In this document: in pieces, positions 1-64,000 of the stretch
Layout: the number at the start of each line of letters is the position of its first letter
How positions within the stretch are numbered: position 1 is the stretch's first letter
The notes under the pieces: model-generated
What the model was told of the DNA's origin: nothing
What the model saw: the letters and a program-made list of their open reading frames with translations, nothing else
Databases searched by the model: none
Made by a program: the position numbers and the translations under genes
NCBI GenBank assembly: GCA_963588175.1
Contig: CAVAGP010000004.1
Location: 9,339 to 73,338 of the forward strand
Source: Faecalibacillus sp.
GTDB taxonomy: Bacteria > Bacillota_I > Bacilli_A > RFN20 > CAG-826
Direction: 5' to 3'
DNA: 64,000 nucleotides

Positions 1-24
1 CAAGATACTAAAGGAGGCGACTAA
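1..24 (+). CDS. 3' end of an upstream ORF (partial, ...QDTKGGD-stop)
   Basis: Frame 1 is open from the window edge to TAA at 22-24. The 3' end overlaps the AAGGAGG ribosome-binding site of the next gene. Confidence 0.3.
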   Translation, partial: QDTKGGD

Positions 25-26
25 AG

Positions 27-1025
27 ATAAAGACTCCAATAAACACGTATTTTGATACAAAAAAGTGTATTTGTTGTCGGCAAGATAGACCGCTTGCCGA
101 CTTTTGCCGCACTACCATACCATTCTATAAAGATGGCTACTACCCCGTATGCGGCACCTGTATAGACGAACAATTAAAGACCGAGGATAAATATCCCTGG
201 GATAAACTCGATCATCTCTGTCAGATAATCAATATTCCATGGATTCCGGCGCGCTTCGAAGAAATACACGAGCTAAACGAGTCTAAACCCTTTCTCGTCT
301 ATTCCCAACTATTCGAGAACGATGAATACCGAGGTTTAAACTGGGCGCAATACTACAGTATCTTTAAAGAGCTGGAGGAGAAGAACGTCATCGAAGATGA
401 GCTGCCACGACTAAAGGAAACCCGACATGAGGAACTTATTCAGAAGTGGGGCGGCAACTATGATGACGAAGCTCTAAACTATCTTGAGTCCCTTTATAAT
501 GGACTCCTCTCCACCCAAAACGTCAACGGCGCACTCCAAGGCGACCAAGCTTTAAAGCTATGCAAAATATCATATGAGATTGACTGCCGCATTCGTGAAG
601 GCGTCGACTTCGACAAATACCTTAGCGCCTATGATAAGCTCGTTAAAGTAGCAGGATTCACGCCCAAAAACGCCAAGAACCTAAACGATTTCGATACTAT
701 CGGCGAACTATTGAAGTGGCTTGAAAAAGGAGGGTGGCGCGCTCGTTATTATGACGGGGCCACACGAGATGTAGTAGACGAAACAATGAAGAATATACAG
801 AACCATAATCAACGCCTATATGTGAACGAGACCGGCATCGGTGACGAGATTACTCATCGCCTAGAAAACTTGAAGTCAGCGCAACAACTAGAATCCTACT
901 ATAACACAGATAAAGAGCATGATTTAGAGTCCTATGATAACGATGGCTTCAACGAACTCTTCAAAGATGACGAAGAAGAAGACTTTCAAGGAGGTTTAAA
1001 TTCTAATGAAAAGAAATTTAATTGA
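27..1025 (+). CDS. Zn-ribbon protein, putative terminase small subunit (position-based); start codon uncertain
   Basis: Frame 3 is open from 12 to 1025. The N-terminal region has a CxCC...CxxC pattern (KKCICC...VCGTC). The gene lies immediately upstream of terL and overlaps it. There is no ATG/GTG/TTG in frame before TTG711. The start is placed at ATA27, 9 nt after a perfect AAGGAGG (11-17). Confidence 0.45.
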   Translation: MKTPINTYFDTKKCICCRQDRPLADFCRTTIPFYKDGYYPVCGTCIDEQLKTEDKYPWDKLDHLCQIINIPWIPARFEEIHELNESKPFLVYSQLFENDEYRGLNWAQYYSIFKELEEKNVIEDELPRLKETRHEELIQKWGGNYDDEALNYLESLYNGLLSTQNVNGALQGDQALKLCKISYEIDCRIREGVDFDKYLSAYDKLVKVAGFTPKNAKNLNDFDTIGELLKWLEKGGWRARYYDGATRDVVDETMKNIQNHNQRLYVNETGIGDEITHRLENLKSAQQLESYYNTDKEHDLESYDNDGFNELFKDDEEEDFQGGLNSNEKKFN

Positions 1026-2061
1026 CCCCCATAGAGAACTTACATCTGCCGCCGCCATAAAAAAAGGCGAAAGAGATGGCATAGTGGTAGAAAAATCAGT
1101 CGCTCTTAGTGAAGACTGGGTAGAACGCAATCGAAAGAATCTCGAAAGTATGGCTGATTGGTGGATTGCCTATCCAGACCTATTCCTTGATCTCATCAAA
1201 CCCGCGGATTCCGAATTCGACCTCTTTTTCTATCAGCGTATCTTTTTGCGCGCAGTCATGCGCTACAGAGAAGTATATGTTTGCGCCACTCGCGCATTCA
1301 GTAAGACCTTCATTTCTATATTGGCGGAGTTCCTGCAGTGCGTTTTCATTCCTGGGACTCGTCGCTTTATAGTGGCGCCGCACAAGAACCAGGCGGCCAG
1401 TATAGCCAAGCAAAAGATAGAGGAAATATATCAGCATTGGCCCCTATTGAAGAAAGAGGTTATCGGATGGGAGCTAAACGAGGTCCCCGGCAACTTTGGC
1501 AAAGATTATGTCTCCATCAAGTTCCGCAATGGTTCCTATTTTGACGTTGTTGGTGGCGATGGTGCTCGTGGCCTTCGTAGGCACGGCGGCCTGCTAGATG
1601 AGGTCAGAGACGCCGATGAAATACAAATTCAAGAAGTTATCATACCTCTAATGAACGTATCTCGTCGATTACCTGACGACACCGTTAATCCCAAAGAGCC
1701 CAACCAACAACAAATAATCTGTACTTCTGCGGGGGTCAAATCCTCTTATGCCTATGAACGATTAATAGACTGTTTGGAGAATTCGATCATCGATCCCCAA
1801 AGTTCTTTTGTCTTTGGATGCGACTATCGAGTGCCGGCGATGCATGGATTAATTGATGCCAACTACATAAACAAGTTAAAATCTTCCCCCTCTTACGACG
1901 AGCAAGCATTCGCGCGCGAGTATCTCGGCATTTGGGGAGGTTCAAGCGAAGACTCCTGGTATAATTTTGATAAATTATCAAGGTATAGAAGATTAAAGAA
2001 TCCAGAAATGCGCGCAAAATTTAGACTGGGGAGCAACCAATTCTACTTAATATCGGTGGAT
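1006..2061 (+). CDS. terL: terminase large subunit, exon 1 (ATPase domain)
   Basis: Walker A-like CATRAFSKT, Walker B-like GGLLDEVRD and a TSAG coupling motif are present. Conserved sequence stops at ...FYLISVD, after which the ORF runs into intron sequence (KLDVPLLSD-stop). U2061 within GGAU can pair with guide GUCC at 2071-2074. Confidence 0.8.
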
Positions 2062-3292
2062 AAACTAGATGTCCCTTTACTAAGTGATTAGTAAAGCAAA
2101 TTTTCTTAAACGCGGGAAACGCTTAAAGCTTGATATACTAAAGTAATAACGCCTCATTATTACAATGTTACGAAAGTAGAAACAAATATCAAGATGGTAT
2201 ATGGAGCAATCCTAAGTACTAAAAAGAGCCAATCCGCACCAATTAGGGAGGCACTATGAAAATAGTAACAATAGAAGAAATAACTAATAGAATAGAAGAA
2301 AAGTTCCCAAATGAACCTTTCGAAATTGTTGAATATACTAGAGTTTCTAAGTCTTTTGCTATTAGATGCTTAAAATGTGGAAATACCTATCATTATTCTT
2401 CTTTTAATAATTATTTTAATGCCAAAAGAAAAGGGATATGTCCTTGTTATAATTCAAAAAATAATATCACTAAACATAAGAATACTTTAGAACAAATTCA
2501 AAAAAGGGTTCAAAATAATCCAGAAATTGAATTTATAGAATATTGGCATAATTCTGATACTCAAAAAAATATGGTCTGTGTCAAGTGTTTAAAGTGCGAA
2601 CAAATTTATAGCAAACCTCTTAGTGAATTTTTGAAGAATGACAAATGCCCTTTTTGTATAGGACGAGAGTCATTGAATACTCAAGCAGTAAAAGCTCTAT
2701 TACCGGCTGAATATGAGCTGTTAGATGAGTATAAGTCTACCAATCAAAAAGTTCATGTTAGGCATAAATGCGGTTTTATATGGGCTGTTAAAGTTAAAAC
2801 TTTATATAACTCAGTAGGATGCCCACACTGCAATAAAAAAGAGAGCAAAGGAGAACAAAAAATCACGCAATGGCTATTAAATAATGGTTATGATTTTTAT
2901 ACTGAATACTCCTTTAAATGGCAATCTAATGTTAGGAGACGATACGATTTTTATATTCCAGATTTTAACTTAATTATTGAATATATGGGCGAACAGCACT
3001 ATCATAAAAATTCATATTTTAAACTTCCGTTAGAAGAGCAGCAAAAGATAGATAAAGAAAAAGAATTAGAAGCTGAGCAGCAACACATGAATTATTTAAT
3101 TATTGGTTATTTTGATTATTCTAATATTGATACAATCTTAACTAATTGGTTCAACGACTATCCTGAAAAGGAGTAGACTCAAGCGAGTCGAAATAGAAAA
3201 CATCTTTTTAAGATGATGATATAGTCTTATCTATGTGGAAACATATAGCCGCGAAAGCGCGTATAACTTAGCGAGTTATACGGAAAATAATG
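2062..3292 (+). mobile_element. group I intron 1 (in terL), carrying a homing-endonuclease ORF between Q and R (P6 region)
   Basis: Core elements: P-like AAACGCGGGAAAC 2108-2120, Q AATCCGCACC 2231-2240, R GTTCAACGACTA 3149-3160, S GATGATATAGTC 3215-3226. Three 3' hairpins follow, then ...AAAATAATG with a terminal G at 3292. Removal rejoins terL in frame. Confidence 0.85.
2256..3176 (+). CDS. intron-encoded putative homing endonuclease: repeated zinc ribbons plus a C-terminal Vsr/DUF559-like PD-(D/E)xK nuclease domain
   Basis: RBS GGGAGG lies upstream of ATG2256. Several CxxC...CxxC pairs are present. The C-terminus reads RRYDFYIPDFNLIIEYMGEQHY, the (Y/F)DF...IE(Y/F)xGxQH pattern of Vsr/DUF559-type nucleases. 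The ORF is very AT-rich relative to the flanks, and its 3' end overlaps the R element. Confidence 0.6.
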   Translation: MKIVTIEEITNRIEEKFPNEPFEIVEYTRVSKSFAIRCLKCGNTYHYSSFNNYFNAKRKGICPCYNSKNNITKHKNTLEQIQKRVQNNPEIEFIEYWHNSDTQKNMVCVKCLKCEQIYSKPLSEFLKNDKCPFCIGRESLNTQAVKALLPAEYELLDEYKSTNQKVHVRHKCGFIWAVKVKTLYNSVGCPHCNKKESKGEQKITQWLLNNGYDFYTEYSFKWQSNVRRRYDFYIPDFNLIIEYMGEQHYHKNSYFKLPLEEQQKIDKEKELEAEQQHMNYLIIGYFDYSNIDTILTNWFNDYPEKE

Positions 3293-4030
3293 GTTGGTAG
3301 ATTGCATGACCAGTCCGTAGCAACAATCTTTAAAGTAACAATCTCTAAAGAAGGTCGCTACGTATGCTCAGTAGTAAATATCGAGGTTCTTGGTAAAACA
3401 CCAGAGACTCGTCCCTTTAAAGTCCAAGCACTTGACATTAAAAAATTAATCGACCGCTATAATCCGCGCGAAGTCGTAATAGACTGCAATGGCTTAGGAG
3501 TTGGCTTAGCTGATGAAATGATTCAAGAGCATTGGGATGAAAAAGGAAAATACTATCCACCCTATGGATTCTTCAATAATGACGACTACAAGAAGATCCA
3601 ACCTCCGGATGCGATTTGCATCCTCTACAGCATGAAGGCGAATGGACCTCTAAAATCGAAAATAAACAGCAATGCTTATAATCGATCTACTAATGGTTCC
3701 GTTCGATTTCTAATAAAGGAGCAAGAGGCCAAAAGTGCCTTGCTCGCCACTAAAGAAGGTCAAAAAATGAAGCTACCAGACCGTGTACAGCGACTGATGC
3801 CTCATGAAATGACCACTAAACTTTTTGATGAAATGGCTAACCTACGATTAAAGAAGACGGGGACGTTAGATGTTGTTCTCGAGCCAATCAATACTCGGTA
3901 TCCAGACGATAAGTATTATTCGTATGCTTACGGACTGTATCGGATAAAGGAATTGGAGGAGGAGAATAGCAAAAAGCATCGCCGCAGAAATAACGGTCCT
4001 AGGAAGCTTATTTTCTATTCAGGAGGATAA
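3293..4030 (+). CDS. terL: terminase large subunit, exon 2 (nuclease domain)
   Basis: The join gives ...YLISVD|VGRLHDQSVATIFKV..., the typical first catalytic-Asp strand of the terminase RNase H-like nuclease. It is in frame with exon 1 (352 + 245 aa). Confidence 0.8.
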   Translation, partial: VGRLHDQSVATIFKVTISKEGRYVCSVVNIEVLGKTPETRPFKVQALDIKKLIDRYNPREVVIDCNGLGVGLADEMIQEHWDEKGKYYPPYGFFNNDDYKKIQPPDAICILYSMKANGPLKSKINSNAYNRSTNGSVRFLIKEQEAKSALLATKEGQKMKLPDRVQRLMPHEMTTKLFDEMANLRLKKTGTLDVVLEPINTRYPDDKYYSYAYGLYRIKELEEENSKKHRRRNNGPRKLIFYSGG

Positions 4031-5553
4031 TGATGGAAGAAAGCAAAGATATTGCACAAGAAAAGAAAGTAATTACAGAAGCTACTAATCCGGCCGCCGG
4101 CGGTCCTGCCACCTTCAAGAAGATGACAGACAGCATGATCGGTGTTAGCGAAACTGCATATCAGAAGTATGCGCACTATTTGCGGCGGTCTGATGTAAGA
4201 GAATATTCTAAGCAAGATGTAGCCAACATCATTAACTATGGCACAGTTGAAGCTCAAAGAAAATTATCTCAGGACTATTTCTTTAGCAATGGTTTATACA
4301 GATCTCTCGTATTATATTACGCCACCCTGCTTAAATATACCGGCATTCTAATTCCTAATCCAAAGTTAGGCCACAATCTCTCCGAAAAAAAGATTGCTAA
4401 GCGTTATTTTGAAGCAGAAGACGTTCTCAATAAAATGAATCTGCCACAGGTCTTCCCTGACATTGCAGTTAGAGTATTTAGAGATGGTGCATATTATGGT
4501 GCAATCCGCACTTTAGATAAAGATAATTTTTCCTACGTAGATTTGCCGACCAACTATTGTATTTCTCGATACAAAGATTCAAAAGGCAACTACATTGTCG
4601 AATTTAATTTGGCTTTCTTTGACCATATTAGCAATGGAGAAGAGCGCGCAAACGCTTTTCGTGGCTATCCGAAACTCTTTAAGCGTGCTTATGATAAGTG
4701 GAAAAAGAAGGACGGCGCGCAATGGATATTCCTTCCTACAGATATTGGCTTCTGTTTTAACGTTTTCGAAGACGCGAGACCTATGCTTTTGAGCGTTATC
4801 CCTACTACTATTGATTATGACGACGCAGTAGAAACAGAGCAAGAACGCGATGCAGAAGAAATAAAGAAGATTATCGTTCAGAAAGTTCCTCACATCGCCA
4901 CAACAGGTGAATTAGTATTTGAGCCGGATGAGGCAGAAGAAATGCACCGTGGCGCAGTAAAGATGATGGATGCCAATCCTAATGTTAGCGTTCTTACTAC
5001 TTATGCCGATGTAGACTCCATTGTTTCTAAAACTGCGAATGATTCGTCAACTAACATCCTTGAAGTTATGCTAGAGGCCGTTTACAGCGACAGTTCCGTA
5101 AGTGGCCAATTACTTGGCTATCAGACGGGCGCGCAGTTAGAAAAAGCGATCAACACAAATATCGCGACAGTTATGTTACTGGCGCGCAAGTTTGCGAGAT
5201 TTGCTGAAAATGTGATAAACCGCATATATAGTAGTAGCAATCTTTCTTTTAGTTATGAGATACTTCCAATCTCATACCAAAACGATGATGATTATCTTAC
5301 CAAGGCTCTTCAAATGGCGAATAGTGGCTATTCGTTCTTGCTGCCGGCAGCGGCGATGGATCTTTCTCCTCGCAACTTGCGCGACATCAAAGATCTTGAA
5401 AACACGCTTCTCGAACTAACCGATAAGTTGATTCCGCTCCAGACCTCTTATACCCAGTCGGGCGCTGAGAGCAATGGAGAAGTCGGCGCACCTAAAAAAG
5501 ATGTCGACGATAAAGCCGAAAAAACTATTCAAAATGAAGAATCGCAAGGATGA
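4030..5553 (+). CDS. portal protein (position and size based)
   Basis: A 507-aa ORF overlaps the terL stop and has an RBS (AGGAGG). This is the canonical position between terminase and scaffold/capsid. Confidence 0.6.
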   Translation: MMEESKDIAQEKKVITEATNPAAGGPATFKKMTDSMIGVSETAYQKYAHYLRRSDVREYSKQDVANIINYGTVEAQRKLSQDYFFSNGLYRSLVLYYATLLKYTGILIPNPKLGHNLSEKKIAKRYFEAEDVLNKMNLPQVFPDIAVRVFRDGAYYGAIRTLDKDNFSYVDLPTNYCISRYKDSKGNYIVEFNLAFFDHISNGEERANAFRGYPKLFKRAYDKWKKKDGAQWIFLPTDIGFCFNVFEDARPMLLSVIPTTIDYDDAVETEQERDAEEIKKIIVQKVPHIATTGELVFEPDEAEEMHRGAVKMMDANPNVSVLTTYADVDSIVSKTANDSSTNILEVMLEAVYSDSSVSGQLLGYQTGAQLEKAINTNIATVMLLARKFARFAENVINRIYSSSNLSFSYEILPISYQNDDDYLTKALQMANSGYSFLLPAAAMDLSPRNLRDIKDLENTLLELTDKLIPLQTSYTQSGAESNGEVGAPKKDVDDKAEKTIQNEESQG

Positions 5554-5573
5554 TAATCTAGGGAGGCTCCGAA

Positions 5574-6992
5574 ATGAATACACCTAAAGAGTTCTCCGTT
5601 ACGGTTTATGAAGAACCACAACCTTTTAGTCCAGTAATTTCTAAATCTCGTTGTCGTATTTTTTACAAATACAAGAATAGAAATGGGGGCTTTATCTCCG
5701 ATGAGTTCGCGGAAAAACTTCTCCAAACACTTCCATACACACCTGTTAAGGGTATCTACGAAGATATTGGAGAAGATTTCCTCGATCATGGGAACGAAAG
5801 GAGCGAAGGCCGCATATACGGTATCGTTCCTGAGAACCCCAATTTCGCATGGGAACAGCACGTTGACGAAGACGGCGTGACGCGAACCTATGCGTGCGCA
5901 GATGTCTTACTCTTCACGGGATTATATAAGGAAGCAAATGAAATTACTGGAAAAGCTCAGTCCATGGAACTATATGAGCCTTCTATTCGTGGTAAGTGGG
6001 CGCAGATCGGCGGCCAACAATACTATGTCTACGAAGATGCTTGTTTCTTAGGGCTGCAAGCTCTTGGCGATGAGGTAGAGCCGTGCTTTGAAGGCGCGAG
6101 CTTCTTCTCTCTTCTGCCAGAAGCAAGGGGTTTGGTCGAAGAGATAAAACAGTATAATCTCTCTCAGAACCAAAAAGAAGGAGGAAATACAAAGATGCAA
6201 AAGGTGAATTTTAAATTATCTGATGCAGAAAAGTTTGATGCTCTTTGGACAGCCTGTAATCCTGACTTCAATGAAGAAGGAAATTGGACTGTTGTAAAGA
6301 ACATCTGTTCCGTATATGACGACTATGCGGTTTGCATCAACTTTGAAACTGGCTCTTATGAAAGAGTTTATTATACAAAGACGGAAGATGACAAAGTAGA
6401 ACTCGGTATGATCGAAGAGTGCTTTGTTGTCGACATTACGAAAGAAGAGAAAGCTACTCTCGATGCTATTCAGAAGCTGAATGGCGGTTCCTTCGCTAAG
6501 GCCGAAGAAGTTTACACAGTTCTTGAGGACGTAAAGGCTTCTTTCGCTGAGCTGAAGGATTCTGTTGAAGCCGACAAAGAAAAGTTTGCCGCAATTGAAC
6601 AGAAAAATGAAGAGAACGAAGCTGCAATCTCTACTTTAAAGACAGAGAGAGATGCGCTCCAGACAGAAAAGACTGAACTTGAAACTTCTGTCGCATCTTT
6701 AAATAGCGAGATTAATGAACTGAAAGAGTTCAAATTGGCCGTAGAAAAGAAAGCGAAAGAAGAAGTTATTGCTTCCTATTCCGACAATCTTTCCGATGAG
6801 GTCGTTGACAAGTTTACTGCCGAAATGGATAATTTCACAGCAGAAGAACTTGAAAAGGAACTCGTATTCGCGCTTGCTAAATCCAATCCTGCTATCTTCT
6901 TTAAGCGCCCGGAAAGCGCTCCAATTCCCCTGAACAACTCTGTTCCACTTTCCGGCCTGGAAGCAATGTTGGAAAAATACAAAAATAAATAA
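5574..6992 (+). CDS. scaffolding protein (possibly an N-terminal prohead-protease-like domain fused to a coiled-coil scaffold)
   Basis: The 472-aa ORF has a highly charged C-terminal half with heptad-like repeats (ELKDSVEADKEKFAAIEQKNEENEAAISTLKTERDALQTEKTELE...). It lies between portal and capsid. Confidence 0.5.
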   Translation: MNTPKEFSVTVYEEPQPFSPVISKSRCRIFYKYKNRNGGFISDEFAEKLLQTLPYTPVKGIYEDIGEDFLDHGNERSEGRIYGIVPENPNFAWEQHVDEDGVTRTYACADVLLFTGLYKEANEITGKAQSMELYEPSIRGKWAQIGGQQYYVYEDACFLGLQALGDEVEPCFEGASFFSLLPEARGLVEEIKQYNLSQNQKEGGNTKMQKVNFKLSDAEKFDALWTACNPDFNEEGNWTVVKNICSVYDDYAVCINFETGSYERVYYTKTEDDKVELGMIEECFVVDITKEEKATLDAIQKLNGGSFAKAEEVYTVLEDVKASFAELKDSVEADKEKFAAIEQKNEENEAAISTLKTERDALQTEKTELETSVASLNSEINELKEFKLAVEKKAKEEVIASYSDNLSDEVVDKFTAEMDNFTAEELEKELVFALAKSNPAIFFKRPESAPIPLNNSVPLSGLEAMLEKYKNK

Positions 6993-7009
6993 ATTGGAGG
7001 AATATACAT

Positions 7010-7570
7010 ATGGCTCTTCAGAGACTTGCTATTGACGGTTACGGTCAATTAGAACTCAACAATGTGGCCTTCCGCAGAGACGGCCGCATTGAAGCCCAGT
7101 GTGCACTGGATGCCACTGATTTCGCTGAAGTGCCGGCAGAAAACGGCATGGTACTTGCCGTAGATAAGGCTGCCCGCACTGTAAAATTCTGGGATGGAAC
7201 ATCTGACTATCCTCTTGCTATTGCTTATTCTAGTGAACATCTATATGATGAACGTAAGCAGGGCCTGAAGGATTTCGCCCTTACTCCGAATGATGTTTAT
7301 CCGAGACTTGGTTATCTTGCTAAAGGTGAAACCTTTACTACTAATACTGTTTGCTACGATAGTGGCGAATTTGCAGACGACGACGCTCTTAAGGTTGCCG
7401 CCGAAGCTGCTGAAACTACTCCGCTCTATGCTGGCATTACTGCCGACAGCAAGGGTGCTTGGAAGGTTACTGCCACCAAGCCGACTGCTGGCGTAGTAGC
7501 TAAAGTAGTAAAATCTACAACTATGCCCGATGGACAGTACGCTGTAAAGCTGCACGTCCTGGTAGACTAA
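7010..7570 (+). CDS. hypothetical head protein (decoration/auxiliary capsid protein?)
   Basis: A 186-aa ORF with an RBS (GGAGG) lies directly upstream of the major capsid gene. No motif was recognised. Confidence 0.35.
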   Translation: MALQRLAIDGYGQLELNNVAFRRDGRIEAQCALDATDFAEVPAENGMVLAVDKAARTVKFWDGTSDYPLAIAYSSEHLYDERKQGLKDFALTPNDVYPRLGYLAKGETFTTNTVCYDSGEFADDDALKVAAEAAETTPLYAGITADSKGAWKVTATKPTAGVVAKVVKSTTMPDGQYAVKLHVLVD

Positions 7571-7589
7571 TCAGAGGGAGGTTTGAATA

Positions 7590-8639
7590 ATGGCTGATAT
7601 TAAAGAACTTAAAGAATTAGCTCTGCACGCAGCTAGAGGCACTGCTCCGGCAAACTTTACCTCCGAAAACGTTAATGACGCTTTTGTTGGCGAACTGTCT
7701 GCTCTTTGCACGGGCTACCACAATTTTGAAAAGAATAAGCACGATGTTTATCAGATTATGGAAGAAACAATTGATGAAATCGTTCCGAATAAAGTAATTA
7801 GTGCTCTTTCTCCGTTCGCCGAAGTAAAGATTGTTCCGCAGGGACAGAAAGCTACTTTCCGCGTTCGCAAGGGTAAGAATCGTGCTAAGAAATTCCTGAC
7901 CCAGGTTGGTCTCTCCGGCGTATATGAGACTTTCCGTCTTGATACTGCCACTTTTGACGTTTCTGCACACGCAGTTGGCGGCGCCGCCACCATTGACTTC
8001 GAAAGAATGCTTGATGGCGCAGAAGATCTTGCCGAAGTAATGGCTATTGTTACCGAAGGACTGGAAGATGCCGCTTACCTGGAAGTACAGAAGGCTTTGA
8101 TTGCCGCCGCCAATGCTTCTAACCGTCCGGCTGCTAACAAGGTTACTGTTAGTGCTTGGGACGCTGATGCAATGGTTAAACTATGTAATGTCGTTAAGGC
8201 ATATGGCACTGGTGCAACTATCTTTGCTACTCCGGAATTTATTAGCGCTATGGGTCCTGATCAGATTGTTCCGGTTGCTATTGCCGGCGCTCAGGGCATT
8301 TACTCTCCGGACGATATCGATGCTATCCATAAGACTGGTTACATCAATATTTTCCGTGGCAATACTGTCGTTGAAATCCCGCAGTCTTTCATCGACGAAA
8401 ACAATGATAAAACTTGGTTTAATCCGCAGTACGCTTACGTTCTGCCGGCGGGCGGCGAAAAGATTGTTAAGTTCGTATTCGAAGGTACCACTCAGCTGAG
8501 AGACTGGGATAATAAGGACGGCTCCAAGGAAGTTCACGTATATAAGAAGCTGGGTTCCGCAGTTCTGACCAATCACAACTGGGGCATTTATCAGAACACT
8601 GGCATCACCGATACTTCCGATCATCCGTACGGTTATTGA
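7590..8639 (+). CDS. major capsid protein
   Basis: A 349-aa ORF with an RBS (GGGAGG) follows the scaffold. Composition is Ala/Gly/Val-rich and codon usage looks high-expression. A strong intrinsic terminator follows. Confidence 0.7.
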   Translation: MADIKELKELALHAARGTAPANFTSENVNDAFVGELSALCTGYHNFEKNKHDVYQIMEETIDEIVPNKVISALSPFAEVKIVPQGQKATFRVRKGKNRAKKFLTQVGLSGVYETFRLDTATFDVSAHAVGGAATIDFERMLDGAEDLAEVMAIVTEGLEDAAYLEVQKALIAAANASNRPAANKVTVSAWDADAMVKLCNVVKAYGTGATIFATPEFISAMGPDQIVPVAIAGAQGIYSPDDIDAIHKTGYINIFRGNTVVEIPQSFIDENNDKTWFNPQYAYVLPAGGEKIVKFVFEGTTQLRDWDNKDGSKEVHVYKKLGSAVLTNHNWGIYQNTGITDTSDHPYGY

Positions 8640-8646
8640 TTAAAAT

Positions 8647-8675
8647 TTGACACTAGATAACTTTTAGTGTATAAT
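8647..8675 (+). promoter_or_regulatory. consensus sigma-A/sigma-70-type promoter (TTGACA - 17 nt - TATAAT)
   Basis: TTGACA is at 8647-8652, the spacer is exactly 17 nt, and TATAAT is at 8670-8675. Confidence 0.6.
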
Positions 8676-8678
8676 AGT

Positions 8679-8716
8679 GTGGAAGGGAGGAGAATGCCTT
8701 TCTTCCACATTTTTTA
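8679..8716 (+). terminator. intrinsic terminator after the capsid gene
   Basis: A 12-bp stem (GTGGAAGGGAGG / CCTTTCTTCCAC, two G-U pairs) has loop AGAATG and is followed by ATTTTTTAT. Confidence 0.7.
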
Positions 8717-8745
8717 TCACTGGAGTAAAAAGGAGATGACTAGAT

Positions 8746-9243
8746 ATGTCGGATAAGAAACGTATTGAAGTTATTAATAAAGCTAACCATATTGTTGTTA
8801 TGATCACCCGCAATCCCGTTTTTCGTATGGAATGGGAACGCAAGGGCGCCAAGAAACCTGTACCTTACGAAGTACTGGAGTCTGCTATCTATGACCCGGG
8901 CGTAGAATATCTGTTTAAGCAGGGTATCCTCTATATCGAAGATATGCAGACAAAAATTGATCTCGGCCTGGAGCCGGAGGGTGCAACAGAACCCAAAAAC
9001 ATCAAGATTCTTGAGGACGGAGAGAAAGAACGCTACATCATGCAGATGGATATCGACGAGTTTAAAGAAGCTGTTGCCGAACTCACTCGCGAACAGGTAG
9101 TAGAACTATTTGATTATGCAGTAGCTAATGAATTGAATGTAGCATTTAACAAAAATAAATTTTTCAAGTCTAAATATGGTTTAGATATGATTTCTGCTAT
9201 TCATCTGAAACAGTTAGACGAAGAAGATACCGAGGAAAAATAA
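8746..9243 (+). CDS. hypothetical protein (acidic, head-tail region)
   Basis: A 165-aa ORF with an RBS (AAAAGGAG). No motif was recognised. Confidence 0.5.
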   Translation: MSDKKRIEVINKANHIVVMITRNPVFRMEWERKGAKKPVPYEVLESAIYDPGVEYLFKQGILYIEDMQTKIDLGLEPEGATEPKNIKILEDGEKERYIMQMDIDEFKEAVAELTREQVVELFDYAVANELNVAFNKNKFFKSKYGLDMISAIHLKQLDEEDTEEK

Positions 9244-9258
9244 ACAGGAGGCTGAATA

Positions 9259-9903
9259 ATGGGTACATCTTTTGAGGTTGTATATGATGCTTTCCTTTCA
9301 AAAATATTAGAAGATGAGTGGGGGGACTGGACCATTGATGAAATGGAGCTAGACTTGCGCATGATTATGGAGGCCGCAATTCCGTGGTTTAAATTTCCTA
9401 GAACCCCCCTTACTAGAACAGATAGTGGATTTGACAATGAACTGTCTAATGAGATTGTTCAAATCATTGCCAATTACATGGTATATGAATGGGCGCAGCG
9501 CAGTATATTAACTTGGGAAAATATTAAAGCGAATTATACCGAGAGAGATTTCTCTCAGGCTAATTTACTGGATAAGTTAAATGCGACCGCAGATGTTGCG
9601 AAGAAGAAGGCTAAAAATCTTGAAGCAATGTACTATCGCTCTAGAGACGGTCGTCCTTATGCCTATCGGAATTTGGCGTCGCAGACTACTAACTTTACTT
9701 CTTTGTCGCCGACAGCCCTCTTTAAGGAGAGTGATCCTACTGTATCTGATTGGGCAAAGGCAGAAAAGAAGCCTAGTTATACCGCCGATGAGGTAGGCGC
9801 CGCATCTAAAAGTGATCTTTTGGCTTACGCTACTTCAGACTTTGTGACTGAGTCTATTAAAAAAGCACTCGCAGATCTTGATGCTAGCGAGGTGAACTAC
9901 TGA
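9259..9903 (+). CDS. putative head-tail adaptor/connector protein
   Basis: A 214-aa ORF with an RBS (AGGAGG). The N-terminus (FEVVYDAFLSKILEDEW...) resembles gp6/gp15-type adaptors, and the position fits. Confidence 0.4.
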   Translation: MGTSFEVVYDAFLSKILEDEWGDWTIDEMELDLRMIMEAAIPWFKFPRTPLTRTDSGFDNELSNEIVQIIANYMVYEWAQRSILTWENIKANYTERDFSQANLLDKLNATADVAKKKAKNLEAMYYRSRDGRPYAYRNLASQTTNFTSLSPTALFKESDPTVSDWAKAEKKPSYTADEVGAASKSDLLAYATSDFVTESIKKALADLDASEVNY

Positions 9904-11501
9904 TGAGTAAAAAGTTATATGAAGAAGATCAGGTTTCTGCTATCGCGAATGCCATACGAGAAAAAAATGGCGCTGAAACTACTTATAAGGTTTCTGAAAT
10001 GGCGCAAGCAATTTTAGAATTATCTAGCGAGCAAACAAAAAATAACGTTTTTACATATAATGAAGAGCAGATTTGTGAATTTAACGATAAATGCCAAACT
10101 CAGATAAGATATGCTAAGTCTAATTATGAAGAAAGTATATATCCGACGATCGAAGACTGGTTAAAAGACGAATCTTTGATTGTTCACAGCGGAGATGAAA
10201 TCGATACTTCAAAAAATTTTTCTGCGATGACAGTTTGGAGCAATGATTATCAATATGCTGCGATGGCTTGTCTTTCTGTTAACTTAAATGGAGAGTTTTT
10301 AACTGATACTTTTACTATCATAACGACAGAAGAATTTATTTATTCTATCTCTGAGGACTTTAAATTAAATAAAAATGAAGGAATGGTCGTTGATATTATT
10401 TATACCCCAGACTATACTTCTTTAATTTTTCCAATGACCACTTACAGAACAGACTTATATGATAACTGCAATGACAGCTCGAGCATGGACGCTAGAGCAG
10501 TTTCAAGTTTTGGAAAACTTATTTATGATAATAAAACCAAAAAAGTAAAAAACCCCTCTACTAATCCAGTAACCCTATTTTTAGACGATTATGGGAGACT
10601 TCATGAATATTCATTAAAATACATTTCTATGCTGCAAAGATTAATGCCTGAGTTGGACTGGTCAAAGTGGGATATAACACAATCCGAATTGTTTTCTAAA
10701 CTTTTGCCGTGTTTTGTTCCCGAAGAATTTATCAAAATTGTTGAAAATTTGAGTAATTCTATCGATGGGAGAGTTACTATTTCACATAATATATCAGAAT
10801 ATGTAGACAATAAGCCAATTCCTTTTTACATAAGAGAAGGATCTGGAGCATTCTACTCGACGGGGTCGTCTAATCTTTCAAATGACAGCATCGAAGTAGA
10901 CACTTATAATTATTTAACTCAGCCTTCTTTTTTGATGTTTATGTTACCGATGAATGACGACAATGGCTGGTCGAAAGATTACCTTAAAAAATTACAGGAG
11001 GATGAAGAAAAAGTTGAACAAGTATTTCTTAAAATGTATGCTGTGTGCTCTAAATTAGCGAAAGTAGAAGCTGTAAGATATTTATGCGCAGAACCATACG
11101 ACGTATCAGAGCAAGGACTAATGTATTCTTGTCAATTTCGTCTCGGGTGGGCAACGCCAAGTTATGCTACCAAAATGAAAGAGATAAGTTGGTGGACTTG
11201 GGAGGAATTTAATCACTACGATTATATCAACAAATATTATCTTCCAAAAGATGCTCACGAAACTGATTCTTGCATGAGGTACTACAGTGGCTCAAGAGAA
11301 GATGATCAATTTCATCTCTGTTTCGGATCCTCAGTGGGCACCACAGATAATTATAATACGAAGGAAGACAAGTATTTTATCGTTGTTCCGGTTACTTTCG
11401 TAGAAGTGAGCGGTAAGATTTACTATTCTGAAGGAGGTTTTATTCCACCCTTCTTTGAAGCTCCTTTTACTCTGCCGCCTAATTTGAGAATAGGAGGATA
11501 A
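9903..11501 (+). CDS. hypothetical protein, 532 aa
   Basis: A long uninterrupted ORF whose start overlaps the upstream stop (ATGA). It is noticeably AT-rich. No motif was recognised. Confidence 0.5.
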   Translation: MSKKLYEEDQVSAIANAIREKNGAETTYKVSEMAQAILELSSEQTKNNVFTYNEEQICEFNDKCQTQIRYAKSNYEESIYPTIEDWLKDESLIVHSGDEIDTSKNFSAMTVWSNDYQYAAMACLSVNLNGEFLTDTFTIITTEEFIYSISEDFKLNKNEGMVVDIIYTPDYTSLIFPMTTYRTDLYDNCNDSSSMDARAVSSFGKLIYDNKTKKVKNPSTNPVTLFLDDYGRLHEYSLKYISMLQRLMPELDWSKWDITQSELFSKLLPCFVPEEFIKIVENLSNSIDGRVTISHNISEYVDNKPIPFYIREGSGAFYSTGSSNLSNDSIEVDTYNYLTQPSFLMFMLPMNDDNGWSKDYLKKLQEDEEKVEQVFLKMYAVCSKLAKVEAVRYLCAEPYDVSEQGLMYSCQFRLGWATPSYATKMKEISWWTWEEFNHYDYINKYYLPKDAHETDSCMRYYSGSREDDQFHLCFGSSVGTTDNYNTKEDKYFIVVPVTFVEVSGKIYYSEGGFIPPFFEAPFTLPPNLRIGG

Positions 11502-11505
11502 CGAT

Positions 11506-11802
11506 ATGCAATACCGAGAGGGAATGAAAGAGGGCTACCAAAATAAGCTCAAATCCAAACTCTTTGGTCTCCTCTGTGAATATGAAAAAGGACGAGATTG
11601 GGAACGATTTCTTGACTCTATTCTTATTGAGTTAATGGGATACGACTCCAACCAGAGAACGATAAACTACTACATTCTCTACTATAAACTCTCGTCCCTT
11701 CGATATCTTAGTTATCGCTATTTTAGAACTACAATCTTTGACGCTATGACACTTGTCGGCGGCTTAGAAGAGGAGGAGGAAAAAGAAATTGGCTCAATAT
11801 GA
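11506..11802 (+). CDS. hypothetical protein
   Basis: A 98-aa ORF with an RBS (AGGAGGA) in the head-tail joining region. Confidence 0.45.
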   Translation: MQYREGMKEGYQNKLKSKLFGLLCEYEKGRDWERFLDSILIELMGYDSNQRTINYYILYYKLSSLRYLSYRYFRTTIFDAMTLVGGLEEEEEKEIGSI

Positions 11803-12505
11803 TACTTATTTTAGACGCCTAAATCGATATGGAACCAACTACCAAGAACGGCTTCAAAATAAAAGAGAAGAGAATTTCGAGCGTCAGCTAGACTCCTCTA
11901 TATATCGTGTCCAGTTTACCTATGACGGCTTCGTCCAAGAAGGAGAGCTGACGAAAAAAGCGCAAGACGAAACAGAAAATACCGCATATCTTTTAACGCG
12001 ACTCTCCCTTGATATGCCGGGCGGCACAATAATTTCCGTCCCTGATAAAAACGGAAAAAATGTAAACTGGATGGTTTACTGGCTCGAAAATATGCAAGCT
12101 AGTGGTTACAATCGTTATATACTCCTACGAATGACTCATCTGATCAAATGGTATCATGGAGGAGCTTGGCAAGAAATTCCTGCTTATATGTATGGACAGG
12201 AAGATAATATGCTTAAAAATGAAATTAAATCGCGAAGTCGCATGGACACGATTTATGCAGAAAATACAAAATTAAGTTTCTTCGTCTGTCCGCATCGATC
12301 AACAATGCACAAAGATGATTATTTTGAATTAGAAACAAATGGAACAAAGGAAGCCTACCGAATCACGGGTATGGATATACAATCAACCGCTGGCGTTGCT
12401 TATGTTACTGTTGATCCAATTCATCAGTATGATTTCTCCTCTCCAAAAATAAACAAAGAGGATGAAGAGAGCGATGTCTTTTGGTTGAAGGGAGGTGTTG
12501 ATTAA
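11789..12505 (+). CDS. hypothetical protein (head-tail joining/neck region)
   Basis: A 238-aa ORF that overlaps both neighbours, consistent with translational coupling. Confidence 0.5.
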   Translation: MAQYDTYFRRLNRYGTNYQERLQNKREENFERQLDSSIYRVQFTYDGFVQEGELTKKAQDETENTAYLLTRLSLDMPGGTIISVPDKNGKNVNWMVYWLENMQASGYNRYILLRMTHLIKWYHGGAWQEIPAYMYGQEDNMLKNEIKSRSRMDTIYAENTKLSFFVCPHRSTMHKDDYFELETNGTKEAYRITGMDIQSTAGVAYVTVDPIHQYDFSSPKINKEDEESDVFWLKGGVD

Positions 12506-13002
12506 TGGCTGTTAGAAATTGTGCGGAAGTCGGCCGCAATTTACAGACTATTGTATCTCGCCTAATGGAGAATCAGAATTTATTGAAATATCTTTATTAT
12601 ACAGACAAAGACCCTTTATCAAATCTAGATTTGACTACAAAGCAGAAGGAATCGGAAATCTTTGACCGTTTAATCCGAATTACGCCACGAGTGGCACCAG
12701 AGGATTTTGACCTTGGTCAAAGCATGGTATCTATACGAGTGGTCAGCGGCAGACGCAATAGCGACAACAGAGAGTTCAAAAATGTATCTATTGCTATTGA
12801 GGTGTTTGTACCTTTAAAAAACTGGATTATTAAAGAGTCTAATCTGCGGCCGTTTTCTATTCTTGGAGAATTGCAAAAATCCTTAGATGGAAAAACTATT
12901 GATGGAGTAGGAAAGCTGACGGGCGGCGACTTTGATCTCAACTTTTTAACAGACGAAATGTCCTGCTATGAGCAAACGTTTTCCTTGATATCATATGACT
13001 GA
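12505..13002 (+). CDS. hypothetical protein (tail completion/neck region)
   Basis: A 165-aa ORF with an ATGG/TAATG overlap with the upstream gene. Confidence 0.5.
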   Translation: MAVRNCAEVGRNLQTIVSRLMENQNLLKYLYYTDKDPLSNLDLTTKQKESEIFDRLIRITPRVAPEDFDLGQSMVSIRVVSGRRNSDNREFKNVSIAIEVFVPLKNWIIKESNLRPFSILGELQKSLDGKTIDGVGKLTGGDFDLNFLTDEMSCYEQTFSLISYD

Positions 13003-13762
13003 TAACGGTAGCGGGGCTCGCTTCTTTCTAGGCAAGCCCTATCGTTTTAATGATATTTGTTCTGTTTTTCCTCCTACTATAAATGATGTGTGTACTGATG
13101 AGTTTCCTCAGTACAAGGCAATGCTAACCCTATCCCAAGAAGATATTGAAGACATATTTCAGAAAGAGGTCGAAGATGACCCTTCTTTTGTAGTGCCGAC
13201 GCCCTTCGATTTCTTTCTTGGAAATTGCTATCATAGCAAAGACTATCGGAAGATGGCCTATAAAACTTTTCGTTTCTTTTGTCACGAAAAGATCGAGATT
13301 CTTTTTGATATGAAAGCTATTGTTATGGGGGACTTAGAGAAGCAAGTCGAAATTGCACGTTCAACCGACGATTTGCGCGCGAATTTGCGCATGATTACAG
13401 AGAACGATTTTTTCGACTTCCAAAACCTAATTCGGCAAGCGTGCGGAGAAAAGCCTGCCGTGCCGCCGGACCCTGATGAAGATCCTAGAATAAAGAGAAT
13501 AAAAGCGAAGGGACGTTACAGAGATAAAATCGCCGCCAAAAAGAATGGCACCAGTCTCGAAACTTTGCTGAGCTCGATTTGTTGTATGGGTCTAGGTTTA
13601 ACTCCACTTAATATCGGAGAGATAAGCTATGCTGCGGCCGTTAAGCTCGTAGACCGCTACCAAGCAAAAGAAAAATATGAGCTTGATGTCTCTAGTCTAC
13701 TTGCGGGCGCAGACTCAAAAACTGTAAAGCCTAAATATTGGATTAAAAATGACTCTGATTAA
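12995..13762 (+). CDS. hypothetical protein
   Basis: A 255-aa ORF that overlaps the upstream gene by 8 nt and directly precedes the tail-tube gene. Confidence 0.5.
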   Translation: MTDNGSGARFFLGKPYRFNDICSVFPPTINDVCTDEFPQYKAMLTLSQEDIEDIFQKEVEDDPSFVVPTPFDFFLGNCYHSKDYRKMAYKTFRFFCHEKIEILFDMKAIVMGDLEKQVEIARSTDDLRANLRMITENDFFDFQNLIRQACGEKPAVPPDPDEDPRIKRIKAKGRYRDKIAAKKNGTSLETLLSSICCMGLGLTPLNIGEISYAAAVKLVDRYQAKEKYELDVSSLLAGADSKTVKPKYWIKNDSD

Positions 13763-13780
13763 ACCGCAGGAGGATTAATT

Positions 13781-13789
13781 ATGAATATT
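13781..13789 (+). CDS. major tail (tube) protein, exon 1 (9 nt: ATG AAT ATT)
   Basis: An excellent RBS (GCAGGAGG) lies 7 nt upstream of ATG13781. The apparent ORF dies after 13 codons. AUAUU at 13785-13789 can pair with GGUAU at 13802-13806 (P1). The boundary could also be after U13786. Confidence 0.55.
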
Positions 13790-15017
13790 TTAAGTAGATA
13801 CGGTATAGAAATGCCGCGATAGGAAGAAATTCCTATTGATAATCTCGTGAATTGCTGGGAACTCCTAAAGCTAATCAAACTACAACATAAGAAGTAATTC
13901 TAAGTGTGATAGTTTAAAAATTGATTAGATGGTAAATAAGAGGTTTTAAAATGGACAATCAGCAGCTAAGCATCAATTCTGAAATTTATTATTGTAAACC
14001 TAAACTCGGATATGGATTTATTTATAGATACACTTCTCCTTCTGGTAAAGAGTATATAGGCCAGACATCCGGAACGCTGAAGAAAAGAGCTAAAAATCTC
14101 ATCTCTGGAGATGGATATAAGAAATGTTCTCTTTTTTGGAAGGCAATACGGAAATATGGTTTTTTAAACTTGAAAGTGGAAATACTAGAAGAGGTTCCTC
14201 TTAGTGAGTTAAATAAGAAGGAAGAGTTTTATATTCAAAAATTTGATACACTCGCCCCAAAAGGCTATAACTTAACGGGAGGAGGGGAAGGGGGAAAAAA
14301 GAAAGACGTCTATGTCTATTCTGCGCAAACAGGATGTTTTCTTGAACATTATTCTAGTTTAACAGAGGCTTCTTTGTTCACAGAAGTTCCTGTTGAAACG
14401 ATTAGCGTAATAATGAATCAGAATCATCGAAAGCAATCTCATAATCTAATATTTCTTGACAATTACTTGGAAAGTTATGATATTTCTAAATTAGCGAAAA
14501 AGAATTTTACTAGAGTTTATGTTTATGATAAGGAAGGGTTTTATCTTAATTACTATGATAAGATTACCGAAGCGGCGAAAAATTTAAAGATTAGTGACAG
14601 TTCAATTTGGAACGTTCTAACCGGAAGATCTCTCCATGCAGCTTCTTATCAGTTTAGTAGGGAAAAAGTAGATAAAATGCCACCTCTTCCTCGGAATAGC
14701 CGTTCTCCAATTTCTGTCTGTCAGATTGACCCAAAATCAGGAGAAGAGATTCAGAAGTTCCCTTCCCTCAGTGAAGCTGCGCGAGCGGTCGGAATAGTTA
14801 ATGGAAATAATATCAAAAGAGTGGCCACATCTGGAAAAGGGACAAGTGGAGGGTATTTTTGGAGAATTGATGAAAGTTCAACGACTAAGAGCGGACAAAA
14901 CCCCAGTCCGACTGTGCGAGACTCCCATTAAGGGATGAAGATATAGTCTAATCTTATGTGAAAATATAAGCAGCGCCTAAAAAGCGCGGGCAATTTGGGA
15001 AATTGCCGAATATAATG
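13790..15017 (+). mobile_element. group I intron 2 (tail-tube gene) with a GIY-YIG homing-endonuclease ORF in the P6 region
   Basis: Core elements: P GAATTGCTGGGAACTCC 13849-13865, Q AATCAGCAGC 13957-13966, R GTTCAACGACTAAG 14876-14889, S GATGAAGATATAGTC 14934-14948. Three hairpins follow, then ...AATATAATG ending at G15017. Confidence 0.85.
13951..14931 (+). CDS. GIY-YIG homing endonuclease (I-TevI-like), intron-encoded
   Basis: The N-terminus GYGFIYRYTSPSGKEYIGQT...R...H... plus YNLTGGGEG is the GIY-YIG module. Repeated C-terminal helix-turn-helix-like modules (SLTEA..., ITEAAKNLKISDSSIWNVL, SLSEAARAVGI...) are present. The start overlaps Q and the 3' end overlaps R. Confidence 0.85.
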   Translation: MDNQQLSINSEIYYCKPKLGYGFIYRYTSPSGKEYIGQTSGTLKKRAKNLISGDGYKKCSLFWKAIRKYGFLNLKVEILEEVPLSELNKKEEFYIQKFDTLAPKGYNLTGGGEGGKKKDVYVYSAQTGCFLEHYSSLTEASLFTEVPVETISVIMNQNHRKQSHNLIFLDNYLESYDISKLAKKNFTRVYVYDKEGFYLNYYDKITEAAKNLKISDSSIWNVLTGRSLHAASYQFSREKVDKMPPLPRNSRSPISVCQIDPKSGEEIQKFPSLSEAARAVGIVNGNNIKRVATSGKGTSGGYFWRIDESSTTKSGQNPSPTVRDSH

Positions 15018-15542
15018 ATTAAAGAAGTTGCAGATGTATCCTTCTATCAGATTAACGAAGACGGGTCTATGGGCGCTCCGGTGCTTTACTTGGACTCTCT
15101 TAAAGTATCCACCATTGAACAGACGGCTGAAAATACCTCTGCAAAAGGTGGTAAAGGTAATGTTGACCTCGTTATGTGGGACTATGGTCGTGAAATTACC
15201 GTAACTCTTGAAGATGCTCTGTTCTCTGCCAAGTCTATGGCATTGATGTTTGGCTCTCTGTTCGATCAGGAAGACAAACAGGGTACAAAATCCCTTGCTT
15301 CCGCTACTTCTATTTATAGAACTGTTCCGAAGGTTGACTTTGAATCTGTTCTGGGTACCGAAGGCAAGGCTGTTGTAAATGGTTCTACATTTACTGTAAC
15401 TGATACTAAGTATTACGACGAAAACGGCGACACTGCTGAAAAGGCTTCCGCCGCTTATGCTGTAGTTGCTATGACTGTAGATGGTGTAGAAATTGCTATT
15501 TCTTCCGATACATTCCCGGGCACCTACACAATTATCGGAGAT
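15018..15542 (+). CDS. major tail (tube) protein, exon 2
   Basis: Frame continuity with exon 1 gives MNI|IKEVADVSFYQ.... No RBS precedes this segment. The exon ends at GGAGAU 15537-15542, which pairs perfectly with GUCUCC 15556-15561. The ORF tail KPRNCLLAA-stop is intron sequence. Confidence 0.7.
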
Positions 15543-16466
15543 AAACCGCGTAATTGTCTCCTCGCTGCGTGAGTAGCGATAAATAAAATTGGTGAATTGC
15601 GGGAACCCTAAACCACAAGGCATGGGAATCCGCAGCTAAAGGAGAAAAATGGTAGACGTTTATCGTTGTCCAAAGAAAGGGTATGGATATATCTATAAGT
15701 ACACGAGCCCTTCTGGAAAAAGTTATATTGGACAAACGACCACTTCCCTCGTTTTGAGGAGTGGTAAAAGAGGGAAAAAATATCTCGGATGTAAGGCATT
15801 TTATAATGCCATAAAGAAATATGGCTTTGAAAATTTTACGGTCGAAATTTTAGGCGAGTATAAAATTAACGCGTTAGATACAAAAGAAAAGTATTTCATT
15901 CATCGGTATAATACTTTGTTGCCATATGGCTACAATGTAAAGGATGGAGGACAAAATACTTCCCGATGCGCGCGACCAATTTACGCCTATAACTTAGATG
16001 GAACATTTTATAAGAAATATTTTAATCAAGCCGAGGCAAGAAAAGAATTTGGAATTGATGGGTCCGATATCAGTAAGTGCGCCGATGGAAAACTACATTT
16101 CGTTAGAGGAAAAATTTGGCGAAGAGAGTATTCGAGTAGCGTGGAACCTGTTTCTACGGGGAAGAATGGTGCAAAGCCTGTTCTTCAAATCGACCCAAAA
16201 ACAAATCAAATTTTGAACGTTTACGATTCGGCCAGTTCTGCCGCCCGCGCTTTGGGTATTTCTAGACCTACTGGAATATCGAAGTGCTGTTTGGGTAAAC
16301 AAAATATAAGTGCAGGATATAAGTGGCAATTTCTTCAAAGTTCAACGACTAAAGACCTCTAGAATCTCTGAGGGTAGTGCCAATCTCTTCCACGATATTG
16401 GAAGATGAAGAGATAGTCTAATCTTTATAGAAATATAAAGAAGTTTGAGAAACGGTAATAGAAATG
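15543..16466 (+). mobile_element. group I intron 3 (tail-tube gene) with a GIY-YIG homing-endonuclease ORF
   Basis: Core elements: P GAATTGCGGGAACCC 15594-15608, Q AATCCGCAGC 15627-15636, R GTTCAACGACTAA 16340-16352, S GATGAAGAGATAGTC 16404-16418. The intron ends ...ATAGAAATG at G16466. Confidence 0.85.
15649..16362 (+). CDS. GIY-YIG homing endonuclease, intron-encoded (paralog of 13951-14931)
   Basis: GYGYIYKYTSPSGKSYIGQT and YNVKDGGQ motifs are present, with C-terminal HTH-like modules (SASSAARALGISRPTGISKC). RBS AAAGGAG lies upstream. The 3' end overlaps R. Confidence 0.85.
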   Translation: MVDVYRCPKKGYGYIYKYTSPSGKSYIGQTTTSLVLRSGKRGKKYLGCKAFYNAIKKYGFENFTVEILGEYKINALDTKEKYFIHRYNTLLPYGYNVKDGGQNTSRCARPIYAYNLDGTFYKKYFNQAEARKEFGIDGSDISKCADGKLHFVRGKIWRREYSSSVEPVSTGKNGAKPVLQIDPKTNQILNVYDSASSAARALGISRPTGISKCCLGKQNISAGYKWQFLQSSTTKDL

Positions 16467-16503
16467 ACTTACGCAAGATCTGAAACAACTGGTAAAGATG
16501 AGT
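16467..16503 (+). CDS. major tail (tube) protein, exon 3 (37-nt micro-exon, TYARSETTGKDE + 1 nt)
   Basis: This is the only open frame between introns 3 and 4. GAGU at 16500-16503 pairs with guide AGCUC at 16515-19, with the U-G pair at the junction. Phase 1 is completed exactly by the two leading T residues of exon 4. Confidence 0.6.
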
Positions 16504-16823
16504 TAACTTGGAATAGCTCACTCGCAGCGTAAGCTGCCCGATTAAACATGATTAATTGCTGGAAACTCCTAAAGCTAATTAGACTACAACGGAGTTAATT
16601 GTAACAAACGTGAATGTTTTAAAAACTAATTAGATGTAATAATGGACAATCAGCAGCCGAGCAATTGAAAGATTGTGGGTCCAACGACTAGCGAAAGCGT
16701 AGGGACGAAGCGTCTCGAAAAATCATGCCCCCTTTTTAAGGGGTGAAGATATAGTCTAATCTCATATGAAAGTATGAGCAGTTATAAACGGCATAGAAGT
16801 AGCGCTCTATGTGAATATTAATG
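16504..16823 (+). mobile_element. group I intron 4 (tail-tube gene), ORF-less
   Basis: Core elements: P TAATTGCTGGAAACTCC 16553-16569, Q AATCAGCAGC 16648-16657, R GTCCAACGACTAG 16679-16691, S GGTGAAGATATAGTC 16742-16756. The intron ends ...ATTAATG at G16823. Only an 8-codon ORF remnant (MDNQQPSN-stop) lies where intron 2 has its GIY-YIG gene. Confidence 0.8.
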
Positions 16824-16996
16824 TTTTCCAGTTTGTTATTCCGAAGGCCAAGGTACTGTCCGAAGTTACCCTTACCATGGAAGCAGAAGGCGATCCTTCT
16901 ACTTTCTCCATGAACCTGAAGGTGCTTCGTCCGGCCGACAAGCAGATGATGAAACTTATCAAATATACTGTACCGGAAACCGCTATCGGCGGCTAA
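16824..16996 (+). CDS. major tail (tube) protein, exon 4
   Basis: The join reads ...GKDE-F-FQFVIPKAKVLSEVTLTMEAEGDPSTFSMNLKVL.... The four exons total 744 nt, giving 247 aa in one frame. A strong terminator follows. Confidence 0.7.
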
Positions 16997-17005
16997 ATAA
17001 TTTAG

Positions 17006-17037
17006 GTGGGTGGCGGCTTCGTCACCCACTTTTTATT
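17006..17037 (+). terminator. intrinsic terminator after the tail-tube gene
   Basis: A 9-bp GC-rich stem (GTGGGTGGC / GTCACCCAC) has loop GGCTTC and is followed by TTTTTATT. Confidence 0.7.
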
Positions 17038-17051
17038 AGAGGAGAATTTCT

Positions 17052-17837
17052 ATGGATTTACAAGAACTAGGACTTCGAGAACTGTACGAAGTCACGATAA
17101 AGGCTACTTATCCTATGGAGATAAATGGTCGCTCTATAGAGGAAGGAGAAACGGTAGTAGCCTTTGATAAAATTCAAATGGCAACTCTTTCTGAGGATAA
17201 AAGTATCGTTGCAGCCACCGGAGGATACGACAATAGAGGTCGTGTTTTCTGGGAATCTACCCGTGACGTACAGATTCAATTCTCTCAAGGAGTCTTCTCT
17301 AAAGCACAGTTCGCGGTGCTAAATAATGCGAAATTACTCGAAATTCCCCAACCTATGTTGATTAACAATAGAGAGATTGTTGAGAGTGATACCGAAGGTT
17401 TAGTGAAGTTTAAATATGAGCCTTCGGGAAAGTTCTTTATCTACGACGCCGAGAGCGGCTCGCGCATAGATGAATATGAACAAATAGATGAGACGACAAT
17501 AAAGGTCGAACAGCCTTATCGTGACTACCTACTTGATTATCACTTTAACTATGCCGGCGCTACTGCTCAATTACTTGTAGGAGAGCGGCTCACTCAAGGA
17601 TTCTTCCAATTAGAAGGAAAAACGCGAACAAAAGACGATATAACAGGTCAAGTGAAGACGGGTATAATTAGGGTGCCTCGCTTGAAATTAGTATCGCGTT
17701 TATCTATGCGACTGGGGGAGAATGCCAATCCACAAGTTGGGAGCTTCAATGCTTTGGCTGTGCCGACTGGCAAGAAAGGAGAAACGAAAGTTATGGAGAT
17801 TCTCTTTCTCGATAACGACATAGATAGTGATATGTAA
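17052..17837 (+). CDS. tail-tube-like protein (paralog of the split tube gene)
   Basis: This 261-aa ORF has an RBS (GAGGAG). Its segment DKIQMATLSEDKSIVAATGGYDNRGRVFWESTRDVQIQFSQGVFSKAQFAVLNNA aligns by eye with DSLKVSTIEQTAENTSAKGGKGNVDLVMWDYGREITVTLEDALFSAKSMALMFGS in the split gene. Confidence 0.5.
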   Translation: MDLQELGLRELYEVTIKATYPMEINGRSIEEGETVVAFDKIQMATLSEDKSIVAATGGYDNRGRVFWESTRDVQIQFSQGVFSKAQFAVLNNAKLLEIPQPMLINNREIVESDTEGLVKFKYEPSGKFFIYDAESGSRIDEYEQIDETTIKVEQPYRDYLLDYHFNYAGATAQLLVGERLTQGFFQLEGKTRTKDDITGQVKTGIIRVPRLKLVSRLSMRLGENANPQVGSFNALAVPTGKKGETKVMEILFLDNDIDSDM

Positions 17838-17840
17838 TTG

Positions 17841-17880
17841 ATAGCATTAGTCTTCATTGGCTAATGCTATTTTTGTTTTT
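17841..17880 (+). terminator. intrinsic terminator / attenuator upstream of the tape measure gene
   Basis: A perfect 10-bp stem (ATAGCATTAG / CTAATGCTAT) has a 10-nt loop and is followed by TTTTGTTTTT. Confidence 0.6.
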
Positions 17881-17900
17881 GAGAGGTGAAAAAAGGAGTA

Positions 17901-19358
17901 ATGAAACAGTCAGCCACCATCAATCTATCGGTAAAAGCAGATTTGCAAGATGCTGAAAGTCGATTTAAACAGTTGAAGACGTTGGTTAATTCTATCCAGT
18001 TGCCGAACAATAGTAAGTCTACTATGACAACAGAATTAAATAATATCTTGCGGAAGGTCGAAGAATTAAAAGAGCTATCTGCTAATCCGTTAGATGAGAA
18101 TGGATACAAGCAAGCGATAAAGCTACAACAGCAAATAGAAACCAGCATGACTAAGCTCGGCAGAAGCATAAATTCTGTCAGCAACGCATCGAAAGATAAA
18201 CTTAAAAATTTAATTCCTAAATCGAATATAGATACAGTAAAAAAATTAGATACTGTATTGAACCAGATTACGCAAGATACAAAAGATCAAAGAACAGAAG
18301 CTAACAAAGTAGCTGCGGCTCTCGAAAAACAGAAGACCGCTTATGATGAGGTTTGTGAGAAGCAGAAAAAATTAAATAATTACACTAAAGAACAAGTTGA
18401 AGATGCTAACAATGCGTCCTTACAAAGTAGTTTAAGAAGTAAACAAAGTTCGGCAAAGCGGACAAAGGATAAAGCTGAAAAAACGAGAGATACTGCTGCT
18501 GAGCGCATGAAAGAGATAGAAAAAGCAGTTGGAGGTAATAAAAACCGTTACTCTCATCGAAAAGATTATCAGACTGAAAAGGATATCCGCGATGCTGCAG
18601 CAAAGGAATATAAAGAAGCTGAAAAAATATATAATGAGACTCATGCGAAGTTAGAAGAAGGCCGAACTATAATCAAACTTCAAGATGCAACAGTTGATTT
18701 TAGTACAGTAGAACAATCTTATCAGGCCGCAGTGGATAGGATGAACTCTATTTCACAAGATTTAGACTTCACACCCTATAAAGAAGCGTTGAAAGATCTC
18801 GACGTAGATATCAATGTAGATTCGATTAATTCTGTCGAAGATCTCCAAGACGCAATAAAAAAGTTAAGCGAAGAAGATTTAGATAAAACACTCCAAGCTC
18901 TTCCTGAATTGCAGGCAGCGTTTGCCAACTGTGAGACTCCAATATCAAATACGAGCGACGAATTGAGGGAAGCCAGTCAAGTATTGGACAACTTCAATCA
19001 GAAGAATGCCGAATTAGCCAATTTGAAGAATCGGATGTTAGATTTCTTTGGCATTTCTAACTCAATTCAACTGTTTAAAACCGCCGTGCGCGACGCTTAC
19101 CAAGCAATTTCTGAACTAGATGCAGAAATGACCGAAATGGCTGTTGTTACAGATTATTCGGTTAGCGACTTGTGGGATCAGTTACCATACTACACTCAGC
19201 AAGCGAACGAACTAGGAGTGGCGACAAAAGAAGCCTATGCCGCGGCCACTCTGTACTATCAGCAAGGCTTAGACACTAACCAAGTAAACTCTTTAACGAC
19301 ATCGACCTTGAAGATGGCACGTATCGCCAGTCTCGATGCCGCGACTGCAACAGACCGT
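17901..19358 (+). CDS. tail tape measure protein, exon 1
   Basis: ATG17901 follows AAAAGGAG. The sequence is long, coiled-coil-like and K/E/Q-rich, and runs into the TP901-type TMP core (...TLKMARIASLDAATATDR). CCGU at 19355-58 pairs with GCGG at 19374-77. The ORF tail EQKSYAA-stop is intron sequence. Confidence 0.75.
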
Positions 19359-20374
19359 GAACAGAAAAGTTATGCGGCTTAACGAAGCAATTCGTTAATG
19401 AAAACCCATTAAATTGCTGGAAACTCCTTAGAGCTTTATGCACAATAGTAACATAAAAAGTTATGGATGGATGTCCTGTAAAAGACATAAAGATTGGACA
19501 ATCAGCAGCCAAGTAATCGAAAGATTAAAGGTTCAACGACCAAAAGTAAAGAGAAGTCTCTTGAAAAAGTGGGCATCTTTAAAAGATGAAGATATGGTCT
19601 GAACTTTATAGAAATATAAAGGAGTGAGTAAAATATGAATCAATCAAAAAACTATCAAAAAGCTCTTCTAATATGCGAAGAAAATAAGGAATTTTTAATT
19701 TTAGATTATATAAGAGGAAAAAGCCCCAAAGTTAAATTAAAATGTCATAAATGTGGATATGAGTTTGAAAGATATTTATGTCATTTTATTCAATATCCTC
19801 ATGTTTGTCCAAAATGCTGCCCAAAAGGAAAACGACAAACAATCTCCCTTGATCAAGCACAAAAGCGAATCGATGAAATTTATGGAGAGAATTATTTAAA
19901 AATTTTAGAATATAAGGGGAACAACACAAAAACTCAGATTCAATGTCTTCACTGCGGATTAATTTTTGAGAGTGTACCATCCTCCGTTTGGAGGGGGAGG
20001 ATCAAGGGATGTCCTTCTTGTGAAAAGACTCGGAGTTTAGGGGAAGCCAGGTTGGAGAGATTCTTCAGGGAGCATCATATACAATATCAGACTCAAAAGA
20101 GATTCTTAGACTGCAAAGATGAATTAATGTTACCCTTCGATTTTTTCTTACCTCAATACAACACCTGCGTTGAGTTTCAAGGGGAACAACATTATAATTC
20201 TAAAAGTCTTCTATATTCAGAAAAATTACTTTATCACGATTCTTTAAAGAGAGAATACTGTAACTTGAACGGTATTTCTCTTATTGAAATTCCTTATTTT
20301 GATATTAATAAGATTGAAAATTATTTTACGTTCATTCGAGAATAATTAACGACTATTCTCTAACGCCCCTGATG
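19359..20374 (+). mobile_element. group I intron 5 (tape measure) with its homing-endonuclease ORF downstream of the S element (P9 region)
   Basis: Core elements: P AAATTGCTGGAAACTCC 19411-19427, Q AATCAGCAGC 19500-19509, R GTTCAACGACC 19531-19541, S GATGAAGATATGGTC 19585-19599. The ORF follows S. The intron ends ...CCCCTGATG, with the terminal G at 20374 or alternatively 20371. Confidence 0.8.
19635..20345 (+). CDS. intron-encoded putative homing endonuclease: zinc ribbons plus a Vsr/DUF559-like PD-(D/E)xK domain (same family as 2256-3176)
   Basis: RBS AAAGGAG lies upstream. CHKCG...CPKCC and CLHCG...CPSC ribbons are present. The C-terminus reads LPFDFFLPQYNTCVEFQGEQHY. Confidence 0.6.
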   Translation: MNQSKNYQKALLICEENKEFLILDYIRGKSPKVKLKCHKCGYEFERYLCHFIQYPHVCPKCCPKGKRQTISLDQAQKRIDEIYGENYLKILEYKGNNTKTQIQCLHCGLIFESVPSSVWRGRIKGCPSCEKTRSLGEARLERFFREHHIQYQTQKRFLDCKDELMLPFDFFLPQYNTCVEFQGEQHYNSKSLLYSEKLLYHDSLKREYCNLNGISLIEIPYFDINKIENYFTFIRE

Positions 20375-20842
20375 ACAAATGCTCTTCGTGGTTTCAACAT
20401 GGAGTTGAACGAAACGAACGGGCAAAGAATTGCAGACGTTTACTCGGAATTGGCCGCCGTATCGGCCACAGACGTAGACGAATTGTCTACGGCAATGACA
20501 AAAGTTGCTTCGTTGGCAAGTAGTGCTAACATGACTTTCGAGAACACTTCGGCTTTCTTGTCGCAGATTTTGGAAGTAACCCGAGAGGCGCCTGAAACAG
20601 CAGGTACCAGTTTAAAGACAATCATCGCCAGAGCCACGGAAGTAAAAAAACTCTATTCTAAAGGTGAACTTACTGGCTCGGACGAAGAAGGCGAAGCAAT
20701 TGACGTCAACGATGTTTCTGCCGCATTGCGGTCAGCAGGCATCGACTTAAACAAGTTTTTGGTTGGCGACGTCGGCTTAGATGAAATTTTTAATGAGTTG
20801 GCATCTAAGTGGGATACATTGGACGTCGTACAGCAGAGATAT
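20375..20842 (+). CDS. tail tape measure protein, exon 2 (TP901-type core)
   Basis: The sequence TNALRGFNMELNETNGQRIADVYSELAAVSATDVDELSTAMTKVASLASSANMTFENTSAFLSQILEVTREAPETAGTSLKTIIAR is the conserved TMP core pattern. The exon ends at AGAUAU 20837-42, which pairs perfectly with GUAUCU 20852-57. Confidence 0.8.
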
Positions 20843-21983
20843 TAAATGCTAGTATCTATAACCTATCTAATTGCGGGAAAATCCTGAGAGCTTTTATTAC
20901 TAAACGGCAGCAGCAATGGTGTCGTGGCGAGAGTAATGACCTCGGCATAGTAAAAAGATAAAAGATTGGATAATCCGCAGCTAAGACACGTAATCTTTAT
21001 TATTGACAATACGTCAAAGGAGATAAATATGAAAAAACAAATACAGTTAAATGGAGAATCAACTTCTTTTTGGGTATATGATAATGGAATGCTACAGAGA
21101 GAGGATACTGGTCACTGGTATAAGCCTTTTGATAATGGAGGTTATCTCAGTTATTATTTAAAGTGGAAAGGAAAAACTTATCCTTTTAGAGTGCACAGAT
21201 TACTGGCAATATACTTTATTCCGAATCCAGACAATAAACCTTTTGTACGTCATAAAGACCATGATCACTACAACAACAACCTCAATAATTTAGAGTGGGT
21301 AACAGTGAAAGAAAATAATCAAGATCGGTTGAAGCCTGCTCATCCTCCAGTCGCCCCTAAAAATTATGATTATGCAAATGAGCACTGGAAACAATATCTC
21401 GATACAGAGTTCTATGTTAGTGACCTCGGTAGAGTAAAGAATATCAGGACGAGAAATTATTTAAGAGGTAATGTACGGGAAAATGGGTATTTAAGAGTAG
21501 GACTAAGATATAATGGGAAAATTCATTCCTTTAATGTTCACAATCTCGTATGGCAAGTTTGGAGAGGACCGCAGAAGAATGTAATAGATCATATTAATGG
21601 AGATAAGCTAGATAATCGACTTTCCAATCTCCAAGATATAACTCAATCTGAGAATCTTCAAAAGGCAAGCCGAAAGGCTATGCCAATTGGTAATAGCGTA
21701 GAGAAGAACGGCCCAATAGTTAAAGTCTATACTTCTCAGGCGGCCGCTGCTCGCGCGTACAATATTAATTCGGGCAATATTAATCATGCTCTTCATGGAG
21801 GATATCGAGCAGCAGGTTATTATTGGCGCTTTTTGACAGAAGAAGATTACGTGTAAAGTTCAACGACTATCCTATAGCAGATAATGCTAGGAGTAGAAAC
21901 AATGCGTTTCGAAATGGTAGGGCTGCTATTTAGTTAGCAGATGATATAGTCTACCTTTTAAAGAAATTTAAAAGAATTTTGTG
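20843..21983 (+). mobile_element. group I intron 6 (tape measure) with an HNH homing-endonuclease ORF in the P6 region
   Basis: Core elements: P TAATTGCGGGAAAATCC 20868-20884, Q AATCCGCAGC 20972-20981, R GTTCAACGACTAT 21858-21870, S GATGATATAGTC 21940-21951. A P9 hairpin follows, then ...TTTTGTG ending at G21983. Confidence 0.85.
21029..21856 (+). CDS. HNH homing endonuclease (NUMOD4-like N-terminus, two HNH-type modules, C-terminal HTH), intron-encoded
   Basis: ATG21029 follows AAAGGAG. Motifs: VHRLLAIYFIPNPDNKPFVRHKDHDHYNNNLNNLEWVTVKENN, a second module HNLVWQVW...IDHINGDKLDNRLSNLQDITQSEN, and C-terminal SQAAAARAYNINSGNINHAL...GYYWRF. Confidence 0.85.
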   Translation: MKKQIQLNGESTSFWVYDNGMLQREDTGHWYKPFDNGGYLSYYLKWKGKTYPFRVHRLLAIYFIPNPDNKPFVRHKDHDHYNNNLNNLEWVTVKENNQDRLKPAHPPVAPKNYDYANEHWKQYLDTEFYVSDLGRVKNIRTRNYLRGNVRENGYLRVGLRYNGKIHSFNVHNLVWQVWRGPQKNVIDHINGDKLDNRLSNLQDITQSENLQKASRKAMPIGNSVEKNGPIVKVYTSQAAAARAYNINSGNINHALHGGYRAAGYYWRFLTEEDYV

Positions 21984-24900
21984 ATAGCAACTCAGATAGC
22001 TGGCAGTAGGCAGCAATCGAGATTTATTGCTCTTATGGGCGACTACGATCGACTTCTTGAATTGGAAGCCGACGCAATGAATGCTAATGGTGCGGCTGAT
22101 GATCAGTACGCAAAAACGTTAGATTCTCTAGAAACTAAACTGAATAAATTAAAGAACGCATATAATGAATTTATTATGGGTCTTGCCAATAATAAAGCTA
22201 TTAAACTTGTAATTACTGGCTTGACTGGAATTTTAAATCTTGTTAATAAAATTACTACCCTTTTTGGATTAGTAGATTCGAGTAACATTATTTCTTTCTT
22301 GCTGAAAGCAGGAGCACTGATCGCCTCTCTGGTCGGCGCTTCAAAAGGCTTGAATAAGCTATTCAGCATTAAAAAAGCTGAAACTTTTTCAAAAGCTATT
22401 TCTGCCGCGTTAAGTGGAAAAGACGTTCGATCAGAGATGAAAGAACGAATTAGCCTTGTTGAATCGCTAAATCAGGCAGCAGACAAGTTAAACCAAAAAA
22501 CTGAAAAGTTAACTGAAATCAAGAAGAAAGGTTTAAAAGAATATAAGAAAGAACAGAAAGCTGCTCAGGCGGCTGCTCAGCAAGTGGCAGAAGACGGAAC
22601 CGAAAAAACGACGGAACTGTCGGGCGCAAGGCAGGCAGCAGAGACTCGTCAAGCGAGTGCAGAAGCTCTAAAGAATACAGAAATTGAGGGCGCAAAAGAG
22701 GCTGCCGCAATTCGTATGCAAGGAGCAAAAGCAGAAGGCGAACAAGAAAAAAGCGATGCTGGCGAAGAAGCTGCGATCGAGAGCACGAGCGCCAAAGCAG
22801 AAGGTCTTCAAGAAAAAGAAGATGCGATAGATGAAAGTGCGATCGAACTGGCAGGCGCAAAAGCAGAAGGTCTGCAAGAAAAAGAAGATGCGGCCGAAGA
22901 AGCTGCAATCGAAAACGCAGGAACTGCGGTCGAAGGCCTTCAAGAAAAGGCCGGAGGATTGACCGGTGCTTTTAAAAATCTGGGAAAGAGTGCTAGTGGA
23001 ATGGCAGAAGCCTTGGGAGTCTCCTTGGGTACTCTGGGTGCAATCGCAGGGGTAGTTGCCGGTATCGCAATTGCGGTCGGCGTTTGTGTCCATCTTTGGA
23101 ATACCTTTAATGCAGACGCCAAGTTAGATCAAGCAACAGAAGCCACAGAACGAGCAAAGACTGCCGCAGACAATGCGGCCGATGCTTACGACAATCTTCT
23201 CAGTGCGAGAGATGAATATGATGATATTGTTAGTTCTCTTGATTCTCTAACCGAAGGGACAGAAGAGTGGGAGCAGAAGATACTCGAAGCCAACACACAA
23301 ATTATTGAATTACTTAATAATTATAAGCAACTCTATCGATATATGAGCGTTGGTGATAATGGCCTTATCTCTGTCGACGAAGAAGGTTGGGAAACCGTCA
23401 TTGAAGATCAAAAAGATTTGGTAGAAAAAACTCAGGCAGCTTATCTTATTGCCAGAGGACGGGAATCTGCGGCGACTAACGACACGCTGACCGCCGCACG
23501 GAAGACTAATTCCACAGATAACCAGCAAAAATGGGAAGATAGCATAAACGACATCTTCCACAATGAAGGTTGGGTGGGTGCTGTTGGTAGTCGGGAAATC
23601 TACAGATTCTCTCAAGCGGCTGAAGACGCAATTCGACAAGGAACGGATTTTGATATTGAAGACTGGGCAGAGAAAAATGTTTCTGAGTTCTCTTATATTT
23701 CTGATCGAGGTCAAAAAGAAGTTATCGCACAATTTGCACAGCTTCAAGGAGAACTCAAATCCAATTTCATTTCTGAAACTAATTCTATCCAATCGGCTAT
23801 TCTTGCTTCTATAGATCAAGATGTTTCTAATAGTGGTTATGCAAATGCTATCTCCTCATCTCTTGTAAACTCTGCCGAATATGAGGAAATGTATCAAGAC
23901 GCATATGACGAATATCATAACCACACAAGAGAGACCCTCCTTGGAATGTACAAGGAAAAGACTGGACTACAAACTGACCAAGAAGTTGCGGACCTACTGG
24001 GAATTGACGTAGATAAGCTCGGAGATGTAACTCGAAAGGAATGGAGGGACTACCTGGCACAGTTAGACTTAGCAAGTGATCTGACTGATAAAGTTAATGA
24101 AGTCTATGATAGCGTGACAGGGAGCGATTCTGAAAAAGTTATCGAGGCCATCAAGGATAAAACCAATCTCACAGATGAAGCTTTATTAGAGAGAATTCAA
24201 AGTGTAGATAGTAACATTACTAGTCTAGAGGATGTTTCTCTCGAATATTGGGAACAACTCTGGGGCGACTTGGGCTTTGATCAAACGGTTTTGGACGAAA
24301 TGACTTCTGAGTCCGACTTATTCTTGAAGTCCATGGACCAAGAGAGTGCGCGATTAACGAAGAATGAAATAGAAGCTGTCGACAAATACACCGACGAGCA
24401 GATTGAAGCTCTCTCTGAAGCCTATGATATTTCAATAGAAGAAGTAAAATCTCGTCTAGAGAAACAGCAAAATCTTTCTACCAATTCTTTTAAAAAAGCA
24501 AATGAAACGGCATCCAATACGACCAGCTATATTGCCGCCAATTTCGAAGCGGACACTGGCAATATGTCTGCCGAAGCAGCAAAACAATTAGCTGATGATT
24601 GCGACACCATTATGGACCAAATGGGTGAAGATGCGGCCGACGCTTTCTATAAAGAAGTTATCGAAACAAGCAACCAAATAGCTGAACAATTTGGAGCAAA
24701 TTCTGAGCAGTACGAACAATTTTTGTCTACTCTGACTACGTTAGATGTCTCTAATAGTCAAGAACAACTAAAGACACTCCAGACGGGATTCCAAAATGTA
24801 TTCAATCAGGTTGCAGAGGGATTCTCCTTTGAGGATATACAAGACACCGATGAATACACTGCTCTTCTGTCGGTATTGAAGAATTTCCCTGCCACTTATA

Positions 24901-27900
24901 GTGATGCATCGAATGCGGCAGAAGAATTCAAAAATATCTTGTCGAGCGGAGACTTCGGCGTTGCTGAACAGCTCAACTATATTACTCAATTCCAAGACCA
25001 GTTATCTAATGATGTAATTGGCAACTCTCTCGACGATGCCGTAGTCGCGGCGCGTGCACTTAACAGCGAACTTCCATTTGATTTTCTCGGTGACGTTAGA
25101 CTAGAAGAAATTACCGACCAATTAGTATCTGACGTTGACACCATTGTCTCTAGAGCCGAAATGCTCCAAGAAGCTTTTGATGGCATCAATGATGATCTCA
25201 CTATCGATGCTTCGGATGTAGAAAGGTTGACTGAACTCTTTCCTGAATTAGTGGCGCAGGCTCAAGTATTAGAGGACGGCACACTACAATTGAACGAATC
25301 TATGATAGATTCGACTTTGGAAGCCTACGGAATTGAGCTCGATGCCGATGCTGAAACAAAAGATGCGCAAATAGAAAACCAAATTACCCTTCTCGAAGCG
25401 GAACAAGATGCTTTACAGAATGGATTAGACGCATTTATTGAGTCCTGTAGCACCGAAGTTGACATTGATGGAGCAGTAAAAGAAGCAGAAGCTCAATTGG
25501 CCGAAGCAGAAGAGGGTACTGAGCAAGACTTAGATAATCAGACTACTTCCAACGCAGGAGACAACTATCAAAACCTCGTAGCAGATAGCTATGCGGCCTA
25601 TGCCGCAATGGCAGCTAATGCTGCTGACTCCTCGAAGAGCACTATTAGCTCTTTGCTAGCTGTTATAAAGACTGCATTCTCTATGTGGAGAAGCATTCGA
25701 ACAGGAGAAGGTGGCGAAACTTATGATGCGTCAGCCACATTCTCTGGGCAGACCATCTCCTCTAAAGCTAAAGAAGCAGTCAATAAAGTAAATGCCGCGC
25801 GCGCCGCCAGCTCTAATCCTAAAATATCAGAGCTTAGCGCCGAACAGCAGGCGAAAATCAACAACATTGCGGGACGTTACTATGAGCAGATGGCTTCTAA
25901 AACAAAACAAATTGCAGAATTGAAGTCCGCGCAGAGCAAGCTCCGAAGTAGCGTAGACGAGTCAAGAGGAACTAAAGATGATAGTGATTCTAGTTCTTCT
26001 GGTTCTGATGAGACAGATGACGTTGAATCCTTTGAGAATGAGCTTGATAAGCTCTATAATCTAGTTGCCGACCTCGAAGAGCTTGAAAGACAGCGGAATG
26101 AGCTTGAACAAGAATATGAGCGTATTATTGACCGTGAAAATACCACGGGTGCGGCAGTCCTTAAAGTTCGTGAAAAAGAGCTTCTTAACTTAAAGAAGCA
26201 AGAGGCGTATCAAAAAGCTATACTGGCCGGTCGCGAGAAAGAGATGGAAACCTATCTCAAACAGAATAGTGACCTTGCGCAGTATGCCACCTATAACTGG
26301 GATGATATGTCTGTCGAGATTGATTATGACAAAATTAATGCCTTAGTCGAGAGCGGCGATAATGAAACATACGAAAGACTTGAGGACTATATTAGTGAGC
26401 TTGAAACTATCGAAGGTAATATTGAAGATGCACAAGACAGCATCGATGATATCGGAGATGAAATTGACGATCTCTTTGACGAGCAGAAAGAAGCCTATAT
26501 CGATCTCGAAGACAAAATTTATGATGCTATCGTACAGATGCGACAAGACGAAATTGACGCGATGTCTGACCTCAGCAATTCTATTGATGACGCGAACGAT
26601 AAACTTATTAATTCTATTCAGTCTAGCGTAGACCAACTTCGGCAAGATCGAGAGAACGAAGAAACCGAACAGGATATTGCCGATATGGAGCAACGTTTGG
26701 CCTATCTGCAAATGGACACTTCTGGCGGCAATCAGCAAGAGATTCTTTCTCTCCAAGAAGAAATCGACGACAAGCGGCAAGATTATACCGATAGTCTTAT
26801 CGACCAAAAGATAAATGAGCTTGAAGAGCAAAATGATAAAGCATCGGAAGAACGGCAAGCTCAAATTGACCTTATGCAAGCTCAACTCGACTACGATGAA
26901 AAGAATGGTGTTTTTTGGACAAAAGCTCATAAAATCATGGAAGAAGCATATGATGAAGAAGGAAAACTCCTCGAGACTTCTGAGCTCGTAGAGCTCCTTC
27001 AATCAACAGACGGTTATAAAGGATTGTCTGAAACCAGTAAAATGGAATGGATGAACGAACTGGAAGATTCCGCAGCCAAAGCATGGGCTTGGATGGAGAG
27101 CGGCACAGTTATTTCGGCAGTAGAGAAGCAAACTGCTAGTTTGACGAGCTCTTTGACTAGCTTGGGAGAGACACTTGGCGCGAAGATAGCTAGTGTAGGA
27201 TACTACATTAGCAGTTCTAACTCATCCAGTAGTTCTGGTTCTAGCTCATCTAGTGGCTCTAGCTCTGGCTCGACCGCAACCTACGGAAGTACAAAAGTTA
27301 GCTCTAACTCTTCTGGTAGCAGTAACTCCTCTGGTGGCAACAATTCTTCCAAGACAACCTCGAGCACGAGTAACTATCGATATCCAACGGGATGGAGAAA
27401 ACTACCGACAAAAAATCTATCAGGAACAGGATTAACATACGACACTGGCAGCACAAAAATAAAAGATAAAACCTTGGCCGCGTCAGGTATTATGACCAAC
27501 TCTTTTGGGAGTTCTTCTGCTAACCTTACTTATTATCGTATTTCTTCTCTAACAAAAACAGCCTCAAAAGGAGGAACTCGGAAAGTCAGTGCTACAGAAA
27601 AGGTTAAAAAATCTTACGCAACTAAAGATGGAGTAGTATACTTAAAACTTAGTGGGGGAAATTCAGACACCTGGGTCCGACAGGATAGCTTCTATAAGAA
27701 ATATAAAACCGGCGGTGTAGCCGATTTCACAGGGCTGGCCTGGTTAGACGGCACGAAGTCTAAACCTGAGATTGTTCTCAATCAGTCTGATTCTCAAAAC
27801 TTCCTTGCATTAAAGGATGTCCTCGCTGATGCGGTAAGGGGCGGCTTCGGTTCCTCTTCTAGTGCATCCGCAGAAACTTCCCAATATGCGATCGATGTAG

Positions 27901-28022
27901 ATATTAATGTGGATCAAATTGCAAATGATTATGATGTAGACCAAATGATAACAAAAGTCAAAAAAGAGATTGCAAAAGATATGAAATATCGCAATGTAAC
28001 TCAAGTTAGTCGTTTACGGTAA
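21984..28022 (+). CDS. tail tape measure protein, exon 3
   Basis: The join ...DVVQQRY|IATQIAGSRQQSRFIALMGDYDR continues the TMP core. The exon is 2012 aa and contains 22-aa tandem repeats, a hydrophobic segment (LGTLGAIAGVVAGIAIAVGVCVHLW), long acidic coiled-coil tracts and a poly-Ser tract. The spliced total is about 2654 aa. Confidence 0.85.
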   Translation: MATQIAGSRQQSRFIALMGDYDRLLELEADAMNANGAADDQYAKTLDSLETKLNKLKNAYNEFIMGLANNKAIKLVITGLTGILNLVNKITTLFGLVDSSNIISFLLKAGALIASLVGASKGLNKLFSIKKAETFSKAISAALSGKDVRSEMKERISLVESLNQAADKLNQKTEKLTEIKKKGLKEYKKEQKAAQAAAQQVAEDGTEKTTELSGARQAAETRQASAEALKNTEIEGAKEAAAIRMQGAKAEGEQEKSDAGEEAAIESTSAKAEGLQEKEDAIDESAIELAGAKAEGLQEKEDAAEEAAIENAGTAVEGLQEKAGGLTGAFKNLGKSASGMAEALGVSLGTLGAIAGVVAGIAIAVGVCVHLWNTFNADAKLDQATEATERAKTAADNAADAYDNLLSARDEYDDIVSSLDSLTEGTEEWEQKILEANTQIIELLNNYKQLYRYMSVGDNGLISVDEEGWETVIEDQKDLVEKTQAAYLIARGRESAATNDTLTAARKTNSTDNQQKWEDSINDIFHNEGWVGAVGSREIYRFSQAAEDAIRQGTDFDIEDWAEKNVSEFSYISDRGQKEVIAQFAQLQGELKSNFISETNSIQSAILASIDQDVSNSGYANAISSSLVNSAEYEEMYQDAYDEYHNHTRETLLGMYKEKTGLQTDQEVADLLGIDVDKLGDVTRKEWRDYLAQLDLASDLTDKVNEVYDSVTGSDSEKVIEAIKDKTNLTDEALLERIQSVDSNITSLEDVSLEYWEQLWGDLGFDQTVLDEMTSESDLFLKSMDQESARLTKNEIEAVDKYTDEQIEALSEAYDISIEEVKSRLEKQQNLSTNSFKKANETASNTTSYIAANFEADTGNMSAEAAKQLADDCDTIMDQMGEDAADAFYKEVIETSNQIAEQFGANSEQYEQFLSTLTTLDVSNSQEQLKTLQTGFQNVFNQVAEGFSFEDIQDTDEYTALLSVLKNFPATYSDASNAAEEFKNILSSGDFGVAEQLNYITQFQDQLSNDVIGNSLDDAVVAARALNSELPFDFLGDVRLEEITDQLVSDVDTIVSRAEMLQEAFDGINDDLTIDASDVERLTELFPELVAQAQVLEDGTLQLNESMIDSTLEAYGIELDADAETKDAQIENQITLLEAEQDALQNGLDAFIESCSTEVDIDGAVKEAEAQLAEAEEGTEQDLDNQTTSNAGDNYQNLVADSYAAYAAMAANAADSSKSTISSLLAVIKTAFSMWRSIRTGEGGETYDASATFSGQTISSKAKEAVNKVNAARAASSNPKISELSAEQQAKINNIAGRYYEQMASKTKQIAELKSAQSKLRSSVDESRGTKDDSDSSSSGSDETDDVESFENELDKLYNLVADLEELERQRNELEQEYERIIDRENTTGAAVLKVREKELLNLKKQEAYQKAILAGREKEMETYLKQNSDLAQYATYNWDDMSVEIDYDKINALVESGDNETYERLEDYISELETIEGNIEDAQDSIDDIGDEIDDLFDEQKEAYIDLEDKIYDAIVQMRQDEIDAMSDLSNSIDDANDKLINSIQSSVDQLRQDRENEETEQDIADMEQRLAYLQMDTSGGNQQEILSLQEEIDDKRQDYTDSLIDQKINELEEQNDKASEERQAQIDLMQAQLDYDEKNGVFWTKAHKIMEEAYDEEGKLLETSELVELLQSTDGYKGLSETSKMEWMNELEDSAAKAWAWMESGTVISAVEKQTASLTSSLTSLGETLGAKIASVGYYISSSNSSSSSGSSSSSGSSSGSTATYGSTKVSSNSSGSSNSSGGNNSSKTTSSTSNYRYPTGWRKLPTKNLSGTGLTYDTGSTKIKDKTLAASGIMTNSFGSSSANLTYYRISSLTKTASKGGTRKVSATEKVKKSYATKDGVVYLKLSGGNSDTWVRQDSFYKKYKTGGVADFTGLAWLDGTKSKPEIVLNQSDSQNFLALKDVLADAVRGGFGSSSSASAETSQYAIDVDINVDQIANDYDVDQMITKVKKEIAKDMKYRNVTQVSRLR
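22725..22949 (+). repeat. 66-nt (22-aa) tandem repeat, ~3.4 copies, inside the tape measure gene
   Basis: Units start at 22725, 22791, 22857 and (partial) 22923. They read AKAEG(E/L)QEK(S/E)DA..E.AIE... Confidence 0.85.
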
Positions 28023-28105
28023 ATATTGAGACTTTGCTCGTTAATCTTACTTTATTGTAGGATTAACGGGCAATTTCTGTGTTCGGAGTAAAAGGAGGAA
28101 TGAAG

Positions 28106-28822
28106 ATGTCTGAAGCTACAGATAATTATAACTATAATATAACTTCTTTTTCCACTGACAATGTCAATACTTTTGTCAGCAATGAAAATTCCAACTGGAA
28201 AAAGATAGACACAGATTTGAATAATTTAGCAGTATCTGTTGATTCTAAAGTGGATTTAGCATCAGATACTATTTATACCGCAAAAGGCAAATTAACTCAT
28301 ACCGAGATGTTTCCTCCGGTAACAGTTGACGGCAATACCAATTCCGCCAACCGATGGCCGCAAGTAAACTACATTATTAAAGAAGAGAAAGTAGATGGCG
28401 CAGACGCTATTTCTGGTTTTCAGTATACGCTGTTTGCGAATGGCAAAATAGACGTTTGCATTAGAATGTATATACAACCACTGATTAAGAATGAGCGTGC
28501 AGATGGTGGCTGCTATAGCGGAGTATATACGGTTAATCTCCCTTTTGGAATAGAAAAAAATCAGCTGTACCACTCAAGTTTAACAGCTTATACTTACGAA
28601 GACTGGCGCGACCTTGAAGCAAAAATTATTTCTGCGCCCGTCACTTCAAGTAATTCCAAAATAGAGAAGGTTACTTTTGGATTCAAGTCAGATAAATTCT
28701 ATGACGGCGGCAAGAAGATCGTCCTTCATATGCATCTTATTGGTAAAGTGTCTGAAGCAACTAAACAAACTATTATGCAAAGCAAAGTATCTATTTCTAA
28801 TATTAAAGTAACCACATCCTAA
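28106..28822 (+). CDS. hypothetical protein between TMP and Dit
   Basis: The ORF-track frame is 28079-28822. ATG28106 lies 7 nt after AAAGGAGG. No motif was recognised. Confidence 0.5.
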   Translation: MSEATDNYNYNITSFSTDNVNTFVSNENSNWKKIDTDLNNLAVSVDSKVDLASDTIYTAKGKLTHTEMFPPVTVDGNTNSANRWPQVNYIIKEEKVDGADAISGFQYTLFANGKIDVCIRMYIQPLIKNERADGGCYSGVYTVNLPFGIEKNQLYHSSLTAYTYEDWRDLEAKIISAPVTSSNSKIEKVTFGFKSDKFYDGGKKIVLHMHLIGKVSEATKQTIMQSKVSISNIKVTTS

Positions 28823-28833
28823 GGAGGCGCATT

Positions 28834-29763
28834 ATGTATATTGGAAATTCTTGGGATTACGTCGGCTTTACCTTTGGAGATTTCAAATCGAAGGATAACA
28901 ACATCTATAGAGTGAGCAATGGCTCGCGATATAGTGAGACGGCTTATCCAACAATTGAAAATAAAATGGTTTCTAAGCCTGGCTCCGATGGAGAGTATTA
29001 CTTTGGTAGTTATTATAGGGAGAGAATTTTTTCAATTGATATTGCCTATGATAACGTAACTGAGCTTCAGAAAAGAACTATCATACAAGCCTTTTCCGAC
29101 CGCAAATTAAAGGAATTTAGTTGGGAAGAACTCCCATTTAAAGCCTATTATGCTAAAGTTAATTCGGCGCCGACCTTCACTTGGATATGTTTCGATCAAG
29201 GAACAACTCACCGCTTATACAAGGGGGAGGGGTCAATAGAACTGATTTGCTATACTCCCTTTGCGCATGAAACTGCAAAATATTTGAACGATTTCCCAGA
29301 AGAACAATATCCCAATGTTGGTGAATGGGGAGAGGCGGCAGGCCTGCTAAGTAAGAGGGGAACTTACGATGTTTGGACTGGCAACGAAGGAAATATCATG
29401 GCAAATCTTCATAACCCTGGAGACGAAGAAGCGGATTTTATTCTCCGAATAAAACCGACAACGGATGAAGTTACAGTTCGTTTAATGAATTACGAGACCT
29501 CTCAAGCTATTGACGATAAGATATTCCGATTGTCGAATTTAGAATTGGCTTCAGGAGATAGCGGCTTACAGATTGATACATCTAAAGCCCTTATCCAAGG
29601 TTTAGATGAGAAAGGTAATTTAACTTCTAATTTGTATGAGAAATATAAGACAGGCTCGCTCTTTCAAATTCCATTAGGCGATTACAAAATTGGAGTAGTT
29701 GGCGCAAGCCCATTCACTACCGCTTTTGATACTTCTATGATATATCATTATAAATATTATTAA
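28834..29763 (+). CDS. distal tail protein (Dit, siphovirus tail component)
   Basis: A 309-aa ORF with an RBS (AAGGAGG). Position between TMP and Tal fits, and the N-terminus (F.FG.F.S.D..I.....SRY...........PGSDGEYYFGS.Y.ER.FSI.IAYD) is typical of Dit proteins. Confidence 0.6.
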   Translation: MYIGNSWDYVGFTFGDFKSKDNNIYRVSNGSRYSETAYPTIENKMVSKPGSDGEYYFGSYYRERIFSIDIAYDNVTELQKRTIIQAFSDRKLKEFSWEELPFKAYYAKVNSAPTFTWICFDQGTTHRLYKGEGSIELICYTPFAHETAKYLNDFPEEQYPNVGEWGEAAGLLSKRGTYDVWTGNEGNIMANLHNPGDEEADFILRIKPTTDEVTVRLMNYETSQAIDDKIFRLSNLELASGDSGLQIDTSKALIQGLDEKGNLTSNLYEKYKTGSLFQIPLGDYKIGVVGASPFTTAFDTSMIYHYKYY

Positions 29764-29774
29764 GGGGGATTGGT

Positions 29775-32700
29775 ATGAGCAAAATTGAAAAAGTTCCATA
29801 TGAAATAAGCATATGGAATGATGTCCCCTATTACCAGAAAATTGGTTCAGACGGGGTTGCCGTAGACTTCAAAGAAACAAAGCTTGAAGATGTTTCTACT
29901 AAGACCTCCGTTAGCGATTCTACTATCCCAATAACTGACTCTACGACAGGTAAGGTCATCTCCAAAGACTTGGGCTACACAACCTTCGGTGAAATTCCTT
30001 TAAGTTTGATGGGGACGCCATCGGCGGAAAAAACAATCAAATTCTTTAAGGAAGAAAAAGTTGCTATTATTGGTTCTGACCAAATGACTTCTCCCATAAG
30101 AGCATTCGACCCTTGTCTAAAGAGAAACACGAATGGCTCTGTTACTCTGACTTTTGATATGTTCTATCAGTATTATGATGAAGAGTCGGGAAAATATCTT
30201 GATAACCCCTATACTGGAGTTGGCGCGACCGCAAACGATGTATTCTTAACTAATGAGCGAAAAGTAAAGTTACACTACAAAGATGAGTGGTATGATCTCT
30301 TGGTTAAAGAAATTGCAGAAGATTCCGAAAATCATATTGTTACTTATACTTGTGAGAGCTTGCCAATCAATGAACTATCGCGCGCGGGCTATAGTATTGA
30401 ATTAAGTACTGACCTAAACAACAGTATTGGTACTGTCACTGAACTTGCAGAAACTATTCTTGATGGCAGCGACTGGAAAGTAGACTATGATAATACTGAT
30501 ATTCTAGAACAAAGAGTAGAAGAACCTCTCTATACAATCATTACTAATGTTGCTTTTACCGCTGCGCGCATAGACAAAGAGAAATTAGAAGACGGCACTT
30601 ATACTAGCGTTTCAAAGACGATTCCAAAAGGGGCCACTATCTATGGTTTCTATTCTTCTGTGTCGTCTATTATTGCAGGAAGTTCATCTGAACTCCAGTT
30701 TATCTATAGCGAGAGAGAAACTCCCTACACTATCGATCGAGTAATTCAAGATGGGCAGAAATACTCGCAATATAACACTTATCAGTATACAATTGGCAAT
30801 ATTGGTTATGACGGTGGCACTCTCTTGATCACTGACTCGGCGGATGCTGTTGCCGACGCCGACGCAGAGAACGCCGATACTCTCAATGCGAATGACTTAT
30901 ATATTTCAAACGAATATCGAGGAGAGCGCGTTGTTCGGAATTCTACAACAATGTACGACCCTGTTCTTGGAAAAGTTGTCACTGTTTATCGAGACAATAA
31001 CACAGGCGAAATATATTATGGCTATACGGTTTCTCAATATGCAACGTCCGAGACTATTAAAAGCTTTATTACTAATGGCTCTGATTTTCCAAACGAAGAA
31101 GGATGGGAACCTTGCTCTTCAGACGCAACTGTTGAAGTTGTAAATTATAGCCCAAGCGGCAGCTATGCGTTTGATGATTTTCACTCCCTTTTGAGAATGA
31201 AGACCTTCTCCAAAAACGCTCTGATCTTGAATACTGGTATTGACGATAATGCCTCTGATATTAATGGTTTTGCAAAAGGAGAAGAATTTGTTTTTCGCAT
31301 CTCTCATGGACAGGCAAAAGTAAACAAGACAACTTATCGGCCAGATAAAGACGCAGACTTCTTAAGAGGCACCGACTGTAAGTTCTTTGTGCGCGACTAT
31401 AAAGTTGTCGATGACAAATATATTTTTGGCCAAACTTTCTTCTCTATGCCGTCCTCTGGGTTTGTAGAAGACCCAGGTAGCATATACACTGAAATCGCTT
31501 ATACGTTAATGGAAAGTTCGCGAACTTATTACGTTAAAACGGATAGCGGCGATTATGCAGTTTTTTCAGGTGCAATTTCTCCAAAAGAAACTTATTATCA
31601 GAGAACTAGACTGATTCCTTATAAATCCGTTCGATCTGAGTGTAAAATGTCAATTACTTATTCGGAGATGTTGAGTGGCTTAAGAAACACTGCTAAATGG
31701 AGTTCGTGCTCCGCAAAAGATACATATCTCGGCTATGGTACTTCGGGATGGCATATCGGCTTATTTATAAAATTTGAACATGATCCTCAGCCGGGCGATT
31801 TGATTTATGAATTTCTCGAAGATATTCAATTCTTCCGTTATGTGCCGGACGGCAATGACGCCATGCTTTTGCCAGGGATTGCACCAACGGTAACGGATTC
31901 TAAATCCTATTGCTATTATCAATTAACAGGAGACGAAGAGGATGCCGATGATGTTGTTGTTGAAACTCTTGCTTCTCCAAAGACAAATTTAACACCCTGC
32001 ACGAGAACTACTCTTCGAGGAGAGTATGAGAAGACAAAAACGTTAGAGGGCGAAAAATCCAATCGTTACAATCTCATTCAGTCTCTTTGTGAGACATTTG
32101 AATGCTGGGCTGAATTTAAGATTGGGCGGAATGAAGAAACTGGTGAAATATTGCTAGTTTCTGACTACGATAAAGATGGCAATTTTGTTGGTTATAGACA
32201 AGACAAAAAAATCGCCTTTAAAGAATACATTGGAAAAGACAATGATGCCGGCTTTAAATATGGAATAAACTTAGTTAGTATAAAAAGAGAGACCGACTCT
32301 TCCGAAATCGTAACTAAGATGATAGTCGCACAGAACTCTAATGAATATGCCGATGGAGGGATGTGCACTATTCAGGCCGCAGACAGTAATCCAAGTGGCG
32401 AGTCTTATATTCTTAACTTTGACTATTATATTAATCAAGGGATGCTTCAATATAGTGAAGTTATGAATGATTTATATGGCAGTCTAGGAAGTGCAACTTT
32501 CGAATTAAATTATGGAGACACTGATGTAAATGATACTGTTGGTTGGTTGGCGTTCTATACTAGGCTAAAATCCTACAATCAAAGCTATCAAGATGCCTCT
32601 AGTCAACAAACTCAAATATTAACTGCAAAAACACAAATCGAATCACAGTATACTATTTATGATTCTGGCAAGCAAGCGGCACTAGAAGGCATTTCAGATG

Positions 32701-35426
32701 CAATTGAGACTATGAGAATCGATACTTCGCTTGATGGTTCTCATCCTCTCTCGGACGTTTTGCAGGCTACAATAGACCGAAGCGATGATGATACAGTAGC
32801 TTTTGATGCTTACAATAAATATATCGCTTATAATCAGCAGTTAAATCAGTATAGTTTAAGATTGACGGCACTCGATAAAGAACTTACAACCATCAACGAA
32901 AAACTAACTGAATTAAAAGCAAAGAGAACTGCCATTCTTTTCGATAAAGCAGAGCTTGAATCTCGATTCTATAAAAAGTATAGTCGTTTTATTCAGGAGG
33001 GAACTTGGAGTTCTGAAGATTATATTGACCCCGAACTCTACTACTTGGATGCGGCCAACGTTATGGCAACTTCTGCTTTTCCAAAAGTAACTTATCAGTT
33101 AAGCGTTTTAGAAATTAGTCAACTAGATGGCTATGATATTTATTCTTATGATATTGGCGATAAGAGTTTTATCGAAGATACAGATTTCTTTGGTTATTAT
33201 ACTGCGGACGACGGCTTGCGCACTCCTTATCATGAAGAGGTCATAGTAAGTGAGACTACTGATTACTTAGACGAACCCGATAAGAATACTATTACCATTC
33301 AAAACTACAAGACTCAGTTCCAAGACCTATTTCAGAGAATTGCTGCGGCCACTCAGTCAATAACAGAATCAAAAGGCACGTATGATAGAGTGTCTAACCT
33401 GGTTAATGAAGATGGTACTCTAAAAATTGAAGTGCTACAAGAAACTGTCAACAATAATGCTTTAAATCTTTCTTTCGCAACAAATGAATCGGTGAAAGTT
33501 GGCGAGGACGGTATTACAACTGTAGACCTGAATAACCCAAACAAAATTCTTCGCATAAGTAGTGGCATTATTGCAATGTCTAGAGATGGTGGTTCCTCAT
33601 GGACTACTGGTATGACAGCAGATGGAATTAATGCTTCTCTTATTACTGCCGGCCACCTTGATGCATCTGCTGTTACAATCGGAAGCGGGAAATATCCCAC
33701 TTTCAAATGGGATCAGTATGGATTAAATGCCTATAAATTTAATGAGCGCGGCAATAGCATGTCGGTTGATTATGGGCAATTCGTTCGATATGATCAGTAT
33801 GGTATTTATGGAATATCAAATAGCTCTTTAAGTGACACGTGGCACGCAACGAGCCTACAGGATGTCAAAGATGCTGCGAATTTTGGTTTAGTTTGGGGTC
33901 AATTCTTTATGCGGTCGGACGACAACAAAGGATACACCTCTATTTCTTCGACCGACGAAATTCAGGTTTTTGCAGTCGGTAACTATCAACCAATTACTCT
34001 TGAAAGAGATTCACTCGGCAACGTAATTAAAGAAGCTACAGATATCTACTATTATGAAGAAGACGGCAAGTATTATGTTTCAGATGATTGTCCCGAATAT
34101 CGATATCACTTGGCGGCTGCTCGCGCAGATGAAACCGGAATTGTAGAAAATTTCCAAAACGGAATTACATATTATGTCTATAATGACGAAGGCTATGAAA
34201 TTACATCTGATGAGGTCCCTCTTTACGGTAAGACTTACTATACCAAACAAGTCACCAAAAATGAAGAGGGAGAAGAACTCGAATACACCTATGTGGTATT
34301 CACAGATAGCGCTTTTGAAGAGGGCGTAACCTACTATGAACGAGTATGGTATATTCCCACTACAGATACCGAACCTCAAGTCGGTACAGTCTATTATACT
34401 TATGACAAAGTTCAATATTATACTGGAGAGTATCAAGAGCGCATCAAGATTGGCCTCTTAGATAACGAAGATCTTTACGGTATTCGGCTGCGGAACGGAA
34501 GTGGAGAAGATACCCTTGTTTCGGGTTCTGACGGCAACATCTGGTTAAAGAATGTTCTGACAGTTGGAGATGGCGCAACTTCTACTGTAAAAATTGGCTA
34601 CAATACTAGCGATGCCGATGAAGACGTTCATCTCAACGACAATTTTGATGAAGGTCGCGCGCACGAAGTAATTCATGCAGGGCAAGACGGGACCAAAAAT
34701 GAATTTGTCGTTTATGAGGATGGATATATGTCTGCCGCCGGCGCAAAAGTCCAAGGCGGAATCTATGCAGATTATGGCAGGATCGGCAATGTCACCATCG
34801 AAGACGTATCTCAAGTTTGCCAAGACATGACTCGTATTGATATCGAATCTATTACAAGCAACTATCAATTCAAAACTACAGAAGAAGGAAGTGGTCCTGA
34901 ATCCATTACCTTTAGGGTGGTTCCGCAAGGTTTTGACATTGATGATGCGACTTCTATTGTATGGTATGAGAGTACAGATTTTGAAGTTTGGGAACAGCTC
35001 GCGGCCGGAGCAATGGAATATGAATTAACATATGACCATTTCTCTGCGAAAATGAGCGGAGTGACTTCTGAAAATTACTACTTAAAAGTGAAGTATACAA
35101 GAGTTGTGAATGAAAAGAGCACAGATATGATTGATACCTGTGTCGTTAATGAAATTCGAGACGGTACTTCTCCATATCTAGTGCAAATTACCAGTTCCAC
35201 TGGCAACCTCTATATCAATGGAGATATTTCGGCTTATTTGACTGCTCATGTATATAAAGGAAATGAAGAAATAACTACGACACTTTCTGCTGATAAATTT
35301 GTTTGGTCTAAATATAATAAAGACGGCAACAAAGATGAAGATTTCGTAGGCGTTGGAAATCCTCTCGTTATCAACGGAGATGACGTATTTAAGAAAGCAA
35401 TGTTTAATTGCGAGATTACGATATAG
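29775..35426 (+). CDS. tail-associated/baseplate hub protein (Tal-like 'phage minor structural protein' N-terminus) with a long C-terminal extension
   Basis: A 1883-aa ORF. The N-terminal ~350 aa (LHYKDEWYDLLVKEIAEDSENHIVTYTCESLPINELSRAGYSIELS...TELAETILDGSDWKV) matches the Tal/antireceptor N-terminal pattern as I recall it. A central coiled coil and a beta-rich C-terminus follow. Confidence 0.6.
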   Translation: MSKIEKVPYEISIWNDVPYYQKIGSDGVAVDFKETKLEDVSTKTSVSDSTIPITDSTTGKVISKDLGYTTFGEIPLSLMGTPSAEKTIKFFKEEKVAIIGSDQMTSPIRAFDPCLKRNTNGSVTLTFDMFYQYYDEESGKYLDNPYTGVGATANDVFLTNERKVKLHYKDEWYDLLVKEIAEDSENHIVTYTCESLPINELSRAGYSIELSTDLNNSIGTVTELAETILDGSDWKVDYDNTDILEQRVEEPLYTIITNVAFTAARIDKEKLEDGTYTSVSKTIPKGATIYGFYSSVSSIIAGSSSELQFIYSERETPYTIDRVIQDGQKYSQYNTYQYTIGNIGYDGGTLLITDSADAVADADAENADTLNANDLYISNEYRGERVVRNSTTMYDPVLGKVVTVYRDNNTGEIYYGYTVSQYATSETIKSFITNGSDFPNEEGWEPCSSDATVEVVNYSPSGSYAFDDFHSLLRMKTFSKNALILNTGIDDNASDINGFAKGEEFVFRISHGQAKVNKTTYRPDKDADFLRGTDCKFFVRDYKVVDDKYIFGQTFFSMPSSGFVEDPGSIYTEIAYTLMESSRTYYVKTDSGDYAVFSGAISPKETYYQRTRLIPYKSVRSECKMSITYSEMLSGLRNTAKWSSCSAKDTYLGYGTSGWHIGLFIKFEHDPQPGDLIYEFLEDIQFFRYVPDGNDAMLLPGIAPTVTDSKSYCYYQLTGDEEDADDVVVETLASPKTNLTPCTRTTLRGEYEKTKTLEGEKSNRYNLIQSLCETFECWAEFKIGRNEETGEILLVSDYDKDGNFVGYRQDKKIAFKEYIGKDNDAGFKYGINLVSIKRETDSSEIVTKMIVAQNSNEYADGGMCTIQAADSNPSGESYILNFDYYINQGMLQYSEVMNDLYGSLGSATFELNYGDTDVNDTVGWLAFYTRLKSYNQSYQDASSQQTQILTAKTQIESQYTIYDSGKQAALEGISDAIETMRIDTSLDGSHPLSDVLQATIDRSDDDTVAFDAYNKYIAYNQQLNQYSLRLTALDKELTTINEKLTELKAKRTAILFDKAELESRFYKKYSRFIQEGTWSSEDYIDPELYYLDAANVMATSAFPKVTYQLSVLEISQLDGYDIYSYDIGDKSFIEDTDFFGYYTADDGLRTPYHEEVIVSETTDYLDEPDKNTITIQNYKTQFQDLFQRIAAATQSITESKGTYDRVSNLVNEDGTLKIEVLQETVNNNALNLSFATNESVKVGEDGITTVDLNNPNKILRISSGIIAMSRDGGSSWTTGMTADGINASLITAGHLDASAVTIGSGKYPTFKWDQYGLNAYKFNERGNSMSVDYGQFVRYDQYGIYGISNSSLSDTWHATSLQDVKDAANFGLVWGQFFMRSDDNKGYTSISSTDEIQVFAVGNYQPITLERDSLGNVIKEATDIYYYEEDGKYYVSDDCPEYRYHLAAARADETGIVENFQNGITYYVYNDEGYEITSDEVPLYGKTYYTKQVTKNEEGEELEYTYVVFTDSAFEEGVTYYERVWYIPTTDTEPQVGTVYYTYDKVQYYTGEYQERIKIGLLDNEDLYGIRLRNGSGEDTLVSGSDGNIWLKNVLTVGDGATSTVKIGYNTSDADEDVHLNDNFDEGRAHEVIHAGQDGTKNEFVVYEDGYMSAAGAKVQGGIYADYGRIGNVTIEDVSQVCQDMTRIDIESITSNYQFKTTEEGSGPESITFRVVPQGFDIDDATSIVWYESTDFEVWEQLAAGAMEYELTYDHFSAKMSGVTSENYYLKVKYTRVVNEKSTDMIDTCVVNEIRDGTSPYLVQITSSTGNLYINGDISAYLTAHVYKGNEEITTTLSADKFVWSKYNKDGNKDEDFVGVGNPLVINGDDVFKKAMFNCEITI

Positions 35427-35446
35427 GAGAGAAAAGGAGGAAATAA

Positions 35447-37909
35447 ATGGCTGTAAAAGCGTATGGATCGATAACTGTTATTGACGTTAGCGATTTAGGA
35501 ACTTTAAGTGTTACTCCAGAAAGTAACCAACCTACCACTTTTGTTTATGACGAGGATTCTCGTTCCTACTCTCCGGCCTTATCGTCCAGTAATGCTCTGA
35601 CACTTTCACCAGTAATTTACTATGCTGGTAAAAGTGTCAGCAACACTGACTCTAAAGTAAAGATAACTTGGAAGAGAAAAGAGGGAAGTTCCGCCGCAAC
35701 CACTATTACTTCTGGCGTAACTAATGGAGTACTGACATTGACGACTTCTCCCGTTTCTCCGTCTATTCCTGTTGTCACTTATATTGTTCATGTTGATTAT
35801 ACGGATGCAGATACCGGAGCGGCACTTAGCGCAGAAGGACAGATCACTTATAGTTTAGTCACTAGTCCTTCTAGTTTAAAATCGGCAAATATTACTGGTG
35901 AATCAGTATTTAAATATGATTCAAGTCAGAAAATTGTTTCTGGCAATGAATCAATCACTTTAACTGGCAAAGTTGAAGGGTACAATGTTTCTATTAGTAA
36001 ATGGCAGTATAAGACTGCGTCCGGCGGATGGACGACTATTACTTCGGCCGGCTCTAGTAGCACTTGTACAATCAATCACACAGATGCATATTTTAATAAC
36101 AATGTTGCTACTATTCGTTTAGTAACTACAGACTCTAATACATATGATGACCATACTATCATTAAAATTTATGACGGCGCGCCTGGTGATCAGGTAGTAA
36201 GTGGTGTTTTGTCAAATGACGATCAAATGATTGCTTGTGACTCCTCAGGAAATGCAACTTCTGCTAGTTTGGCGACTGCTGTAACTACCATCTCTATTTA
36301 CGAAGGTAATACAGATGTTACTTCTGAATGGACTATCAAACCGTCTGCTACTGGTTGTACCTATAGTGTAAGCGGTTATACTTATTCTGTCACTGCAATC
36401 AGCGCTGATGTGGCTGACATTACTTTCACTTGCAGTAAGACAGGCTATAGCGATATTGTTAAAAAGTTTAGTCTGACTAAAGTTAAAACGGGTAAAGACG
36501 GCGTAAATCCAATTGTATATAGTTTAGAGGTTGACAGTTTAGTCATTAACAAATCTATTGCAGGTTCGTTCTCTCCGACTTCTATTACAATGAAAGCATA
36601 TAAGACGCAGGGAACGACAAAAACGGCTTATTCAGGGTATTTCACTGTTACTTTGGATAACGCGACTACTGCGGCTTATACGAGTACCTCGGCAGAAGCA
36701 AGTCATACCTATACGATTCCTTCTACTATCTCTAAGTTCCTAACAGTTCGACTCTATTCAGCAAGTGGCGTGTCTAATTCTAATCTCTTAGATTCTCAGA
36801 CTGTTGTTATCGCCGCTGACGGGGCCACTGGTGCAAAAGGTGCAACTGGCGATGCTGGTAAAGATTCCTATAGTTTTGTACTCGGCAATTATTCCGATGT
36901 TATTCCTTGTACAACTGGTAGAGTAGCTACTGCCGCATATACGATTACCATTCCGTTTTCGGCCTATAAGGGAACCTCTCAGATAGCCTGTACCGCAGCC
37001 TATTCTACTTTGCCGAGCGGCGTAACATTAAAATCGAACACCGCAGGAACTGCTTCCTCGAATGGTTCTTTGATATTTTCGGTTGCAAGCGGCGCAAACT
37101 TTGGTGGAACCTCTACTACTTATGATACTGGTACGATTACTATTACTTTAACTGCAGATGGCAAGAGTAACATTCAACATTATACTTGGACGAAAAATGT
37201 GCAGGCTGCATCAGGCACCTCGGCCGTTCTTTTACGCATTACTACACCGAGTGGCAACATCATCAAGAACAACGAAAATGATGTTACTTTGACAGCCGTT
37301 GTTACTTCTGGTACAACCGTTGTTACTCCGTCTGCGATTCAGTGGTACAAATATAATCCATCTTCTACCGCGGGATACGATACTATTGCGAATGCGACAA
37401 GCGCTACTTACACAGTAAAGAGCGATAGCGTAGATAGTATGGCATCTTATAAGTGTCAAATCACGTATGGCGGAAAAACTTATGTTGATTATGTTTCCGT
37501 ATATGACTACACCGATCCGATTCAAGTCTATATTCATTCTACTTTAGGAGATAAAATTACAAACTCAATTGGGAAGGGCGTTATTTACGCTTCTGTTTTT
37601 AGAGATGGCGAAGAAATTACAACGCCTGTTGAAGAATCCATCACTTGCGCGACCTCGGATCCTTCCTCTGCATCGAGCGGTGATCTCTATTTTAAAATGA
37701 ATTCCTCGACCGGATTGGCTCAGCTAAGAAAGTATAGTGGGTCTGCATGGGCTGATGTGACAGACAGTGGTCTTACCTATACCTGGACTCTGAGAGATAA
37801 AGACAACAATGTAAAGAATACATTGACTGGTCGTGCAATTTATGTCGATGCCAATGTTGTCACTAAGAAGATGATTTTTGACGTTGAAGTAATTGCGACT
37901 GGTTCATAA
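35447..37909 (+). CDS. tail fibre/spike protein (S/T-rich, Ig-like repeats)
   Basis: An 820-aa ORF with an RBS (AAAGGAGG). It has repetitive T/S/V-rich beta-type sequence and lies in the fibre cluster. Confidence 0.5.
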   Translation: MAVKAYGSITVIDVSDLGTLSVTPESNQPTTFVYDEDSRSYSPALSSSNALTLSPVIYYAGKSVSNTDSKVKITWKRKEGSSAATTITSGVTNGVLTLTTSPVSPSIPVVTYIVHVDYTDADTGAALSAEGQITYSLVTSPSSLKSANITGESVFKYDSSQKIVSGNESITLTGKVEGYNVSISKWQYKTASGGWTTITSAGSSSTCTINHTDAYFNNNVATIRLVTTDSNTYDDHTIIKIYDGAPGDQVVSGVLSNDDQMIACDSSGNATSASLATAVTTISIYEGNTDVTSEWTIKPSATGCTYSVSGYTYSVTAISADVADITFTCSKTGYSDIVKKFSLTKVKTGKDGVNPIVYSLEVDSLVINKSIAGSFSPTSITMKAYKTQGTTKTAYSGYFTVTLDNATTAAYTSTSAEASHTYTIPSTISKFLTVRLYSASGVSNSNLLDSQTVVIAADGATGAKGATGDAGKDSYSFVLGNYSDVIPCTTGRVATAAYTITIPFSAYKGTSQIACTAAYSTLPSGVTLKSNTAGTASSNGSLIFSVASGANFGGTSTTYDTGTITITLTADGKSNIQHYTWTKNVQAASGTSAVLLRITTPSGNIIKNNENDVTLTAVVTSGTTVVTPSAIQWYKYNPSSTAGYDTIANATSATYTVKSDSVDSMASYKCQITYGGKTYVDYVSVYDYTDPIQVYIHSTLGDKITNSIGKGVIYASVFRDGEEITTPVEESITCATSDPSSASSGDLYFKMNSSTGLAQLRKYSGSAWADVTDSGLTYTWTLRDKDNNVKNTLTGRAIYVDANVVTKKMIFDVEVIATGS

Positions 37910-37921
37910 GGAGGCGATAGT

Positions 37922-40900
37922 GTGGCAAAAGCCTATAGTTCTTATACTATTGTTGACTTATTAGATGATGCAACATATATTTATTATGCAAGCGCGGCGA
38001 CCATAGATGAATCGACGGGACTTGCAACTGGTTTAGAAGGAGTTAGGGGGTATCCTAACTCCGATACCAAATACATCGGATTTTATTATGGAAATGCTTT
38101 GGAGAATGGGCGGCCTGATACGCCGCCCGCGGCCACTACTTGGACCAAGTACGTGGCTGATGCATTGACTGTAACTGGTTCTGAAATTCGCTACGCACTA
38201 AGCACGAGTGGCACAACGAAGCCTTATTCAGACACCGATACCACTAATTGGAAAACTACAATTACGGCAGAATACGGAAAATATTTGTGGACTCAAACAA
38301 AGACCACTTATTCGGCCGGCCCCGCTACTTATTCCTATTCAGTAGGTTATTTAGGTACAAACGGAACTAACGCCACTCAATATTACGCCTTCGTCCGTTA
38401 TTCAGCCAATGCAAACGGTTCAAACATGACCACTGCGCCGAGTAGCACAACTAAGTACGTCGGCTTTTATAGTGGCACCAGTAGCAGCCCGGCTTATACT
38501 GCCTATACATGGTCGGAGTACGTGGGCACAGATGGTATTCAATACTACTCTTTTGTTCGTTACGCAACCGACAGTTCCGGCACTGGAATGACGACTACTC
38601 CGAGTTCTTCTACAAAGTATGTAGGATTCTATAATGGCACCAAAGCGTCTCCTGTTGCGGCCGACTATACATGGTCAAAATATATTGGAGAAGATGGCAA
38701 GTCCACCTATTTTGGATACCTAACAAATGAGGCTCAGACTTTTGCAGCAAAAACTGCTACAACAACGACGACTCAAGTTAAAGGCTTATATGGAACTTCT
38801 GACGTTACAGTTACTTTAAAGACTATTAACGGAAAGGCGGTAGCAACGAGCGATACTGAGACTGGAATTACGGGTATAAATTTTAAAGTTAGTAGCACTA
38901 GCGCAACGACTGCGCCAACCATCACTTTTACAACCACCACTTCCCTTGCTGAATCTCAGACGGGACAGATTCCAATCATATATCGGTTGACAGGAGAGAG
39001 CGCGGACCGCACTTCTTATTTCTCCTACTCAACAACGAAAAACGGTACAAATGGTACTTCAGCAAGTCTAGTAGACATTACTCCTTCTGCTCAAATCTTT
39101 AAATCAACCAATAGTGGATCCTCTTATACGCCAACTTCAATCACCTTGACACCACGTTTTCAAAATGTTTCTTATTCATCTTGGCAGTACAGCGTCAACG
39201 GCGGTAGCACTTGGACCGCAGTTACTAGTGGGTCAAATGGTTTAACGATTAACAATGGTGTATTAACAGTCGCATCAACTTCGGCGTTATATACTTCTTC
39301 TGTGACCTCTCTCGTGTTTAAGTGCATTAGTTCGAATTCGGCAGTTGCAGACACAGTTACTCTTAGTCGAGTGGTAGACGGCAAGAACGGTACCAATGGT
39401 AACAGTCCAATTTTTCAATATTCGACAGATGGAAAAACTTACGAGACTTATAATTCGTCTAATGCTTCTAAATACCAATATATGAGAGTTTCTACTGACG
39501 GCGGCAGCACTTATGGGCAGCCTATCTACTTTAAGGGACCGTCGGGCGAAAAATATCATATTGAAGTTGACTATCCCCATATTCTCCGCTATTCAAATGT
39601 GGTGACTACTGGTGGAAAATCCACTTTAACTTATGAATACAATCATCCAGTTATTAATATTACTTCAGTAACAATGATAGAGAACGACGAAACCACTACA
39701 GAGCTAGATCTAACAGATTCTACCTCGATCTACAACTTACAGCTTTACGGAGTGACTTATGAAGGCCTTCTGCAAGATACGTCTGAGCTATGGGCAACGG
39801 ATCAAAAAACAATAGATATTAGCTCCTATACTGCCAGAAATGTTAATGATACTACAGAACCTTATTACACGGGAATTATTATTAAATTATTTAAAGAGAT
39901 TGGCGAAGATTATTCTATCGAAGTCGCAAATGCATCTATTGAAATTAAGAATGGGGTTCCTGATGACCTCTTAAAGTTTCAAGTAAACGCACGTAATATA
40001 ACCGCCGCTGTTGAAAATAAGGCTCTTATTTTTGACGATAAGGGGGTTACAATTTACACTGGCAATACTAGCGCTGACACAGATAATTATGGGATAAAAA
40101 TCATCAAGGGCGGCACGTTAAATACTTCTACTGGATATATTGAAAATGGCACTAGTGTATTTTATGCTGACTCTAATGGAGACCTTTATTTGCAAGGCAC
40201 CATCTTCGCAGATGGCGGTTATCTTAAAGATTTAACAGTTACTGGTAAGTTGAATCTTGCGTCCAGAATTGGTGCTGTTGAAGAAGATAGCAATATTATC
40301 ATTGATGGCCCGAATGGAGAGATCTATACCGTGGGCTTCGAAGAAGGCGCAGAAGATGGTTGGAAATTAGAAAAAGAAGAAGGCGCAATTTACGCTAATA
40401 AAATCCATTTAGGTACGGCCGCCTATATTGACAAATATATTCGACTTGGGCCAAACGCCGCGGAAAGGAATGCCTGGATATTTAACCCTCAAATTGTAAA
40501 AGACAGTTTATTAGGGACTAATGGAGCAGAAACGACAGAACATCAAGTTTATTCGACAGGGGATGCTTTTGTCATTAGCAATAATATTAGTGGCAACAAA
40601 GTATTCAGTATTAATACGGATGGTACTCTGTGGTTAGGAAATCATAACAACAACAGAGGAATCATTCTCGATGGCTCGTCTGAGCAGATGCGTAGTTCTA
40701 GCTATCTGAGCGGCTATGATGGCTGGAAAATTGATGTTAATGAAGCAGAATTTAACAACGTTACAGTGCGTGGCTCTATAAAAAGCTCAGTTATGGAATA
40801 CGGAAAAGTTCAATCTGTCGGCGGCGTAGTGCTAGTACGACCAAGTACTGCAATAAAAAGAATAGGAGAATCTCAGAATACAGCAACGGTTGCTAATAAG

Positions 40901-42556
40901 AACTTATTTCAAGCCAAGAAATTAACAAAATATGCTAGCTATGACGAAAAAACTAACACCTACACAATAAAAGGGTCGGGTACTATTTATTCAACAGGTT
41001 TTACTGATAGAATAATTGAAGTTCCTTTTGGGAAAGCTTATCAGGTAACAATGGAAGTTTATTCTCCAATAGAGACTACTTTTGGACGTGACGATAATGA
41101 AAGATCTACAGGCACTGTCTCCTATACGGGAGATGATTTTACTGGCGGGCATAGAGGAGTCTTGAATCTAACAGTACCTGCTAATTCTTGGACAAAAATA
41201 GGGTGGTATGCAGAGAACGTTAGCTCTTATGCAAAAAATCAAAGTATCTATGTTTATACTTCATGGGGCAGTACTTCTATTACTTCCGACCAAACTTATC
41301 AAGTTCGAAATATCAAAGTTGAAATAGTAGACCCAGACAATTACTCTTTTACTGATTGGTCACCTTCCCCTGTGGACGCAGCATCGGGTTCTTGGACAGA
41401 ATTGGAAGTTGAAGATACAGCCTCTTTAAATGTGGGAGATATTTGTATTATTGATGAAAATCAGAAACCGCATAAAATTATCGCCTTTAATGGCAATAAA
41501 GTATATCTTGATGGTCTTATCGCAGATAACTCATATATATTAACAGCTATTCAAAGTGCAACGACCGATTCAGTCCAAAACAATGTCGGCATTATTATTA
41601 ACAGTAGTAGTAATGCTTCTTTCGGTGCGCCCCATGCTTTAAGTATTGCCGAATACACAGGAGATTATGCAGAAGGAGAATATAAAGAACAGGTCAACTT
41701 AATTCTTGGACAATTAGATGGGATTGTTACACCGGAACAGTTCGGCTATTCTCAATCAAAATCTACCCACTATGGCCTTTATGCGACAGACGCCTATCTA
41801 AATGGCGCTATCGTATCCTACTCTTCCGCTAACAATTATAGTGCGGGCATAAACACCAACTCAGAAGTTTATTGGGATACAACGCAATCTAAAACTTATT
41901 TTCCATCCTTGTGGACAAATTCTTCTGCGGCCACCGCTTCGGCGAACCCTAATCTTGGACCAATTGTTTTTTGGGCAGGCACGAATAAAGGTACAGGCTC
42001 TGACCTTCAAGGCGCAAACTTCAAAATTGACGCTAAAGGTAACTTTTATGCTAACAGCGCTTATATTCAAGGCTCGATTATTTCTGATTCTTATATTGAA
42101 GCAGCAGAAATGCGCACTGCTCTTATTACTGGGACAGGAGGATCTGGAACAGGACTTACTTTCCAAGATATAGCGAATGCAATAGTATTTAAGACTGGTT
42201 CAACTGAAAAATTCCGAGTTAGCTCTACTGAAATGAGAACTTCTTTGCCGATTTCTGCGACAAGTGGATTGATTGTGAATGAAAGCACTATCCTTGGCAA
42301 CAACTCAATCAGTTTTTCGGGTGAATCACTATGGGTATATTCGAACTCGAAAATGAGGGGCCAAATCGGCACAAAAGATATTGTGGCTTTCGATAGCACA
42401 GCAATTGACATTGCACCGAGTTCAATTATCAATCTTACCAGTGCGAATGTCAATGTTACTCCGCTAGAAAAAGGCTCATTCAAATTAGTGGGCGCCGCAG
42501 GATATAGTATGGATTATCAAAGAACGACAGATGGATATAACTTGTATATTCATTAA
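37922..42556 (+). CDS. tail fibre / receptor-binding protein with N-terminal 54-aa repeats
   Basis: A 1544-aa ORF starting at GTG 7 nt after AAGGAGG. Repeats of the form YY.FVRY....G..MTT.PSS.TKYVGFY.GT...P....YTWS.Y.G.DG are present. Confidence 0.55.
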   Translation: MAKAYSSYTIVDLLDDATYIYYASAATIDESTGLATGLEGVRGYPNSDTKYIGFYYGNALENGRPDTPPAATTWTKYVADALTVTGSEIRYALSTSGTTKPYSDTDTTNWKTTITAEYGKYLWTQTKTTYSAGPATYSYSVGYLGTNGTNATQYYAFVRYSANANGSNMTTAPSSTTKYVGFYSGTSSSPAYTAYTWSEYVGTDGIQYYSFVRYATDSSGTGMTTTPSSSTKYVGFYNGTKASPVAADYTWSKYIGEDGKSTYFGYLTNEAQTFAAKTATTTTTQVKGLYGTSDVTVTLKTINGKAVATSDTETGITGINFKVSSTSATTAPTITFTTTTSLAESQTGQIPIIYRLTGESADRTSYFSYSTTKNGTNGTSASLVDITPSAQIFKSTNSGSSYTPTSITLTPRFQNVSYSSWQYSVNGGSTWTAVTSGSNGLTINNGVLTVASTSALYTSSVTSLVFKCISSNSAVADTVTLSRVVDGKNGTNGNSPIFQYSTDGKTYETYNSSNASKYQYMRVSTDGGSTYGQPIYFKGPSGEKYHIEVDYPHILRYSNVVTTGGKSTLTYEYNHPVINITSVTMIENDETTTELDLTDSTSIYNLQLYGVTYEGLLQDTSELWATDQKTIDISSYTARNVNDTTEPYYTGIIIKLFKEIGEDYSIEVANASIEIKNGVPDDLLKFQVNARNITAAVENKALIFDDKGVTIYTGNTSADTDNYGIKIIKGGTLNTSTGYIENGTSVFYADSNGDLYLQGTIFADGGYLKDLTVTGKLNLASRIGAVEEDSNIIIDGPNGEIYTVGFEEGAEDGWKLEKEEGAIYANKIHLGTAAYIDKYIRLGPNAAERNAWIFNPQIVKDSLLGTNGAETTEHQVYSTGDAFVISNNISGNKVFSINTDGTLWLGNHNNNRGIILDGSSEQMRSSSYLSGYDGWKIDVNEAEFNNVTVRGSIKSSVMEYGKVQSVGGVVLVRPSTAIKRIGESQNTATVANKNLFQAKKLTKYASYDEKTNTYTIKGSGTIYSTGFTDRIIEVPFGKAYQVTMEVYSPIETTFGRDDNERSTGTVSYTGDDFTGGHRGVLNLTVPANSWTKIGWYAENVSSYAKNQSIYVYTSWGSTSITSDQTYQVRNIKVEIVDPDNYSFTDWSPSPVDAASGSWTELEVEDTASLNVGDICIIDENQKPHKIIAFNGNKVYLDGLIADNSYILTAIQSATTDSVQNNVGIIINSSSNASFGAPHALSIAEYTGDYAEGEYKEQVNLILGQLDGIVTPEQFGYSQSKSTHYGLYATDAYLNGAIVSYSSANNYSAGINTNSEVYWDTTQSKTYFPSLWTNSSAATASANPNLGPIVFWAGTNKGTGSDLQGANFKIDAKGNFYANSAYIQGSIISDSYIEAAEMRTALITGTGGSGTGLTFQDIANAIVFKTGSTEKFRVSSTEMRTSLPISATSGLIVNESTILGNNSISFSGESLWVYSNSKMRGQIGTKDIVAFDSTAIDIAPSSIINLTSANVNVTPLEKGSFKLVGAAGYSMDYQRTTDGYNLYIH
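38375..38698 (+). repeat. two tandem 162-nt (54-aa) repeat units in the fibre gene, plus a degenerate copy upstream at ~37.97-38.16 kb
   Basis: TQYYAFVRYSANANGSNMTTAPSSTTKYVGFYSGTSSSPAYTAYTWSEYVGTDG is followed by IQYYSFVRYATDSSGTGMTTTPSSSTKYVGFYNGTKASPVAADYTWSKYIGEDG. Confidence 0.8.
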
Positions 42557-42577
42557 GGGGTAAAAGGAGGAGAACAA

Positions 42578-45499
42578 ATGGCAACACTAGGAACTGGATG
42601 GACGTATTTATTTAGTTGTAGTAAATATCCTAATCTTCAAGTGGTGGGAAAATATGTTGTTACAAATGCGTCCGCTCATCAAGTAAAAATTTATATCGCC
42701 GCTACATATGGACCTACTTCGGGGTCAGGATCTTATTCTTCCACTTATAGCTCCGCGTATGTAAAAGTTAATGGAGAAACTATACAGTCGGGAAGTTACA
42801 ATTTTGGTAAGCTTTCGCACGGAGTATATGCAGATGTTGGCAACACTTCTGCAATAACCCTTTCGCAAGGAAGCTCCGGCAGCGCAGCCACTAGCGTTAG
42901 TATGACAGTAGCTTGGCCACAACATAACCCTTCAACGACCGTTACTCTTACTATTCCTGCTGGAGCTATTGGCTCAGGCTATTACGTGTCCGCGGCTACC
43001 AATCCAACATCTTTATGGATTTCAGGATATGACAGTAAAAATAGAATGAAGCCAGGGCAAAGTTTTACAGTATCTTGCAGCGGAGCAAAAGATGGCAACT
43101 CAAATAGTATTTATGGCTATGATTTTTATTGGAAAGTTGGCGGCGCGCCGGCAGATGGTAATTGCCATGGATGGGCTTATGTCACGGGGACTGCCTCTTC
43201 TGGAGCGACCGCCACTTTCACTCTCAACAGTAATTATGCTTATCGTGGCAGTCAAATTTATATTGGAGTTATCTGTCGAGCCAGTAGTTACAATACATCA
43301 ATAAAGACAAGCGCGACGGGGGTATATGTAAACTCTTTGCCAAACGGCCCCTCAGTCTCTGCGTCGGCCTATACTATAAAAAGTTCCGGCGATTCAGTTA
43401 AATTTACGTTTTCCGCAGGTTCAGATAGTGATGGGCAATCCTGCTCAGTTCGTTATGCAACAAGCGCAGTAACTCCAACAACAAGCAATACTACAGCAAT
43501 AAGTTCTGGTACTTCATTTACGATAAAATCGACAAGCACCTATTATTTTTGGACGTATGATGGTTTAGAATTTAGCAGTAACTACAATGCTCAAAAAATT
43601 ACAGTAAATAGCGCATTGCAGATTTCTAATCCGACTTGGAGCTTTTATATTAAAGACGGTAATTCAACTACTTCTCTTGCTAAAAGTTTTGGTTTTACTG
43701 GCTCTTATACGCGAACACCGACCAAATTTAAATATTTGTTGAAGTGGGGAGATTCAAGTTCAATAACCGCATCTTCAACAACTTCTTATACGTCTAGTGA
43801 AATTTCGGGCTCTCCTAAAAGCAGTAGCTCTAGCTATGCAATTTCTACCTCCTCTATTCCCGAAGGATATTATTTTATAGTAGGGCTAGCGATATATGAC
43901 GGTTTAGAATGGAGTGGCTATACTTACTCTAGCGTATACCGATATCGAAAAACTCACGCCGGAACTGCTACTGTAACTCCAACTTCGATTATCGCCTATA
44001 ACAGCAAGAATTATTTATCACCGAGCTATTCTCTTAGCTATTCGATTCCAAGTGTGGGGGACGGAGAGTATTACTGGAATTCATATATTATCAAAATCAA
44101 TGATGCAGAAGTTTCTACTTCTAAAACTCTTGAAGCAAAAGCGTCCGCACAGACGGCTAGTTATTCAGGGACGACCTTTGCATACAGTAATAATGACGCA
44201 ATAAAAATAGCCCTTGTTTTAACAGATACTGATTCTACCACCTATACGTCTAACTCAACGACTTACTACAAACCTGCCCTGCCCACTTTAGCAGCAAACT
44301 TAACCTCTTCCATTACAACTCTTTATCCGAGAAAAAATGCTTCGGGGACTGTAGCAGCAAGTGCGTTGGGAACTACTTTCAATAACGCATATAATTATAA
44401 ACTTGTATTCTCTCTGAATGGAACGGATTTAACTCCAACCTTTTCAGGCACTAGTATTACTGCCAACTCTAATCTCTTGGGATTTACTTGGGGATCAATG
44501 AGTACTTCAGGGACTCTTCTTTATAATATATTCCAAAAAGTAAAAGCTCTAACAACAACGCAATCCGGCAGTTTTACACTAACCCTAACTGATTCATTTA
44601 ACCAGTCTGTTTCAATTTCGACCTCAATCATAATAGATCCGAGAACTCGTCCCTATATATCAAGTAGCAATATATATCTTAAGGGAACTTCGGACGCATT
44701 GACCTCGTCTAATTATAAAGCGGTTAAAGGAGAGCAAGTTCAAATTACTTTTACTCCTGACGACTACAATATTGCAGATGGAATGGCAAAAACTTTGAAT
44801 TATCAGATAACCTCCTCTAATTCGAGTCTTATTCCTTCTACTTCTGGAGCGTGTTCAAGGGGCGCGGCAACTACCGTATATCTTAACATTAATAATGCAA
44901 CATCGGCAACTGCGGTTACATTAACACTGACTGTTTCAGACAGTTTAGGTACCTCTACCGATCATGTTATTGGCTCTACTACCAACATGAAAGCCTTTCA
45001 GACAGTAACTATTTTGCCATTGGTTGAGCCCCTACTTAAGATTGCTGCAGCCACCGCCACTTCCGGCACGACGACTACCGCTACCCTATCCTACACAAAT
45101 ACAACTACGAGTTGCTCCTGGGTCGATTCTGCGAGAAGAACGGCGAGTACATACTATAGTTATACCCCGACTTCAGTAGTATATCACTATATTACTTCTA
45201 CGGGCGAAGATAAAATTCTTAGCGGAACTTCTTTGTCGATAACAGAAAATACTCAATTTTATGCCGTAGCCACTTATAAATATGGCTACAATGGAACTCA
45301 ATTAACTTTTATGGTAACTTCGAGTTCTGTAACTGTATATGCCACCGCGCCTTTGGTGGCTTATCGTCCCGGCCGCATGGGTATTAATGTTTTAAATCCA
45401 AAGAGTTTGTTAGATATCGCTCCATCCTCAAATTATACAGACATTAATCTTAATCAAGCACTTGTTATCAATGGCGTTATTGACGGCGGTACATATTAA
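42578..45499 (+). CDS. tail fibre-like structural protein (S/T-rich)
   Basis: A 973-aa ORF with an RBS (AAAGGAGGAG). It has extreme Ser/Thr content and is the last large gene of the fibre cluster. A terminator follows. Confidence 0.5.
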   Translation: MATLGTGWTYLFSCSKYPNLQVVGKYVVTNASAHQVKIYIAATYGPTSGSGSYSSTYSSAYVKVNGETIQSGSYNFGKLSHGVYADVGNTSAITLSQGSSGSAATSVSMTVAWPQHNPSTTVTLTIPAGAIGSGYYVSAATNPTSLWISGYDSKNRMKPGQSFTVSCSGAKDGNSNSIYGYDFYWKVGGAPADGNCHGWAYVTGTASSGATATFTLNSNYAYRGSQIYIGVICRASSYNTSIKTSATGVYVNSLPNGPSVSASAYTIKSSGDSVKFTFSAGSDSDGQSCSVRYATSAVTPTTSNTTAISSGTSFTIKSTSTYYFWTYDGLEFSSNYNAQKITVNSALQISNPTWSFYIKDGNSTTSLAKSFGFTGSYTRTPTKFKYLLKWGDSSSITASSTTSYTSSEISGSPKSSSSSYAISTSSIPEGYYFIVGLAIYDGLEWSGYTYSSVYRYRKTHAGTATVTPTSIIAYNSKNYLSPSYSLSYSIPSVGDGEYYWNSYIIKINDAEVSTSKTLEAKASAQTASYSGTTFAYSNNDAIKIALVLTDTDSTTYTSNSTTYYKPALPTLAANLTSSITTLYPRKNASGTVAASALGTTFNNAYNYKLVFSLNGTDLTPTFSGTSITANSNLLGFTWGSMSTSGTLLYNIFQKVKALTTTQSGSFTLTLTDSFNQSVSISTSIIIDPRTRPYISSSNIYLKGTSDALTSSNYKAVKGEQVQITFTPDDYNIADGMAKTLNYQITSSNSSLIPSTSGACSRGAATTVYLNINNATSATAVTLTLTVSDSLGTSTDHVIGSTTNMKAFQTVTILPLVEPLLKIAAATATSGTTTTATLSYTNTTTSCSWVDSARRTASTYYSYTPTSVVYHYITSTGEDKILSGTSLSITENTQFYAVATYKYGYNGTQLTFMVTSSSVTVYATAPLVAYRPGRMGINVLNPKSLLDIAPSSNYTDINLNQALVINGVIDGGTY

Positions 45500-45504
45500 C
45501 AATT

Positions 45505-45541
45505 CGACCTCTCTTCTATAGAGAGGTCGTTGTCTATTTTA
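45505..45541 (+). terminator. intrinsic terminator after the fibre cluster
   Basis: A 10-bp stem (CGACCTCTCT / AGAGAGGTCG) has a 5-nt loop and is followed by a T-rich tail (TTGTCTATTTT). Confidence 0.65.
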
Positions 45542-45656
45542 TACTAGTTTGCCGCTGTTCTTTCTATTTTACTTCCAAATTTAAACATTTATTAAATCTA
45601 AAATTATATCTACTTTGCACAAATCTTACTTTTTATTAGAAGAGGAGGCGATTAAA

Positions 45657-45950
45657 ATGGGCAGTCAATATGGTTTATTTGCTCAGCCGCAAGGTAACAT
45701 CTATATCGTAAATAACCAATATGAAATTAGCACCTTGCCAATTAATGGCAATTTAACTGCGGCTCTAGACCCCCAAAGAAATGTCCTTTATTTAAAGGCT
45801 TATCAGAATGGTGCTCCTATTATTTCTACTTATCAAATCACCCCCCTCAAAGAAGAAGACAGGGTAGATAGGTTGGAAAAGAAAATTGATGAGCTATTCG
45901 AGAAGCTCAATAGCAAAGGAGGAATAAAGAATGAACTATTATCCTCTTAA
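45657..45950 (+). CDS. hypothetical protein
   Basis: ATG45657 follows GAGGAGG, and this is an internal Met of the 45615 track ORF. The product is 97 aa. Confidence 0.45.
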   Translation: MGSQYGLFAQPQGNIYIVNNQYEISTLPINGNLTAALDPQRNVLYLKAYQNGAPIISTYQITPLKEEDRVDRLEKKIDELFEKLNSKGGIKNELLSS

Positions 45951-46098
45951 AACAGACAGCTCTACATTCGATCAATTGATCAATATAACCTCTCGCCTTA
46001 GCGAAACGGAGATAAACAAATTTATTTCTCAAGCCCGCAGTCAGGGCATTTCAGAAGACGACATTTCTGAAGGACTGCGGCTATTAAAAATGAAATAA
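45931..46098 (+). CDS. hypothetical small protein (55 aa, below the ORF-track cutoff)
   Basis: ATG45931 lies 6 nt after AAAGGAGG. The product reads MNYYPLKTDSSTFDQLINITSRLSETEINKFISQARSQGISEDDISEGLRLLKMK-stop. Confidence 0.4.
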   Translation: MNYYPLKTDSSTFDQLINITSRLSETEINKFISQARSQGISEDDISEGLRLLKMK

Positions 46099-46148
46099 AT
46101 AAGAAGTGCGCGCGAACTTCTACAATTTAATATTTTGGAGGGAATTAT

Positions 46149-46784
46149 ATGTCCGATGCTTTATCCGCCGCTGACGTAATGGCCATGATGAATGGTAATG
46201 ACGGTTGGCAGAACAACCCTTTTATCTATCTTGTTTGGCTTGCGCTTCTTGGTGGCGGCAATTTCTTCGGCCGAAACTCTGACAGCGCTCTTCAGAACTC
46301 TATTACTCGTTCTGATTTATTTGAAGGATTCAACAATCAGGATGTAAATGGACAACTGAGAGGCATTACCAATGGATTGTGTGATGGCTTTTATGCAATG
46401 AACAATTCCCTTTTGAGCGGTTTCGGTTCTATTGGGAATGAGATTATGGCCAATCGCTATGCCAATCAGCAGAACACTTGCGAGATTAATAGAAATATTG
46501 ACGATGTCAAAGCTGAGGCGTATCAAAATACTTGTGCCATTACGAGTGCTATTCACTCCGAAGGCGAAGCTACTCGCGCATTAATCCAGGCCAACACTAT
46601 TCAGGACCTGAGAGATCGTCTTGAAGCATCCGATCGAGATCTTCTTACCGCAAACTTCCAAATCAGTCAGCTCAATCAGAACGCTGCGCTCATCGGCGCA
46701 CTTCGTCCATTTCCACAGCCGGCATATATTACAACTTCTCCCTATTCTAGCGCCTCTGTAAATACTTGCGGCTGCATGGTATAG
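46149..46784 (+). CDS. membrane-anchored hypothetical protein (single N-terminal TM; holin-like role only speculative)
   Basis: A 211-aa ORF with an RBS (GGAGGG). It has a hydrophobic segment (PFIYLVWLALLGGGNFF) followed by a soluble Q/N-rich region. Confidence 0.45.
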   Translation: MSDALSAADVMAMMNGNDGWQNNPFIYLVWLALLGGGNFFGRNSDSALQNSITRSDLFEGFNNQDVNGQLRGITNGLCDGFYAMNNSLLSGFGSIGNEIMANRYANQQNTCEINRNIDDVKAEAYQNTCAITSAIHSEGEATRALIQANTIQDLRDRLEASDRDLLTANFQISQLNQNAALIGALRPFPQPAYITTSPYSSASVNTCGCMV

Positions 46785-46795
46785 GAGGACGCCCA

Positions 46796-47212
46796 ATGTT
46801 AAACACCTATAATTCTTCTACTCAAACAGTCTCCACTGGGGAGAATATAGCGTTTGCGGCCAATCGAATTTTAACGGGCTGTGCAATGAATCATACAGTC
46901 GGTGGAGATACAATAACTTTGCACAAGGTCGGCTATTATCAAATTAGTTTTGATGGAACGAGCGCGGCGACGGGAACACAAACAGACCCGATCAAAGTCC
47001 AACTCTACAATGGAACGACTGCGATTCCAGGAGGAACAGCTTCTGCCCTTTCTGCGTCGGCAACCGATACTGTTAATTTTAGTTTTAGTACGATTGTCCC
47101 AGTCAGGTGTTCTTGCCCGGCAATTGATAATACTGTAAATTTGACGGTACAAAATACAGGAGTTGATGCTGTCTTTTCTAATGCAAATTTAACCGTCGTT
47201 AGACTTGCATGA
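46796..47212 (+). CDS. small beta-rich protein resembling the BclA C-terminal / C1q-TNF-like jelly-roll domain
   Basis: ATG46796 follows AGGAGGA. The pattern (I.F..N.I.TG.....V.G..I.L...G.Y.I.F.G.........I.V.L..NG..I.G...............S....V) was recognised by eye only. Confidence 0.35.
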   Translation: MLNTYNSSTQTVSTGENIAFAANRILTGCAMNHTVGGDTITLHKVGYYQISFDGTSAATGTQTDPIKVQLYNGTTAIPGGTASALSASATDTVNFSFSTIVPVRCSCPAIDNTVNLTVQNTGVDAVFSNANLTVVRLA

Positions 47213-47511
47213 TAAAATTTGAAGCTCTCTATCAATTACTGATGGACGACTTAACAGATGCAGATATGTTAATCGACTATGCTTGTAAGATAAGAAGAGA
47301 GAGCGAAGAAGATGAAAACTTGGCAAAGACTTTCAGAAATGAAGCAGAAGAACGACTGGCGCACTTCGCTAAATTTCATAATGTTTTTGAAGATCAAGTT
47401 GAACAGTATAATATCGACAAACAACAAGTTTCTTATTGTCTTTGGCAAGCCAGTCATACCTATTGTATGAACTATAAAGATAAAATCGATAAGAAAATAA
47501 AAGATTTCTAA
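47209..47511 (+). CDS. hypothetical protein
   Basis: A 100-aa ORF with an ATGA overlap with the upstream gene. It is the last + strand gene before the convergent terminator. Confidence 0.45.
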   Translation: MIKFEALYQLLMDDLTDADMLIDYACKIRRESEEDENLAKTFRNEAEERLAHFAKFHNVFEDQVEQYNIDKQQVSYCLWQASHTYCMNYKDKIDKKIKDF

Positions 47512-47521
47512 AATAAAAAGG

Positions 47522-47549
47522 GAGGAGTAGACTTAATAGTCTACTCCTC
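47522..47549. terminator. bidirectional intrinsic terminator between convergent modules
   Basis: A perfect 12-bp stem (GAGGAGTAGACT / AGTCTACTCCTC) has loop TAAT. It is flanked by AAATAAAAA upstream and TTTATT downstream. Confidence 0.75.
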
Positions 47550-47550
47550 T

Positions 47551-48285
47551 TTATTCTCCCCACTTAAACATTTCCGTTTTATGGGTTTTTGTATCAGCGC
47601 AATATTTTGCAATACCAATTGCGTCTGCGCAGTCGTCTGTTACGGTTACGTCATAGGTGTTTTTTACTATTGCTCTCATCGAAGCTTTTTTGTCCGCGCG
47701 CGACCGCCCTTTGACATGGCAATGGGCTCGCCAAGTGTTAGTGGGGACAACATCTAAGGGAATATCAAGCTCTTTTGCCGTTTCAATCAATACTCCTTGC
47801 AAATGACTAAGAGTAGAGAAAACAACTACTCCCATGCGTGCCCCGCCTACTTGCTCTTGAAATTGAATACCTTCGATTTCAACATAATCGGGTTGCCAAA
47901 GTTCAATCATAGAGAGAAACCAATTTCTTATCTCTACAAGGCGCGCAGGCTCGTCGTTATCTTTAGCTTCAAAAATACCATATTTCTGTAATTCACCATC
48001 ATCCATAATAGCAAACCCAGTTGTGTGTGTAGCTTGATCTAGTCCTAAAACTCTAAAGGTATTTTTCTTTTTAGAGATAACGGTACTGTTCGCGCGCCAA
48101 GCTGTGGCGGCGCAGATAGGGCATTCAGCTTTTGTTCGTATCTTTCTCCAAGTAGAATAGACCTCGTGTCCTTCCGGACACTTAAATATCATTTCATCAT
48201 CAAGCCTGTCATATTTTAGAGATACGACTGACCACCCAAGCGGCGCGAGTGTGTTTTGGATTTCTTCTAGTGCTATTCTGGCCAA
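47551..48285 (-). CDS. RuvC-like Holliday junction resolvase with an N-terminal zinc ribbon
   Basis: VLGLDQATHTTGFAIMDDG... and ...PDYVEIEGIQFQ match the RuvC-fold catalytic D...E pattern. The N-terminus has CPEGH...CPIC. Confidence 0.6.
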   Translation of the reverse strand: MARIALEEIQNTLAPLGWSVVSLKYDRLDDEMIFKCPEGHEVYSTWRKIRTKAECPICAATAWRANSTVISKKKNTFRVLGLDQATHTTGFAIMDDGELQKYGIFEAKDNDEPARLVEIRNWFLSMIELWQPDYVEIEGIQFQEQVGGARMGVVVFSTLSHLQGVLIETAKELDIPLDVVPTNTWRAHCHVKGRSRADKKASMRAIVKNTYDVTVTDDCADAIGIAKYCADTKTHKTEMFKWGE

Positions 48286-49242
48286 TTACATCACTCCACT
48301 AGAACCAAAACCACCGGCACCCCTTTCTGTTTCAGTTAATTTATCTACTTTCTTAAAGCCAACTAAAGGTACTTGAACGAGTCGCATCTGTGCAAATCTC
48401 ATACCTTTATCAATTGTATAGGAACTACCATAGAGAATGGAGTTTTTTTCCAAACCTGAATCATCTTTTTTAAAGAGGATGTCTTTGATTGGAGGATCGA
48501 TGTTTTCGACGATAACGCCGATTTCTCCTCGGAACGAGGAGTCGATGAGACCGGGGGTGTTGGCAATGCGTAATTTCGTTTTTGCGCAAAGTCCGCTTCT
48601 TCCCTGAATCAATAAGGCGTATCCTTCAGGAATTTCACACTTAAATCCAAGAGGAATAATCTTTTGTTCTCCTGGCCCAATAGTAACTTTTTCTGGACTA
48701 TAAAGGTCCATTGCAGCATCTCCAAGATGTGCATAGGTCGGCAAAATAGCCGTATCGCTACAAATTTCAATAGGAATAGTGACCGTTCTTTGATTGACAA
48801 CTGCCGCCTCTCCAATCGCGTTCATAGCAATAATACAAGCCTGTTTAATAAAGTCTCGTTTAGCTTGAGATGGAATAATTTCGGCCATATCGTCTTCGTC
48901 AAGAGCTTCGATAATTTTGTCAAATACTTCTACTAAATCTTTATAGCTATAATTATTTGATTCCATGTACTTTACAACTTGCATCGCGGCGCCGGACGCA
49001 AGATACTCTTGTTGAAAGCTACCCAGTACAACTGGCGCAATAACAGAAAAGGATTCATCGCTCAAACTAAGGAGAGAACCAACACGTTGAAGGTCTTCTG
49101 TCTGAAGAAGCTCTTCACCATCTTCATCGGTAAACAATTCATCAAGAAGAGTCATGACAGAGTCACTAACTTTTTCTTCCCCCTCAAGCATTCCTAAAAG
49201 TTCTTTAACGCCGCCAGTTACTTTTTCATTAATTTCGTCCAT
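48286..49242 (-). CDS. dut: dUTPase with a ~165-aa N-terminal extension
   Basis: Trimeric dUTPase motifs: GDAAMDL, GRSGL, GLIDSSFRGEIGVIV and C-terminal ERGAGGFGSSG. Confidence 0.85.
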   Translation of the reverse strand: MDEINEKVTGGVKELLGMLEGEEKVSDSVMTLLDELFTDEDGEELLQTEDLQRVGSLLSLSDESFSVIAPVVLGSFQQEYLASGAAMQVVKYMESNNYSYKDLVEVFDKIIEALDEDDMAEIIPSQAKRDFIKQACIIAMNAIGEAAVVNQRTVTIPIEICSDTAILPTYAHLGDAAMDLYSPEKVTIGPGEQKIIPLGFKCEIPEGYALLIQGRSGLCAKTKLRIANTPGLIDSSFRGEIGVIVENIDPPIKDILFKKDDSGLEKNSILYGSSYTIDKGMRFAQMRLVQVPLVGFKKVDKLTETERGAGGFGSSGVM

Positions 49243-49251
49243 TAGTCCTCC

Positions 49252-49467
49252 TTAGAAATCCCAAAAAGTACCAAAAACCTTAGTAATAGAAAGCAAATAA
49301 CCCTCATCGATAACTTCGCCTTTGGCTTTCTTTTCCTTATACTCGTATCCCATCTTTTTAATCAGATAACCTTTTTCAGAAGCGGACTTACGAAACTCTT
49401 CCATTCTTTCTTTTGCTTCACTTTCAGTATCGCAACGGTATTTTTCTGTGGTTTCAATCATCAGCAT
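49252..49467 (-). CDS. hypothetical protein (71 aa)
   Basis: An ORF with an RBS (AAGGAG) lies downstream of a consensus promoter. Confidence 0.45.
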   Translation of the reverse strand: MLMIETTEKYRCDTESEAKERMEEFRKSASEKGYLIKKMGYEYKEKKAKGEVIDEGYLLSITKVFGTFWDF

Positions 49468-49504
49468 AATTTTTTACTCCTTATATCCTATCTTTTATAT
49501 TTAT

Positions 49505-49533
49505 ATTATAACATCTTTTTTGTTTGGAGTCAA
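49505..49533 (-). promoter_or_regulatory. sigma-A-type promoter (TTGACT - 17 nt - TATAAT) on the - strand
   Basis: The reverse complement reads TTGACTccaaacaaaaaagatgtTATAAT. The -35 is at 49533-49528 and the -10 at 49510-49505. Confidence 0.55.
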
Positions 49534-50147
49534 TTTTTGTCGCAATAGACTTCTACTAATTCTTTGAAGTGCGGCAGTCCCAATAACTCTTCACAAAATT
49601 CTCTCCATTCTGGTAGCTTGTGATTGCGTCTCTGATTATAAATGTTTAGCAGGCATCTGTAGTTGGTGGTCATGCGCGCCGTCAGCTCAAACCCCGCAGG
49701 CAAGTTATAGAGGATTTCAAGATAGAGTTGCTTTTTCTGTTTTTCTCGCTTTTCATCATATCCCTCAAGTGCAGCTAATCTTGTATACTCATTTATTTTG
49801 CTCTGAACAACGTCAATAATACGAGGGTCTACATAGCTATTGCATTGTTCTTTTAAGTCGAACTTCAATATGCGATGCATAGTGCTTTGCGAGCTGACGA
49901 ATTCTAAGAATCGATATCTTTCTGCTTCTACCCACGCTTTATTAGAGAAGGTTAAATCAAAATTTACTCTTACCCCTGTTAGCCATTGAGCGTGCGCGCC
50001 ATTGGTGCGAGAAGTCTTAATTAAGCTAAGGCCCCTCTCCAAGTCATGCTTGACCGCCGGCCGCTTGATAGTAGAAATGGAAAATGGGTATCCACTCGCT
50101 ACCAAACTCTCCTCTAAATCATAAACCTTTACATTGTTGATTCTCAT
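49530..50147 (-). CDS. ThyX-like protein (FAD-dependent thymidylate synthase fold) with a divergent signature motif
   Basis: The C-terminal TTNYRCLLNIYNQRRNHKLPEWREFCEEL matches the ThyX T.N.R.L.N....R......WE block. The signature region reads ERYRFLEFVSSQSTMH instead of RHRxxSxxxxSxRY. Confidence 0.45.
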   Translation of the reverse strand: MRINNVKVYDLEESLVASGYPFSISTIKRPAVKHDLERGLSLIKTSRTNGAHAQWLTGVRVNFDLTFSNKAWVEAERYRFLEFVSSQSTMHRILKFDLKEQCNSYVDPRIIDVVQSKINEYTRLAALEGYDEKREKQKKQLYLEILYNLPAGFELTARMTTNYRCLLNIYNQRRNHKLPEWREFCEELLGLPHFKELVEVYCDKN

Positions 50148-50638
50148 TAAAAATCTTTACCTCTATACAGTATTTTTTGATTAGAGCTCCCTCTCCATTT
50201 AAGAGTTAAGTCTCTTTTCTCTCTGATGTAACGTCCTTCAATAAGCACGTCAGTATTGGAGAGAATAGAATCGAGAATTGAGTTAGACTGGCGGCGAACT
50301 GTTAATTCTTCTATTGTATATCCGCTCCAAAGATAAACTTTTATTTGAGGATAGACCTCTCGAATAGACAAAATTATATCATTAACTAATCTTAAATTTT
50401 CGTTGCATAGTGGTTCTCCGCCTAATACAGAGAATCCTCTTTGGACGTCGTTGGCATCAATTGCCTCTATTAACCGCTCTTTTATATCAGATGGAACTTC
50501 GAAGCCACCACTGAAATCCCAAGTTTGAGGATTGTGACATCCAGGACACCTATGCGGACATCCTTGAGTCCAAAAAGAAACGCATACTCCTTCTCCATCT
50601 ACAATGTCGTTGTATTTTATTCCTGCATATCTATTCAT
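50147..50638 (-). CDS. nrdG: anaerobic ribonucleotide reductase activating protein (radical SAM)
   Basis: NDIVDGEGVCVSFWTQGCPHRCPGCHNPQTW is the NrdG CxxxCxxC cluster context. The gene overlaps nrdD by 8 nt. Confidence 0.85.
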   Translation of the reverse strand: MNRYAGIKYNDIVDGEGVCVSFWTQGCPHRCPGCHNPQTWDFSGGFEVPSDIKERLIEAIDANDVQRGFSVLGGEPLCNENLRLVNDIILSIREVYPQIKVYLWSGYTIEELTVRRQSNSILDSILSNTDVLIEGRYIREKRDLTLKWRGSSNQKILYRGKDF

Positions 50639-52118
50639 CTAAATGTATTACCCTATCCTTTATTTCTTGTGTTCTTCCATAGTTCCAAAAATTAGTGCCT
50701 AGGTAGCCGCACGTGCGACGAGCTACATTTAATTTTGAGTGGTCGCGGCATCCGCAATTTGGACAGTACCATTCCATATTCTCGTCGATTCTAATTTCTC
50801 CGTCATAACCGCATTTTTGACAGTAGTCACTCTTAATATTGAGTTCGGCATACATGATATTGTTGTAGATAAAACGAATAATTTCAAGAACGGCGGGGAT
50901 ATTGTCTGTCATATTGGGGCATTCAATATAACTTATTGCACCACCCGGAGAGAGCTGTTGAAACTTAGATTCAATAGCTAATTTGGAAAAAGCATCGATT
51001 TTCTTAAATACCGGCACATGGTAACTGTTGGTGATGTAATTGCGGTCTACACCATCAAGTTTGGCGAATACGTCATCTCCAAATCTCTCTTTTAAACTTT
51101 TTGCAAATTTATAAGTTGTCGATTCAATTGGAGAGCCATAAACAGAATAATCTATATCTTCTGCGACCTTCCACCGTTGGCATTTATCATTTAATGCTTG
51201 TATGACTTCAAGACCGAACTTTTCACCTTCGGCGCCGTCTGTATGCGAATGGCTTGTCATATATTTGACGCACTCGTACAATCCGGCATAACCGAGAGAG
51301 GCAGTTGCATATCCGTGGTGGATAAGCTCCTTTATTGATTCGTGCTTGTTCAGCCGCGCAAATGCTCCGTCTTGCCAAAGGATTGGAGCCACATCTGATG
51401 TTACTTTTTCTAATCGGTCTATGCGAACCCGCAAACCTTTGTGGCATAGCTCGGTCCGCTCTTCAAATAGTTTCCAGAATAAATCGAAATCTCCTTTCGA
51501 AGAGAATGCAATATCTGGAAGATTAATTGTGGTCACTCCAACGTTAAACCGTCCATAATATTTACCCTGTCCTTCTTTGTAATTTAAAGCACGGGCATAG
51601 TTTTTGGTCGTCCGATCTGGAGTAAGGAAGCTTCTACATCCCATACAGGCATAGCATTCCCCAATTCCTGTTGTTGGATTAATTTTCAAAGACTTCATAA
51701 TCTTTTCAGAAATATAATCCGGCACCATTCTTTTAGCGGTACATTCTGCCGCGAGCTGTGTTAAATAATAATATGGTGCTCCTTTATTAATGTTATTTTC
51801 TTCAAGGACATAGAGAAGCTTAGGGAATGCCTGAGTTACATATACTCCTACTTCATTTTTCATTCCTTGAATCCGTTGTCGAAGAAATTCTTCGATCAAC
51901 ATCGCTAATTCTTGTCGATATTCTTCTGTCTCATTAAGGTACATAAACACGGAGACAAAGGGTGCTTGACCATTGGTTGTTGACATAGAATTAATCTGAT
52001 AATTAAAAGTTTGTACTGCATCTCGAATTTCTTTGCGAATATCTCGATTAGCAAAGTCTCTCGCATGGGGCTCATCAATTCCCCAGTCTTTATATTTGCT
52101 TAGATATTCGTTGTAGCT
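50631..52118 (-). CDS. nrdD: anaerobic (class III) ribonucleotide reductase, exon 2
   Basis: C-terminal Zn site CQKCG...CPNCG and glycyl-radical motif RRTCGYLG. The exon begins immediately after the intron terminal ...AGAATG. Confidence 0.85.
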   Translation of the reverse strand, partial: SYNEYLSKYKDWGIDEPHARDFANRDIRKEIRDAVQTFNYQINSMSTTNGQAPFVSVFMYLNETEEYRQELAMLIEEFLRQRIQGMKNEVGVYVTQAFPKLLYVLEENNINKGAPYYYLTQLAAECTAKRMVPDYISEKIMKSLKINPTTGIGECYACMGCRSFLTPDRTTKNYARALNYKEGQGKYYGRFNVGVTTINLPDIAFSSKGDFDLFWKLFEERTELCHKGLRVRIDRLEKVTSDVAPILWQDGAFARLNKHESIKELIHHGYATASLGYAGLYECVKYMTSHSHTDGAEGEKFGLEVIQALNDKCQRWKVAEDIDYSVYGSPIESTTYKFAKSLKERFGDDVFAKLDGVDRNYITNSYHVPVFKKIDAFSKLAIESKFQQLSPGGAISYIECPNMTDNIPAVLEIIRFIYNNIMYAELNIKSDYCQKCGYDGEIRIDENMEWYCPNCGCRDHSKLNVARRTCGYLGTNFWNYGRTQEIKDRVIHLDE

Positions 52119-53172
52119 CATTCTAACATAAGGAGCTAAATGGGTAAGAGAGATGCTACAACCCTTATCCCAATATCTTTCGAAATTGGACTGACTATAT
52201 CTTCACTCCATTTGGAGGTCTCCCGTTTGGCTTTCGCTACGTTAAAACTAGTCGATGAACGTTCTTTGCTTATTTTGATTAAAATTCTGAGAAACATATG
52301 ACCAATCCATTTCTCTTCTTTGTATATTTTCTTTATGTGTTATCATTTGTAAATTATTAAGGGCATTGTTTTCTGGATTCCCGTCAATATGGTCTATTTC
52401 ATATCCTTCTTTGATAGAACCATTAAAAGCCTCCCAAACTGCTCGATGGACTAGGAAGTGCTTCCCATTTAAATTATAATAGCCCGTAAAACGTCTATAA
52501 GAACCGCTTTTCTCTGGTCTAATTTCAGTTTTTTTGCTGATATTAACAATTTTCCCATCTTCAGTGGCATAATAAGGCGATTTTCTAAATTGAGCCATTT
52601 TCCCGTATTGAGATAAATCTTCGATGTATATTCGAGGTTTATATTCTTTTGGTTTATCTTTCCCTTGCTCATTGATTGTTTTTTGATGCTCCTTGGTAGA
52701 TACCCACATCAAATTAGTAAAAATATTGTTTGTTTTATCTCCATCAATATGATGGACAATCGGCAGATTATCTGGATTTGGAATAAAATACTCTGCTACC
52801 GCCCTATGTGTATATAGAATATATTGCTTTCCTCTAAAATAAAGAGAATAGAAATGATATCCTTTGTTATACCCGCCTTTTAGCCATCTTTTTGTTTTTT
52901 CATTCCTTAATCGACCAGTATCTTCTATCCAAAAATCAGACTCTTGCCCATTGAGAAGAACTCTTTTTTCCAAAGTGTTCAACTCCTTTCTATTTTATTT
53001 TTTTTTATTCTGGTCATATTTATTTAATCTAAGCAAAGCTTCGCTGCTGATTGCCCAATCCATAGTGTTTTTTATAGCATTCACGTCTAAGTTTCCTTTG
53101 CGTTGTAGCAACTATGGCTCTAAGGGGTTCCCAGCAATTAGAGAGATTTTAGTACAGCAGTTGTTAATTTTT
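52119..53172 (-). mobile_element. group I intron 7 (in nrdD) with an HNH homing-endonuclease ORF
   Basis: On the - strand: P TAATTGCTGGGAACCCC (53140-53124), Q AATCAGCAGC (53052-53043), R GTTCATCGACTAG (52260-52248), S GTGAAGATATAGTC (52206-52193). An 8-bp P1 forms between exon AGUACGGU and guide GCUGUACU (53158-53151). Confidence 0.85.
52248..52982 (-). CDS. HNH homing endonuclease (NUMOD4-like plus two HNH modules), intron-encoded; paralog of 21029-21856
   Basis: Motifs THRAVAEYFIPNPDNLPIVHHIDGDKTNNIFTNLMWVSTKEH and a second VHRAVWEAF...IDHIDGNPENNALNNLQMITHKEN. The stop overlaps R. Confidence 0.85.
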   Translation of the reverse strand: MNTLEKRVLLNGQESDFWIEDTGRLRNEKTKRWLKGGYNKGYHFYSLYFRGKQYILYTHRAVAEYFIPNPDNLPIVHHIDGDKTNNIFTNLMWVSTKEHQKTINEQGKDKPKEYKPRIYIEDLSQYGKMAQFRKSPYYATEDGKIVNISKKTEIRPEKSGSYRRFTGYYNLNGKHFLVHRAVWEAFNGSIKEGYEIDHIDGNPENNALNNLQMITHKENIQRREMDWSYVSQNFNQNKQRTFID

Positions 53173-53829
53173 ACCGTACTGCGAACTGGCGACGGCAGTA
53201 ATAATTTGTGTTGTAACTGTAGTCGCAGTCGACAATCTATGCTGTGGATCAATACTAACGCCATTGATTACAGTTCCATTTTGAAGCATATCTTCGAGAT
53301 TAATTAAGCAACAGTTCGAAAGAGCATTCTGCGCAAGATAATCCATATCATGCTCGTGTATGATACCTTGATCATGTGCTTCACAAATTTCTTTCGGCAA
53401 TATTTTTCTTCGACTAATGTCTGTACTTACAATGCCGGCTAAATAATCTCGCTGTACAGTAACAATATCAGCGTCTTTGTTGGAGTTTTCGGTACTCCAA
53501 TATTCGTTAGCGCCTTGCAATAGCTCGATAACGGTAGAGTCTGTAGTATTGCCGCGCGCCTGAGAGCGACGATCTCGATATCGAATATAGGCTTTTGCTA
53601 CTTCTTTACACTGATATTCGATCAGCTTATCTTCTACAAGGTCTTGAATCTCTTCAACGTCATAAGCCAAAGAAGAATTCCCTTCAATTTCAATTTCCTC
53701 GGCTATCTGTTCTGCGACATCTAAATCGACATCATTAACTTCTTCCATGGCCTTGCGAATTGCTTCAACAATTTTATTCTTGTCAAAGCTAACTACTAAA
53801 CCATCTCTTTTAACAATCGTTGTTATCAC
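53173..53829 (-). CDS. nrdD: anaerobic ribonucleotide reductase, exon 1 (ATP-cone plus N-terminal part)
   Basis: The N-terminal ATP-cone-like sequence is IVKRDGLVVSFDKNKIVEAIRKAMEE. The exon ends in the conserved ...QIITAVASSQYG. The ORF tail KN-stop is intron sequence. The spliced length is 714 aa. Confidence 0.85.
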
Positions 53830-54086
53830 TTTATGTTTTCGACCTCCTCGTCTATAATATCCTCTATAGTCCGTTTAAGGGCAAAATAATAAGAAGGTTT
53901 ACTATAGCTTCGCCATTCCAAATCATCGACTGGGTAATATTCTGCATTCTTTATCATATCGCGAATTGAATAATCGATATCTCTCTCTTCTATCTGTTCA
54001 ATATAGAGAAGTCCGTGGTGATAATAGTCGGCAAAAATTTTCCGCGCAAGAGTCGTATCTAAATTAGGAATCTTCACTCGCGGCAT
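53826..54086 (-). CDS. hypothetical protein (86 aa)
   Basis: An ORF overlapping the nrdD start by 4 nt. The RBS is adjacent. No motif was recognised. Confidence 0.4.
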   Translation of the reverse strand: MPRVKIPNLDTTLARKIFADYYHHGLLYIEQIEERDIDYSIRDMIKNAEYYPVDDLEWRSYSKPSYYFALKRTIEDIIDEEVENIK

Positions 54087-54291
54087 CCTCCTTTCCTTGA
54101 AGATAACCTTTCATATATTGATTTTCAAAGTTATCTAAAAGATTTTGATACGCTTTCGGATAAAGAGCTTGAATGAGATAATGAAGAGGGATTGGTGTGT
54201 TGTCTGTGAAAGGCATCTTAGAATTAGAGAAAAAATCTATAATTTCTTTTTTTGTAGCGGTTTGCCCTTCAAAGAGAGAAGAATCAATCAT
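54064..54291 (-). CDS. hypothetical protein (75 aa)
   Basis: The internal Met (MIDSSLFEGQ...) is preceded by AAGGAGG at 6-nt spacing, so this start is preferred over the longer track ORF ending at 54366. Confidence 0.4.
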   Translation of the reverse strand: MIDSSLFEGQTATKKEIIDFFSNSKMPFTDNTPIPLHYLIQALYPKAYQNLLDNFENQYMKGYLQGKEDAASEDS

Positions 54292-54481
54292 GCGGCTCCT
54301 CCTTGTAACACCAGATACAATAACCATCTTCATAGATATGATTGCACTGTGCCTGTAACGTGGCATTTTCTTTCAATAGCTCTGCAATAGTATTATTCAA
54401 CGTAAAAGTGTTCGGACTCATTAACTGCTGAATAATTTTGTTATTGCTGTCAATCTTTTCTTTTATTTCGATACTGCGCAT
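54284..54481 (-). CDS. hypothetical protein (65 aa; C-terminal CxxxxxxxCxxC-like cysteines)
   Basis: The Met at MRSIEIKEK is preceded by AAAGGAGG. Confidence 0.4.
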   Translation of the reverse strand: MRSIEIKEKIDSNNKIIQQLMSPNTFTLNNTIAELLKENATLQAQCNHIYEDGYCIWCYKEEPHD

Positions 54482-55545
54482 AGTGTACCTCCTTTTATAG
54501 TTACGCAATTAATGCTGTAGCAAAGACAAAAAACCTCATAGTAATTTTCTTTCAAATAGTCGAGCGCGCGACCGACTTGTTGCATCCATCGGAGAAGGCT
54601 TTGATTATTGCGACTTTTCCTAAATTGGTCAATAATTGAGATAAATTCTCTGCTTTGAGCGACATAATAATTTAAGAAATTTAGAAAAGTTCGTATCTCT
54701 TCGCTTAATTCAAAATTGCGTCCATAAATAAGTGAAATTTTATAGCCTTTCGTACGACAGAAGACTATTTGTTCCAAAATTTCGGGCAAATGGTTCTCCA
54801 CAAAATCTTGTTCTGAATCTATATTATAGCCTACATTATATTGTAGACGAGCAATTTTTCGACCAGTCCCCGTCGCAAGTTCAGCAAATTCTGAGTTGGA
54901 TAACACTCCATTATAGCGAATAAAGCTCTGCGAATGGATAGGAAGTGATAACCAATCAACTAACTCTTCTAAAGTATGAGTGTTTGGAGGATAAAGAAAA
55001 GAAATTTTTTGCACGCGCGCCAAATTTAGTAGAGTCTCTAATTCGGGCCGCGCGCCTGGCAAAGAAGCAATGTTATCATCGTAAACCATCAAACTTTTAG
55101 CCTTATAATCTAACTCAATAGCTTCTCTGTAGCGAGGATTAATTTCTTTGCCATCGATCGACATCCGAAAAGGATAACTGTTCTGTATCATTTTTATATA
55201 GTCTAGATCTTTTTGTCCGAGCAACAGGTCGGCATAAAACTTCTGATATAAAGTCATATCAGGTTTCAGCATCTCTATCTCTTCTTTTAGCGGCCGGTAG
55301 CTTCCTTGAGTAAAGGCACGGCCGCCAAATTCAACATTCTGATAAGCACCGACATTAGGTACAAATTTTCCATCTGGAATATCTTTCCGATAAATAAATT
55401 TAGTATACATCTGAGGAGAAAAAGTGGTCGTAAAAACCACAATCTCTCTTCTCTTTTTATAATAGGTTGATAATTTCATCAGCTCTAAATTGGGAGCATT
55501 AATGCCATAAACATAAATGTCTCCATCAAACATTCCTACACTCAA
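54463..55545 (-). CDS. hypothetical protein, 360 aa, immediately downstream of dnaE
   Basis: A long ORF overlapping the dnaE stop by 4 nt, consistent with translational coupling. No motif was confidently recognised. Confidence 0.5.
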   Translation of the reverse strand: MSVGMFDGDIYVYGINAPNLELMKLSTYYKKRREIVVFTTTFSPQMYTKFIYRKDIPDGKFVPNVGAYQNVEFGGRAFTQGSYRPLKEEIEMLKPDMTLYQKFYADLLLGQKDLDYIKMIQNSYPFRMSIDGKEINPRYREAIELDYKAKSLMVYDDNIASLPGARPELETLLNLARVQKISFLYPPNTHTLEELVDWLSLPIHSQSFIRYNGVLSNSEFAELATGTGRKIARLQYNVGYNIDSEQDFVENHLPEILEQIVFCRTKGYKISLIYGRNFELSEEIRTFLNFLNYYVAQSREFISIIDQFRKSRNNQSLLRWMQQVGRALDYLKENYYEVFCLCYSINCVTIKGGTLCAVSK

Positions 55546-58500
55546 CTACATCTCTCTCCTTGAACCTCCAAGCTGCCATCTTCGTGAATATCGGTAATTA
55601 GTTCAACAAGATGGTGGGGCGTATTCTTATACTTTTTGGCCAGGAATTGGTCATCTCGCCGCACTCCGCAAACAATAATTTTATTGCCGCGAGTAAACCA
55701 TGATTTCTCAATAACCTTTTTTGTACCATCTGTTTGCTTTTCGCTGATTTGCTTGTCATAGTTTGCAAAAATGGGGCCAAAAATTTTAACTGTAACTACT
55801 CCATCTGTTGTCAGAAGAGTAACTGAGTTTTTATTTTTATTTTTATCGAGAACTGTACCTGCCAATCGCTCAATTTTGTAGAGAGGAATTTGCTGACCTT
55901 TGATAGGAATAAATCTATCGACTACTGGTTGCGGCGGCAGAGAAAAGAAGTTTGCAAAATTATAGAGACTGTTATCAATATTAGCGAGCTCATGAGGATG
56001 GGAGTAGAAAGAGACACTATCCATCTCCCATTTACTAAGAGAACCAAGACAATACTTTTTCCATATATCTTGAACAATCATATTATTCATAGTCGTCAAT
56101 AACTCTTGATTATTATTCTTGATATAAGTGCGGATTTTTGCCATCTCGCCATCGTAAATTTTCTTCCAGGAAGTTTGTTTAATGATGAAGCCACTTTCAC
56201 TGCTTCCCGACTCTAATAAATCCATATCAAAGTAGTTTTGATAAAAGTGTATAGCAATATTATCAAGGTTGAAATAGATGCCACTCTTTAACTTCTTCAA
56301 GTATTTATTGTAATTGAATACTCTAATTTGAAAATCGTATTCAATCGGAATTAGATTGTAACTGATTAACATCTGACAGTTCTGTAAAGTTAAACGTTTT
56401 TTGATGTCCGCGATAGAATAGATATATTCGTGCATAAGTTCTTCCCTATCTCCAAAGCTGTCAAAAGCTCCACTCTTGATTAAATTGACCATTTGAGTTT
56501 TATTCACTTTTACTTTAGAGAGAAAATCATCAATGCTCTTATATGGCCGATTGCTCATAATTTCATCAATTACATCTGCGCCAACCCTTGTAATTCCTTT
56601 TAACCCATAGATGATTCGATTTTCTTTTGCGAGCGGTTTAAAGGTGTAAGATGAAAGATTTATATCTGGTGGAGAAACTTTTATGCCGGCTTTAGACATC
56701 TGCCCAATCGCAGAAGCAACTTTACCGTAGTTTGCATTCTTAATCTTTTTCTTCCCAGTTTCAGCTTCTTCCTCTTCATCTATTTCGTCAGATTCCTCAT
56801 TGCCTCCGCTGTTTGTGATAAGACAAGCAGTATTCCAATAAATTTTAGGATATTCATTTGCTAAGACAAGTGTTTGAATGCCAACAAAACTATAGGCTAA
56901 AGCATGGGGGAGCGCAAAAGAATAACCCATTTGTGGTCCCATAGTAGTTGCCCATACATATTTGCCTAATATTGGATTTGAACATTGAGAAATAAATTTA
57001 TCTTTTAATTCTTCTACTTGCTCCATTTTTTTCTTTGCTACGATCTTCCTCGCAGCATTCGCTTCTTTTAATGTAAAGTGCGCAATTTCTTTATCCATGC
57101 AGACCATCATTAAGTCTTCTTGCGTCGCCGGTACTCCATATCTTGGCAAATAATACTTCTCCAATACATTGATTTCTTCTTCAGATAGCCCGACACTCCT
57201 TACTTCTTGATACCATAAATCAACATCATTTTTTAAACGAACGTATCGATCAAGCGGCCGTTCTTGCCCTTTTTCTCCCATAAGTCGCATAAGAGCATTT
57301 GCCATTGTCATTTCAATGGGATTTTCAGGACGAATAGCTTTTGCAGCCTGTAGCCCTACATCGCTGTTAAACTGAAATATATCCATGGTATCTCCCGCGG
57401 CGAGAGACCTCCAAATACGGTTATCTTCCAAGTCTAATTTAGACGGATGGAAATACCCTTCATATATCTCTCTCAGAGTTGAACAATCACTAAAATAACC
57501 GTCTTCTTTTAAAAGGTTAATGCAGTTTGTAATTTTATCACAGATTTCTGTTACCAAGAAATCAAATTTTGTATCTCCCAGTGCTTCACTCTCATGTAAA
57601 GAAAATTGAGTTGTTAAATCGCCATTAGGACTTCTCATAATAGCTGTCGTTTCAAAAGGAGAATTATTATATAACATAACTCCTGAGGCGTGCTGCCCGC
57701 GACGGCAAATCAGCCCTTCAATAGACATGATATTTTCGAGTAGACCTGGATACCTTTGTACTTCATTCAAGAATGCTTGGATAGGTTTTCGCCCTTTTTC
57801 CTCATTTCCATATACAACATCATGCATTGACCATAAAAAGCCTCTCTCTTGTGGAATTAAACTGGTCATATATTGGCCGACATCAACATCAATTCCATTC
57901 GGAAAATCTTTACTTCGATATCCTCTGCAACTGGCAAGGATTGCTGACCGAGTGCCTTCTGTTGCAAAAGTTGCAACTTGGACTAAATTTAATTCTCCTC
58001 TTTCTTCTCTAATTTTTTTGAAGATAAGCTTGCGTTTGGAGGGGGACAAATCAGTGTCGATATCTGGGAGTTCAAGTCTTTCTTTATTAAGGAAACGCCA
58101 ATAAGGTAAATTCCACTTCACAGGGTCAAGTTGTGTAATCCCTAAAAGATAATTGGATAAGAAGCATACGGAAGAACCTCGCCCCGGCCCACTTAAACTG
58201 CCACATTCCCAAAACAGATCAATGTAATGTTGGAATGTATTAAAATATTCAAACAAACAATTCTCTAATTTAGAGCCAATCGTATCAATAACATCGGCTT
58301 CTGTTTCCAATCTTTGGAGATAGATTTCATTCCAAAGTTTTCTGTTGCGGAGTTCATCTACACAATAATTCACCCAATATCGCTCTTGGTCATTTCCGCC
58401 TTCGATCAGTCGAGCAAGAACAGGATAACGTTCTCTGAAATTATCGTCAACTTTAGATTTCGGACGATAAGGGACACTCACGCGGGGAATAATAGGTTTA

Positions 58501-59432
58501 TGAAATATATCATACTTGTCTATCTTTTCGTATATTTCCATAGAGTTCGCGCAAACTTCTCGGAACTCTTCTTCTGTGAATACGTCTTCTAGATTGTTAA
58601 AAGCTTCTTCATTATCCATTAAATGCGCATAATAGTAAAAAGCGTCAACTTCTCGCTCACCTTCTTTAGAATTTAGGTAAGCCTTGTGGCGAGGTCGGTC
58701 TTCTGCTGTTAAATAATGAGCATCTCCACCTAAAACAACTTTTATTCCCAATGCTTTTGCAATTTCTTTTGCTTTCTTATTATATTTAATTTGGTCAGGC
58801 GATTGACTCGGTGCCATTTCAATATAAAAATCGTCTTTGCCAATTACTTCTTGACAAAAAGAAATAAAATCTACAATCTCTTGTTTCTTTAGCGCGGCGG
58901 CATCGTAGTTTTTTTCGTTCTCTAGTTCAACGAGAGAGAGCGTTAACCCTGCAAACTCTGATCCGATACAGGCTGTTGACGCGATGACATGACCCTTTAC
59001 TGGCTCAAGCACTTCTTTAAATTCCTTTTTTTCGGTCGGTACTCTAGTCATGCCTTTCTTACTAAAAGAATTTTGCCAAGCAATAGACGACAGACGACAA
59101 AGAGCGTGCCATCCAATTGTATCCTTCGCAATTAGAATGAAATGCCAATATCGAGTATTTTCTCCTCGATTATTGATTAAGTAAATTTCGTTACCAAGCG
59201 CGCATTTAAAATCAAAAGGAATTTTCCCTTCTTCTTTAAATTGTTTCTCCAGTTGAAGCCATTCTACAGACCCAGCAACTGTTTCATGATCAGTCAATGT
59301 AATGCCTGAAAGACCTAATTCATATGCTTTCAGAATTAAGTCTTTTGGTTTATTTATAGAATCAAGTAGTCGAATATTGCTGAAATGGCTATGGCTGTGA
59401 ATTTCCATTCTTGGACAATTTTTTAATTCCAT
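55542..59432 (-). CDS. dnaE: DNA polymerase III alpha subunit (DnaE-type, N-terminal PHP domain)
   Basis: A 1296-aa ORF. PHP motifs are HSHSHFS...LTDHETVAG...GGDAHY. The palm/fingers region with ...PDIDTDL... is typical of C-family polymerases. Confidence 0.85.
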   Translation of the reverse strand: MELKNCPRMEIHSHSHFSNIRLLDSINKPKDLILKAYELGLSGITLTDHETVAGSVEWLQLEKQFKEEGKIPFDFKCALGNEIYLINNRGENTRYWHFILIAKDTIGWHALCRLSSIAWQNSFSKKGMTRVPTEKKEFKEVLEPVKGHVIASTACIGSEFAGLTLSLVELENEKNYDAAALKKQEIVDFISFCQEVIGKDDFYIEMAPSQSPDQIKYNKKAKEIAKALGIKVVLGGDAHYLTAEDRPRHKAYLNSKEGEREVDAFYYYAHLMDNEEAFNNLEDVFTEEEFREVCANSMEIYEKIDKYDIFHKPIIPRVSVPYRPKSKVDDNFRERYPVLARLIEGGNDQERYWVNYCVDELRNRKLWNEIYLQRLETEADVIDTIGSKLENCLFEYFNTFQHYIDLFWECGSLSGPGRGSSVCFLSNYLLGITQLDPVKWNLPYWRFLNKERLELPDIDTDLSPSKRKLIFKKIREERGELNLVQVATFATEGTRSAILASCRGYRSKDFPNGIDVDVGQYMTSLIPQERGFLWSMHDVVYGNEEKGRKPIQAFLNEVQRYPGLLENIMSIEGLICRRGQHASGVMLYNNSPFETTAIMRSPNGDLTTQFSLHESEALGDTKFDFLVTEICDKITNCINLLKEDGYFSDCSTLREIYEGYFHPSKLDLEDNRIWRSLAAGDTMDIFQFNSDVGLQAAKAIRPENPIEMTMANALMRLMGEKGQERPLDRYVRLKNDVDLWYQEVRSVGLSEEEINVLEKYYLPRYGVPATQEDLMMVCMDKEIAHFTLKEANAARKIVAKKKMEQVEELKDKFISQCSNPILGKYVWATTMGPQMGYSFALPHALAYSFVGIQTLVLANEYPKIYWNTACLITNSGGNEESDEIDEEEEAETGKKKIKNANYGKVASAIGQMSKAGIKVSPPDINLSSYTFKPLAKENRIIYGLKGITRVGADVIDEIMSNRPYKSIDDFLSKVKVNKTQMVNLIKSGAFDSFGDREELMHEYIYSIADIKKRLTLQNCQMLISYNLIPIEYDFQIRVFNYNKYLKKLKSGIYFNLDNIAIHFYQNYFDMDLLESGSSESGFIIKQTSWKKIYDGEMAKIRTYIKNNNQELLTTMNNMIVQDIWKKYCLGSLSKWEMDSVSFYSHPHELANIDNSLYNFANFFSLPPQPVVDRFIPIKGQQIPLYKIERLAGTVLDKNKNKNSVTLLTTDGVVTVKIFGPIFANYDKQISEKQTDGTKKVIEKSWFTRGNKIIVCGVRRDDQFLAKKYKNTPHHLVELITDIHEDGSLEVQGERCS

Positions 59433-59463
59433 TCAATTCTCCTTTCTTCTTTATTCTATATTT

Positions 59464-59492
59464 ATTATATCATTTTTTTCTTCTAAAATCAA
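59464..59492 (-). promoter_or_regulatory. sigma-A-type promoter with extended -10 (TTGATT - 17 nt - TGaTATAAT) on the - strand
   Basis: The reverse complement reads TTGATTttagaagaaaaaaaTGATATAAT. It lies upstream of the dnaE RBS (AAAGGAG). Confidence 0.55.
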
Positions 59493-59494
59493 CT

Positions 59495-61228
59495 TTAAAA
59501 GCCGTCGTCCGCTAAGAGTTCAATGGCTTGGCAGAAAATTTGTGGAGTAACGTTTCCTCCCCAAAAATTTAAATTTGGTTCGCCGACAATATTAATTTTA
59601 AGGTCTTGTGGATAAGATTCTAGTTCTTCCACGAGGTCTTTGGCGAAGAATTTCATATAGGCAATGCCATTCTTGACAATTTTAATAGTGTCTTTGTTGC
59701 GTCCCATAACCTGAATATCTTTTTTATGGATATTAATGTCGCTAACATAGATAAGGGGCGTTTTATTTTTCTGACCCCAAATCTCTTTATAGCGGCTTAA
59801 GTCTTCGATCAAGCTAGACAAGTCATCATCCATTGCAACTCGAGAGAAATTGACGTCATAAACTCCTTCGCCGAAATCAATATCTCGTAATTTATCATCA
59901 GCATAATGAACAAAAGTAGATAATTTATCTTCTTTTATGCCGCATCCGAAGGCCTGTGCGTGGCCTTGCGCGTATTCAGTAATTTCGCTATCTGAAAGGA
60001 AGTCTTTGAGAGAGGTTAGTGCGCAATTGTCCAAGCCGCGGCCGCTGCCCTTTAGAACACCATCGGGACATTCTCTTAGAACCAAGGTCGGCCGTTTAAA
60101 CTTCTTTGATAATTTCATTGCTAACAAACCGTTTAAATCCGCAGGAAAATCATTATCTTCATCTAATTTAATAATTAAAATTTTGTCTTCAAGCAAATCA
60201 TATTTAAATATCTTTACTTCTAGTTCTCCCATTGCTTGCTCGCACATTTTATTCTGTCGTGCGCGAGCGTTAGTGCATTCTCTCGCACTCTCAGTACAAA
60301 CTTTTACAGGAGCTCCTTTTTCTCCTCTTTTTCCGCTCGGTACTAGTGTGTCTGGTGTAATAAAAGATTGAAAGAGACGAGTTTTCTCTTCCATGGTACC
60401 AACACGAATTAGAGCGTTTAACAAAGGAGTGATGTAGAAAGCAACACTCATATAGTTCACTTCTCCGCCCATAGAGTAAGACTGTTTCTCAATTAGAGTG
60501 TGTAAAAATTCATTCTCTAAGTGATTAAACCCATATTCAAAAATAAATCTATTCTCCATAGTGAGTGCGCTGCCCATGTCAGAGCAAATACCGAGGGCCG
60601 CGAGATCTAGATATGACCAGGCATAGTTTGTTCCTAATTGTTCGTCACAATAGCGGCAAAATTGCCAAACAACTCCTGCGCCAGTTAGCTCTTTATTGGT
60701 ATAATGAATAGAAGATTGGTTATTAATGAGGACTGTATTGGTGCTAATTTCTCTATCAACTAAGTGGTGGTCAAGAACAAGAACAGGTACACCAATCTCT
60801 TTCAACTGTTCATGCTGCTCGAAATCATTAGAGGAGCTATCGGGGCAAATAACTAAACCATAATGAGTATCAGACAGAAGTATCTCATCAATGCAGTCTG
60901 ATAATCCATGCGCTTTTCGTTCATGTATCAGGTAATGAACTTCTACATCCTCATTCAATTGTTTAATGTATTGATACATAATAGCTGAGCTCGTGTATCC
61001 GTCTACGTCAGCATCGACGATAAGAAGAATCGGGTTGCCGGCCCAGGCAACTCGCGTCAATAATCGATACCCCTCATCAATATTATCAAGGTGAGTCGGC
61101 GGATTCAAAAGTTCGTCACTCGGATAAAGATACTGCTGTATATCTTCTACTCCTCTAAACCTCAACAGGCTTTCTAAGTAGTTTGTTTTATAATTCGGAT
61201 TTACTAAATTTACTCGCGTTTTAATCAC
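59495..61228 (-). CDS. RecJ-like DHH-family single-strand DNA exonuclease
   Basis: Motifs are LLIVDADVDGYTS (DxD...D), VLVLDHHL (DHH) and later GGH-like segments. The product is 577 aa. Confidence 0.75.
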   Translation of the reverse strand: MIKTRVNLVNPNYKTNYLESLLRFRGVEDIQQYLYPSDELLNPPTHLDNIDEGYRLLTRVAWAGNPILLIVDADVDGYTSSAIMYQYIKQLNEDVEVHYLIHERKAHGLSDCIDEILLSDTHYGLVICPDSSSNDFEQHEQLKEIGVPVLVLDHHLVDREISTNTVLINNQSSIHYTNKELTGAGVVWQFCRYCDEQLGTNYAWSYLDLAALGICSDMGSALTMENRFIFEYGFNHLENEFLHTLIEKQSYSMGGEVNYMSVAFYITPLLNALIRVGTMEEKTRLFQSFITPDTLVPSGKRGEKGAPVKVCTESARECTNARARQNKMCEQAMGELEVKIFKYDLLEDKILIIKLDEDNDFPADLNGLLAMKLSKKFKRPTLVLRECPDGVLKGSGRGLDNCALTSLKDFLSDSEITEYAQGHAQAFGCGIKEDKLSTFVHYADDKLRDIDFGEGVYDVNFSRVAMDDDLSSLIEDLSRYKEIWGQKNKTPLIYVSDINIHKKDIQVMGRNKDTIKIVKNGIAYMKFFAKDLVEELESYPQDLKINIVGEPNLNFWGGNVTPQIFCQAIELLADDGF

Positions 61229-61235
61229 TGTCCTT

Positions 61236-62282
61236 TTATCTTACTCTTACTCTCTTCTTTAGAAGAGACAAAAATACTTCTTCTCCTTTGTCGAAAGGCG
61301 AATCTTTTAATTTTAATTGGTTATTTCTATCAAAAATAAAGCTAAAGTTGCTATAGTTATCATACTTTTTGCACAAATTATATAGCTTGTTGAAGTAGCG
61401 ACCGCCAGTGTTATCTTCTTTGTCGAAGCAAATGATGATTTCTTTTGGCTGACACTCTTGCATTAATAGGTTTAGCGTCCATTTGCTAAAATTAGAACCG
61501 CATACTGCAACCGTGCAGTTTGGAGAAGAAAAAGATTCTGCTTGGAGAACTGACTTCTCTCCTTCTGCTAGATAAACAACTCCCTTCTCTTTTATATTAC
61601 TCTTATTTTCGTATAAACCATACAAATTCATACCAAGAGGATGGCTATACCATTGTTGATTTACTCTAATTGGCATATACTTACCGACATTCTCTACTTC
61701 CCACTCATCTAGCGCGCGGCCTCGAATGCCGACTAATAAACCTTCCGTATTTCTATGTGGAATAATAATTTTATTTTGAGTAACCGAGTAAAGTATATCA
61801 AATTTGTCCATTGCGGCCGGTGTGATTCCATCTTCCAACCATTCTGGGGGGTAGAATTTTTCAAAGCTCTCAAGAACTCTATCTGAGTAGGTTGGAAGTT
61901 CTATGGCTTCTCTCTTTCTTTGATAGTCTTCTTTTATACTTCTATATTTCTTGGGTGCAAACCCTTTCTTGGAATAATTAGAACAATCAAGGACAACATT
62001 ATAAATATCTTCAACCCAATTATAATCAATATCTCTGGCTTCATAATAGTGCTTTAAAAACTTAAATATGGACATTGTCTGACAAGAACTGTAACAAACA
62101 AAAACTTTTGTATTCTTGTAGAAATATAATTTCCACGAAGCTTCGTCAACATCTGCATGATGACAAGCTGTCTTACATATGAGATATTGTCCCTTGTCTT
62201 GGTAGGGAACTTCGAGCCTATCAAGTAAGTCCTTTACTCTGTCATCATTAAGTTCCTTAATAATTTCCTGATAATCAATCAT
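61236..62282 (-). CDS. DNA primase (zinc finger plus Toprim)
   Basis: CKTACHH...CYSSC resembles a CHC2-type finger. Toprim-like motifs are YLAEGEKSVLQ and ICFDKED. The gene is adjacent to the helicase. Confidence 0.65.
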   Translation of the reverse strand: MIDYQEIIKELNDDRVKDLLDRLEVPYQDKGQYLICKTACHHADVDEASWKLYFYKNTKVFVCYSSCQTMSIFKFLKHYYEARDIDYNWVEDIYNVVLDCSNYSKKGFAPKKYRSIKEDYQRKREAIELPTYSDRVLESFEKFYPPEWLEDGITPAAMDKFDILYSVTQNKIIIPHRNTEGLLVGIRGRALDEWEVENVGKYMPIRVNQQWYSHPLGMNLYGLYENKSNIKEKGVVYLAEGEKSVLQAESFSSPNCTVAVCGSNFSKWTLNLLMQECQPKEIIICFDKEDNTGGRYFNKLYNLCKKYDNYSNFSFIFDRNNQLKLKDSPFDKGEEVFLSLLKKRVRVR

Positions 62283-63171
62283 GGCTATTCAACCCTTCCA
62301 CAATTTGGTTTAAACTTTTAAATTCTTCATCTTCAAAATTTAGGACTCGCGCAGATGTATACAGGTGAAAATCTTGAAGGGCATTTAGATTTGCATCCGT
62401 AATAAACAGGTCTCTTCTCTTCATTGTTCCTAAATTCATATAGCTCCAGATCTTGACTTGTGTCCACTGGCCAGACCGGACTTTGAACACGTCAGATACA
62501 AGATTTGGTTCTGGCAATCCTTTTGATTCAATAAGTGGCCGCAAAAGGTCTGTTTCATCTTTTGTTGGACGAGACATAATAAGACCATTGTCACTTTTGT
62601 TAATAATCGAGCGGGCGCCGGCAATAGAACCTTCATTTCGTATACCAATATTGTTATCGGCGTTCGCATTGACTTGAGTAGATGTAAATACACATATATT
62701 TAGCTCAACTGCTAAATCCTTTAACGCCGTTGACAATAATAGAAGTGCTTCATCGTTCCGCAAATGAAAATCCTTAAACTCTCGCAGCAAGGAGGGAGAA
62801 ACAAAAATGTAGTCCATAAACAGATAACCAATATCCTTTAATACGTATTGCTCTCTTACCATGGCTTTGAGCCCCTCTACCGTGGGTTCTGGCATTCGCA
62901 AAATAGTCAAATTATCTTTGAACTGTTTTATCAATTTTATCGATTGGAACAGAATGTCATTTTCTTCAGAACTGAAATCTCCATATCTAAAACGTCCTTC
63001 ATTAATATCAGATATATAAGCGAGAATCATCTTTTGAACTTCTTCAAAGCTTTGCTCTGTGATAATGAGCAAAACCTTCTCATTGTATCCGTCTATTATC
63101 CATTTTCCAGTCGAACTATCATAACGAATGGGATAAGCTAAGTGACAGGCATCGGCGACGGCGCCGCGGGT
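62275..63171 (-). CDS. DnaB-like replicative helicase, C-extein portion
   Basis: After intein ...GYIVTHN the sequence resumes TRGAVADACHLA..., a continuation of the P-loop helix. It continues with DnaB-like ...LMDYI... (Walker B-like) and DEALLLLSTALKDLAVELNICVFTSTQVN. Confidence 0.7.
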   Translation of the reverse strand, partial: TRGAVADACHLAYPIRYDSSTGKWIIDGYNEKVLLIITEQSFEEVQKMILAYISDINEGRFRYGDFSSEENDILFQSIKLIKQFKDNLTILRMPEPTVEGLKAMVREQYVLKDIGYLFMDYIFVSPSLLREFKDFHLRNDEALLLLSTALKDLAVELNICVFTSTQVNANADNNIGIRNEGSIAGARSIINKSDNGLIMSRPTKDETDLLRPLIESKGLPEPNLVSDVFKVRSGQWTQVKIWSYMNLGTMKRRDLFITDANLNALQDFHLYTSARVLNFEDEEFKSLNQIVEGLNSHD

Positions 63172-64000
63172 ATTATGTGTCACGATATACCCCTCTGTCA
63201 GAAAGAGGTGCTCTTCATTGTCAACATAAAAACAAGTCATTTCTTCCTCATATCCTAGAGAACCTAGTTCAATAATCGGAATAAAATCATTTTTTTCTTT
63301 ACGCTTGCTGGTATCATACCAGTCTTGCATTCTTTTTCTTTTTCTTGGCAGTTTAAATAATTTATTTTTATCAGAAGGGCGACCTTTTATATGAACGACA
63401 TATCCGATATTTGTCTCTTTATGACTGTCTATCGCGACGGTAGCAGAGAATCCGAGGCTCCGACACAGTTCAACGACACCGTCTTTAAGCTGAGAACTGG
63501 TAGTAAAGAAGCTAACTCTTCCTTTCTCATCAACAGATCCATCGCTGTCTAGTAGTCCATTTAAAAGATCAAAACGCTGCTCAATGTCTCCGCAAAGATA
63601 TTTTTCTGGGATAAATTTATCTTCAGATTTGCAATTTATTAATTGAGGATATTCAATTAAAAAATCTTGAACCCAAATATTTTCTTTTCTTTCTTGGGTG
63701 TTCTTCTTGGTGGAAAAGTGCCAAGTGTAGTTCTTTTTACTGTTCTTTTTTAAATTCCAATCCATTTCTTTTGCGATTAAAGAGGGAAGATATTCATCTT
63801 CGCTAGAGTATTGAAATGCTTTGTTAGACTCGTGCTGTCGAAAAGAACTATCTCCTAAAGCCAATCCAAAGACGTAAGGAGGAATAAAATAATCTTTTTT
63901 TGAATATTGAACGGCATAAGAGTTGGGAACTAAAATCTGATACGCTCCTTTTTCATTTTGTAAGTGTAATTTATTGATTTCCTTAAAGGTTTTTGTATAA
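63172..64000 (-). mobile_element. intein with a LAGLIDADG homing-endonuclease domain inside the helicase gene (5' part beyond the window)
   Basis: The reading frame is open to the window edge. The LAGLIDADG-type block is FDLLNGLLDSDGSV. The C-terminal splicing block EHLFLTEGYIVTHN is followed by Thr (+1). Confidence 0.75.

Follow-up and report, generated by a model that had tools for sequence, protein, structure and literature searches.

The 64,000-nt stretch of phage DNA analysed here (the window) raises the question of whether the breaks in four of its genes are group I introns in otherwise intact genes, and whether such a collection is exceptional. The initial annotation had placed seven group I introns in the genes for the terminase large subunit (terL), the tail tube, the tape measure protein (TMP) and the anaerobic ribonucleotide reductase (nrdD), and this observation was confirmed overall by matches to the Rfam model RF00028 and by the R...S signature of the intron core. 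Very probably, the source of the window is an uncultured siphovirus, a distant relative of Bacillus phage SPbeta, with four essential genes interrupted by seven group I introns of the IA type, the usual one in phages. Core elements, junctions, restored proteins, nuclease families and the presence or absence of introns among relatives were observed directly.

A search of 128 kb with RF00028, the model that the initial annotation had proposed for a scan, returned 11 matches at E ≤ 10, all inside the seven loci and on the coding strand, and none elsewhere. The best E-values were 3.4e-5 for the terL intron, 6.1e-4, 6.8e-10 and 1.4e-16 for tube introns 1, 2 and 3, 2.8e-21 and 5.6e-4 for TMP introns 1 and 2, and 3e-3 for the nrdD intron. 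Three matches reached the gathering score (19324–19621, 88.6 bits; 16492–16778, 72.9 bits; and 16268–16440, 50.6 bits), which was missed by four of the seven loci. A regular expression for the R...S core (CAWCGACYA, a gap of 40–90 nt, GAKATRGTC) matched exactly the seven loci in the window and gave no match in 100 shuffles of it. The P, Q, R and S elements claimed for these loci were located in all seven, and helices P1, P3, P4, P7, P8 and P9 were found in canonical order in every intron. P2 was located in five introns and a P6 stem in six; no P6 stem was identified in tube intron 2. The last base of the upstream exon was T and the last base of the intron was G throughout. Strands paired with their own partners at 98–100%, compared with 41–62% for swapped partners, the near-perfect value being partly by construction because the strands were picked by eye. 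Strand sequences differed among the seven introns, with six or seven distinct versions each of P1, P3, P6, P8 and P9 and five of P2, and P7 of TMP intron 1 contained a compensatory change (GACCA/TGGTC).

As four loci lie below the gathering score, we infer their splicing competence, and some of the seven elements might be decayed, non-splicing remnants; their host genes would then be pseudogenes and the phage defective or in decay. A prediction from DNA alone, made on a metagenomic contig, adds to this concern. This reading is nevertheless improbable. Low Rfam scores are expected because a long ORF splits the ribozyme (PMC11878797), all exon frames are open with conserved junction residues, and the core helices are all intact, including the long-range P3 pairing over roughly 0.8–1.1 kb. 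Removal of the elements rejoined the ORFs in frame, as had been claimed, and restored TerL (597 aa), the tail tube protein (252 aa), the tape measure protein (~2,660 aa) and NrdD (729 aa), which are essential or strongly conserved; each spliced product aligned without interruption to intact homologues or to Pfam models. Furthermore, all six intron nuclease ORFs are full length and each has a ribosome-binding site. All occupy peripheral positions: five are positioned at P6 and reach into the downstream core, and that of TMP intron 1 was placed after P9.

The terL gene lies on the forward strand. Exon 1 (1006–2061), which matches the terminase large subunit families phrog_2 and phrog_9, ends in ...YLISVD, and P1 (GGAT/GTCC) places the U.G pair at 2061. 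The intron (2062–3292; 1,231 nt) was matched by RF00028 at 3087–3248 (34.9 bits), and its P2 (9 bp), P3, P4, P7, P8 and P9 were verified, with an 8-bp P6 stem bracketing the ORF. This ORF (2256–3176; 306 aa) encodes tandem zinc ribbons and a Vsr-like nuclease domain, and matched Pfam DUF723 as well as phrog_559 (1.4e-42), phrog_9084 ("homing endonuclease") and phrog_7140 ("intron encoded nuclease"). Exon 2 (3293–4030) starts in frame with VGRLHDQS..., and the spliced protein aligned to TerL of Geobacillus virus E3 as a single continuous HSP (aa 40–581, E=3e-123).

The tube gene, also on the forward strand, was resolved with the intron-less tube gene of a related gut phage (L004:4828–5565), which fixed all three junctions. 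Exon 1 (13781–13804) comprises only 24 nt and encodes MNILSRYG. It is followed by intron 1 (13805–15017; 1,213 nt; RF00028 at 14496–14970, 30.7 bits, and 13795–14079, 18.1 bits), which is 68% identical to intron 3 over 252 nt, and in which a 10-bp P6 stem brackets a 326-aa GIY-YIG homing endonuclease ORF (13951–14931). The latter matched TIGR01453 ("group I intron endonuclease") at 85.8 bits (cutoff 56), together with NUMOD1 and I-HmuI_NUMOD-like domains, and the motif YGFIY...EYIGQT is readable. Exon 2 (15018–15542) matched phrog_2729, and its ORF in L001 has a precomputed Pfam YomU_Tube match on record. Intron 2 (15543–16466; 924 nt; RF00028 at 15533–15806, 37.2 bits, besides the match above gathering score), with P1 GGAGAT/GTCTCC, carries a 237-aa GIY-YIG homing endonuclease ORF (15649–16362; TIGR01453, 66.5 bits, cutoff 56; NUMOD1), and its junction GD/TYAR agrees with the intact homologue. 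Exon 3 (16467–16503) is a 37-nt mini-exon that encodes TYARSETTGKDE plus one base and aligns with TYARNRNTGKDE of the homologue. Intron 3 (16504–16823; 320 nt) has no ORF; setting its 3' splice site after 16823 removed a four-residue gap relative to the homologue and raised the score from 224 to 231 bits, and exon 4 (16824–16996) then continued the alignment. With all revised junctions, the tube protein scored 241 bits against the intact homologue, with 51% identity over residues 2–247 and gap-free at every junction, and gave one HSP each to tube proteins of the 949 group and of Bacillus phages.

Alternatively, tube "intron 1" could lie in the upstream untranslated region, with the gene starting at ATG 15015 or TTG 15003, since so short an exon 1 allows many in-frame joins and the PHROG match starts only at residues encoded from about 15009. 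This is marginally less credible still than decayed remnants: ATG 13781 has a strong AGGAGG ribosome-binding site and 15015 has none, MNILSRYG matches the N-terminus of the homologue (MANLLEQYG), the splice ...YG/IKEVADV is exactly as in that protein, and P1 (CGGT/GCCG) puts the U.G pair at 13804. Tube intron 1 is thus retained as an intron, and the three introns originally described for this gene hold. The downstream ORF at 17052–17837, which had been taken for a further fragment of the split gene, was ruled out as such: it is a complete, uninterrupted tandem paralogue (forward strand; phrog_2729 positions 4–240 of 252), and a tandem tube pair is also found in L004.

The tape measure gene follows on the same strand. 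Exon 1 (17886–19358), with a match to the tape measure family phrog_991, forms P1 (CCGT/GCGG) with intron 1 (19359–20371; 1,013 nt), the best-scoring locus, whose 3' end is ambiguous by one codon (20371 or 20374, both in frame). Exon 2 (20372–20842) matched tape measure PHROGs and lies inside the Pfam PhageMin_Tail match. Intron 2 (20843–21983; 1,141 nt; RF00028 at 21823–21973, 30.8 bits, and 20872–21014, 17 bits) has P1 AGATAT/GTATCT and a perfect 12-bp P6 stem around an HNH homing endonuclease ORF (21029–21856; Pfam HNH_3, 2e-17; NUMOD4), whose ATG at 21029 is preceded by an AAAGGAG site, the longest ORF beginning at 20966. With exon 3 (21984–28022), the spliced fragment covered PhageMin_Tail positions 2–201 in one stretch and gave a single HSP to intact annotated tape measure proteins.

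The nrdD gene is on the reverse strand, with exon 1 at 53173–53829 (Pfam ATP-cone and NRDD positions 1–104), the intron at 52164–53172 (1,009 nt; RF00028 at 52171–52361, 28.4 bits, and 52992–53136, 21.4 bits) and exon 2 at 50631–52163. P1 is an 8-bp helix (AGTACGGT/GCTGTACT), and an 8-bp P6 stem surrounds a 244-aa HNH homing endonuclease ORF (52248–52982, reverse strand; Pfam HNH_3, 2.7e-27) that matched I-HmuI (PDB 1U3E; E=4e-10). Joined at SSQYG/GCSISL, NrdD matched NRDD positions 1–562 in one stretch with 596 bits.

The six intron ORFs hence comprise two GIY-YIG (both above the TIGR01453 cutoff), two HNH (HNH_3) and two zinc-ribbon/Vsr-like nucleases, in agreement with the initial annotation. 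The second member of the last family, in TMP intron 1 (19635–20345; 236 aa; forward strand; DUF723, DUF4379; phrog_559, 1e-45), is 24% identical to the terL intron ORF, and residues D169, E180 and Q185 are invariant. Its AlphaFold2 model (pLDDT 90) predicts a Vsr-like fold for the family, the best Foldseek matches being Vsr structures 1cw0 and 1vsr (probability 1.0 and 0.99; target-normalised TM 0.43 and 0.42) at an E-value of only 0.03. The nuclease I-Bth0305I ("EDxHD"; PMC3239194) is likewise encoded in an intron and has a Vsr-like catalytic domain at its C-terminus; however, it uses NUMOD/HTH motifs for DNA binding in place of tandem zinc ribbons (DUF723/DUF4379), and the conserved signature is D...E....QH here versus EDxHD there. 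No I-Bth0305I chain was among the profile-search matches at E ≤ 10.

The LAGLIDADG intein reported in the DnaB-like helicase was identified as such by Pfam (Hom_end, LAGLIDADG_3), but it is not whole in the window, which holds only residues 83–359 of 359, i.e. the C-terminal 277 residues (63172–64000, reverse strand), followed by the C-extein (62275–63171, reverse strand; DnaB_C). Its N-terminal junction falls outside the window, 248 nt past base 64000, and the full helicase gene was available in L090 from the same genome (0 mismatches over 2,868 nt). The junctions are GSGVGK/ALPNST and VTHN/T, with insertion in the Walker A loop (P-loop). By sequence, the element carries the signature of a class 3 intein: as in the class 3 prototype, the DnaB intein of mycobacteriophage Bethlehem (PMC2807308), the N-terminal nucleophile is absent (Ala1 here), and the WCT triplet, Thr at +1 and P-loop insertion are shared. 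Unlike the prototype, it contains a LAGLIDADG endonuclease domain and belongs to an unrelated phage lineage, and its splicing is predicted.

An assembly artefact, in which intron-bearing pieces of different phages were joined into a chimera, might arise from a metagenomic source and from shared conserved intron cores that could mislead assemblers, but it can practically be dismissed. The arrangement recurs on independent contigs of three sequencing runs. The terL intron and tube intron 1, the TMP intron 1/exon 2/intron 2 segment and the helicase intein are all reproduced on independent Logan contigs, some of the same run and some of other runs. Moreover, introns at best 68% identical are too divergent to cause assembly collapse.

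The identification of introns, ORFs and intein thus stood, but the argument for their rarity does not hold against the literature consulted. The range it took as typical, one to five introns in a genome, is out of date, because intron-dense phages and tail-gene introns have been published. Up to 14 introns and 3 inteins occur in the genomes of crAss-like Zeta phages (PMC7886860), and the mean for Jug phages is 18.5 group I introns in a genome (PMC12880540). The latter have split terL and nrdD and HNH, PDDEXK_5, GIY-YIG and LAGLIDADG nucleases (PMC12880540). Zeta and Jug phages resemble the present one in being metagenome-assembled and in combining many introns with inteins, split terL and nrdD, and mixed nucleases (HNH, GIY-YIG, PD-(D/E)xK-like, LAGLIDADG). 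They differ in being crAss-like and jumbo phages of Bacteroidota, whereas ours is an SPbeta/949-like siphovirus (YonB, YomU and Sipho_tail matches) on a 92.9-kb contig with the standard genetic code and relatives of up to about 110–127 kb. With one intron every 9 kb, the local density here equals or exceeds that of Zeta and Jug but is known for this window only.

Tail genes, too, have precedents as hosts. In Staphylococcus phage Twort, the product of orf142, the classic three-intron gene, is a tail tube protein (PMC11878797, citing Landthaler & Shub 1999). It shares three group I introns, short internal exons and the phage IA type with the tube gene here, although Twort is a myovirus whose tube protein belongs to another sequence family than the YomU type, and exon skipping is documented there. 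The orf142 introns are reportedly small and without ORFs, whereas two of the three tube introns here carry GIY-YIG ORFs. Bacillus cereus-group prophages, of a different phage lineage, similarly have group I introns at three separate tape measure positions, IVS1–3 (Tourasse & Kolsto 2008, PMC2504315), and Cluster J mycobacteriophages and Tuc2009 provide examples of introns in capsid and tail genes (PMC3706429). Bastillevirinae, too, have IA-type ribozymes split by nuclease ORFs, and their terL introns, in Moonbeam and other phages, were reported in 2025 to contain phrog_559 ORFs that bear a VSR signature (PMC11878797). Bastillevirinae introns were found exclusively in DNA- and nucleotide-metabolism and terminase genes, with ≤6 per genome (PMC11878797), unlike here, where five of seven are in tail genes. 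Phage T4 (sunY) and Lactococcus phage 949, whose group is related to the present phage via tube and TerL proteins, also have a group I intron in nrdD; that of 949 is non-coding (PMC3653736), unlike the nrdD intron here with its I-HmuI-like HNH ORF. The seven introns and intein are accordingly not unprecedented, as intron-rich phages are already known.

From the established chemistry of the group I family, we infer splicing, endonuclease activity and homing. The intron RNA would fold into the P3–P9 core, an external guanosine would attack the bond after the terminal U of the exon, paired as U.G in P1, and the freed exon would attack the bond after the terminal G of the intron. The joined exons would restore mRNAs for TerL, tail tube, tape measure and NrdD, with the LAGLIDADG intein interrupting the helicase at the protein level. 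The endonucleases would cut intron-less alleles of co-infecting relatives, and repair would copy the intron in. Such homing would make intron occupancy differ between related phages: intron counts in the terL-to-tube segment vary from 0 to 4 across 28 relatives, and L004 has an intact tube gene, yet its TMP intron 1 site is occupied as here.

The window was scanned on both strands with RF00028, the Rfam group I intron model, whose curated gathering threshold is 50 bits. This threshold was exceeded at three sites, namely 19324–19621 (88.6 bits), 16492–16778 (72.9 bits) and 16268–16440 (50.6 bits), which correspond to intron 1 of the tape measure protein (TMP) gene and to introns 3 and 2 of the tail tube gene, respectively. 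The four remaining loci, in terL, tube intron 1, TMP intron 2 and nrdD, scored 28–35 bits (E = 3e-5 to 3e-3), below the threshold; in each of them an ORF of 0.7–1 kb interrupts the ribozyme, and the model penalises such an insertion. A permissive scan (E ≤ 10) returned 11 matches, all of them in the seven loci and each on the coding strand of the split gene, and none was found outside these loci on either strand of the window. The R…S core, searched as a regular expression (CAWCGACYA, 40–90 nt, GAKATRGTC), was found at seven sites in the window, the same seven loci, and at none in 100 shuffles of it. No tRNA genes were found in the window.

Helix strands were read by eye for each intron, and their existence, pairing and canonical order were then checked by script. 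P1, P3, P4, P7, P8 and P9 were found in canonical order in all seven introns, including the P3/P7 pseudoknot, along with P2 in five and a P6 stem in six, the latter not being identified for tube intron 2. Every intron carries P4 as TGCKGG/TCMGCA (CGCGGG in terL) and P7 as GACYA/TRGTC. The ORF is enclosed by perfect P6 stems of 8–12 bp in the introns of terL and nrdD, in tube intron 1 and in TMP intron 2, and a 4-bp hairpin occupies P6 in tube intron 3, which has no ORF, and in TMP intron 1, where the ORF follows P9. The strands of P3 lie up to ~1.1 kb apart, with a complementary sequence that is different in each of the seven introns, and P7 of TMP intron 1 shows a two-sided change (GACCA/TGGTC, compared with GACTA/TAGTC elsewhere). 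Strands paired at 98–100% with their own partners, compared with 41–62% with partners from other introns; as the strands were hand-picked, what is informative is that every element contains complementary segments in the correct positions, with sequences that differ between the elements. Hairpins P7.1/P7.2 were read between P7 and P3' in four of the seven (terL and tube introns 1, 2 and 3), and the other three also have sequence in this interval; the hairpins indicate subgroup IA, to which phage introns usually belong. Each of the seven upstream exons has U as its last base, which pairs to G at the 5' splice site within a P1 of 4–8 bp, and G is the last intron base at the 3' splice site in all seven. 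Together, the introns comprise 6,851 nt, or 10.7% of the window. By these sequence features, the seven elements are group I introns, as the initial annotation had proposed, and the type indicated is IA; we infer that they self-splice and that they home. Of the side observations on their boundaries, the exon sequence TACGGT precedes both tube intron 1 (13799–13804) and the nrdD intron (53178–53173, minus strand), and the four introns of terL and the tube gene share the 3' end …AATG; these resemblances may stem from a common guide-sequence ancestry or from chance.

The junctions of terL, the tube gene, TMP intron 2 and nrdD were set by protein alignment, and comparison of the spliced products with uninterrupted homologues gave a single HSP for TerL, the tube protein and TMP. 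The terL intron spans 2062–3292 (plus strand), with the junction …YLISVD↓VGRLHD…; the spliced TerL (597 aa) aligned in one HSP (aa 40–581, E = 3e-123) with TerL from Geobacillus virus E3, and also with many further intact terminases. For nrdD, the intron spans 53172–52164 (minus strand), with the junction …SSQYG↓GCSISL…, and the Pfam NRDD match, which was in two pieces (1–104 and 128–562) before splicing, became one stretch (1–562, 596 bits) after it. The TMP introns span 19359–20371 and 20843–21983 (plus strand), and the spliced segment is continuous in PhageMin_Tail, matching positions 2–201 in one stretch, and aligned in one HSP with intact annotated tape measure proteins; the complete spliced protein has ~2,660 aa. 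TMP intron 1 ends at 20371 or 20374, a one-codon ambiguity, homologues there being only ~28% identical.

The reference for the tube junctions was an intron-less tube homologue of 245 aa with a precomputed YomU_Tube match, encoded at 4828–5565 of L004, a related gut-metagenome contig. Alignment to this homologue placed the four exons of tube gene A at 13781–13804, 15018–15542, 16467–16503 and 16824–16996 (plus strand). Exon 1 is thus only 24 nt long (MNILSRYG, compared with MANLLEQYG in the homologue), tube intron 1 spans 13805–15017 with a P1 of CGGT/GCCG, and tube intron 3 ends at 16823. Three other placements were ruled out by the same homologue: a 5' site of intron 1 after 13789 (P1 ATATT/GGTAT, with exon 2 from 15009), a 3' site of intron 2 with exon 3 from 16455, which inserts VIEM, and a 3' site of intron 3 at 16811. 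The spliced tube protein (252 aa) is 51% identical to the L004 homologue over residues 2–247 without a gap at the junctions, and aligned in a single HSP with tube proteins from Bacillus phages and phages of the Lactococcus 949 group, including one annotated as "tail tube protein". The three introns attributed to this gene in the initial annotation therefore stand, but the adjoining ORF 17052–17837 is no fragment of the split gene, as it encodes a complete tandem tube paralogue. The tandem pair (13781–16996 and 17052–17837) is kept in the relative (L004:4828–6487); in the window only the first copy carries introns, and in L004 neither copy is interrupted. If the 37-nt mini-exon (16467–16503) that separates tube introns 2 and 3 were skipped, the frame would be shifted; the analogous three-intron gene of Twort is documented to undergo exon skipping. 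Directly 3' of tube gene A, between the paralogues, a GC-rich hairpin and the T run behind it (GGTGGGTGGCGGCTTCGTCACCCACTTTTT, 16976–17035) look like an intrinsic terminator.

Six of the introns carry an ORF, each preceded by a Shine–Dalgarno sequence of its own. The ORFs 13951–14931 and 15649–16362 matched TIGR01453, "group I intron endonuclease", with 85.8 and 66.5 bits, respectively (cutoff, 56.05), and contain a readable GIY…YIG motif (FIY…YIG and YIY…YIG) together with NUMOD1. They are predicted GIY-YIG homing endonucleases of the I-TevI-like type; a PDB sequence search with a GIY-YIG ORF gave no I-TevI match. ORFs 21029–21856 and 52248–52982 (minus strand) matched HNH_3 with 63 and 94.6 bits (cutoff, 24.8), and the latter, from the nrdD intron, also matched I-HmuI (1U3E) with E = 4e-10, so both are predicted HNH homing endonucleases, I-HmuI-like. 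Two families named at the outset, each with two members, are thereby confirmed. Isolated catalytic domains gave weak Pfam matches only, to SegE_GIY-YIG (E = 0.007) and, for the third type of ORF described below, to DUF559 (E = 0.09). The best similarity between intron cores is 68% over 252 nt (tube introns 1 and 3), being otherwise restricted to the core level, and ORF pairs are 24–33% identical or without detectable similarity, so that the elements are not recent intragenomic copies.

The remaining two ORFs, 2256–3176 and 19635–20345, had been described as zinc-ribbon/Vsr-like PD-(D/E)xK proteins. Both contain tandem zinc ribbons (DUF723/DUF4379) followed by a C-terminal domain in which a D, an E and a Q are invariant (conserved residues D169, E180, Q185 and H186 in ORF 19635–20345), and both matched phrog_559, which was found with a CATH VSR signature inside terL introns in a 2025 survey of Bastillevirinae (PMC11878797). 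Membership in the EDxHD family of I-Bth0305I was rejected, as the EDxHD motif is absent and the N-terminus consists of zinc ribbons instead of NUMOD/HTH. A PDB sequence search with a zinc-ribbon ORF returned nothing useful, and a profile of 31 homologues of these ORFs matched only mitoribosome zinc-ribbon proteins in the PDB, with no I-Bth0305I chain listed at E ≤ 10. The predicted structure of ORF 19635–20345 (pLDDT 90) had E. coli Vsr as its top Foldseek match (probability 1.0/0.99, E = 0.03, target-normalised TM 0.43/0.42), followed by other PD-(D/E)xK nucleases. The zinc ribbons are thus present, and a Vsr-like fold of the C-terminal domain is suggested by the Foldseek match.

The initial annotation had also placed an intein in the DnaB-like helicase. 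The helicase frame extends past the window end, and a contig from the same sample, L090, with 2,868 identical nucleotides, supplied the full 880-aa gene. This revealed a 359-aa insert with two LAGLIDADG motifs in the Walker A loop (GSGVGK↓ALPNST…VTHN↓T), located at 63172–64000 of the window (minus strand) and at L090:1917–2993, of which residues 83–359 are inside the window and the N-terminal 82 residues are beyond it. Hom_end and LAGLIDADG_3 exceeded their Pfam cutoffs, and removal of the insert restores the Walker A motif GSGVGK↓T. With an endonuclease domain in Hint, a C-terminal HN and a +1 nucleophile, it has the sequence hallmarks of a LAGLIDADG intein, in accordance with the identity first proposed, but residues 1–82 had to be recovered from outside the window. 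As set out for the DnaB intein of mycobacteriophage Bethlehem, residue 1 of class 3 inteins is neither Cys nor Ser nor Thr, and these inteins have a WCT triplet (Trp in block B, Cys in F and Thr in G) and Ser or Thr at +1 and usually reside in a helicase P-loop (PMC2807308). The helicase intein shows Ala1, CEEHLW, MTCFYVD, VTHN, Thr at +1 and insertion in Walker A, and is class 3 by this signature, with the corresponding splicing chemistry predicted. The class 3 signature is absent from the initial annotation.

Precomputed Pfam matches on the source contig to YonD_N, YonB, YomW and YomU_Tube, together with matches to Sipho_tail and Prophage_tail, point to a siphovirus that has SPbeta and the Lactococcus 949 group as distant relatives. 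A megablast search of the first 20 kb of the window against 50,697 phage records found no close relative, the only match being 42 nt within an intron. This stretch, in the P5 region of tube intron 1 (13879–13920), is 95% identical to positions 24255–24296 of bajarodcaudo virus 1 (PQ006092.1), which are annotated within a hypothetical protein, and this virus probably carries an unannotated related intron. Two further observations concern the gene content of the window: the 532-aa ORF 9903–11501 in the structural module has a GC content of 0.33 compared with ~0.40, lacks a Pfam match and may be a recent acquisition, and in the 318-aa dUTPase ORF 48286–49242 (minus strand) the domain begins at residue 165, behind a 164-aa N-terminal extension.

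In IMG/VR, at least 147 stretches encode a related capsid protein, and 80 of these loci were kept, which are 59–65% identical and lie on contigs of up to ~127 kb. The terL-to-tube segment is complete in 28 relatives and contains zero to four core signatures, with none in 16 of them. L004 is devoid of all three tube introns; its TMP intron 1 site is also occupied, by an element whose ORF is 67% identical, and RF00028 also matched its TMP region (L004:9700–11700) at two other places (27 and 57 bits), which are not at the position of TMP intron 2 of the window and possibly flank another mini-exon. These differences show that intron occupancy varies among relatives, as would be expected of homing elements: related genomes are polymorphic for the presence of an intron at a given site, which is a criterion for mobile introns. 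Three contigs with capsid-gene relatives (L087, L088 and L089) were binned to Muribaculaceae, Bacteroidaceae and Erysipelothrix MAGs, and as these bins disagree, no host can be assigned to the clade, despite its SPbeta/949-like structural genes. We consider it unlikely, as a whole, that the phage is one of a large clade of SPbeta/949-like siphoviruses from the gut, as yet undescribed, in which the tube and TMP genes are recurrent landing sites of fast intron turnover and the zinc-ribbon/Vsr-like ORFs form a biochemically uncharacterised homing-endonuclease architecture distinct from I-Bth0305I; if so, splicing of the three tube and two TMP introns could time or quality-gate tail assembly rather than being neutral.

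The observation and its molecular identification are thus correct and now more precise; the exceptional rarity ascribed to them is not, as each component has a precedent. Introns in terL are known in LL-H and Moonbeam, a three-intron tail tube gene is known in Twort (PMC11878797), and nrdD is the most often split phage RNR gene, including that of phage 949 (PMC3653736). As for tail genes, which the initial annotation called rarely reported hosts, introns occupy three positions of the tape measure gene in Bacillus cereus-group prophages (PMC2504315), and capsid or tail genes carry introns in Cluster J mycobacteriophages and Tuc2009 (PMC3706429). Regarding density, higher figures are known from crAss-like Zeta phages, with up to 14 introns and three inteins (PMC7886860), and from Jug phages, with a mean of 18.5 introns and nuclease families mixed as they are here (PMC12880540). 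The local density of one intron per 9 kb, a figure that covers the window alone, is at least equal to theirs.

The understanding of intron and intein mechanism is left unchanged by these results. Their value for annotation is that gene calling, here and in many relatives from public metagenomes, breaks terL, the major tail tube gene, TMP and nrdD into pieces separated by "hypothetical" ORFs, and that the true proteins can be rebuilt from the exact junctions. In addition, the window and L004 provide matched intron-plus and intron-minus alleles, which would make homing assays of the GIY-YIG and zinc-ribbon/Vsr-like proteins straightforward. A Firmicutes-type siphovirus lineage herewith joins the short list of intron-dense phages, and a second three-intron tail tube gene is placed beside that of Twort.

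Follow-up and report, generated by a model that had tools for sequence, protein, structure and literature searches.

The window (the whole stretch of DNA analysed in this study, 64,000 nucleotides) contains, at position 13781 of the forward strand, an ATG preceded at a spacing of 7 nt by the ribosome-binding site AGGAGG, and the unspliced frame from this ATG ends after only 13 codons (MNILSRYGIEMPR, then a stop), as the first-pass annotation had correctly noticed. What, then, does this start signal serve? Comparison with related sequences indicates that the region 13781-16996 (+) very probably constitutes one tail-tube gene of the SPbeta/SPR type (YomU), interrupted by three group I introns. 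The predicted coding sequence comprises 759 nt, and its 252-aa product begins with MNILSRYGIKEVADV. The elements of the gene, with the evidence that places them, are as follows:

13768..13773 (+), Shine-Dalgarno sequence AGGAGG; read from the sequence, and the same in the related contigs L001 and L002
13781..13804 (+), exon 1, 24 nt, MNILSRYG; intron-less alleles in L001 and L002, homolog N-termini
15018..15542 (+), exon 2, 525 nt, IKEVADV...TIIGD; homolog alignment
16467..16503 (+), exon 3, micro-exon of 37 nt, coding for TYARSETTGKDE and for position 1 of the F codon; corresponds to the invariant T184..E195 block of homologs
16824..16996 (+), exon 4, 173 nt including the TAA stop; homolog alignment and L002
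17004..17031 (+), hairpin resembling a terminator, with a T run after it, immediately 3' of the tube gene

The predicted protein is colinear with over 100 uninterrupted homologs, of ~240 aa and ~65% identity, across all three junctions, which lie within the invariant blocks RYG^IKE, GD^TYAR and DEF^FQF (^ marks a junction). This alignment, which the first-pass annotation had proposed as a check, upheld a single gene in four exons and left the limits of exons 2, 3 and 4 exactly where they had been placed; exon 1, which turned out to be 24 nt and not 9 nt long, had to be revised. The junction peptides TIIGD^TYAR and GKDE(F)^FQFVIPK, both anticipated earlier, equal invariant residues of the uninterrupted homologs, and the expected ...AATG ends are seen in all three introns. 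The codon GAG T^TT, likewise recognised at the outset, is split by intron 3 and made whole across the junction by the TT of exon 4; skipping the 37-nt exon 3 would shift the reading frame. In L002, which lacks intron 3, exons 3 and 4 run on uninterrupted.

Contigs of the L001/L002 type, the exons of which are 87-97% identical, fix the boundaries of introns 1 and 3 exactly. No allele lacking intron 2 was found among close relatives, and the spliced junction ATCGGAGATACTTACGCAMGWTCTGAAAC was not found by exact search of IMG/VR and JGI metagenome contigs; the position of this junction thus rests on P1/P10 pairing and on distant homologs. The corresponding site reads GGAGAT^ACCTATGC in more distant uninterrupted genes, the candidate intron-less site is ATCGGAGAT^ACTTACGCA, and the predicted spliced peptide over junction 2 is ...FPGTYTIIGDTYAR.

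The 252-aa product is very probably a siphovirus tail-tube protein and belongs to the YomU/SPR-TTP family. Each of the 120 listed homologs bears a precomputed PF27173 (YomU_Tube) assignment, as do the products called in relatives from exon 2 and from exons 3+4, and PHROG 2729 was matched at 1.9e-47. The family profile matched the SPR tail tube chains 8k98_A/9jgh_A with E = 4.4e-5 over profile positions 32-193 (10.1101/2024.11.10.622895), and a homolog in Bacillus phage PJN02, 37.6% identical, is annotated as a tail tube protein. A tape-measure gene lies downstream of the tube gene, with only a 261-aa tube-like paralog between the two. An AlphaFold2 model of one homolog (P0005), built on a shallow, 30-sequence alignment, was too poor to confirm the tube fold (mean pLDDT 49).

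All three intervening sequences are, by sequence and helix layout, group I introns and are predicted to be self-splicing:

13805..15017 (+), group I intron 1, 1213 nt; RF00028 half-matches, helices, absence from L001 and L002
15543..16466 (+), group I intron 2, 924 nt; RF00028, helices, compensatory changes
16504..16823 (+), group I intron 3, 320 nt, no ORF; RF00028, helices, absence from L002

Matches to Rfam RF00028 cover all three introns and are far beyond chance. The gathering score of this model, 50 bits, was exceeded by intron 3 (72.9 bits, E = 1.4e-16) and by the 3' half of intron 2 (50.6 bits; 5' half, 37.2 bits). Both halves of intron 1 (18.1 bits at 13795-14079 and 30.7 bits at 14496-14970) fell below it because a 1-kb ORF splits the model. 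A base-by-base script check found each intron to be preceded by U, to terminate in G (...AAUG) and to possess complete P1-P10 elements, the core helices (P3-P9, including the guanosine-binding helix P7) being located and complementary in each. P1 consists of 6 bp in every intron, with a U.G pair at every 5' splice site, and P10 amounts to 7/8 bp in introns 2 and 3 and only 3 bp in intron 1. The layout is subgroup IA-like (P7.1/P7.2 present).

In intron 1 we located P1 (13801-13806/13811-13816, wobble U13804.G13813), P2 (13819-13836), P3 (13844-48/14916-20), P4 (13853-58/13959-64), P6a (13971-79/14864-72) and P7 (14883-87/14944-48), together with P8, P9, P9.1 and P9.2 and the terminal G15017. 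This intron lies only 24 nt past the AUG, and the Shine-Dalgarno/start region and P1 of a 1.2-kb ribozyme fall nearly within one ribosome footprint. In intron 2, P1 is formed by 15537-42/15556-61 (U15542.G15556) and P10 by 16467-74 with 15548-55; in intron 3 the P1 wobble is U16503.G16516. The helices were checked directly by script; a MAFFT alignment of ORF-trimmed cores matched the 5' part of intron 2 poorly and was left out of RNAalifold and pair counting. P2, P3, P4, P8 and P9 vary between the three paralogous introns with complementarity kept. Between the intron 2 of the window and its orthologs in L001 and L002, a small sample, P8 has changed at four positions from UCUUCCA/UGGAAGA to UCUCUUG/CAGGAGA, and a U-A pair in P9 has become C-G.

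The introns are discrete units, present or absent, as their combination differs from one related metagenomic contig to another. L002 lacks intron 3 and, like L001, is without intron 1, which is missing as a precise 1213-bp unit; in L001, intron 3 is 99% identical to that of the window and its flanking exons are 95-97% identical. The natural relatives carry three introns, at least two (L001, the contig of which ends inside intron 3) and one. Long tblastn spans in L009, L051, L057 and L071 were considered as further interrupted genes and rejected, being tandem tube paralogs with no Rfam match. No real match among GenBank phages was obtained when the region was searched by megablast, indicating that this set contains no close sequenced relative of the phage, and the best matches of the portal protein in the collection are no more than 30% identical to it.

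Other readings of the locus have to be weighed against a four-exon gene. The first is that intron 1 is never spliced, so that ATG 15015 (MIKEVADV...) or TTG 15003 would be the start of the tube protein and the 13-codon ORF a leftover. An in-frame ATG is indeed present at 15015, and automatic gene callers chose it in a near-identical contig (P0001). Nevertheless, no Shine-Dalgarno sequence lies upstream of it, and its G doubles as the last base of an intron whose helices are intact from P1 to P9.2. The strong Shine-Dalgarno sequence and the MNILSRYG exon that this reading discards are 100% identical in a third relative, L003, and hardly any variation is seen at the N-terminal residues within the family. 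We therefore regard a start at 15015 or 15003 as very unlikely.

The second reading, to which we give slightly less credence still, takes the locus as a decaying pseudogene broken by endonuclease insertions, the tube being supplied by the YomU_Tube-like paralog immediately downstream (17052-17837). The same paralog accompanies uninterrupted tube genes in relatives, and it is therefore not a replacement. All four exons are intact and in frame and keep every family-invariant residue, and the ribozyme cores are intact, with compensatory evolution.

The choice of the 5' splice site of intron 1 concerns the details within a four-exon gene. The first-pass annotation had started intron 1 at 13790, leaving a 9-nt exon 1 that holds the start codon and two further codons (ATGAATATT), a total of 744 nt and a 247-aa protein opening with MNI-IKEVADV. 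This placement keeps the frame, and a U (U13789) precedes the proposed site. It is contradicted by L001 and L002, which read ATGAATATT(T/C)T(A/G)AG(C/T)AGATACGGT^ATTAAAGAA and so retain TTAAG(C/T)AGATACGGT between ATT and ATTAAAGAA; the site without intron 1 in these relatives (...TACGGT^ATTAAAGAA...) is AGATACGGT^ATTAAAGAAG. Uninterrupted homologs begin with MNIL[DS]RYGIKEVADV in place of the predicted junction peptide MNIIKEVADV, and the eight codons of exon 1 show almost no variation within the family (I3, L4, R6, Y7, G8), four of these residues (L4, R6, Y7, G8) being those that a 9-nt exon would drop. In both the helix check and the Rfam alignment, moreover, the guide AUGCCG pairs with CGGU^AU at 13801-13806, not with AAUAUU, placing the U.G wobble at U13804. 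The true site accordingly follows U13804, the coding sequence grows to 759 nt and 252 aa, and the 9-nt exon, already refuted by the intron-less alleles, is the least probable reading of the three. Inteins were dismissed, as the intervening sequences are out of frame and ribozyme-like.

Two of the three introns carry ORFs for putative homing endonucleases:

13951..14931 (+), intron-1 homing endonuclease ORF, 326 aa, GIY-YIG-like N-terminal part plus NUMOD1; PHROG, Pfam, motif
15649..16362 (+), intron-2 homing endonuclease ORF, 237 aa, GIY-YIG-like plus NUMOD1; PHROG, Pfam

The two products are 33% identical (E = 9e-39). The intron-1 ORF matched PHROG 314/7168/5123 (homing endonuclease), and matches to PHROG 5123, 'homing endonuclease with GIY-YIG motif', were obtained at 3e-6 and 3e-8. 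GIY-YIG motifs, FIYRYTSPSGKEYIG and YIYKYTSPSGKSYIG, were found in the two ORFs, that of intron 1 having the form FIY..(10 aa)..YIG; the best Pfam GIY-YIG match, SegE_GIY-YIG, scored 17.1 bits against a 25-bit cut-off. C-terminal DNA-binding modules (NUMOD1/I-HmuI NUMOD-like) were recognised by Pfam NUMOD1 (8.9e-14 in the intron-1 ORF; 4.7e-12 for the other match) and by PF22083, above its cut-off. The intron-1 ORF begins inside the ribozyme core, its start codon lying in P5'/P4', its body in the P6a loop and its stop in the P8 loop; in intron 2, the GGAG ribosome-binding site of the ORF sits in the P6a stem. Intron 3 is a derivative from which the endonuclease has gone: it retains the remnant start of an intron-1-type ORF (MDNQQPSN, then a stop), and the ORF-trimmed core of intron 1 is 79% identical to it.

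We infer catalytic splicing, endonuclease activity and homing along the following lines. The pre-mRNA would carry the Shine-Dalgarno sequence, the AUG and eight codons all on the 24-nt exon 1. Each intron would be removed by the standard two-step transesterification initiated by guanosine, in which the U ending each 5' exon wobbles with a G of the internal guide sequence (P1) and the 3' splice site is set by the terminal G of the intron and by P10 pairing with the next exon. Splicing would then join 24 + 525 + 37 + 173 nt in one frame. Unspliced RNA is expected to give only short products, because an in-frame stop lies 5-9 codons past each 5' splice site. The endonucleases of introns 1 and 2 presumably cut intron-less alleles of co-infecting relatives and would thereby drive homing. 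It is attractive, albeit improbable, to speculate that initiation on exon 1, translation of the endonuclease and folding of the ribozyme are mutually exclusive, such that output of the most abundant tail protein is gated by three successive splicing events and serves control of timing or dosage, or alternative products like those of Staphylococcus phage Twort, rather than reflecting neutral parasitism.

The expectation that gene callers would miss exons 1 and 3 was borne out in the relatives, the calls of which split the gene and lose both exons: a 185-192-aa product with a false C-terminus, where exon 2 is run into intron 2 (...GDKPRNCLLAA, then a stop), is accompanied by a 61-70-aa tail piece. 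As the 24-nt and 37-nt exons escape the callers, the tube protein of these uncultivated phages is truncated or absent in databases, and the corrected 252-aa sequence restores it. The relatives also form a small natural series in which the gain and loss of introns and, in intron 3, the loss of an endonuclease could be studied. The locus reveals no new mechanism, and its novelty was overrated at first: Twort orf142, a tail-tube gene with three group I introns and a 23-nt internal exon, had already been published.

The group I introns of phage T4 (td, nrdB, sunY) and of Bacillus phages (SPO1, Bastillevirinae) are likewise self-splicing introns that bear endonuclease ORFs in peripheral loops, interrupt essential genes at their most conserved codons and have in-frame stops just past the 5' splice site. 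Those introns reside mostly in DNA-metabolism and terminase genes, whereas the present ones interrupt a major virion structural gene. Genes with several introns are known, and no such intron was found in structural genes of Bastillevirinae (PMC11878797). The 23S rRNA gene of Coxiella burnetii, as cited in PMC10136302, has two group I introns around a 34-nt exon, a micro-exon of similar size between two ribozymes, but in a bacterial rRNA gene and not in a phage protein-coding one.

The closest parallel is orf142 of Twort, an intron-rich phage genome. PMC11878797 and PMC10136302, after Landthaler & Shub 1999 (PNAS 96:7005), describe a tail-tube gene with three group I introns, the second and third reported as subgroup IA2, and a 23-nt internal exon, and state that exon skipping has been demonstrated. 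Rfam finds the three introns in Twort (NC_007021) at 16606-17506. In both genes, three group I introns are accompanied by a micro-exon that introns 2 and 3 enclose; it measures 37 nt in the present gene and 23 nt in that of Twort (PMC10136302). They differ in that Twort is a myovirus and the present tube is of siphovirus type, that the first intron here lies only 24 nt into the coding sequence, and that the Twort record annotates no ORF in the three intron matches, whereas two of the present introns carry endonuclease ORFs. BLASTP detected no similarity to the N-terminal part of the Twort tube (the annotated first-exon ORF, 121 aa; E = 32), which indicates that the invasions were independent. 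The arrangement shared with Twort is accordingly analogous, not inherited, and the present locus is a second, independent instance of threefold colonisation of a tail-tube gene by group I introns.

The feature at 13781-16996 (+) is real, and its architecture is largely that proposed in the first-pass annotation: the overall layout of four exons and three group I introns stands, as do junctions 2 and 3, and only exon 1 requires revision. We infer both splicing and homing from the sequence.

Elements of the tail-tube gene
13768-13773, +, strong Shine-Dalgarno AGGAGG, 7 nt upstream of the ATG at 13781
13781-13804, +, exon 1, 24 nt, MNILSRYG
13795-14079, +, intron 1, 5' half, RF00028, 18.1 bits
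13951-14931, +, intron-1 ORF, 326 aa
14496-14970, +, intron 1, 3' half, RF00028, 30.7 bits
15018-15542, +, exon 2, open segment, 525 nt
15533-15806, +, intron 2, 5' half, RF00028, 37.2 bits
15649-16362, +, intron-2 ORF, 237 aa
16268-16440, +, intron 2, 3' half, RF00028, 50.6 bits
16467-16503, +, exon 3, open segment, 37 nt
16492-16778, +, intron 3, RF00028, 72.9 bits (E = 1e-16)
16824-16996, +, exon 4, open segment, 173 nt

All intervening stretches matched the Rfam group I intron model RF00028, and split matches are expected where an ORF of 0.7-1 kb lies inside a loop. The helices, confirmed by script, comprise in every intron a 6-bp P1 with a U.G wobble, P2, P3, P4, P5, P6/P6a, P7 (GACUA/UAGUC), P8, P9 and P9 extensions, and each intron has a terminal G. 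P7 and P3' are separated by one or two hairpins, at the place of P7.1/P7.2, which is consistent with a subgroup IA layout. P10 has 7/8 bp in introns 2 and 3 and only 3 bp in intron 1. Over the alignable cores, the introns share 78-82% identity with one another, and they differ compensatorily in P2, P3, P4, P8 and P9. Likewise, intron-2 orthologues in the related phage contigs L001 and L002 (~90% identical) have changed at four P8 positions and one P9 pair with all pairs kept. Past the 5' splice sites, in-frame stops are reached after 5, 9 and 9 codons, a usual feature of phage introns.

The frame opened by ATG 13781 stops after 13 codons (MNILSRYGIEMPR, then stop). The first-pass annotation ended exon 1 at U13789 (9 nt), where no guide-sequence partner exists and five nearly invariant residues would be deleted. 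We searched the spliced protein against ~5.8 billion proteins and recovered >6,800 homologues; those encoded without interruption (~65% identity, ~240 aa) invariably start with MNIL[DS]RYGIKEVADV... or MAMDILARYGIKEVADV..., and the N-terminus of the close relatives P0002 (96% identical) and P0003 (94%) is MNILSRYGIKEVADV. Their contigs, L001 and L002, read ATGAATATT(T/C)T(A/G)AG(C/T)AGATACGGT^ATTAAAGAAGTTGCAGA (carets mark intron sites), and the window reads ...AGATACGGT, 1213 nt, then ATTAAAGAAGTT. As the L001/L002 alleles are uninterrupted at that point, we place intron 1 at 13805-15017 and the end of exon 1 at 13804. P1 of this intron pairs CGGUAU (13801-13806) with AUGCCG (13811-13816), the U13804.G13813 wobble lying at the splice site, and the Rfam alignment draws the identical P1. 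The coding sequence is thereby corrected from 744 nt and 247 aa to 24 + 525 + 37 + 173 = 759 nt and 252 aa.

Junctions 2 and 3 proved exact: ...TIIGD^TYARSETTGKDE(F)^FQFVIPK aligned gaplessly with 30 homologues, the junctions falling on invariant G182-D183-T184 and D194-E195-F196-F197-Q198-F199. L002, without intron 3, reads GATGAGT^TTTTCCAG, and the intron-2 site is GGAGAT^ACCTATGC in more distant genes that have no interruption. For introns 1 and 3, 1-2 border bases are repeated, and the coordinates there were picked by the rule "U before, G last"; the mature sequence is still unambiguous.

Assignment of the product as a tail-tube protein is supported in four ways. Homologues carry Pfam PF27173 (YomU_Tube); the family profile matched the solved tail-tube protein of phage SPR (8k98_A, 9jgh_A; E = 4e-5; 10.1101/2024.11.10.622895), whose homologue of this protein is discussed there as a binding partner of the defence protein DSR2; Bacillus phage PJN02 has a 37.6%-identical homologue with the annotation tail tube protein; and the gene has YomW-like and other tail genes on one side and the tape-measure gene on the other. 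The structure prediction, of low quality, contributes nothing to this assignment. A terminator-like hairpin directly follows the gene. Directly downstream lies a distant 261-aa tube paralogue (17052-17837, +; PHROG 2729, 1e-13; hhalign to the tube E = 2e-4 across the first 85 residues), and the tandem pair recurs in relatives whose tube genes are uninterrupted (listed as L009, L051 and L070). The tail module is SPbeta-like (Pfam names YonB, YomW, YomU).

Both intron ORFs matched phage homing-endonuclease families with NUMOD1 domains, and share (F/Y)IY-x10-YIG plus NUMOD1 modules at 33% product identity; we term them GIY-YIG-like because curated Pfam GIY-YIG models were sub-threshold on both. 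The intron-1 ORF starts within the ribozyme core (AUGGACAAUCAGCAGC, P5'/P4') and continues across the P6a loop to its end in the P8 loop; the RBS of the intron-2 ORF sits in the P6a stem. In both ORFs, the P7 strand GUUCAACGACUA encodes S-S-T-T. Intron 3 looks like a derivative that lost its endonuclease, since it retains the leftover start MDNQQPSN followed by a stop. The first codons M-D/E-N-Q-Q... are common to two endonuclease families, the GIY-YIG-like ORF of window intron 1 (13951-13975) and the HNH ORF of the related phage L070 (L070 3304-3330), and to the stub in ORF-less intron 3 (16641-16667), because the start codon lies inside the conserved core (P5'/J5-4/P4'/P6); the window and L070 ORFs alike translate the P7 strand as S-T-T. 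The pattern suggests that different nuclease cassettes have been swapped within one P6-loop reading frame.

Intron sets differ among the four related genomes compared. The window and L003 (99-100% identical) have all three introns, L001 has introns 2 and 3, the latter cut off by the contig end, and L002 has just intron 2. The window and L001 share 99% identity in intron 3 with flanking exons at 95-97%, a pattern that fits recent lateral acquisition; divergence of intron 2 keeps pace with that of the exons. Among 80 IMG/VR relatives, match span equals coding length in all but six, leaving the others no room for an intron of at least 200 nt. One of five long-span relatives examined has an intron; the sixth, L058, shared match span, identity and E-value with L057. 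The positive one, L070 (IMGVR_UViG_3300045988_177997, 3007-4588), is an uncultivated phage whose ~53%-identical tube gene has one group I intron bearing an HNH endonuclease (RF00028, 36.1 bits, 3756-3949), inserted after ...ARGGKG (residue ~55), an invariant site unlike the window's three. The window and its relatives form a small natural series of alleles with and without introns, and the practical value lies in annotation of the tail-tube gene.

Other genes in the window also look interrupted: the tape-measure gene (TMP; 17886-28022, +) appears split twice, the large terminase (terL; 1006-4030, +) looks interrupted, and nrdD (anaerobic ribonucleotide reductase; 50631-53829, -) is split.

Elements of the other split genes
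1006-2091, +, terL-like ORF
2256-3176, +, HNH endonuclease ORF
3087-3248, +, RF00028, 34.9 bits
3290-4030, +, candidate terminase C-terminus, PHROG of unknown function
17886-~19330, +, TMP part
19324-19621, +, group I intron, RF00028, 88.6 bits
19635-20345, +, HNH-type endonuclease ORF following that intron
20372-20845, +, TMP part
20966-21856, +, HNH endonuclease ORF between TMP parts
21823-21973, +, intron 3' half, RF00028, 30.8 bits
21981-28022, +, TMP part
53829-53164, -, nrdD N-terminal part, PHROG 487 positions 4-227
52982-52248, -, HNH endonuclease ORF between nrdD parts
52171-52361, -, RF00028 between nrdD parts, 28.4 bits
52121-50631, -, nrdD C-terminal part, PHROG 487 positions 244-714

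Together with the tube gene, these bring the group I intron count to ~7 for the 64 kb. L002 seems to be without the first TMP intron, as its first TMP ORF has 643 aa. We found no close relative among GenBank phages, the portal being at most 30% identical to its best matches (human-gut Phass-1, a human-faecal phage contig, large Mammaliicoccus and Enterococcus phages); other portal-matching records are mostly Bacillus phages. Tube homologues are plentiful in IMG/VR and ENA/Logan assemblies.

A three-intron tail-tube gene is already precedented, and a new mechanism is not indicated. The closest precedent is orf142 of Staphylococcus phage Twort. According to two papers that both cite Landthaler & Shub 1999 (PMC11878797, PMC10136302), it was later identified as the tail-tube gene, is interrupted by three group I introns, the second and third of them separated by an exon of 23 nt, and shows exon skipping. 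Rfam recovers the three Twort introns at NC_007021 16606-17506. The resemblance is convergent, since no sequence similarity to the window protein is detectable in the N-terminal portion of the Twort tube protein. Compared with Twort, two of the window introns hold endonuclease ORFs, and exon 1 is just 24 nt long.

Follow-up and report, generated by a model that had tools for sequence, protein, structure and literature searches.

A group I intron in a phage tape-measure gene with a Vsr-like endonuclease gene in its P9.1 loop

Results

Group I introns of the window

The window analyzed here (G000:C4:9339-73338) is the whole 64-kb stretch of DNA and forms part of a phage-like contig of 92.9 kb with 39% GC. 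Near and distant DNA searches of a phage collection returned no relative of this phage, and no cultured phage shares more than 30% identity with its tape-measure core. The covariance model RF00028 matched the whole assembly 28 times, and seven group I introns (i1 to i7) lie within the window. The terL intron (i1; 2062-3292, plus strand) and two GIY-YIG introns of the tail-tube gene (i2, 13806-15017; i3, 15541-16466) carry an ORF between the Q and R motifs, in P6, as do two HNH introns, one in the tape-measure gene (i6; 20843-21983, plus strand) and one on the minus strand (i7; 53173-52166). A further tail-tube intron, i4 (16496-16800), has no ORF. Intron 5 (i5; 19359-20371, plus strand), in the tape-measure gene, carries a Vsr-like ORF after S, in the P9.1 loop.

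By direct reading of the motif positions, P6 (Q to R) holds the ORF in all five other ORF-bearing introns of the window. These positions bear out the loop assignments of a preliminary description of this DNA. The remark in that description that the Q-to-R segments of introns 5 and 4 are nearly the same was also correct, with 38 of 46 positions matching and equal lengths. The “same chassis” that it proposed for these introns stands only in part. The seven introns have a structural class in common but not a near-identical backbone, as pairwise identity of the core segments across the seven is only 34 to 74%.

Continuity of the tape-measure gene across intron 5

Tape-measure exon 1 (17901-19358, plus strand), defined by direct reading and by collinear intron-less relatives, ends in ...ATATDR, and exon 2 (20372-20842, plus strand), with 157 codons, begins MTNALRGFN... 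and is followed by intron 6. We delimited the 1,013-nt group I intron between these exons with RF00028, intron-less relatives, and eight related loci. Across the junction, the intron-less relatives read ATDRMTNALRGF, which is ATDR-M-TNALRGF, a junction sequence also given as ATDR-M-TNALRGFNMELNE, and we therefore place the 3' splice site after G20371 (UG|AUGACA). The intron had previously been taken to extend to 20374, and the corrected 3' end is 3 nt upstream of that position. As in group I introns, the 5' splice site has a U.G pair, the last base is a G (G20371), and the exons would be joined in frame (ATDR|MTNALRGF), with the same reading as in the intron-less relatives. Before splicing, the match to PF10145 was partial (profile 61-191, 67.4 bits). 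After 19358 was joined to the downstream exon, it became one contiguous match (profile 2-201, 85.9 bits), and in the spliced tape-measure protein of 2,655 aa (window 17901-28022, with the corrected 3' splice site) a single PF10145 match spans both junctions.

For comparison of the tape-measure gene, 52 related IMG/VR loci were recovered, and in at least 40 of them the gene is uninterrupted at the intron 5 site, with up to 76% amino acid identity. The site coincides with the most conserved tape-measure codons (ATDR|MTNALRGF). The conserved core of the gene (~230 codons; window 19100-20842, loci L001-L060) is an intron hot spot. Relatives have at least seven insertion positions within these 230 codons (residues 44|45, 74|75, four codons past that, 102|103, ~155, ~163, and 230), and the ORFs of these introns are Vsr-like, HNH, or LAGLIDADG.

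Catalytic core of intron 5

RF00028 aligned with 19324-19621 over model positions 1-253, which is the full model, at 88.6 bits (gathering score, 50 bits), with the motifs at 19412 (P), 19500 (Q), 19533 (R), and 19591 (S). The core (19359-19621) is complete and without an ORF, in agreement with the earlier view of a compact P-to-S region. All of its elements are on the plus strand. P1 pairs CCGU (19355-19358) with GCGG (19374-19377), includes the U.G pair at the splice site, and covaries in relatives (CCGU/GCGG versus CUAU/GUAG). From P2 to P9 (19379-19621), the cmscan alignment yielded P2 (19379-19398), P3 (19405-19409 with 19569-19573), P4-P6 (19412-19532), the R/P7 5' strand (19533-19542), P8 (19574-19588), the S/P7 3' strand (19591-19599), and the P9 hairpin (19604-19621). 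The P7 pairing, read directly, joins GACCA (19538-19542) to UGGUC (19595-19599). Between P7 and P3' (19543-19568), the window copy has one P7.x hairpin, as does L006, and most intron 5 orthologues have both P7.1 and P7.2 at that place. The phage IA2-type subgroup has P7.1 and P7.2 between P7 and P3' and P9.1/P9.2 after P9; in the window copy, P9.1 and P9.2 are present and the P7.x hairpin is single.

We analyzed covariation in an alignment (A2) of nine distinct intron 5-type sequences from which the ORF had been removed. The 64 pairs in A2 are 97.7% paired, compared with 38 to 50% when partners were slid by 1 to 3 columns. Changes on both sides occur in 42 of the 64 pairs, and none of 500 shuffles reached the observed values. 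Covariation spans P2-P9 and P9.2 and includes the P3/P7 pseudoknot, with a P7 pair changed from C-G to U-A in three of the nine sequences.

The endonuclease ORF and its paralogue in the terL intron

The homing-endonuclease ORF of intron 5 (ORF5; 19635-20345, plus strand; 236 aa) starts 14 nt past P9, in the P9.1 loop. Its product has two zinc ribbons (DUF723/DUF4379) ahead of a Vsr-like PD-(D/E)xK domain at the C terminus. Pfam DUF723 (PF05265; cut-off, 20.9 bits) matched ORF5 with 22.6 bits and the ORF of the terL intron with 25.7 bits. The AF2 model of ORF5 had a pLDDT of 87.5, and its best Foldseek matches were the Vsr structures 1vsr/1cw0, with a probability of 1.0 and a weak E value of 0.016; the DUF559-like protein 3hrl was matched with a probability of 0.98. 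The invariant residues are D169, E180, and Q185; for H186, D202, and K205, conservation is 90% or higher. PDB sequence searches with ORF5 matched only zinc-ribbon proteins, a Pfam search found no NUMOD module in ORF5, and I-Bth0305I (3r3p) was absent from the top 50 Foldseek matches of the model. Because ORF5 has zinc ribbons and no NUMOD and because 3r3p fell outside the top 50, we would describe the modeled protein as Vsr-like but would not file it in the EDxHD family. To our knowledge, zinc-ribbon/Vsr-like endonucleases are biochemically uncharacterized so far.

The paralogous ORF of the terL intron (2256-3176, plus strand; 306 aa) lies inside P6, where by direct reading ACCAAUUAG (2238-2246) pairs with CUAAUUGGU (3142-3150) around the ORF on the same strand. 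The two ORFs are homologous (24% identity by BLASTP; E = 3e-15), so that one endonuclease family does occupy both loops, as proposed previously. The 3' end of the terL ORF is translated across the R element into ...FNDY....

The 3' domain of intron 5

A Shine-Dalgarno sequence, AAGGAG (19619-19624, plus strand), was found by direct reading to overlap the P9 3' strand. The P9.1 5' strand, GAGUGAGUAAAAUA (19622-19635, plus strand), runs into the AUG (19635-19637), of which it includes the A, and takes in a portion of the ribosome-binding site. This arrangement of Shine-Dalgarno sequence, P9, P9.1, and AUG is common to all relatives. The P9.1 3' strand, UAUUUUACGUUCAUUC (20322-20337, plus strand), lies within the last eight codons of ORF5, and RNAduplex gave pairing strengths of -12 to -17 kcal/mol. 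The equivalent strands are UAAAAUAUG with CAUAUUUUA in L004, UAAAUAUG with CAUAUUUA in L052, UUAAAAUG with CAUUUUAA in L178, GUUAAAAU with AUUUUAAC in L181, and AUAAGAUA with UAUCUUAU in L006 and L007, where an A-U pair has undergone a compensatory change to G-C. Among ~128 windows along the ORF, the last 45 nt were the best partner for the P9.1 5' strand in four of the nine sequences (L001, L004, L006, and L007) and ranked in the top 5% in the window sequence and in the top 8% in L180. In L052, L178, and L181, whose introns are shifted by 1 nt, the pairing was not distinguishable from the ~128-window background. The layout is that of the sunY type: P9.1 encloses the ORF, and P9.2 and then the 3' splice site come after it. 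P9.1 is well supported in six of the nine sequences.

P9.2 is a hairpin, GAGAAUA[AUUAACGAC]UAUUCUC (20338-20360, plus strand), that covaries among the nine sequences with changes on both sides at six of seven pairs. The stop codon of ORF5 (UAA, 20343-20345) is inside the P9.2 5' strand and loop. The 3' tail, UAAC-GCCCCUG (20361-20371, plus strand), ends in G20371, and its pattern (UAAC/GAAC, 5 to 8 nt, G|) is kept in the relatives and in ORF-less members of the class. In introns that lack an ORF but share the S/J7-9 signature, P9 is followed either by a short P9.1 hairpin or by nothing, and then by P9.2, whose loop is (A/U)UAACGA(A/C) as in intron 5, followed by (U)GAAC or UAAC, ~6 to 8 nt, and G|. 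In L071, the ORF-less intron most similar to the intron 5 core (69% over 251 nt), an identical P9 is directly followed by a P9.2-type hairpin. Since only a P9.1 hairpin or nothing precedes P9.2 in these ORF-less introns, the ORF of intron 5 occupies the exact place of P9.1. ORF5 lies in the P9.1 loop, and its ribosome-binding site and AUG belong to P9/P9.1. The previous placement in the “P9 region” was right in putting the ORF after S and is here made more precise.

We considered TTAACGACTAT (AACGAC), after the ORF stop codon, as a relic of the R element of a P6 donor and rejected this reading, as the sequence is the conserved loop of the covarying P9.2 and this loop occurs in many ORF-less introns of the class. 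A search for internal promoters gave only weak consensus matches, near chance level.

Relatives with the layout of intron 5

ORF5 has orthologues of ~236 aa with 45 to 67% identity, and an intron is present at the same tape-measure site in L001-L008, L052, L178/L179, L180, and L181. With near-identical contigs merged, these represent eight distinct related loci, or nine sequences with the window. All eight loci share one order: exon, complete core of ~275 to 295 nt, ribosome-binding site in the P9 3' strand, ORF, short tail, and exon. No ORF-less allele of intron 5 was found at its site among the 52 IMG/VR loci and the loci fetched via endonuclease orthologues.

As read from the sequences, the splice position in L052, L178, and L181 is 1 nt upstream of that in the other six introns, in codon phase 2 rather than 0, and the 5' splice site of L052 has C-G in place of U.G. 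In L004/L005, L057 (2981-3919), and L180, TAG must be read as glutamine; where the EFQGEQHY motif has its conserved Q residues, the endonuclease ORFs of these loci have in-frame TAG codons. These loci appear to belong to stop-codon-recoded phages.

Other positions of the endonuclease family

Members of the same endonuclease family occur elsewhere. L057 has a 313-aa member, intact only with TAG read as Q, between Q and R of an intron 12 nt downstream of the intron 5 site (AMTSA|LRGFN). In L004 and L178, a second tape-measure intron carries a member of P6 type, and that of L178 is about 25 nt upstream of the intron 5 site. In the terL introns of Kayvirus phiIPLA-RODI and the Harbinvirus Lactobacillus phage Iacchus, the family ORF is between R and S, probably in P8. 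Compared with the P6 forms, the P9.1 endonuclease is short of one zinc ribbon.

The P6-located ORFs run through R, with GUUCAACGACUAU translated as ...FNDY... or, in another frame, as ...STTIS... (window, 3142-3176; L057, 3870-3919; L004, about 4890-4917; L178, 2045-2080). This read-through is an example of “core creep,” and such a tail can mark a P6-located ORF.

A free-standing paralogue of ~125 to 143 aa lies outside the window on the minus strand of the same contig (C4, ~89320-89750), directly after a DNA-ligase-like gene and with no intron motifs nearby. Its homology to ORF5 is confined to the nuclease domain (32% identity), and zinc ribbons are absent. Another homologue of ORF5, on a contig with 33% GC (G000:C1:18959-19564; 27% identity), has three in-frame TGA codons, which mark it as a pseudogene or else point to a different genetic code.

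Phylogeny of the intron-ORF pairing

In a tree of 27 endonuclease sequences, the nine P9.1-located endonucleases formed one clade (100/99), in which the introns shifted by 1 nt are set apart (99/95) from all others (96/93). The FNDY-type P6 endonucleases also grouped together (93/94), and each ORF position sampled in several members (P9.1 and P6) has its own endonuclease clade. The core tree of the nine introns contained the same deep split (80/89) and the same pair of L006 and L007 (99/99), and the split by splice phase (L052, L178, and L181 versus the other six) is the deepest in both the endonuclease and core trees. A comparison of core and endonuclease phylogenies, as suggested in the preliminary description, showed agreement for the nine introns in this split and this pair. 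Branching in a cross-class core tree of ~170 columns was not resolved, and therefore deep incongruence with the endonuclease tree could not be shown.

From these sequence comparisons we conclude that the P9.1 arrangement had a single origin and is co-inherited with the core and the insertion site. The preliminary description had concluded that free endonuclease cassettes invaded resident introns independently, rather than being inherited with them. The second half of this conclusion does not hold for intron 5, given the single P9.1 clade and the matching splits of core tree and splice phase. The first half fits the presence of the family at several positions: because members were found in P6, between R and S, in P9.1, and free-standing, several separate ORF-intron associations are plausible. 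We detected no footprint of invasion of the Loizos type, in that the fused ORF flanks do not resemble the homing site (p 0.3-0.99, six lineages), and no ORF-less allele was present among the loci searched.

The pairing could also have been formed without the arrival of a free-standing cassette, either by a move of the ORF from P6 to P9.1 within an ancestral tape-measure or related intron or by recombination between two introns. Such a move would agree with P6 being the commonest position of the family, the L057 and L178 introns close to the intron 5 site included, and with the smaller number of zinc ribbons, by one, in the P9.1 endonuclease. It would also agree with the absence of DNA-binding ribbons from the one free-standing relative that this assembly yielded. 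However, the endonuclease tree gave no supported nesting of the P9.1 clade within the P6 clade, and the R-like AACGAC after the ORF is the class-wide P9.2 loop, present in ORF-less introns as well. We consider this origin unlikely. Far less probable still is an intron that ends just past P9 and is followed by a free-standing endonuclease gene splitting the tape-measure gene into separately translated pieces, for although an ATG is found exactly at 20372 and gene callers predict the tape-measure pieces separately, an end at G19621 would bring a stop codon (GAG UGA) directly past the junction, direct reading shows no ribosome-binding site ahead of 20372, the Pfam match is contiguous only once 19358 is spliced to 20372, intron-less relatives are collinear across the junction, and the P9.2 and tail after the ORF covary and agree with the 3' ends seen in introns that lack an ORF.

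Discussion

Our preferred explanation, to which we assign a probability of roughly 0.85, is that intron 5 is a mobile phage group I intron of IA type with an endonuclease gene in its P9.1 loop, the two having been joined once and co-inherited thereafter. The structure of the intron, its covariation, the continuity of the exons, the conservation of the layout, and the phylogeny of core and endonuclease were all observed. Splicing, cleavage, homing, and translational control are activities that we infer for intron 5. When P9 and P9.1 fold, the ribosome-binding site of ORF5 is probably masked, and the 3' splice site, ~750 nt away, is probably returned to the core. T4 intron endonucleases are a known case of ribosome-binding sites sequestered in hairpins (PMC2988022). 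The endonuclease most likely cuts intron-less tape-measure alleles and so would drive homing, and its family probably joined introns of this class at several positions, namely P6, probably P8, and P9.1.

A more speculative and rather doubtful idea is that the P9.1 helix acts as a switch by which translation of the endonuclease is coupled to the use of the remote 3' splice site. On reaching the end of ORF5, a ribosome would melt P9.1, and refolding of P9.1 would stop translation and dock the splice site. If this were true, the intron would have a built-in order for synthesis of the homing enzyme and maturation of the tape-measure mRNA.

Intron 5 represents a known pattern in a clean and conserved example, with one endonuclease family at P6, between R and S (probably P8), and at P9.1 of one intron class, and with each intron-ORF pair, once formed, inherited as a unit. 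Repeated invasion of ORF-less introns has been concluded before (PMC3073962) and is the current consensus according to Hausner et al., who also describe the sunY/I-TevII evidence (PMC3984707). Our suggestion of separate associations is already the consensus of the field, and intron 5 leaves current understanding unchanged. [quoted passage not shown] The zinc-ribbon/Vsr-like endonucleases could be new site-specific nucleases.

A close parallel in host gene is provided by TMP-IVS1/2/3, group I introns of tape-measure genes in prophages of the Bacillus cereus group (Tourasse & Kolsto 2008; PMC2504315). There, too, group I introns occupy several positions of a conserved tape-measure region, introns that resemble each other are found at separate sites, one site can hold unlike introns, and the endonuclease genes are regarded as independent invaders. 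In contrast, the phage with intron 5 belongs to another lineage, with tape-measure identity to cultured phages of 30% or less, the relatives of intron 5 have at least seven insertion positions within 230 codons, and the intron 5 endonuclease family is Vsr-like.

With respect to the endonuclease, I-Bth0305I is the prototype of the “EDxHD” Vsr-like homing endonucleases (PMC3239194). Like ORF5, it is intron encoded and has a C-terminal Vsr-like catalytic domain, whereas it has NUMOD/HTH N-terminal modules and a P5 location in place of the zinc ribbons (DUF723) and P9.1 location of ORF5. Kayvirus phiIPLA-RODI (KP027446, annotated “group I intron VSR homing endonuclease”) and Iacchus resemble intron 5 in endonuclease family (30 to 34% identity), in being intron borne, and in belonging to Firmicute phages. 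They differ in that the ORF is between R and S, probably in P8, rather than in P6 or P9.1.

In layout, intron 5 matches the T4 nrdD/sunY intron with I-TevII. The T4 sunY/I-TevII intron is a phage intron of IA type with an ORF-less core and a 3' splice site hundreds of nucleotides from the core, and the T4 td and nrdB introns carry ORFs in P6. Michel et al. (1990, 1992, Genes Dev) are said to have located the nrdD/sunY intron ORF after P9, and Loizos et al. (1994, PNAS) reportedly described the flanks of the sunY ORF as similar to the homing site. These papers are cited within PMC11417360 and PMC3984707. The two introns differ in host gene (nrdD versus the tape-measure gene here), in endonuclease (the GIY-YIG enzyme I-TevII versus the zinc-ribbon/Vsr-like ORF5), and in the similarity of ORF flanks to the homing site, which was reported for sunY and not found for intron 5. 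They are alike in their IA type, in an ORF-less core with the ORF downstream of P9, followed by P9.2 and a tail, and in having sister introns in the same genome with ORFs in P6.
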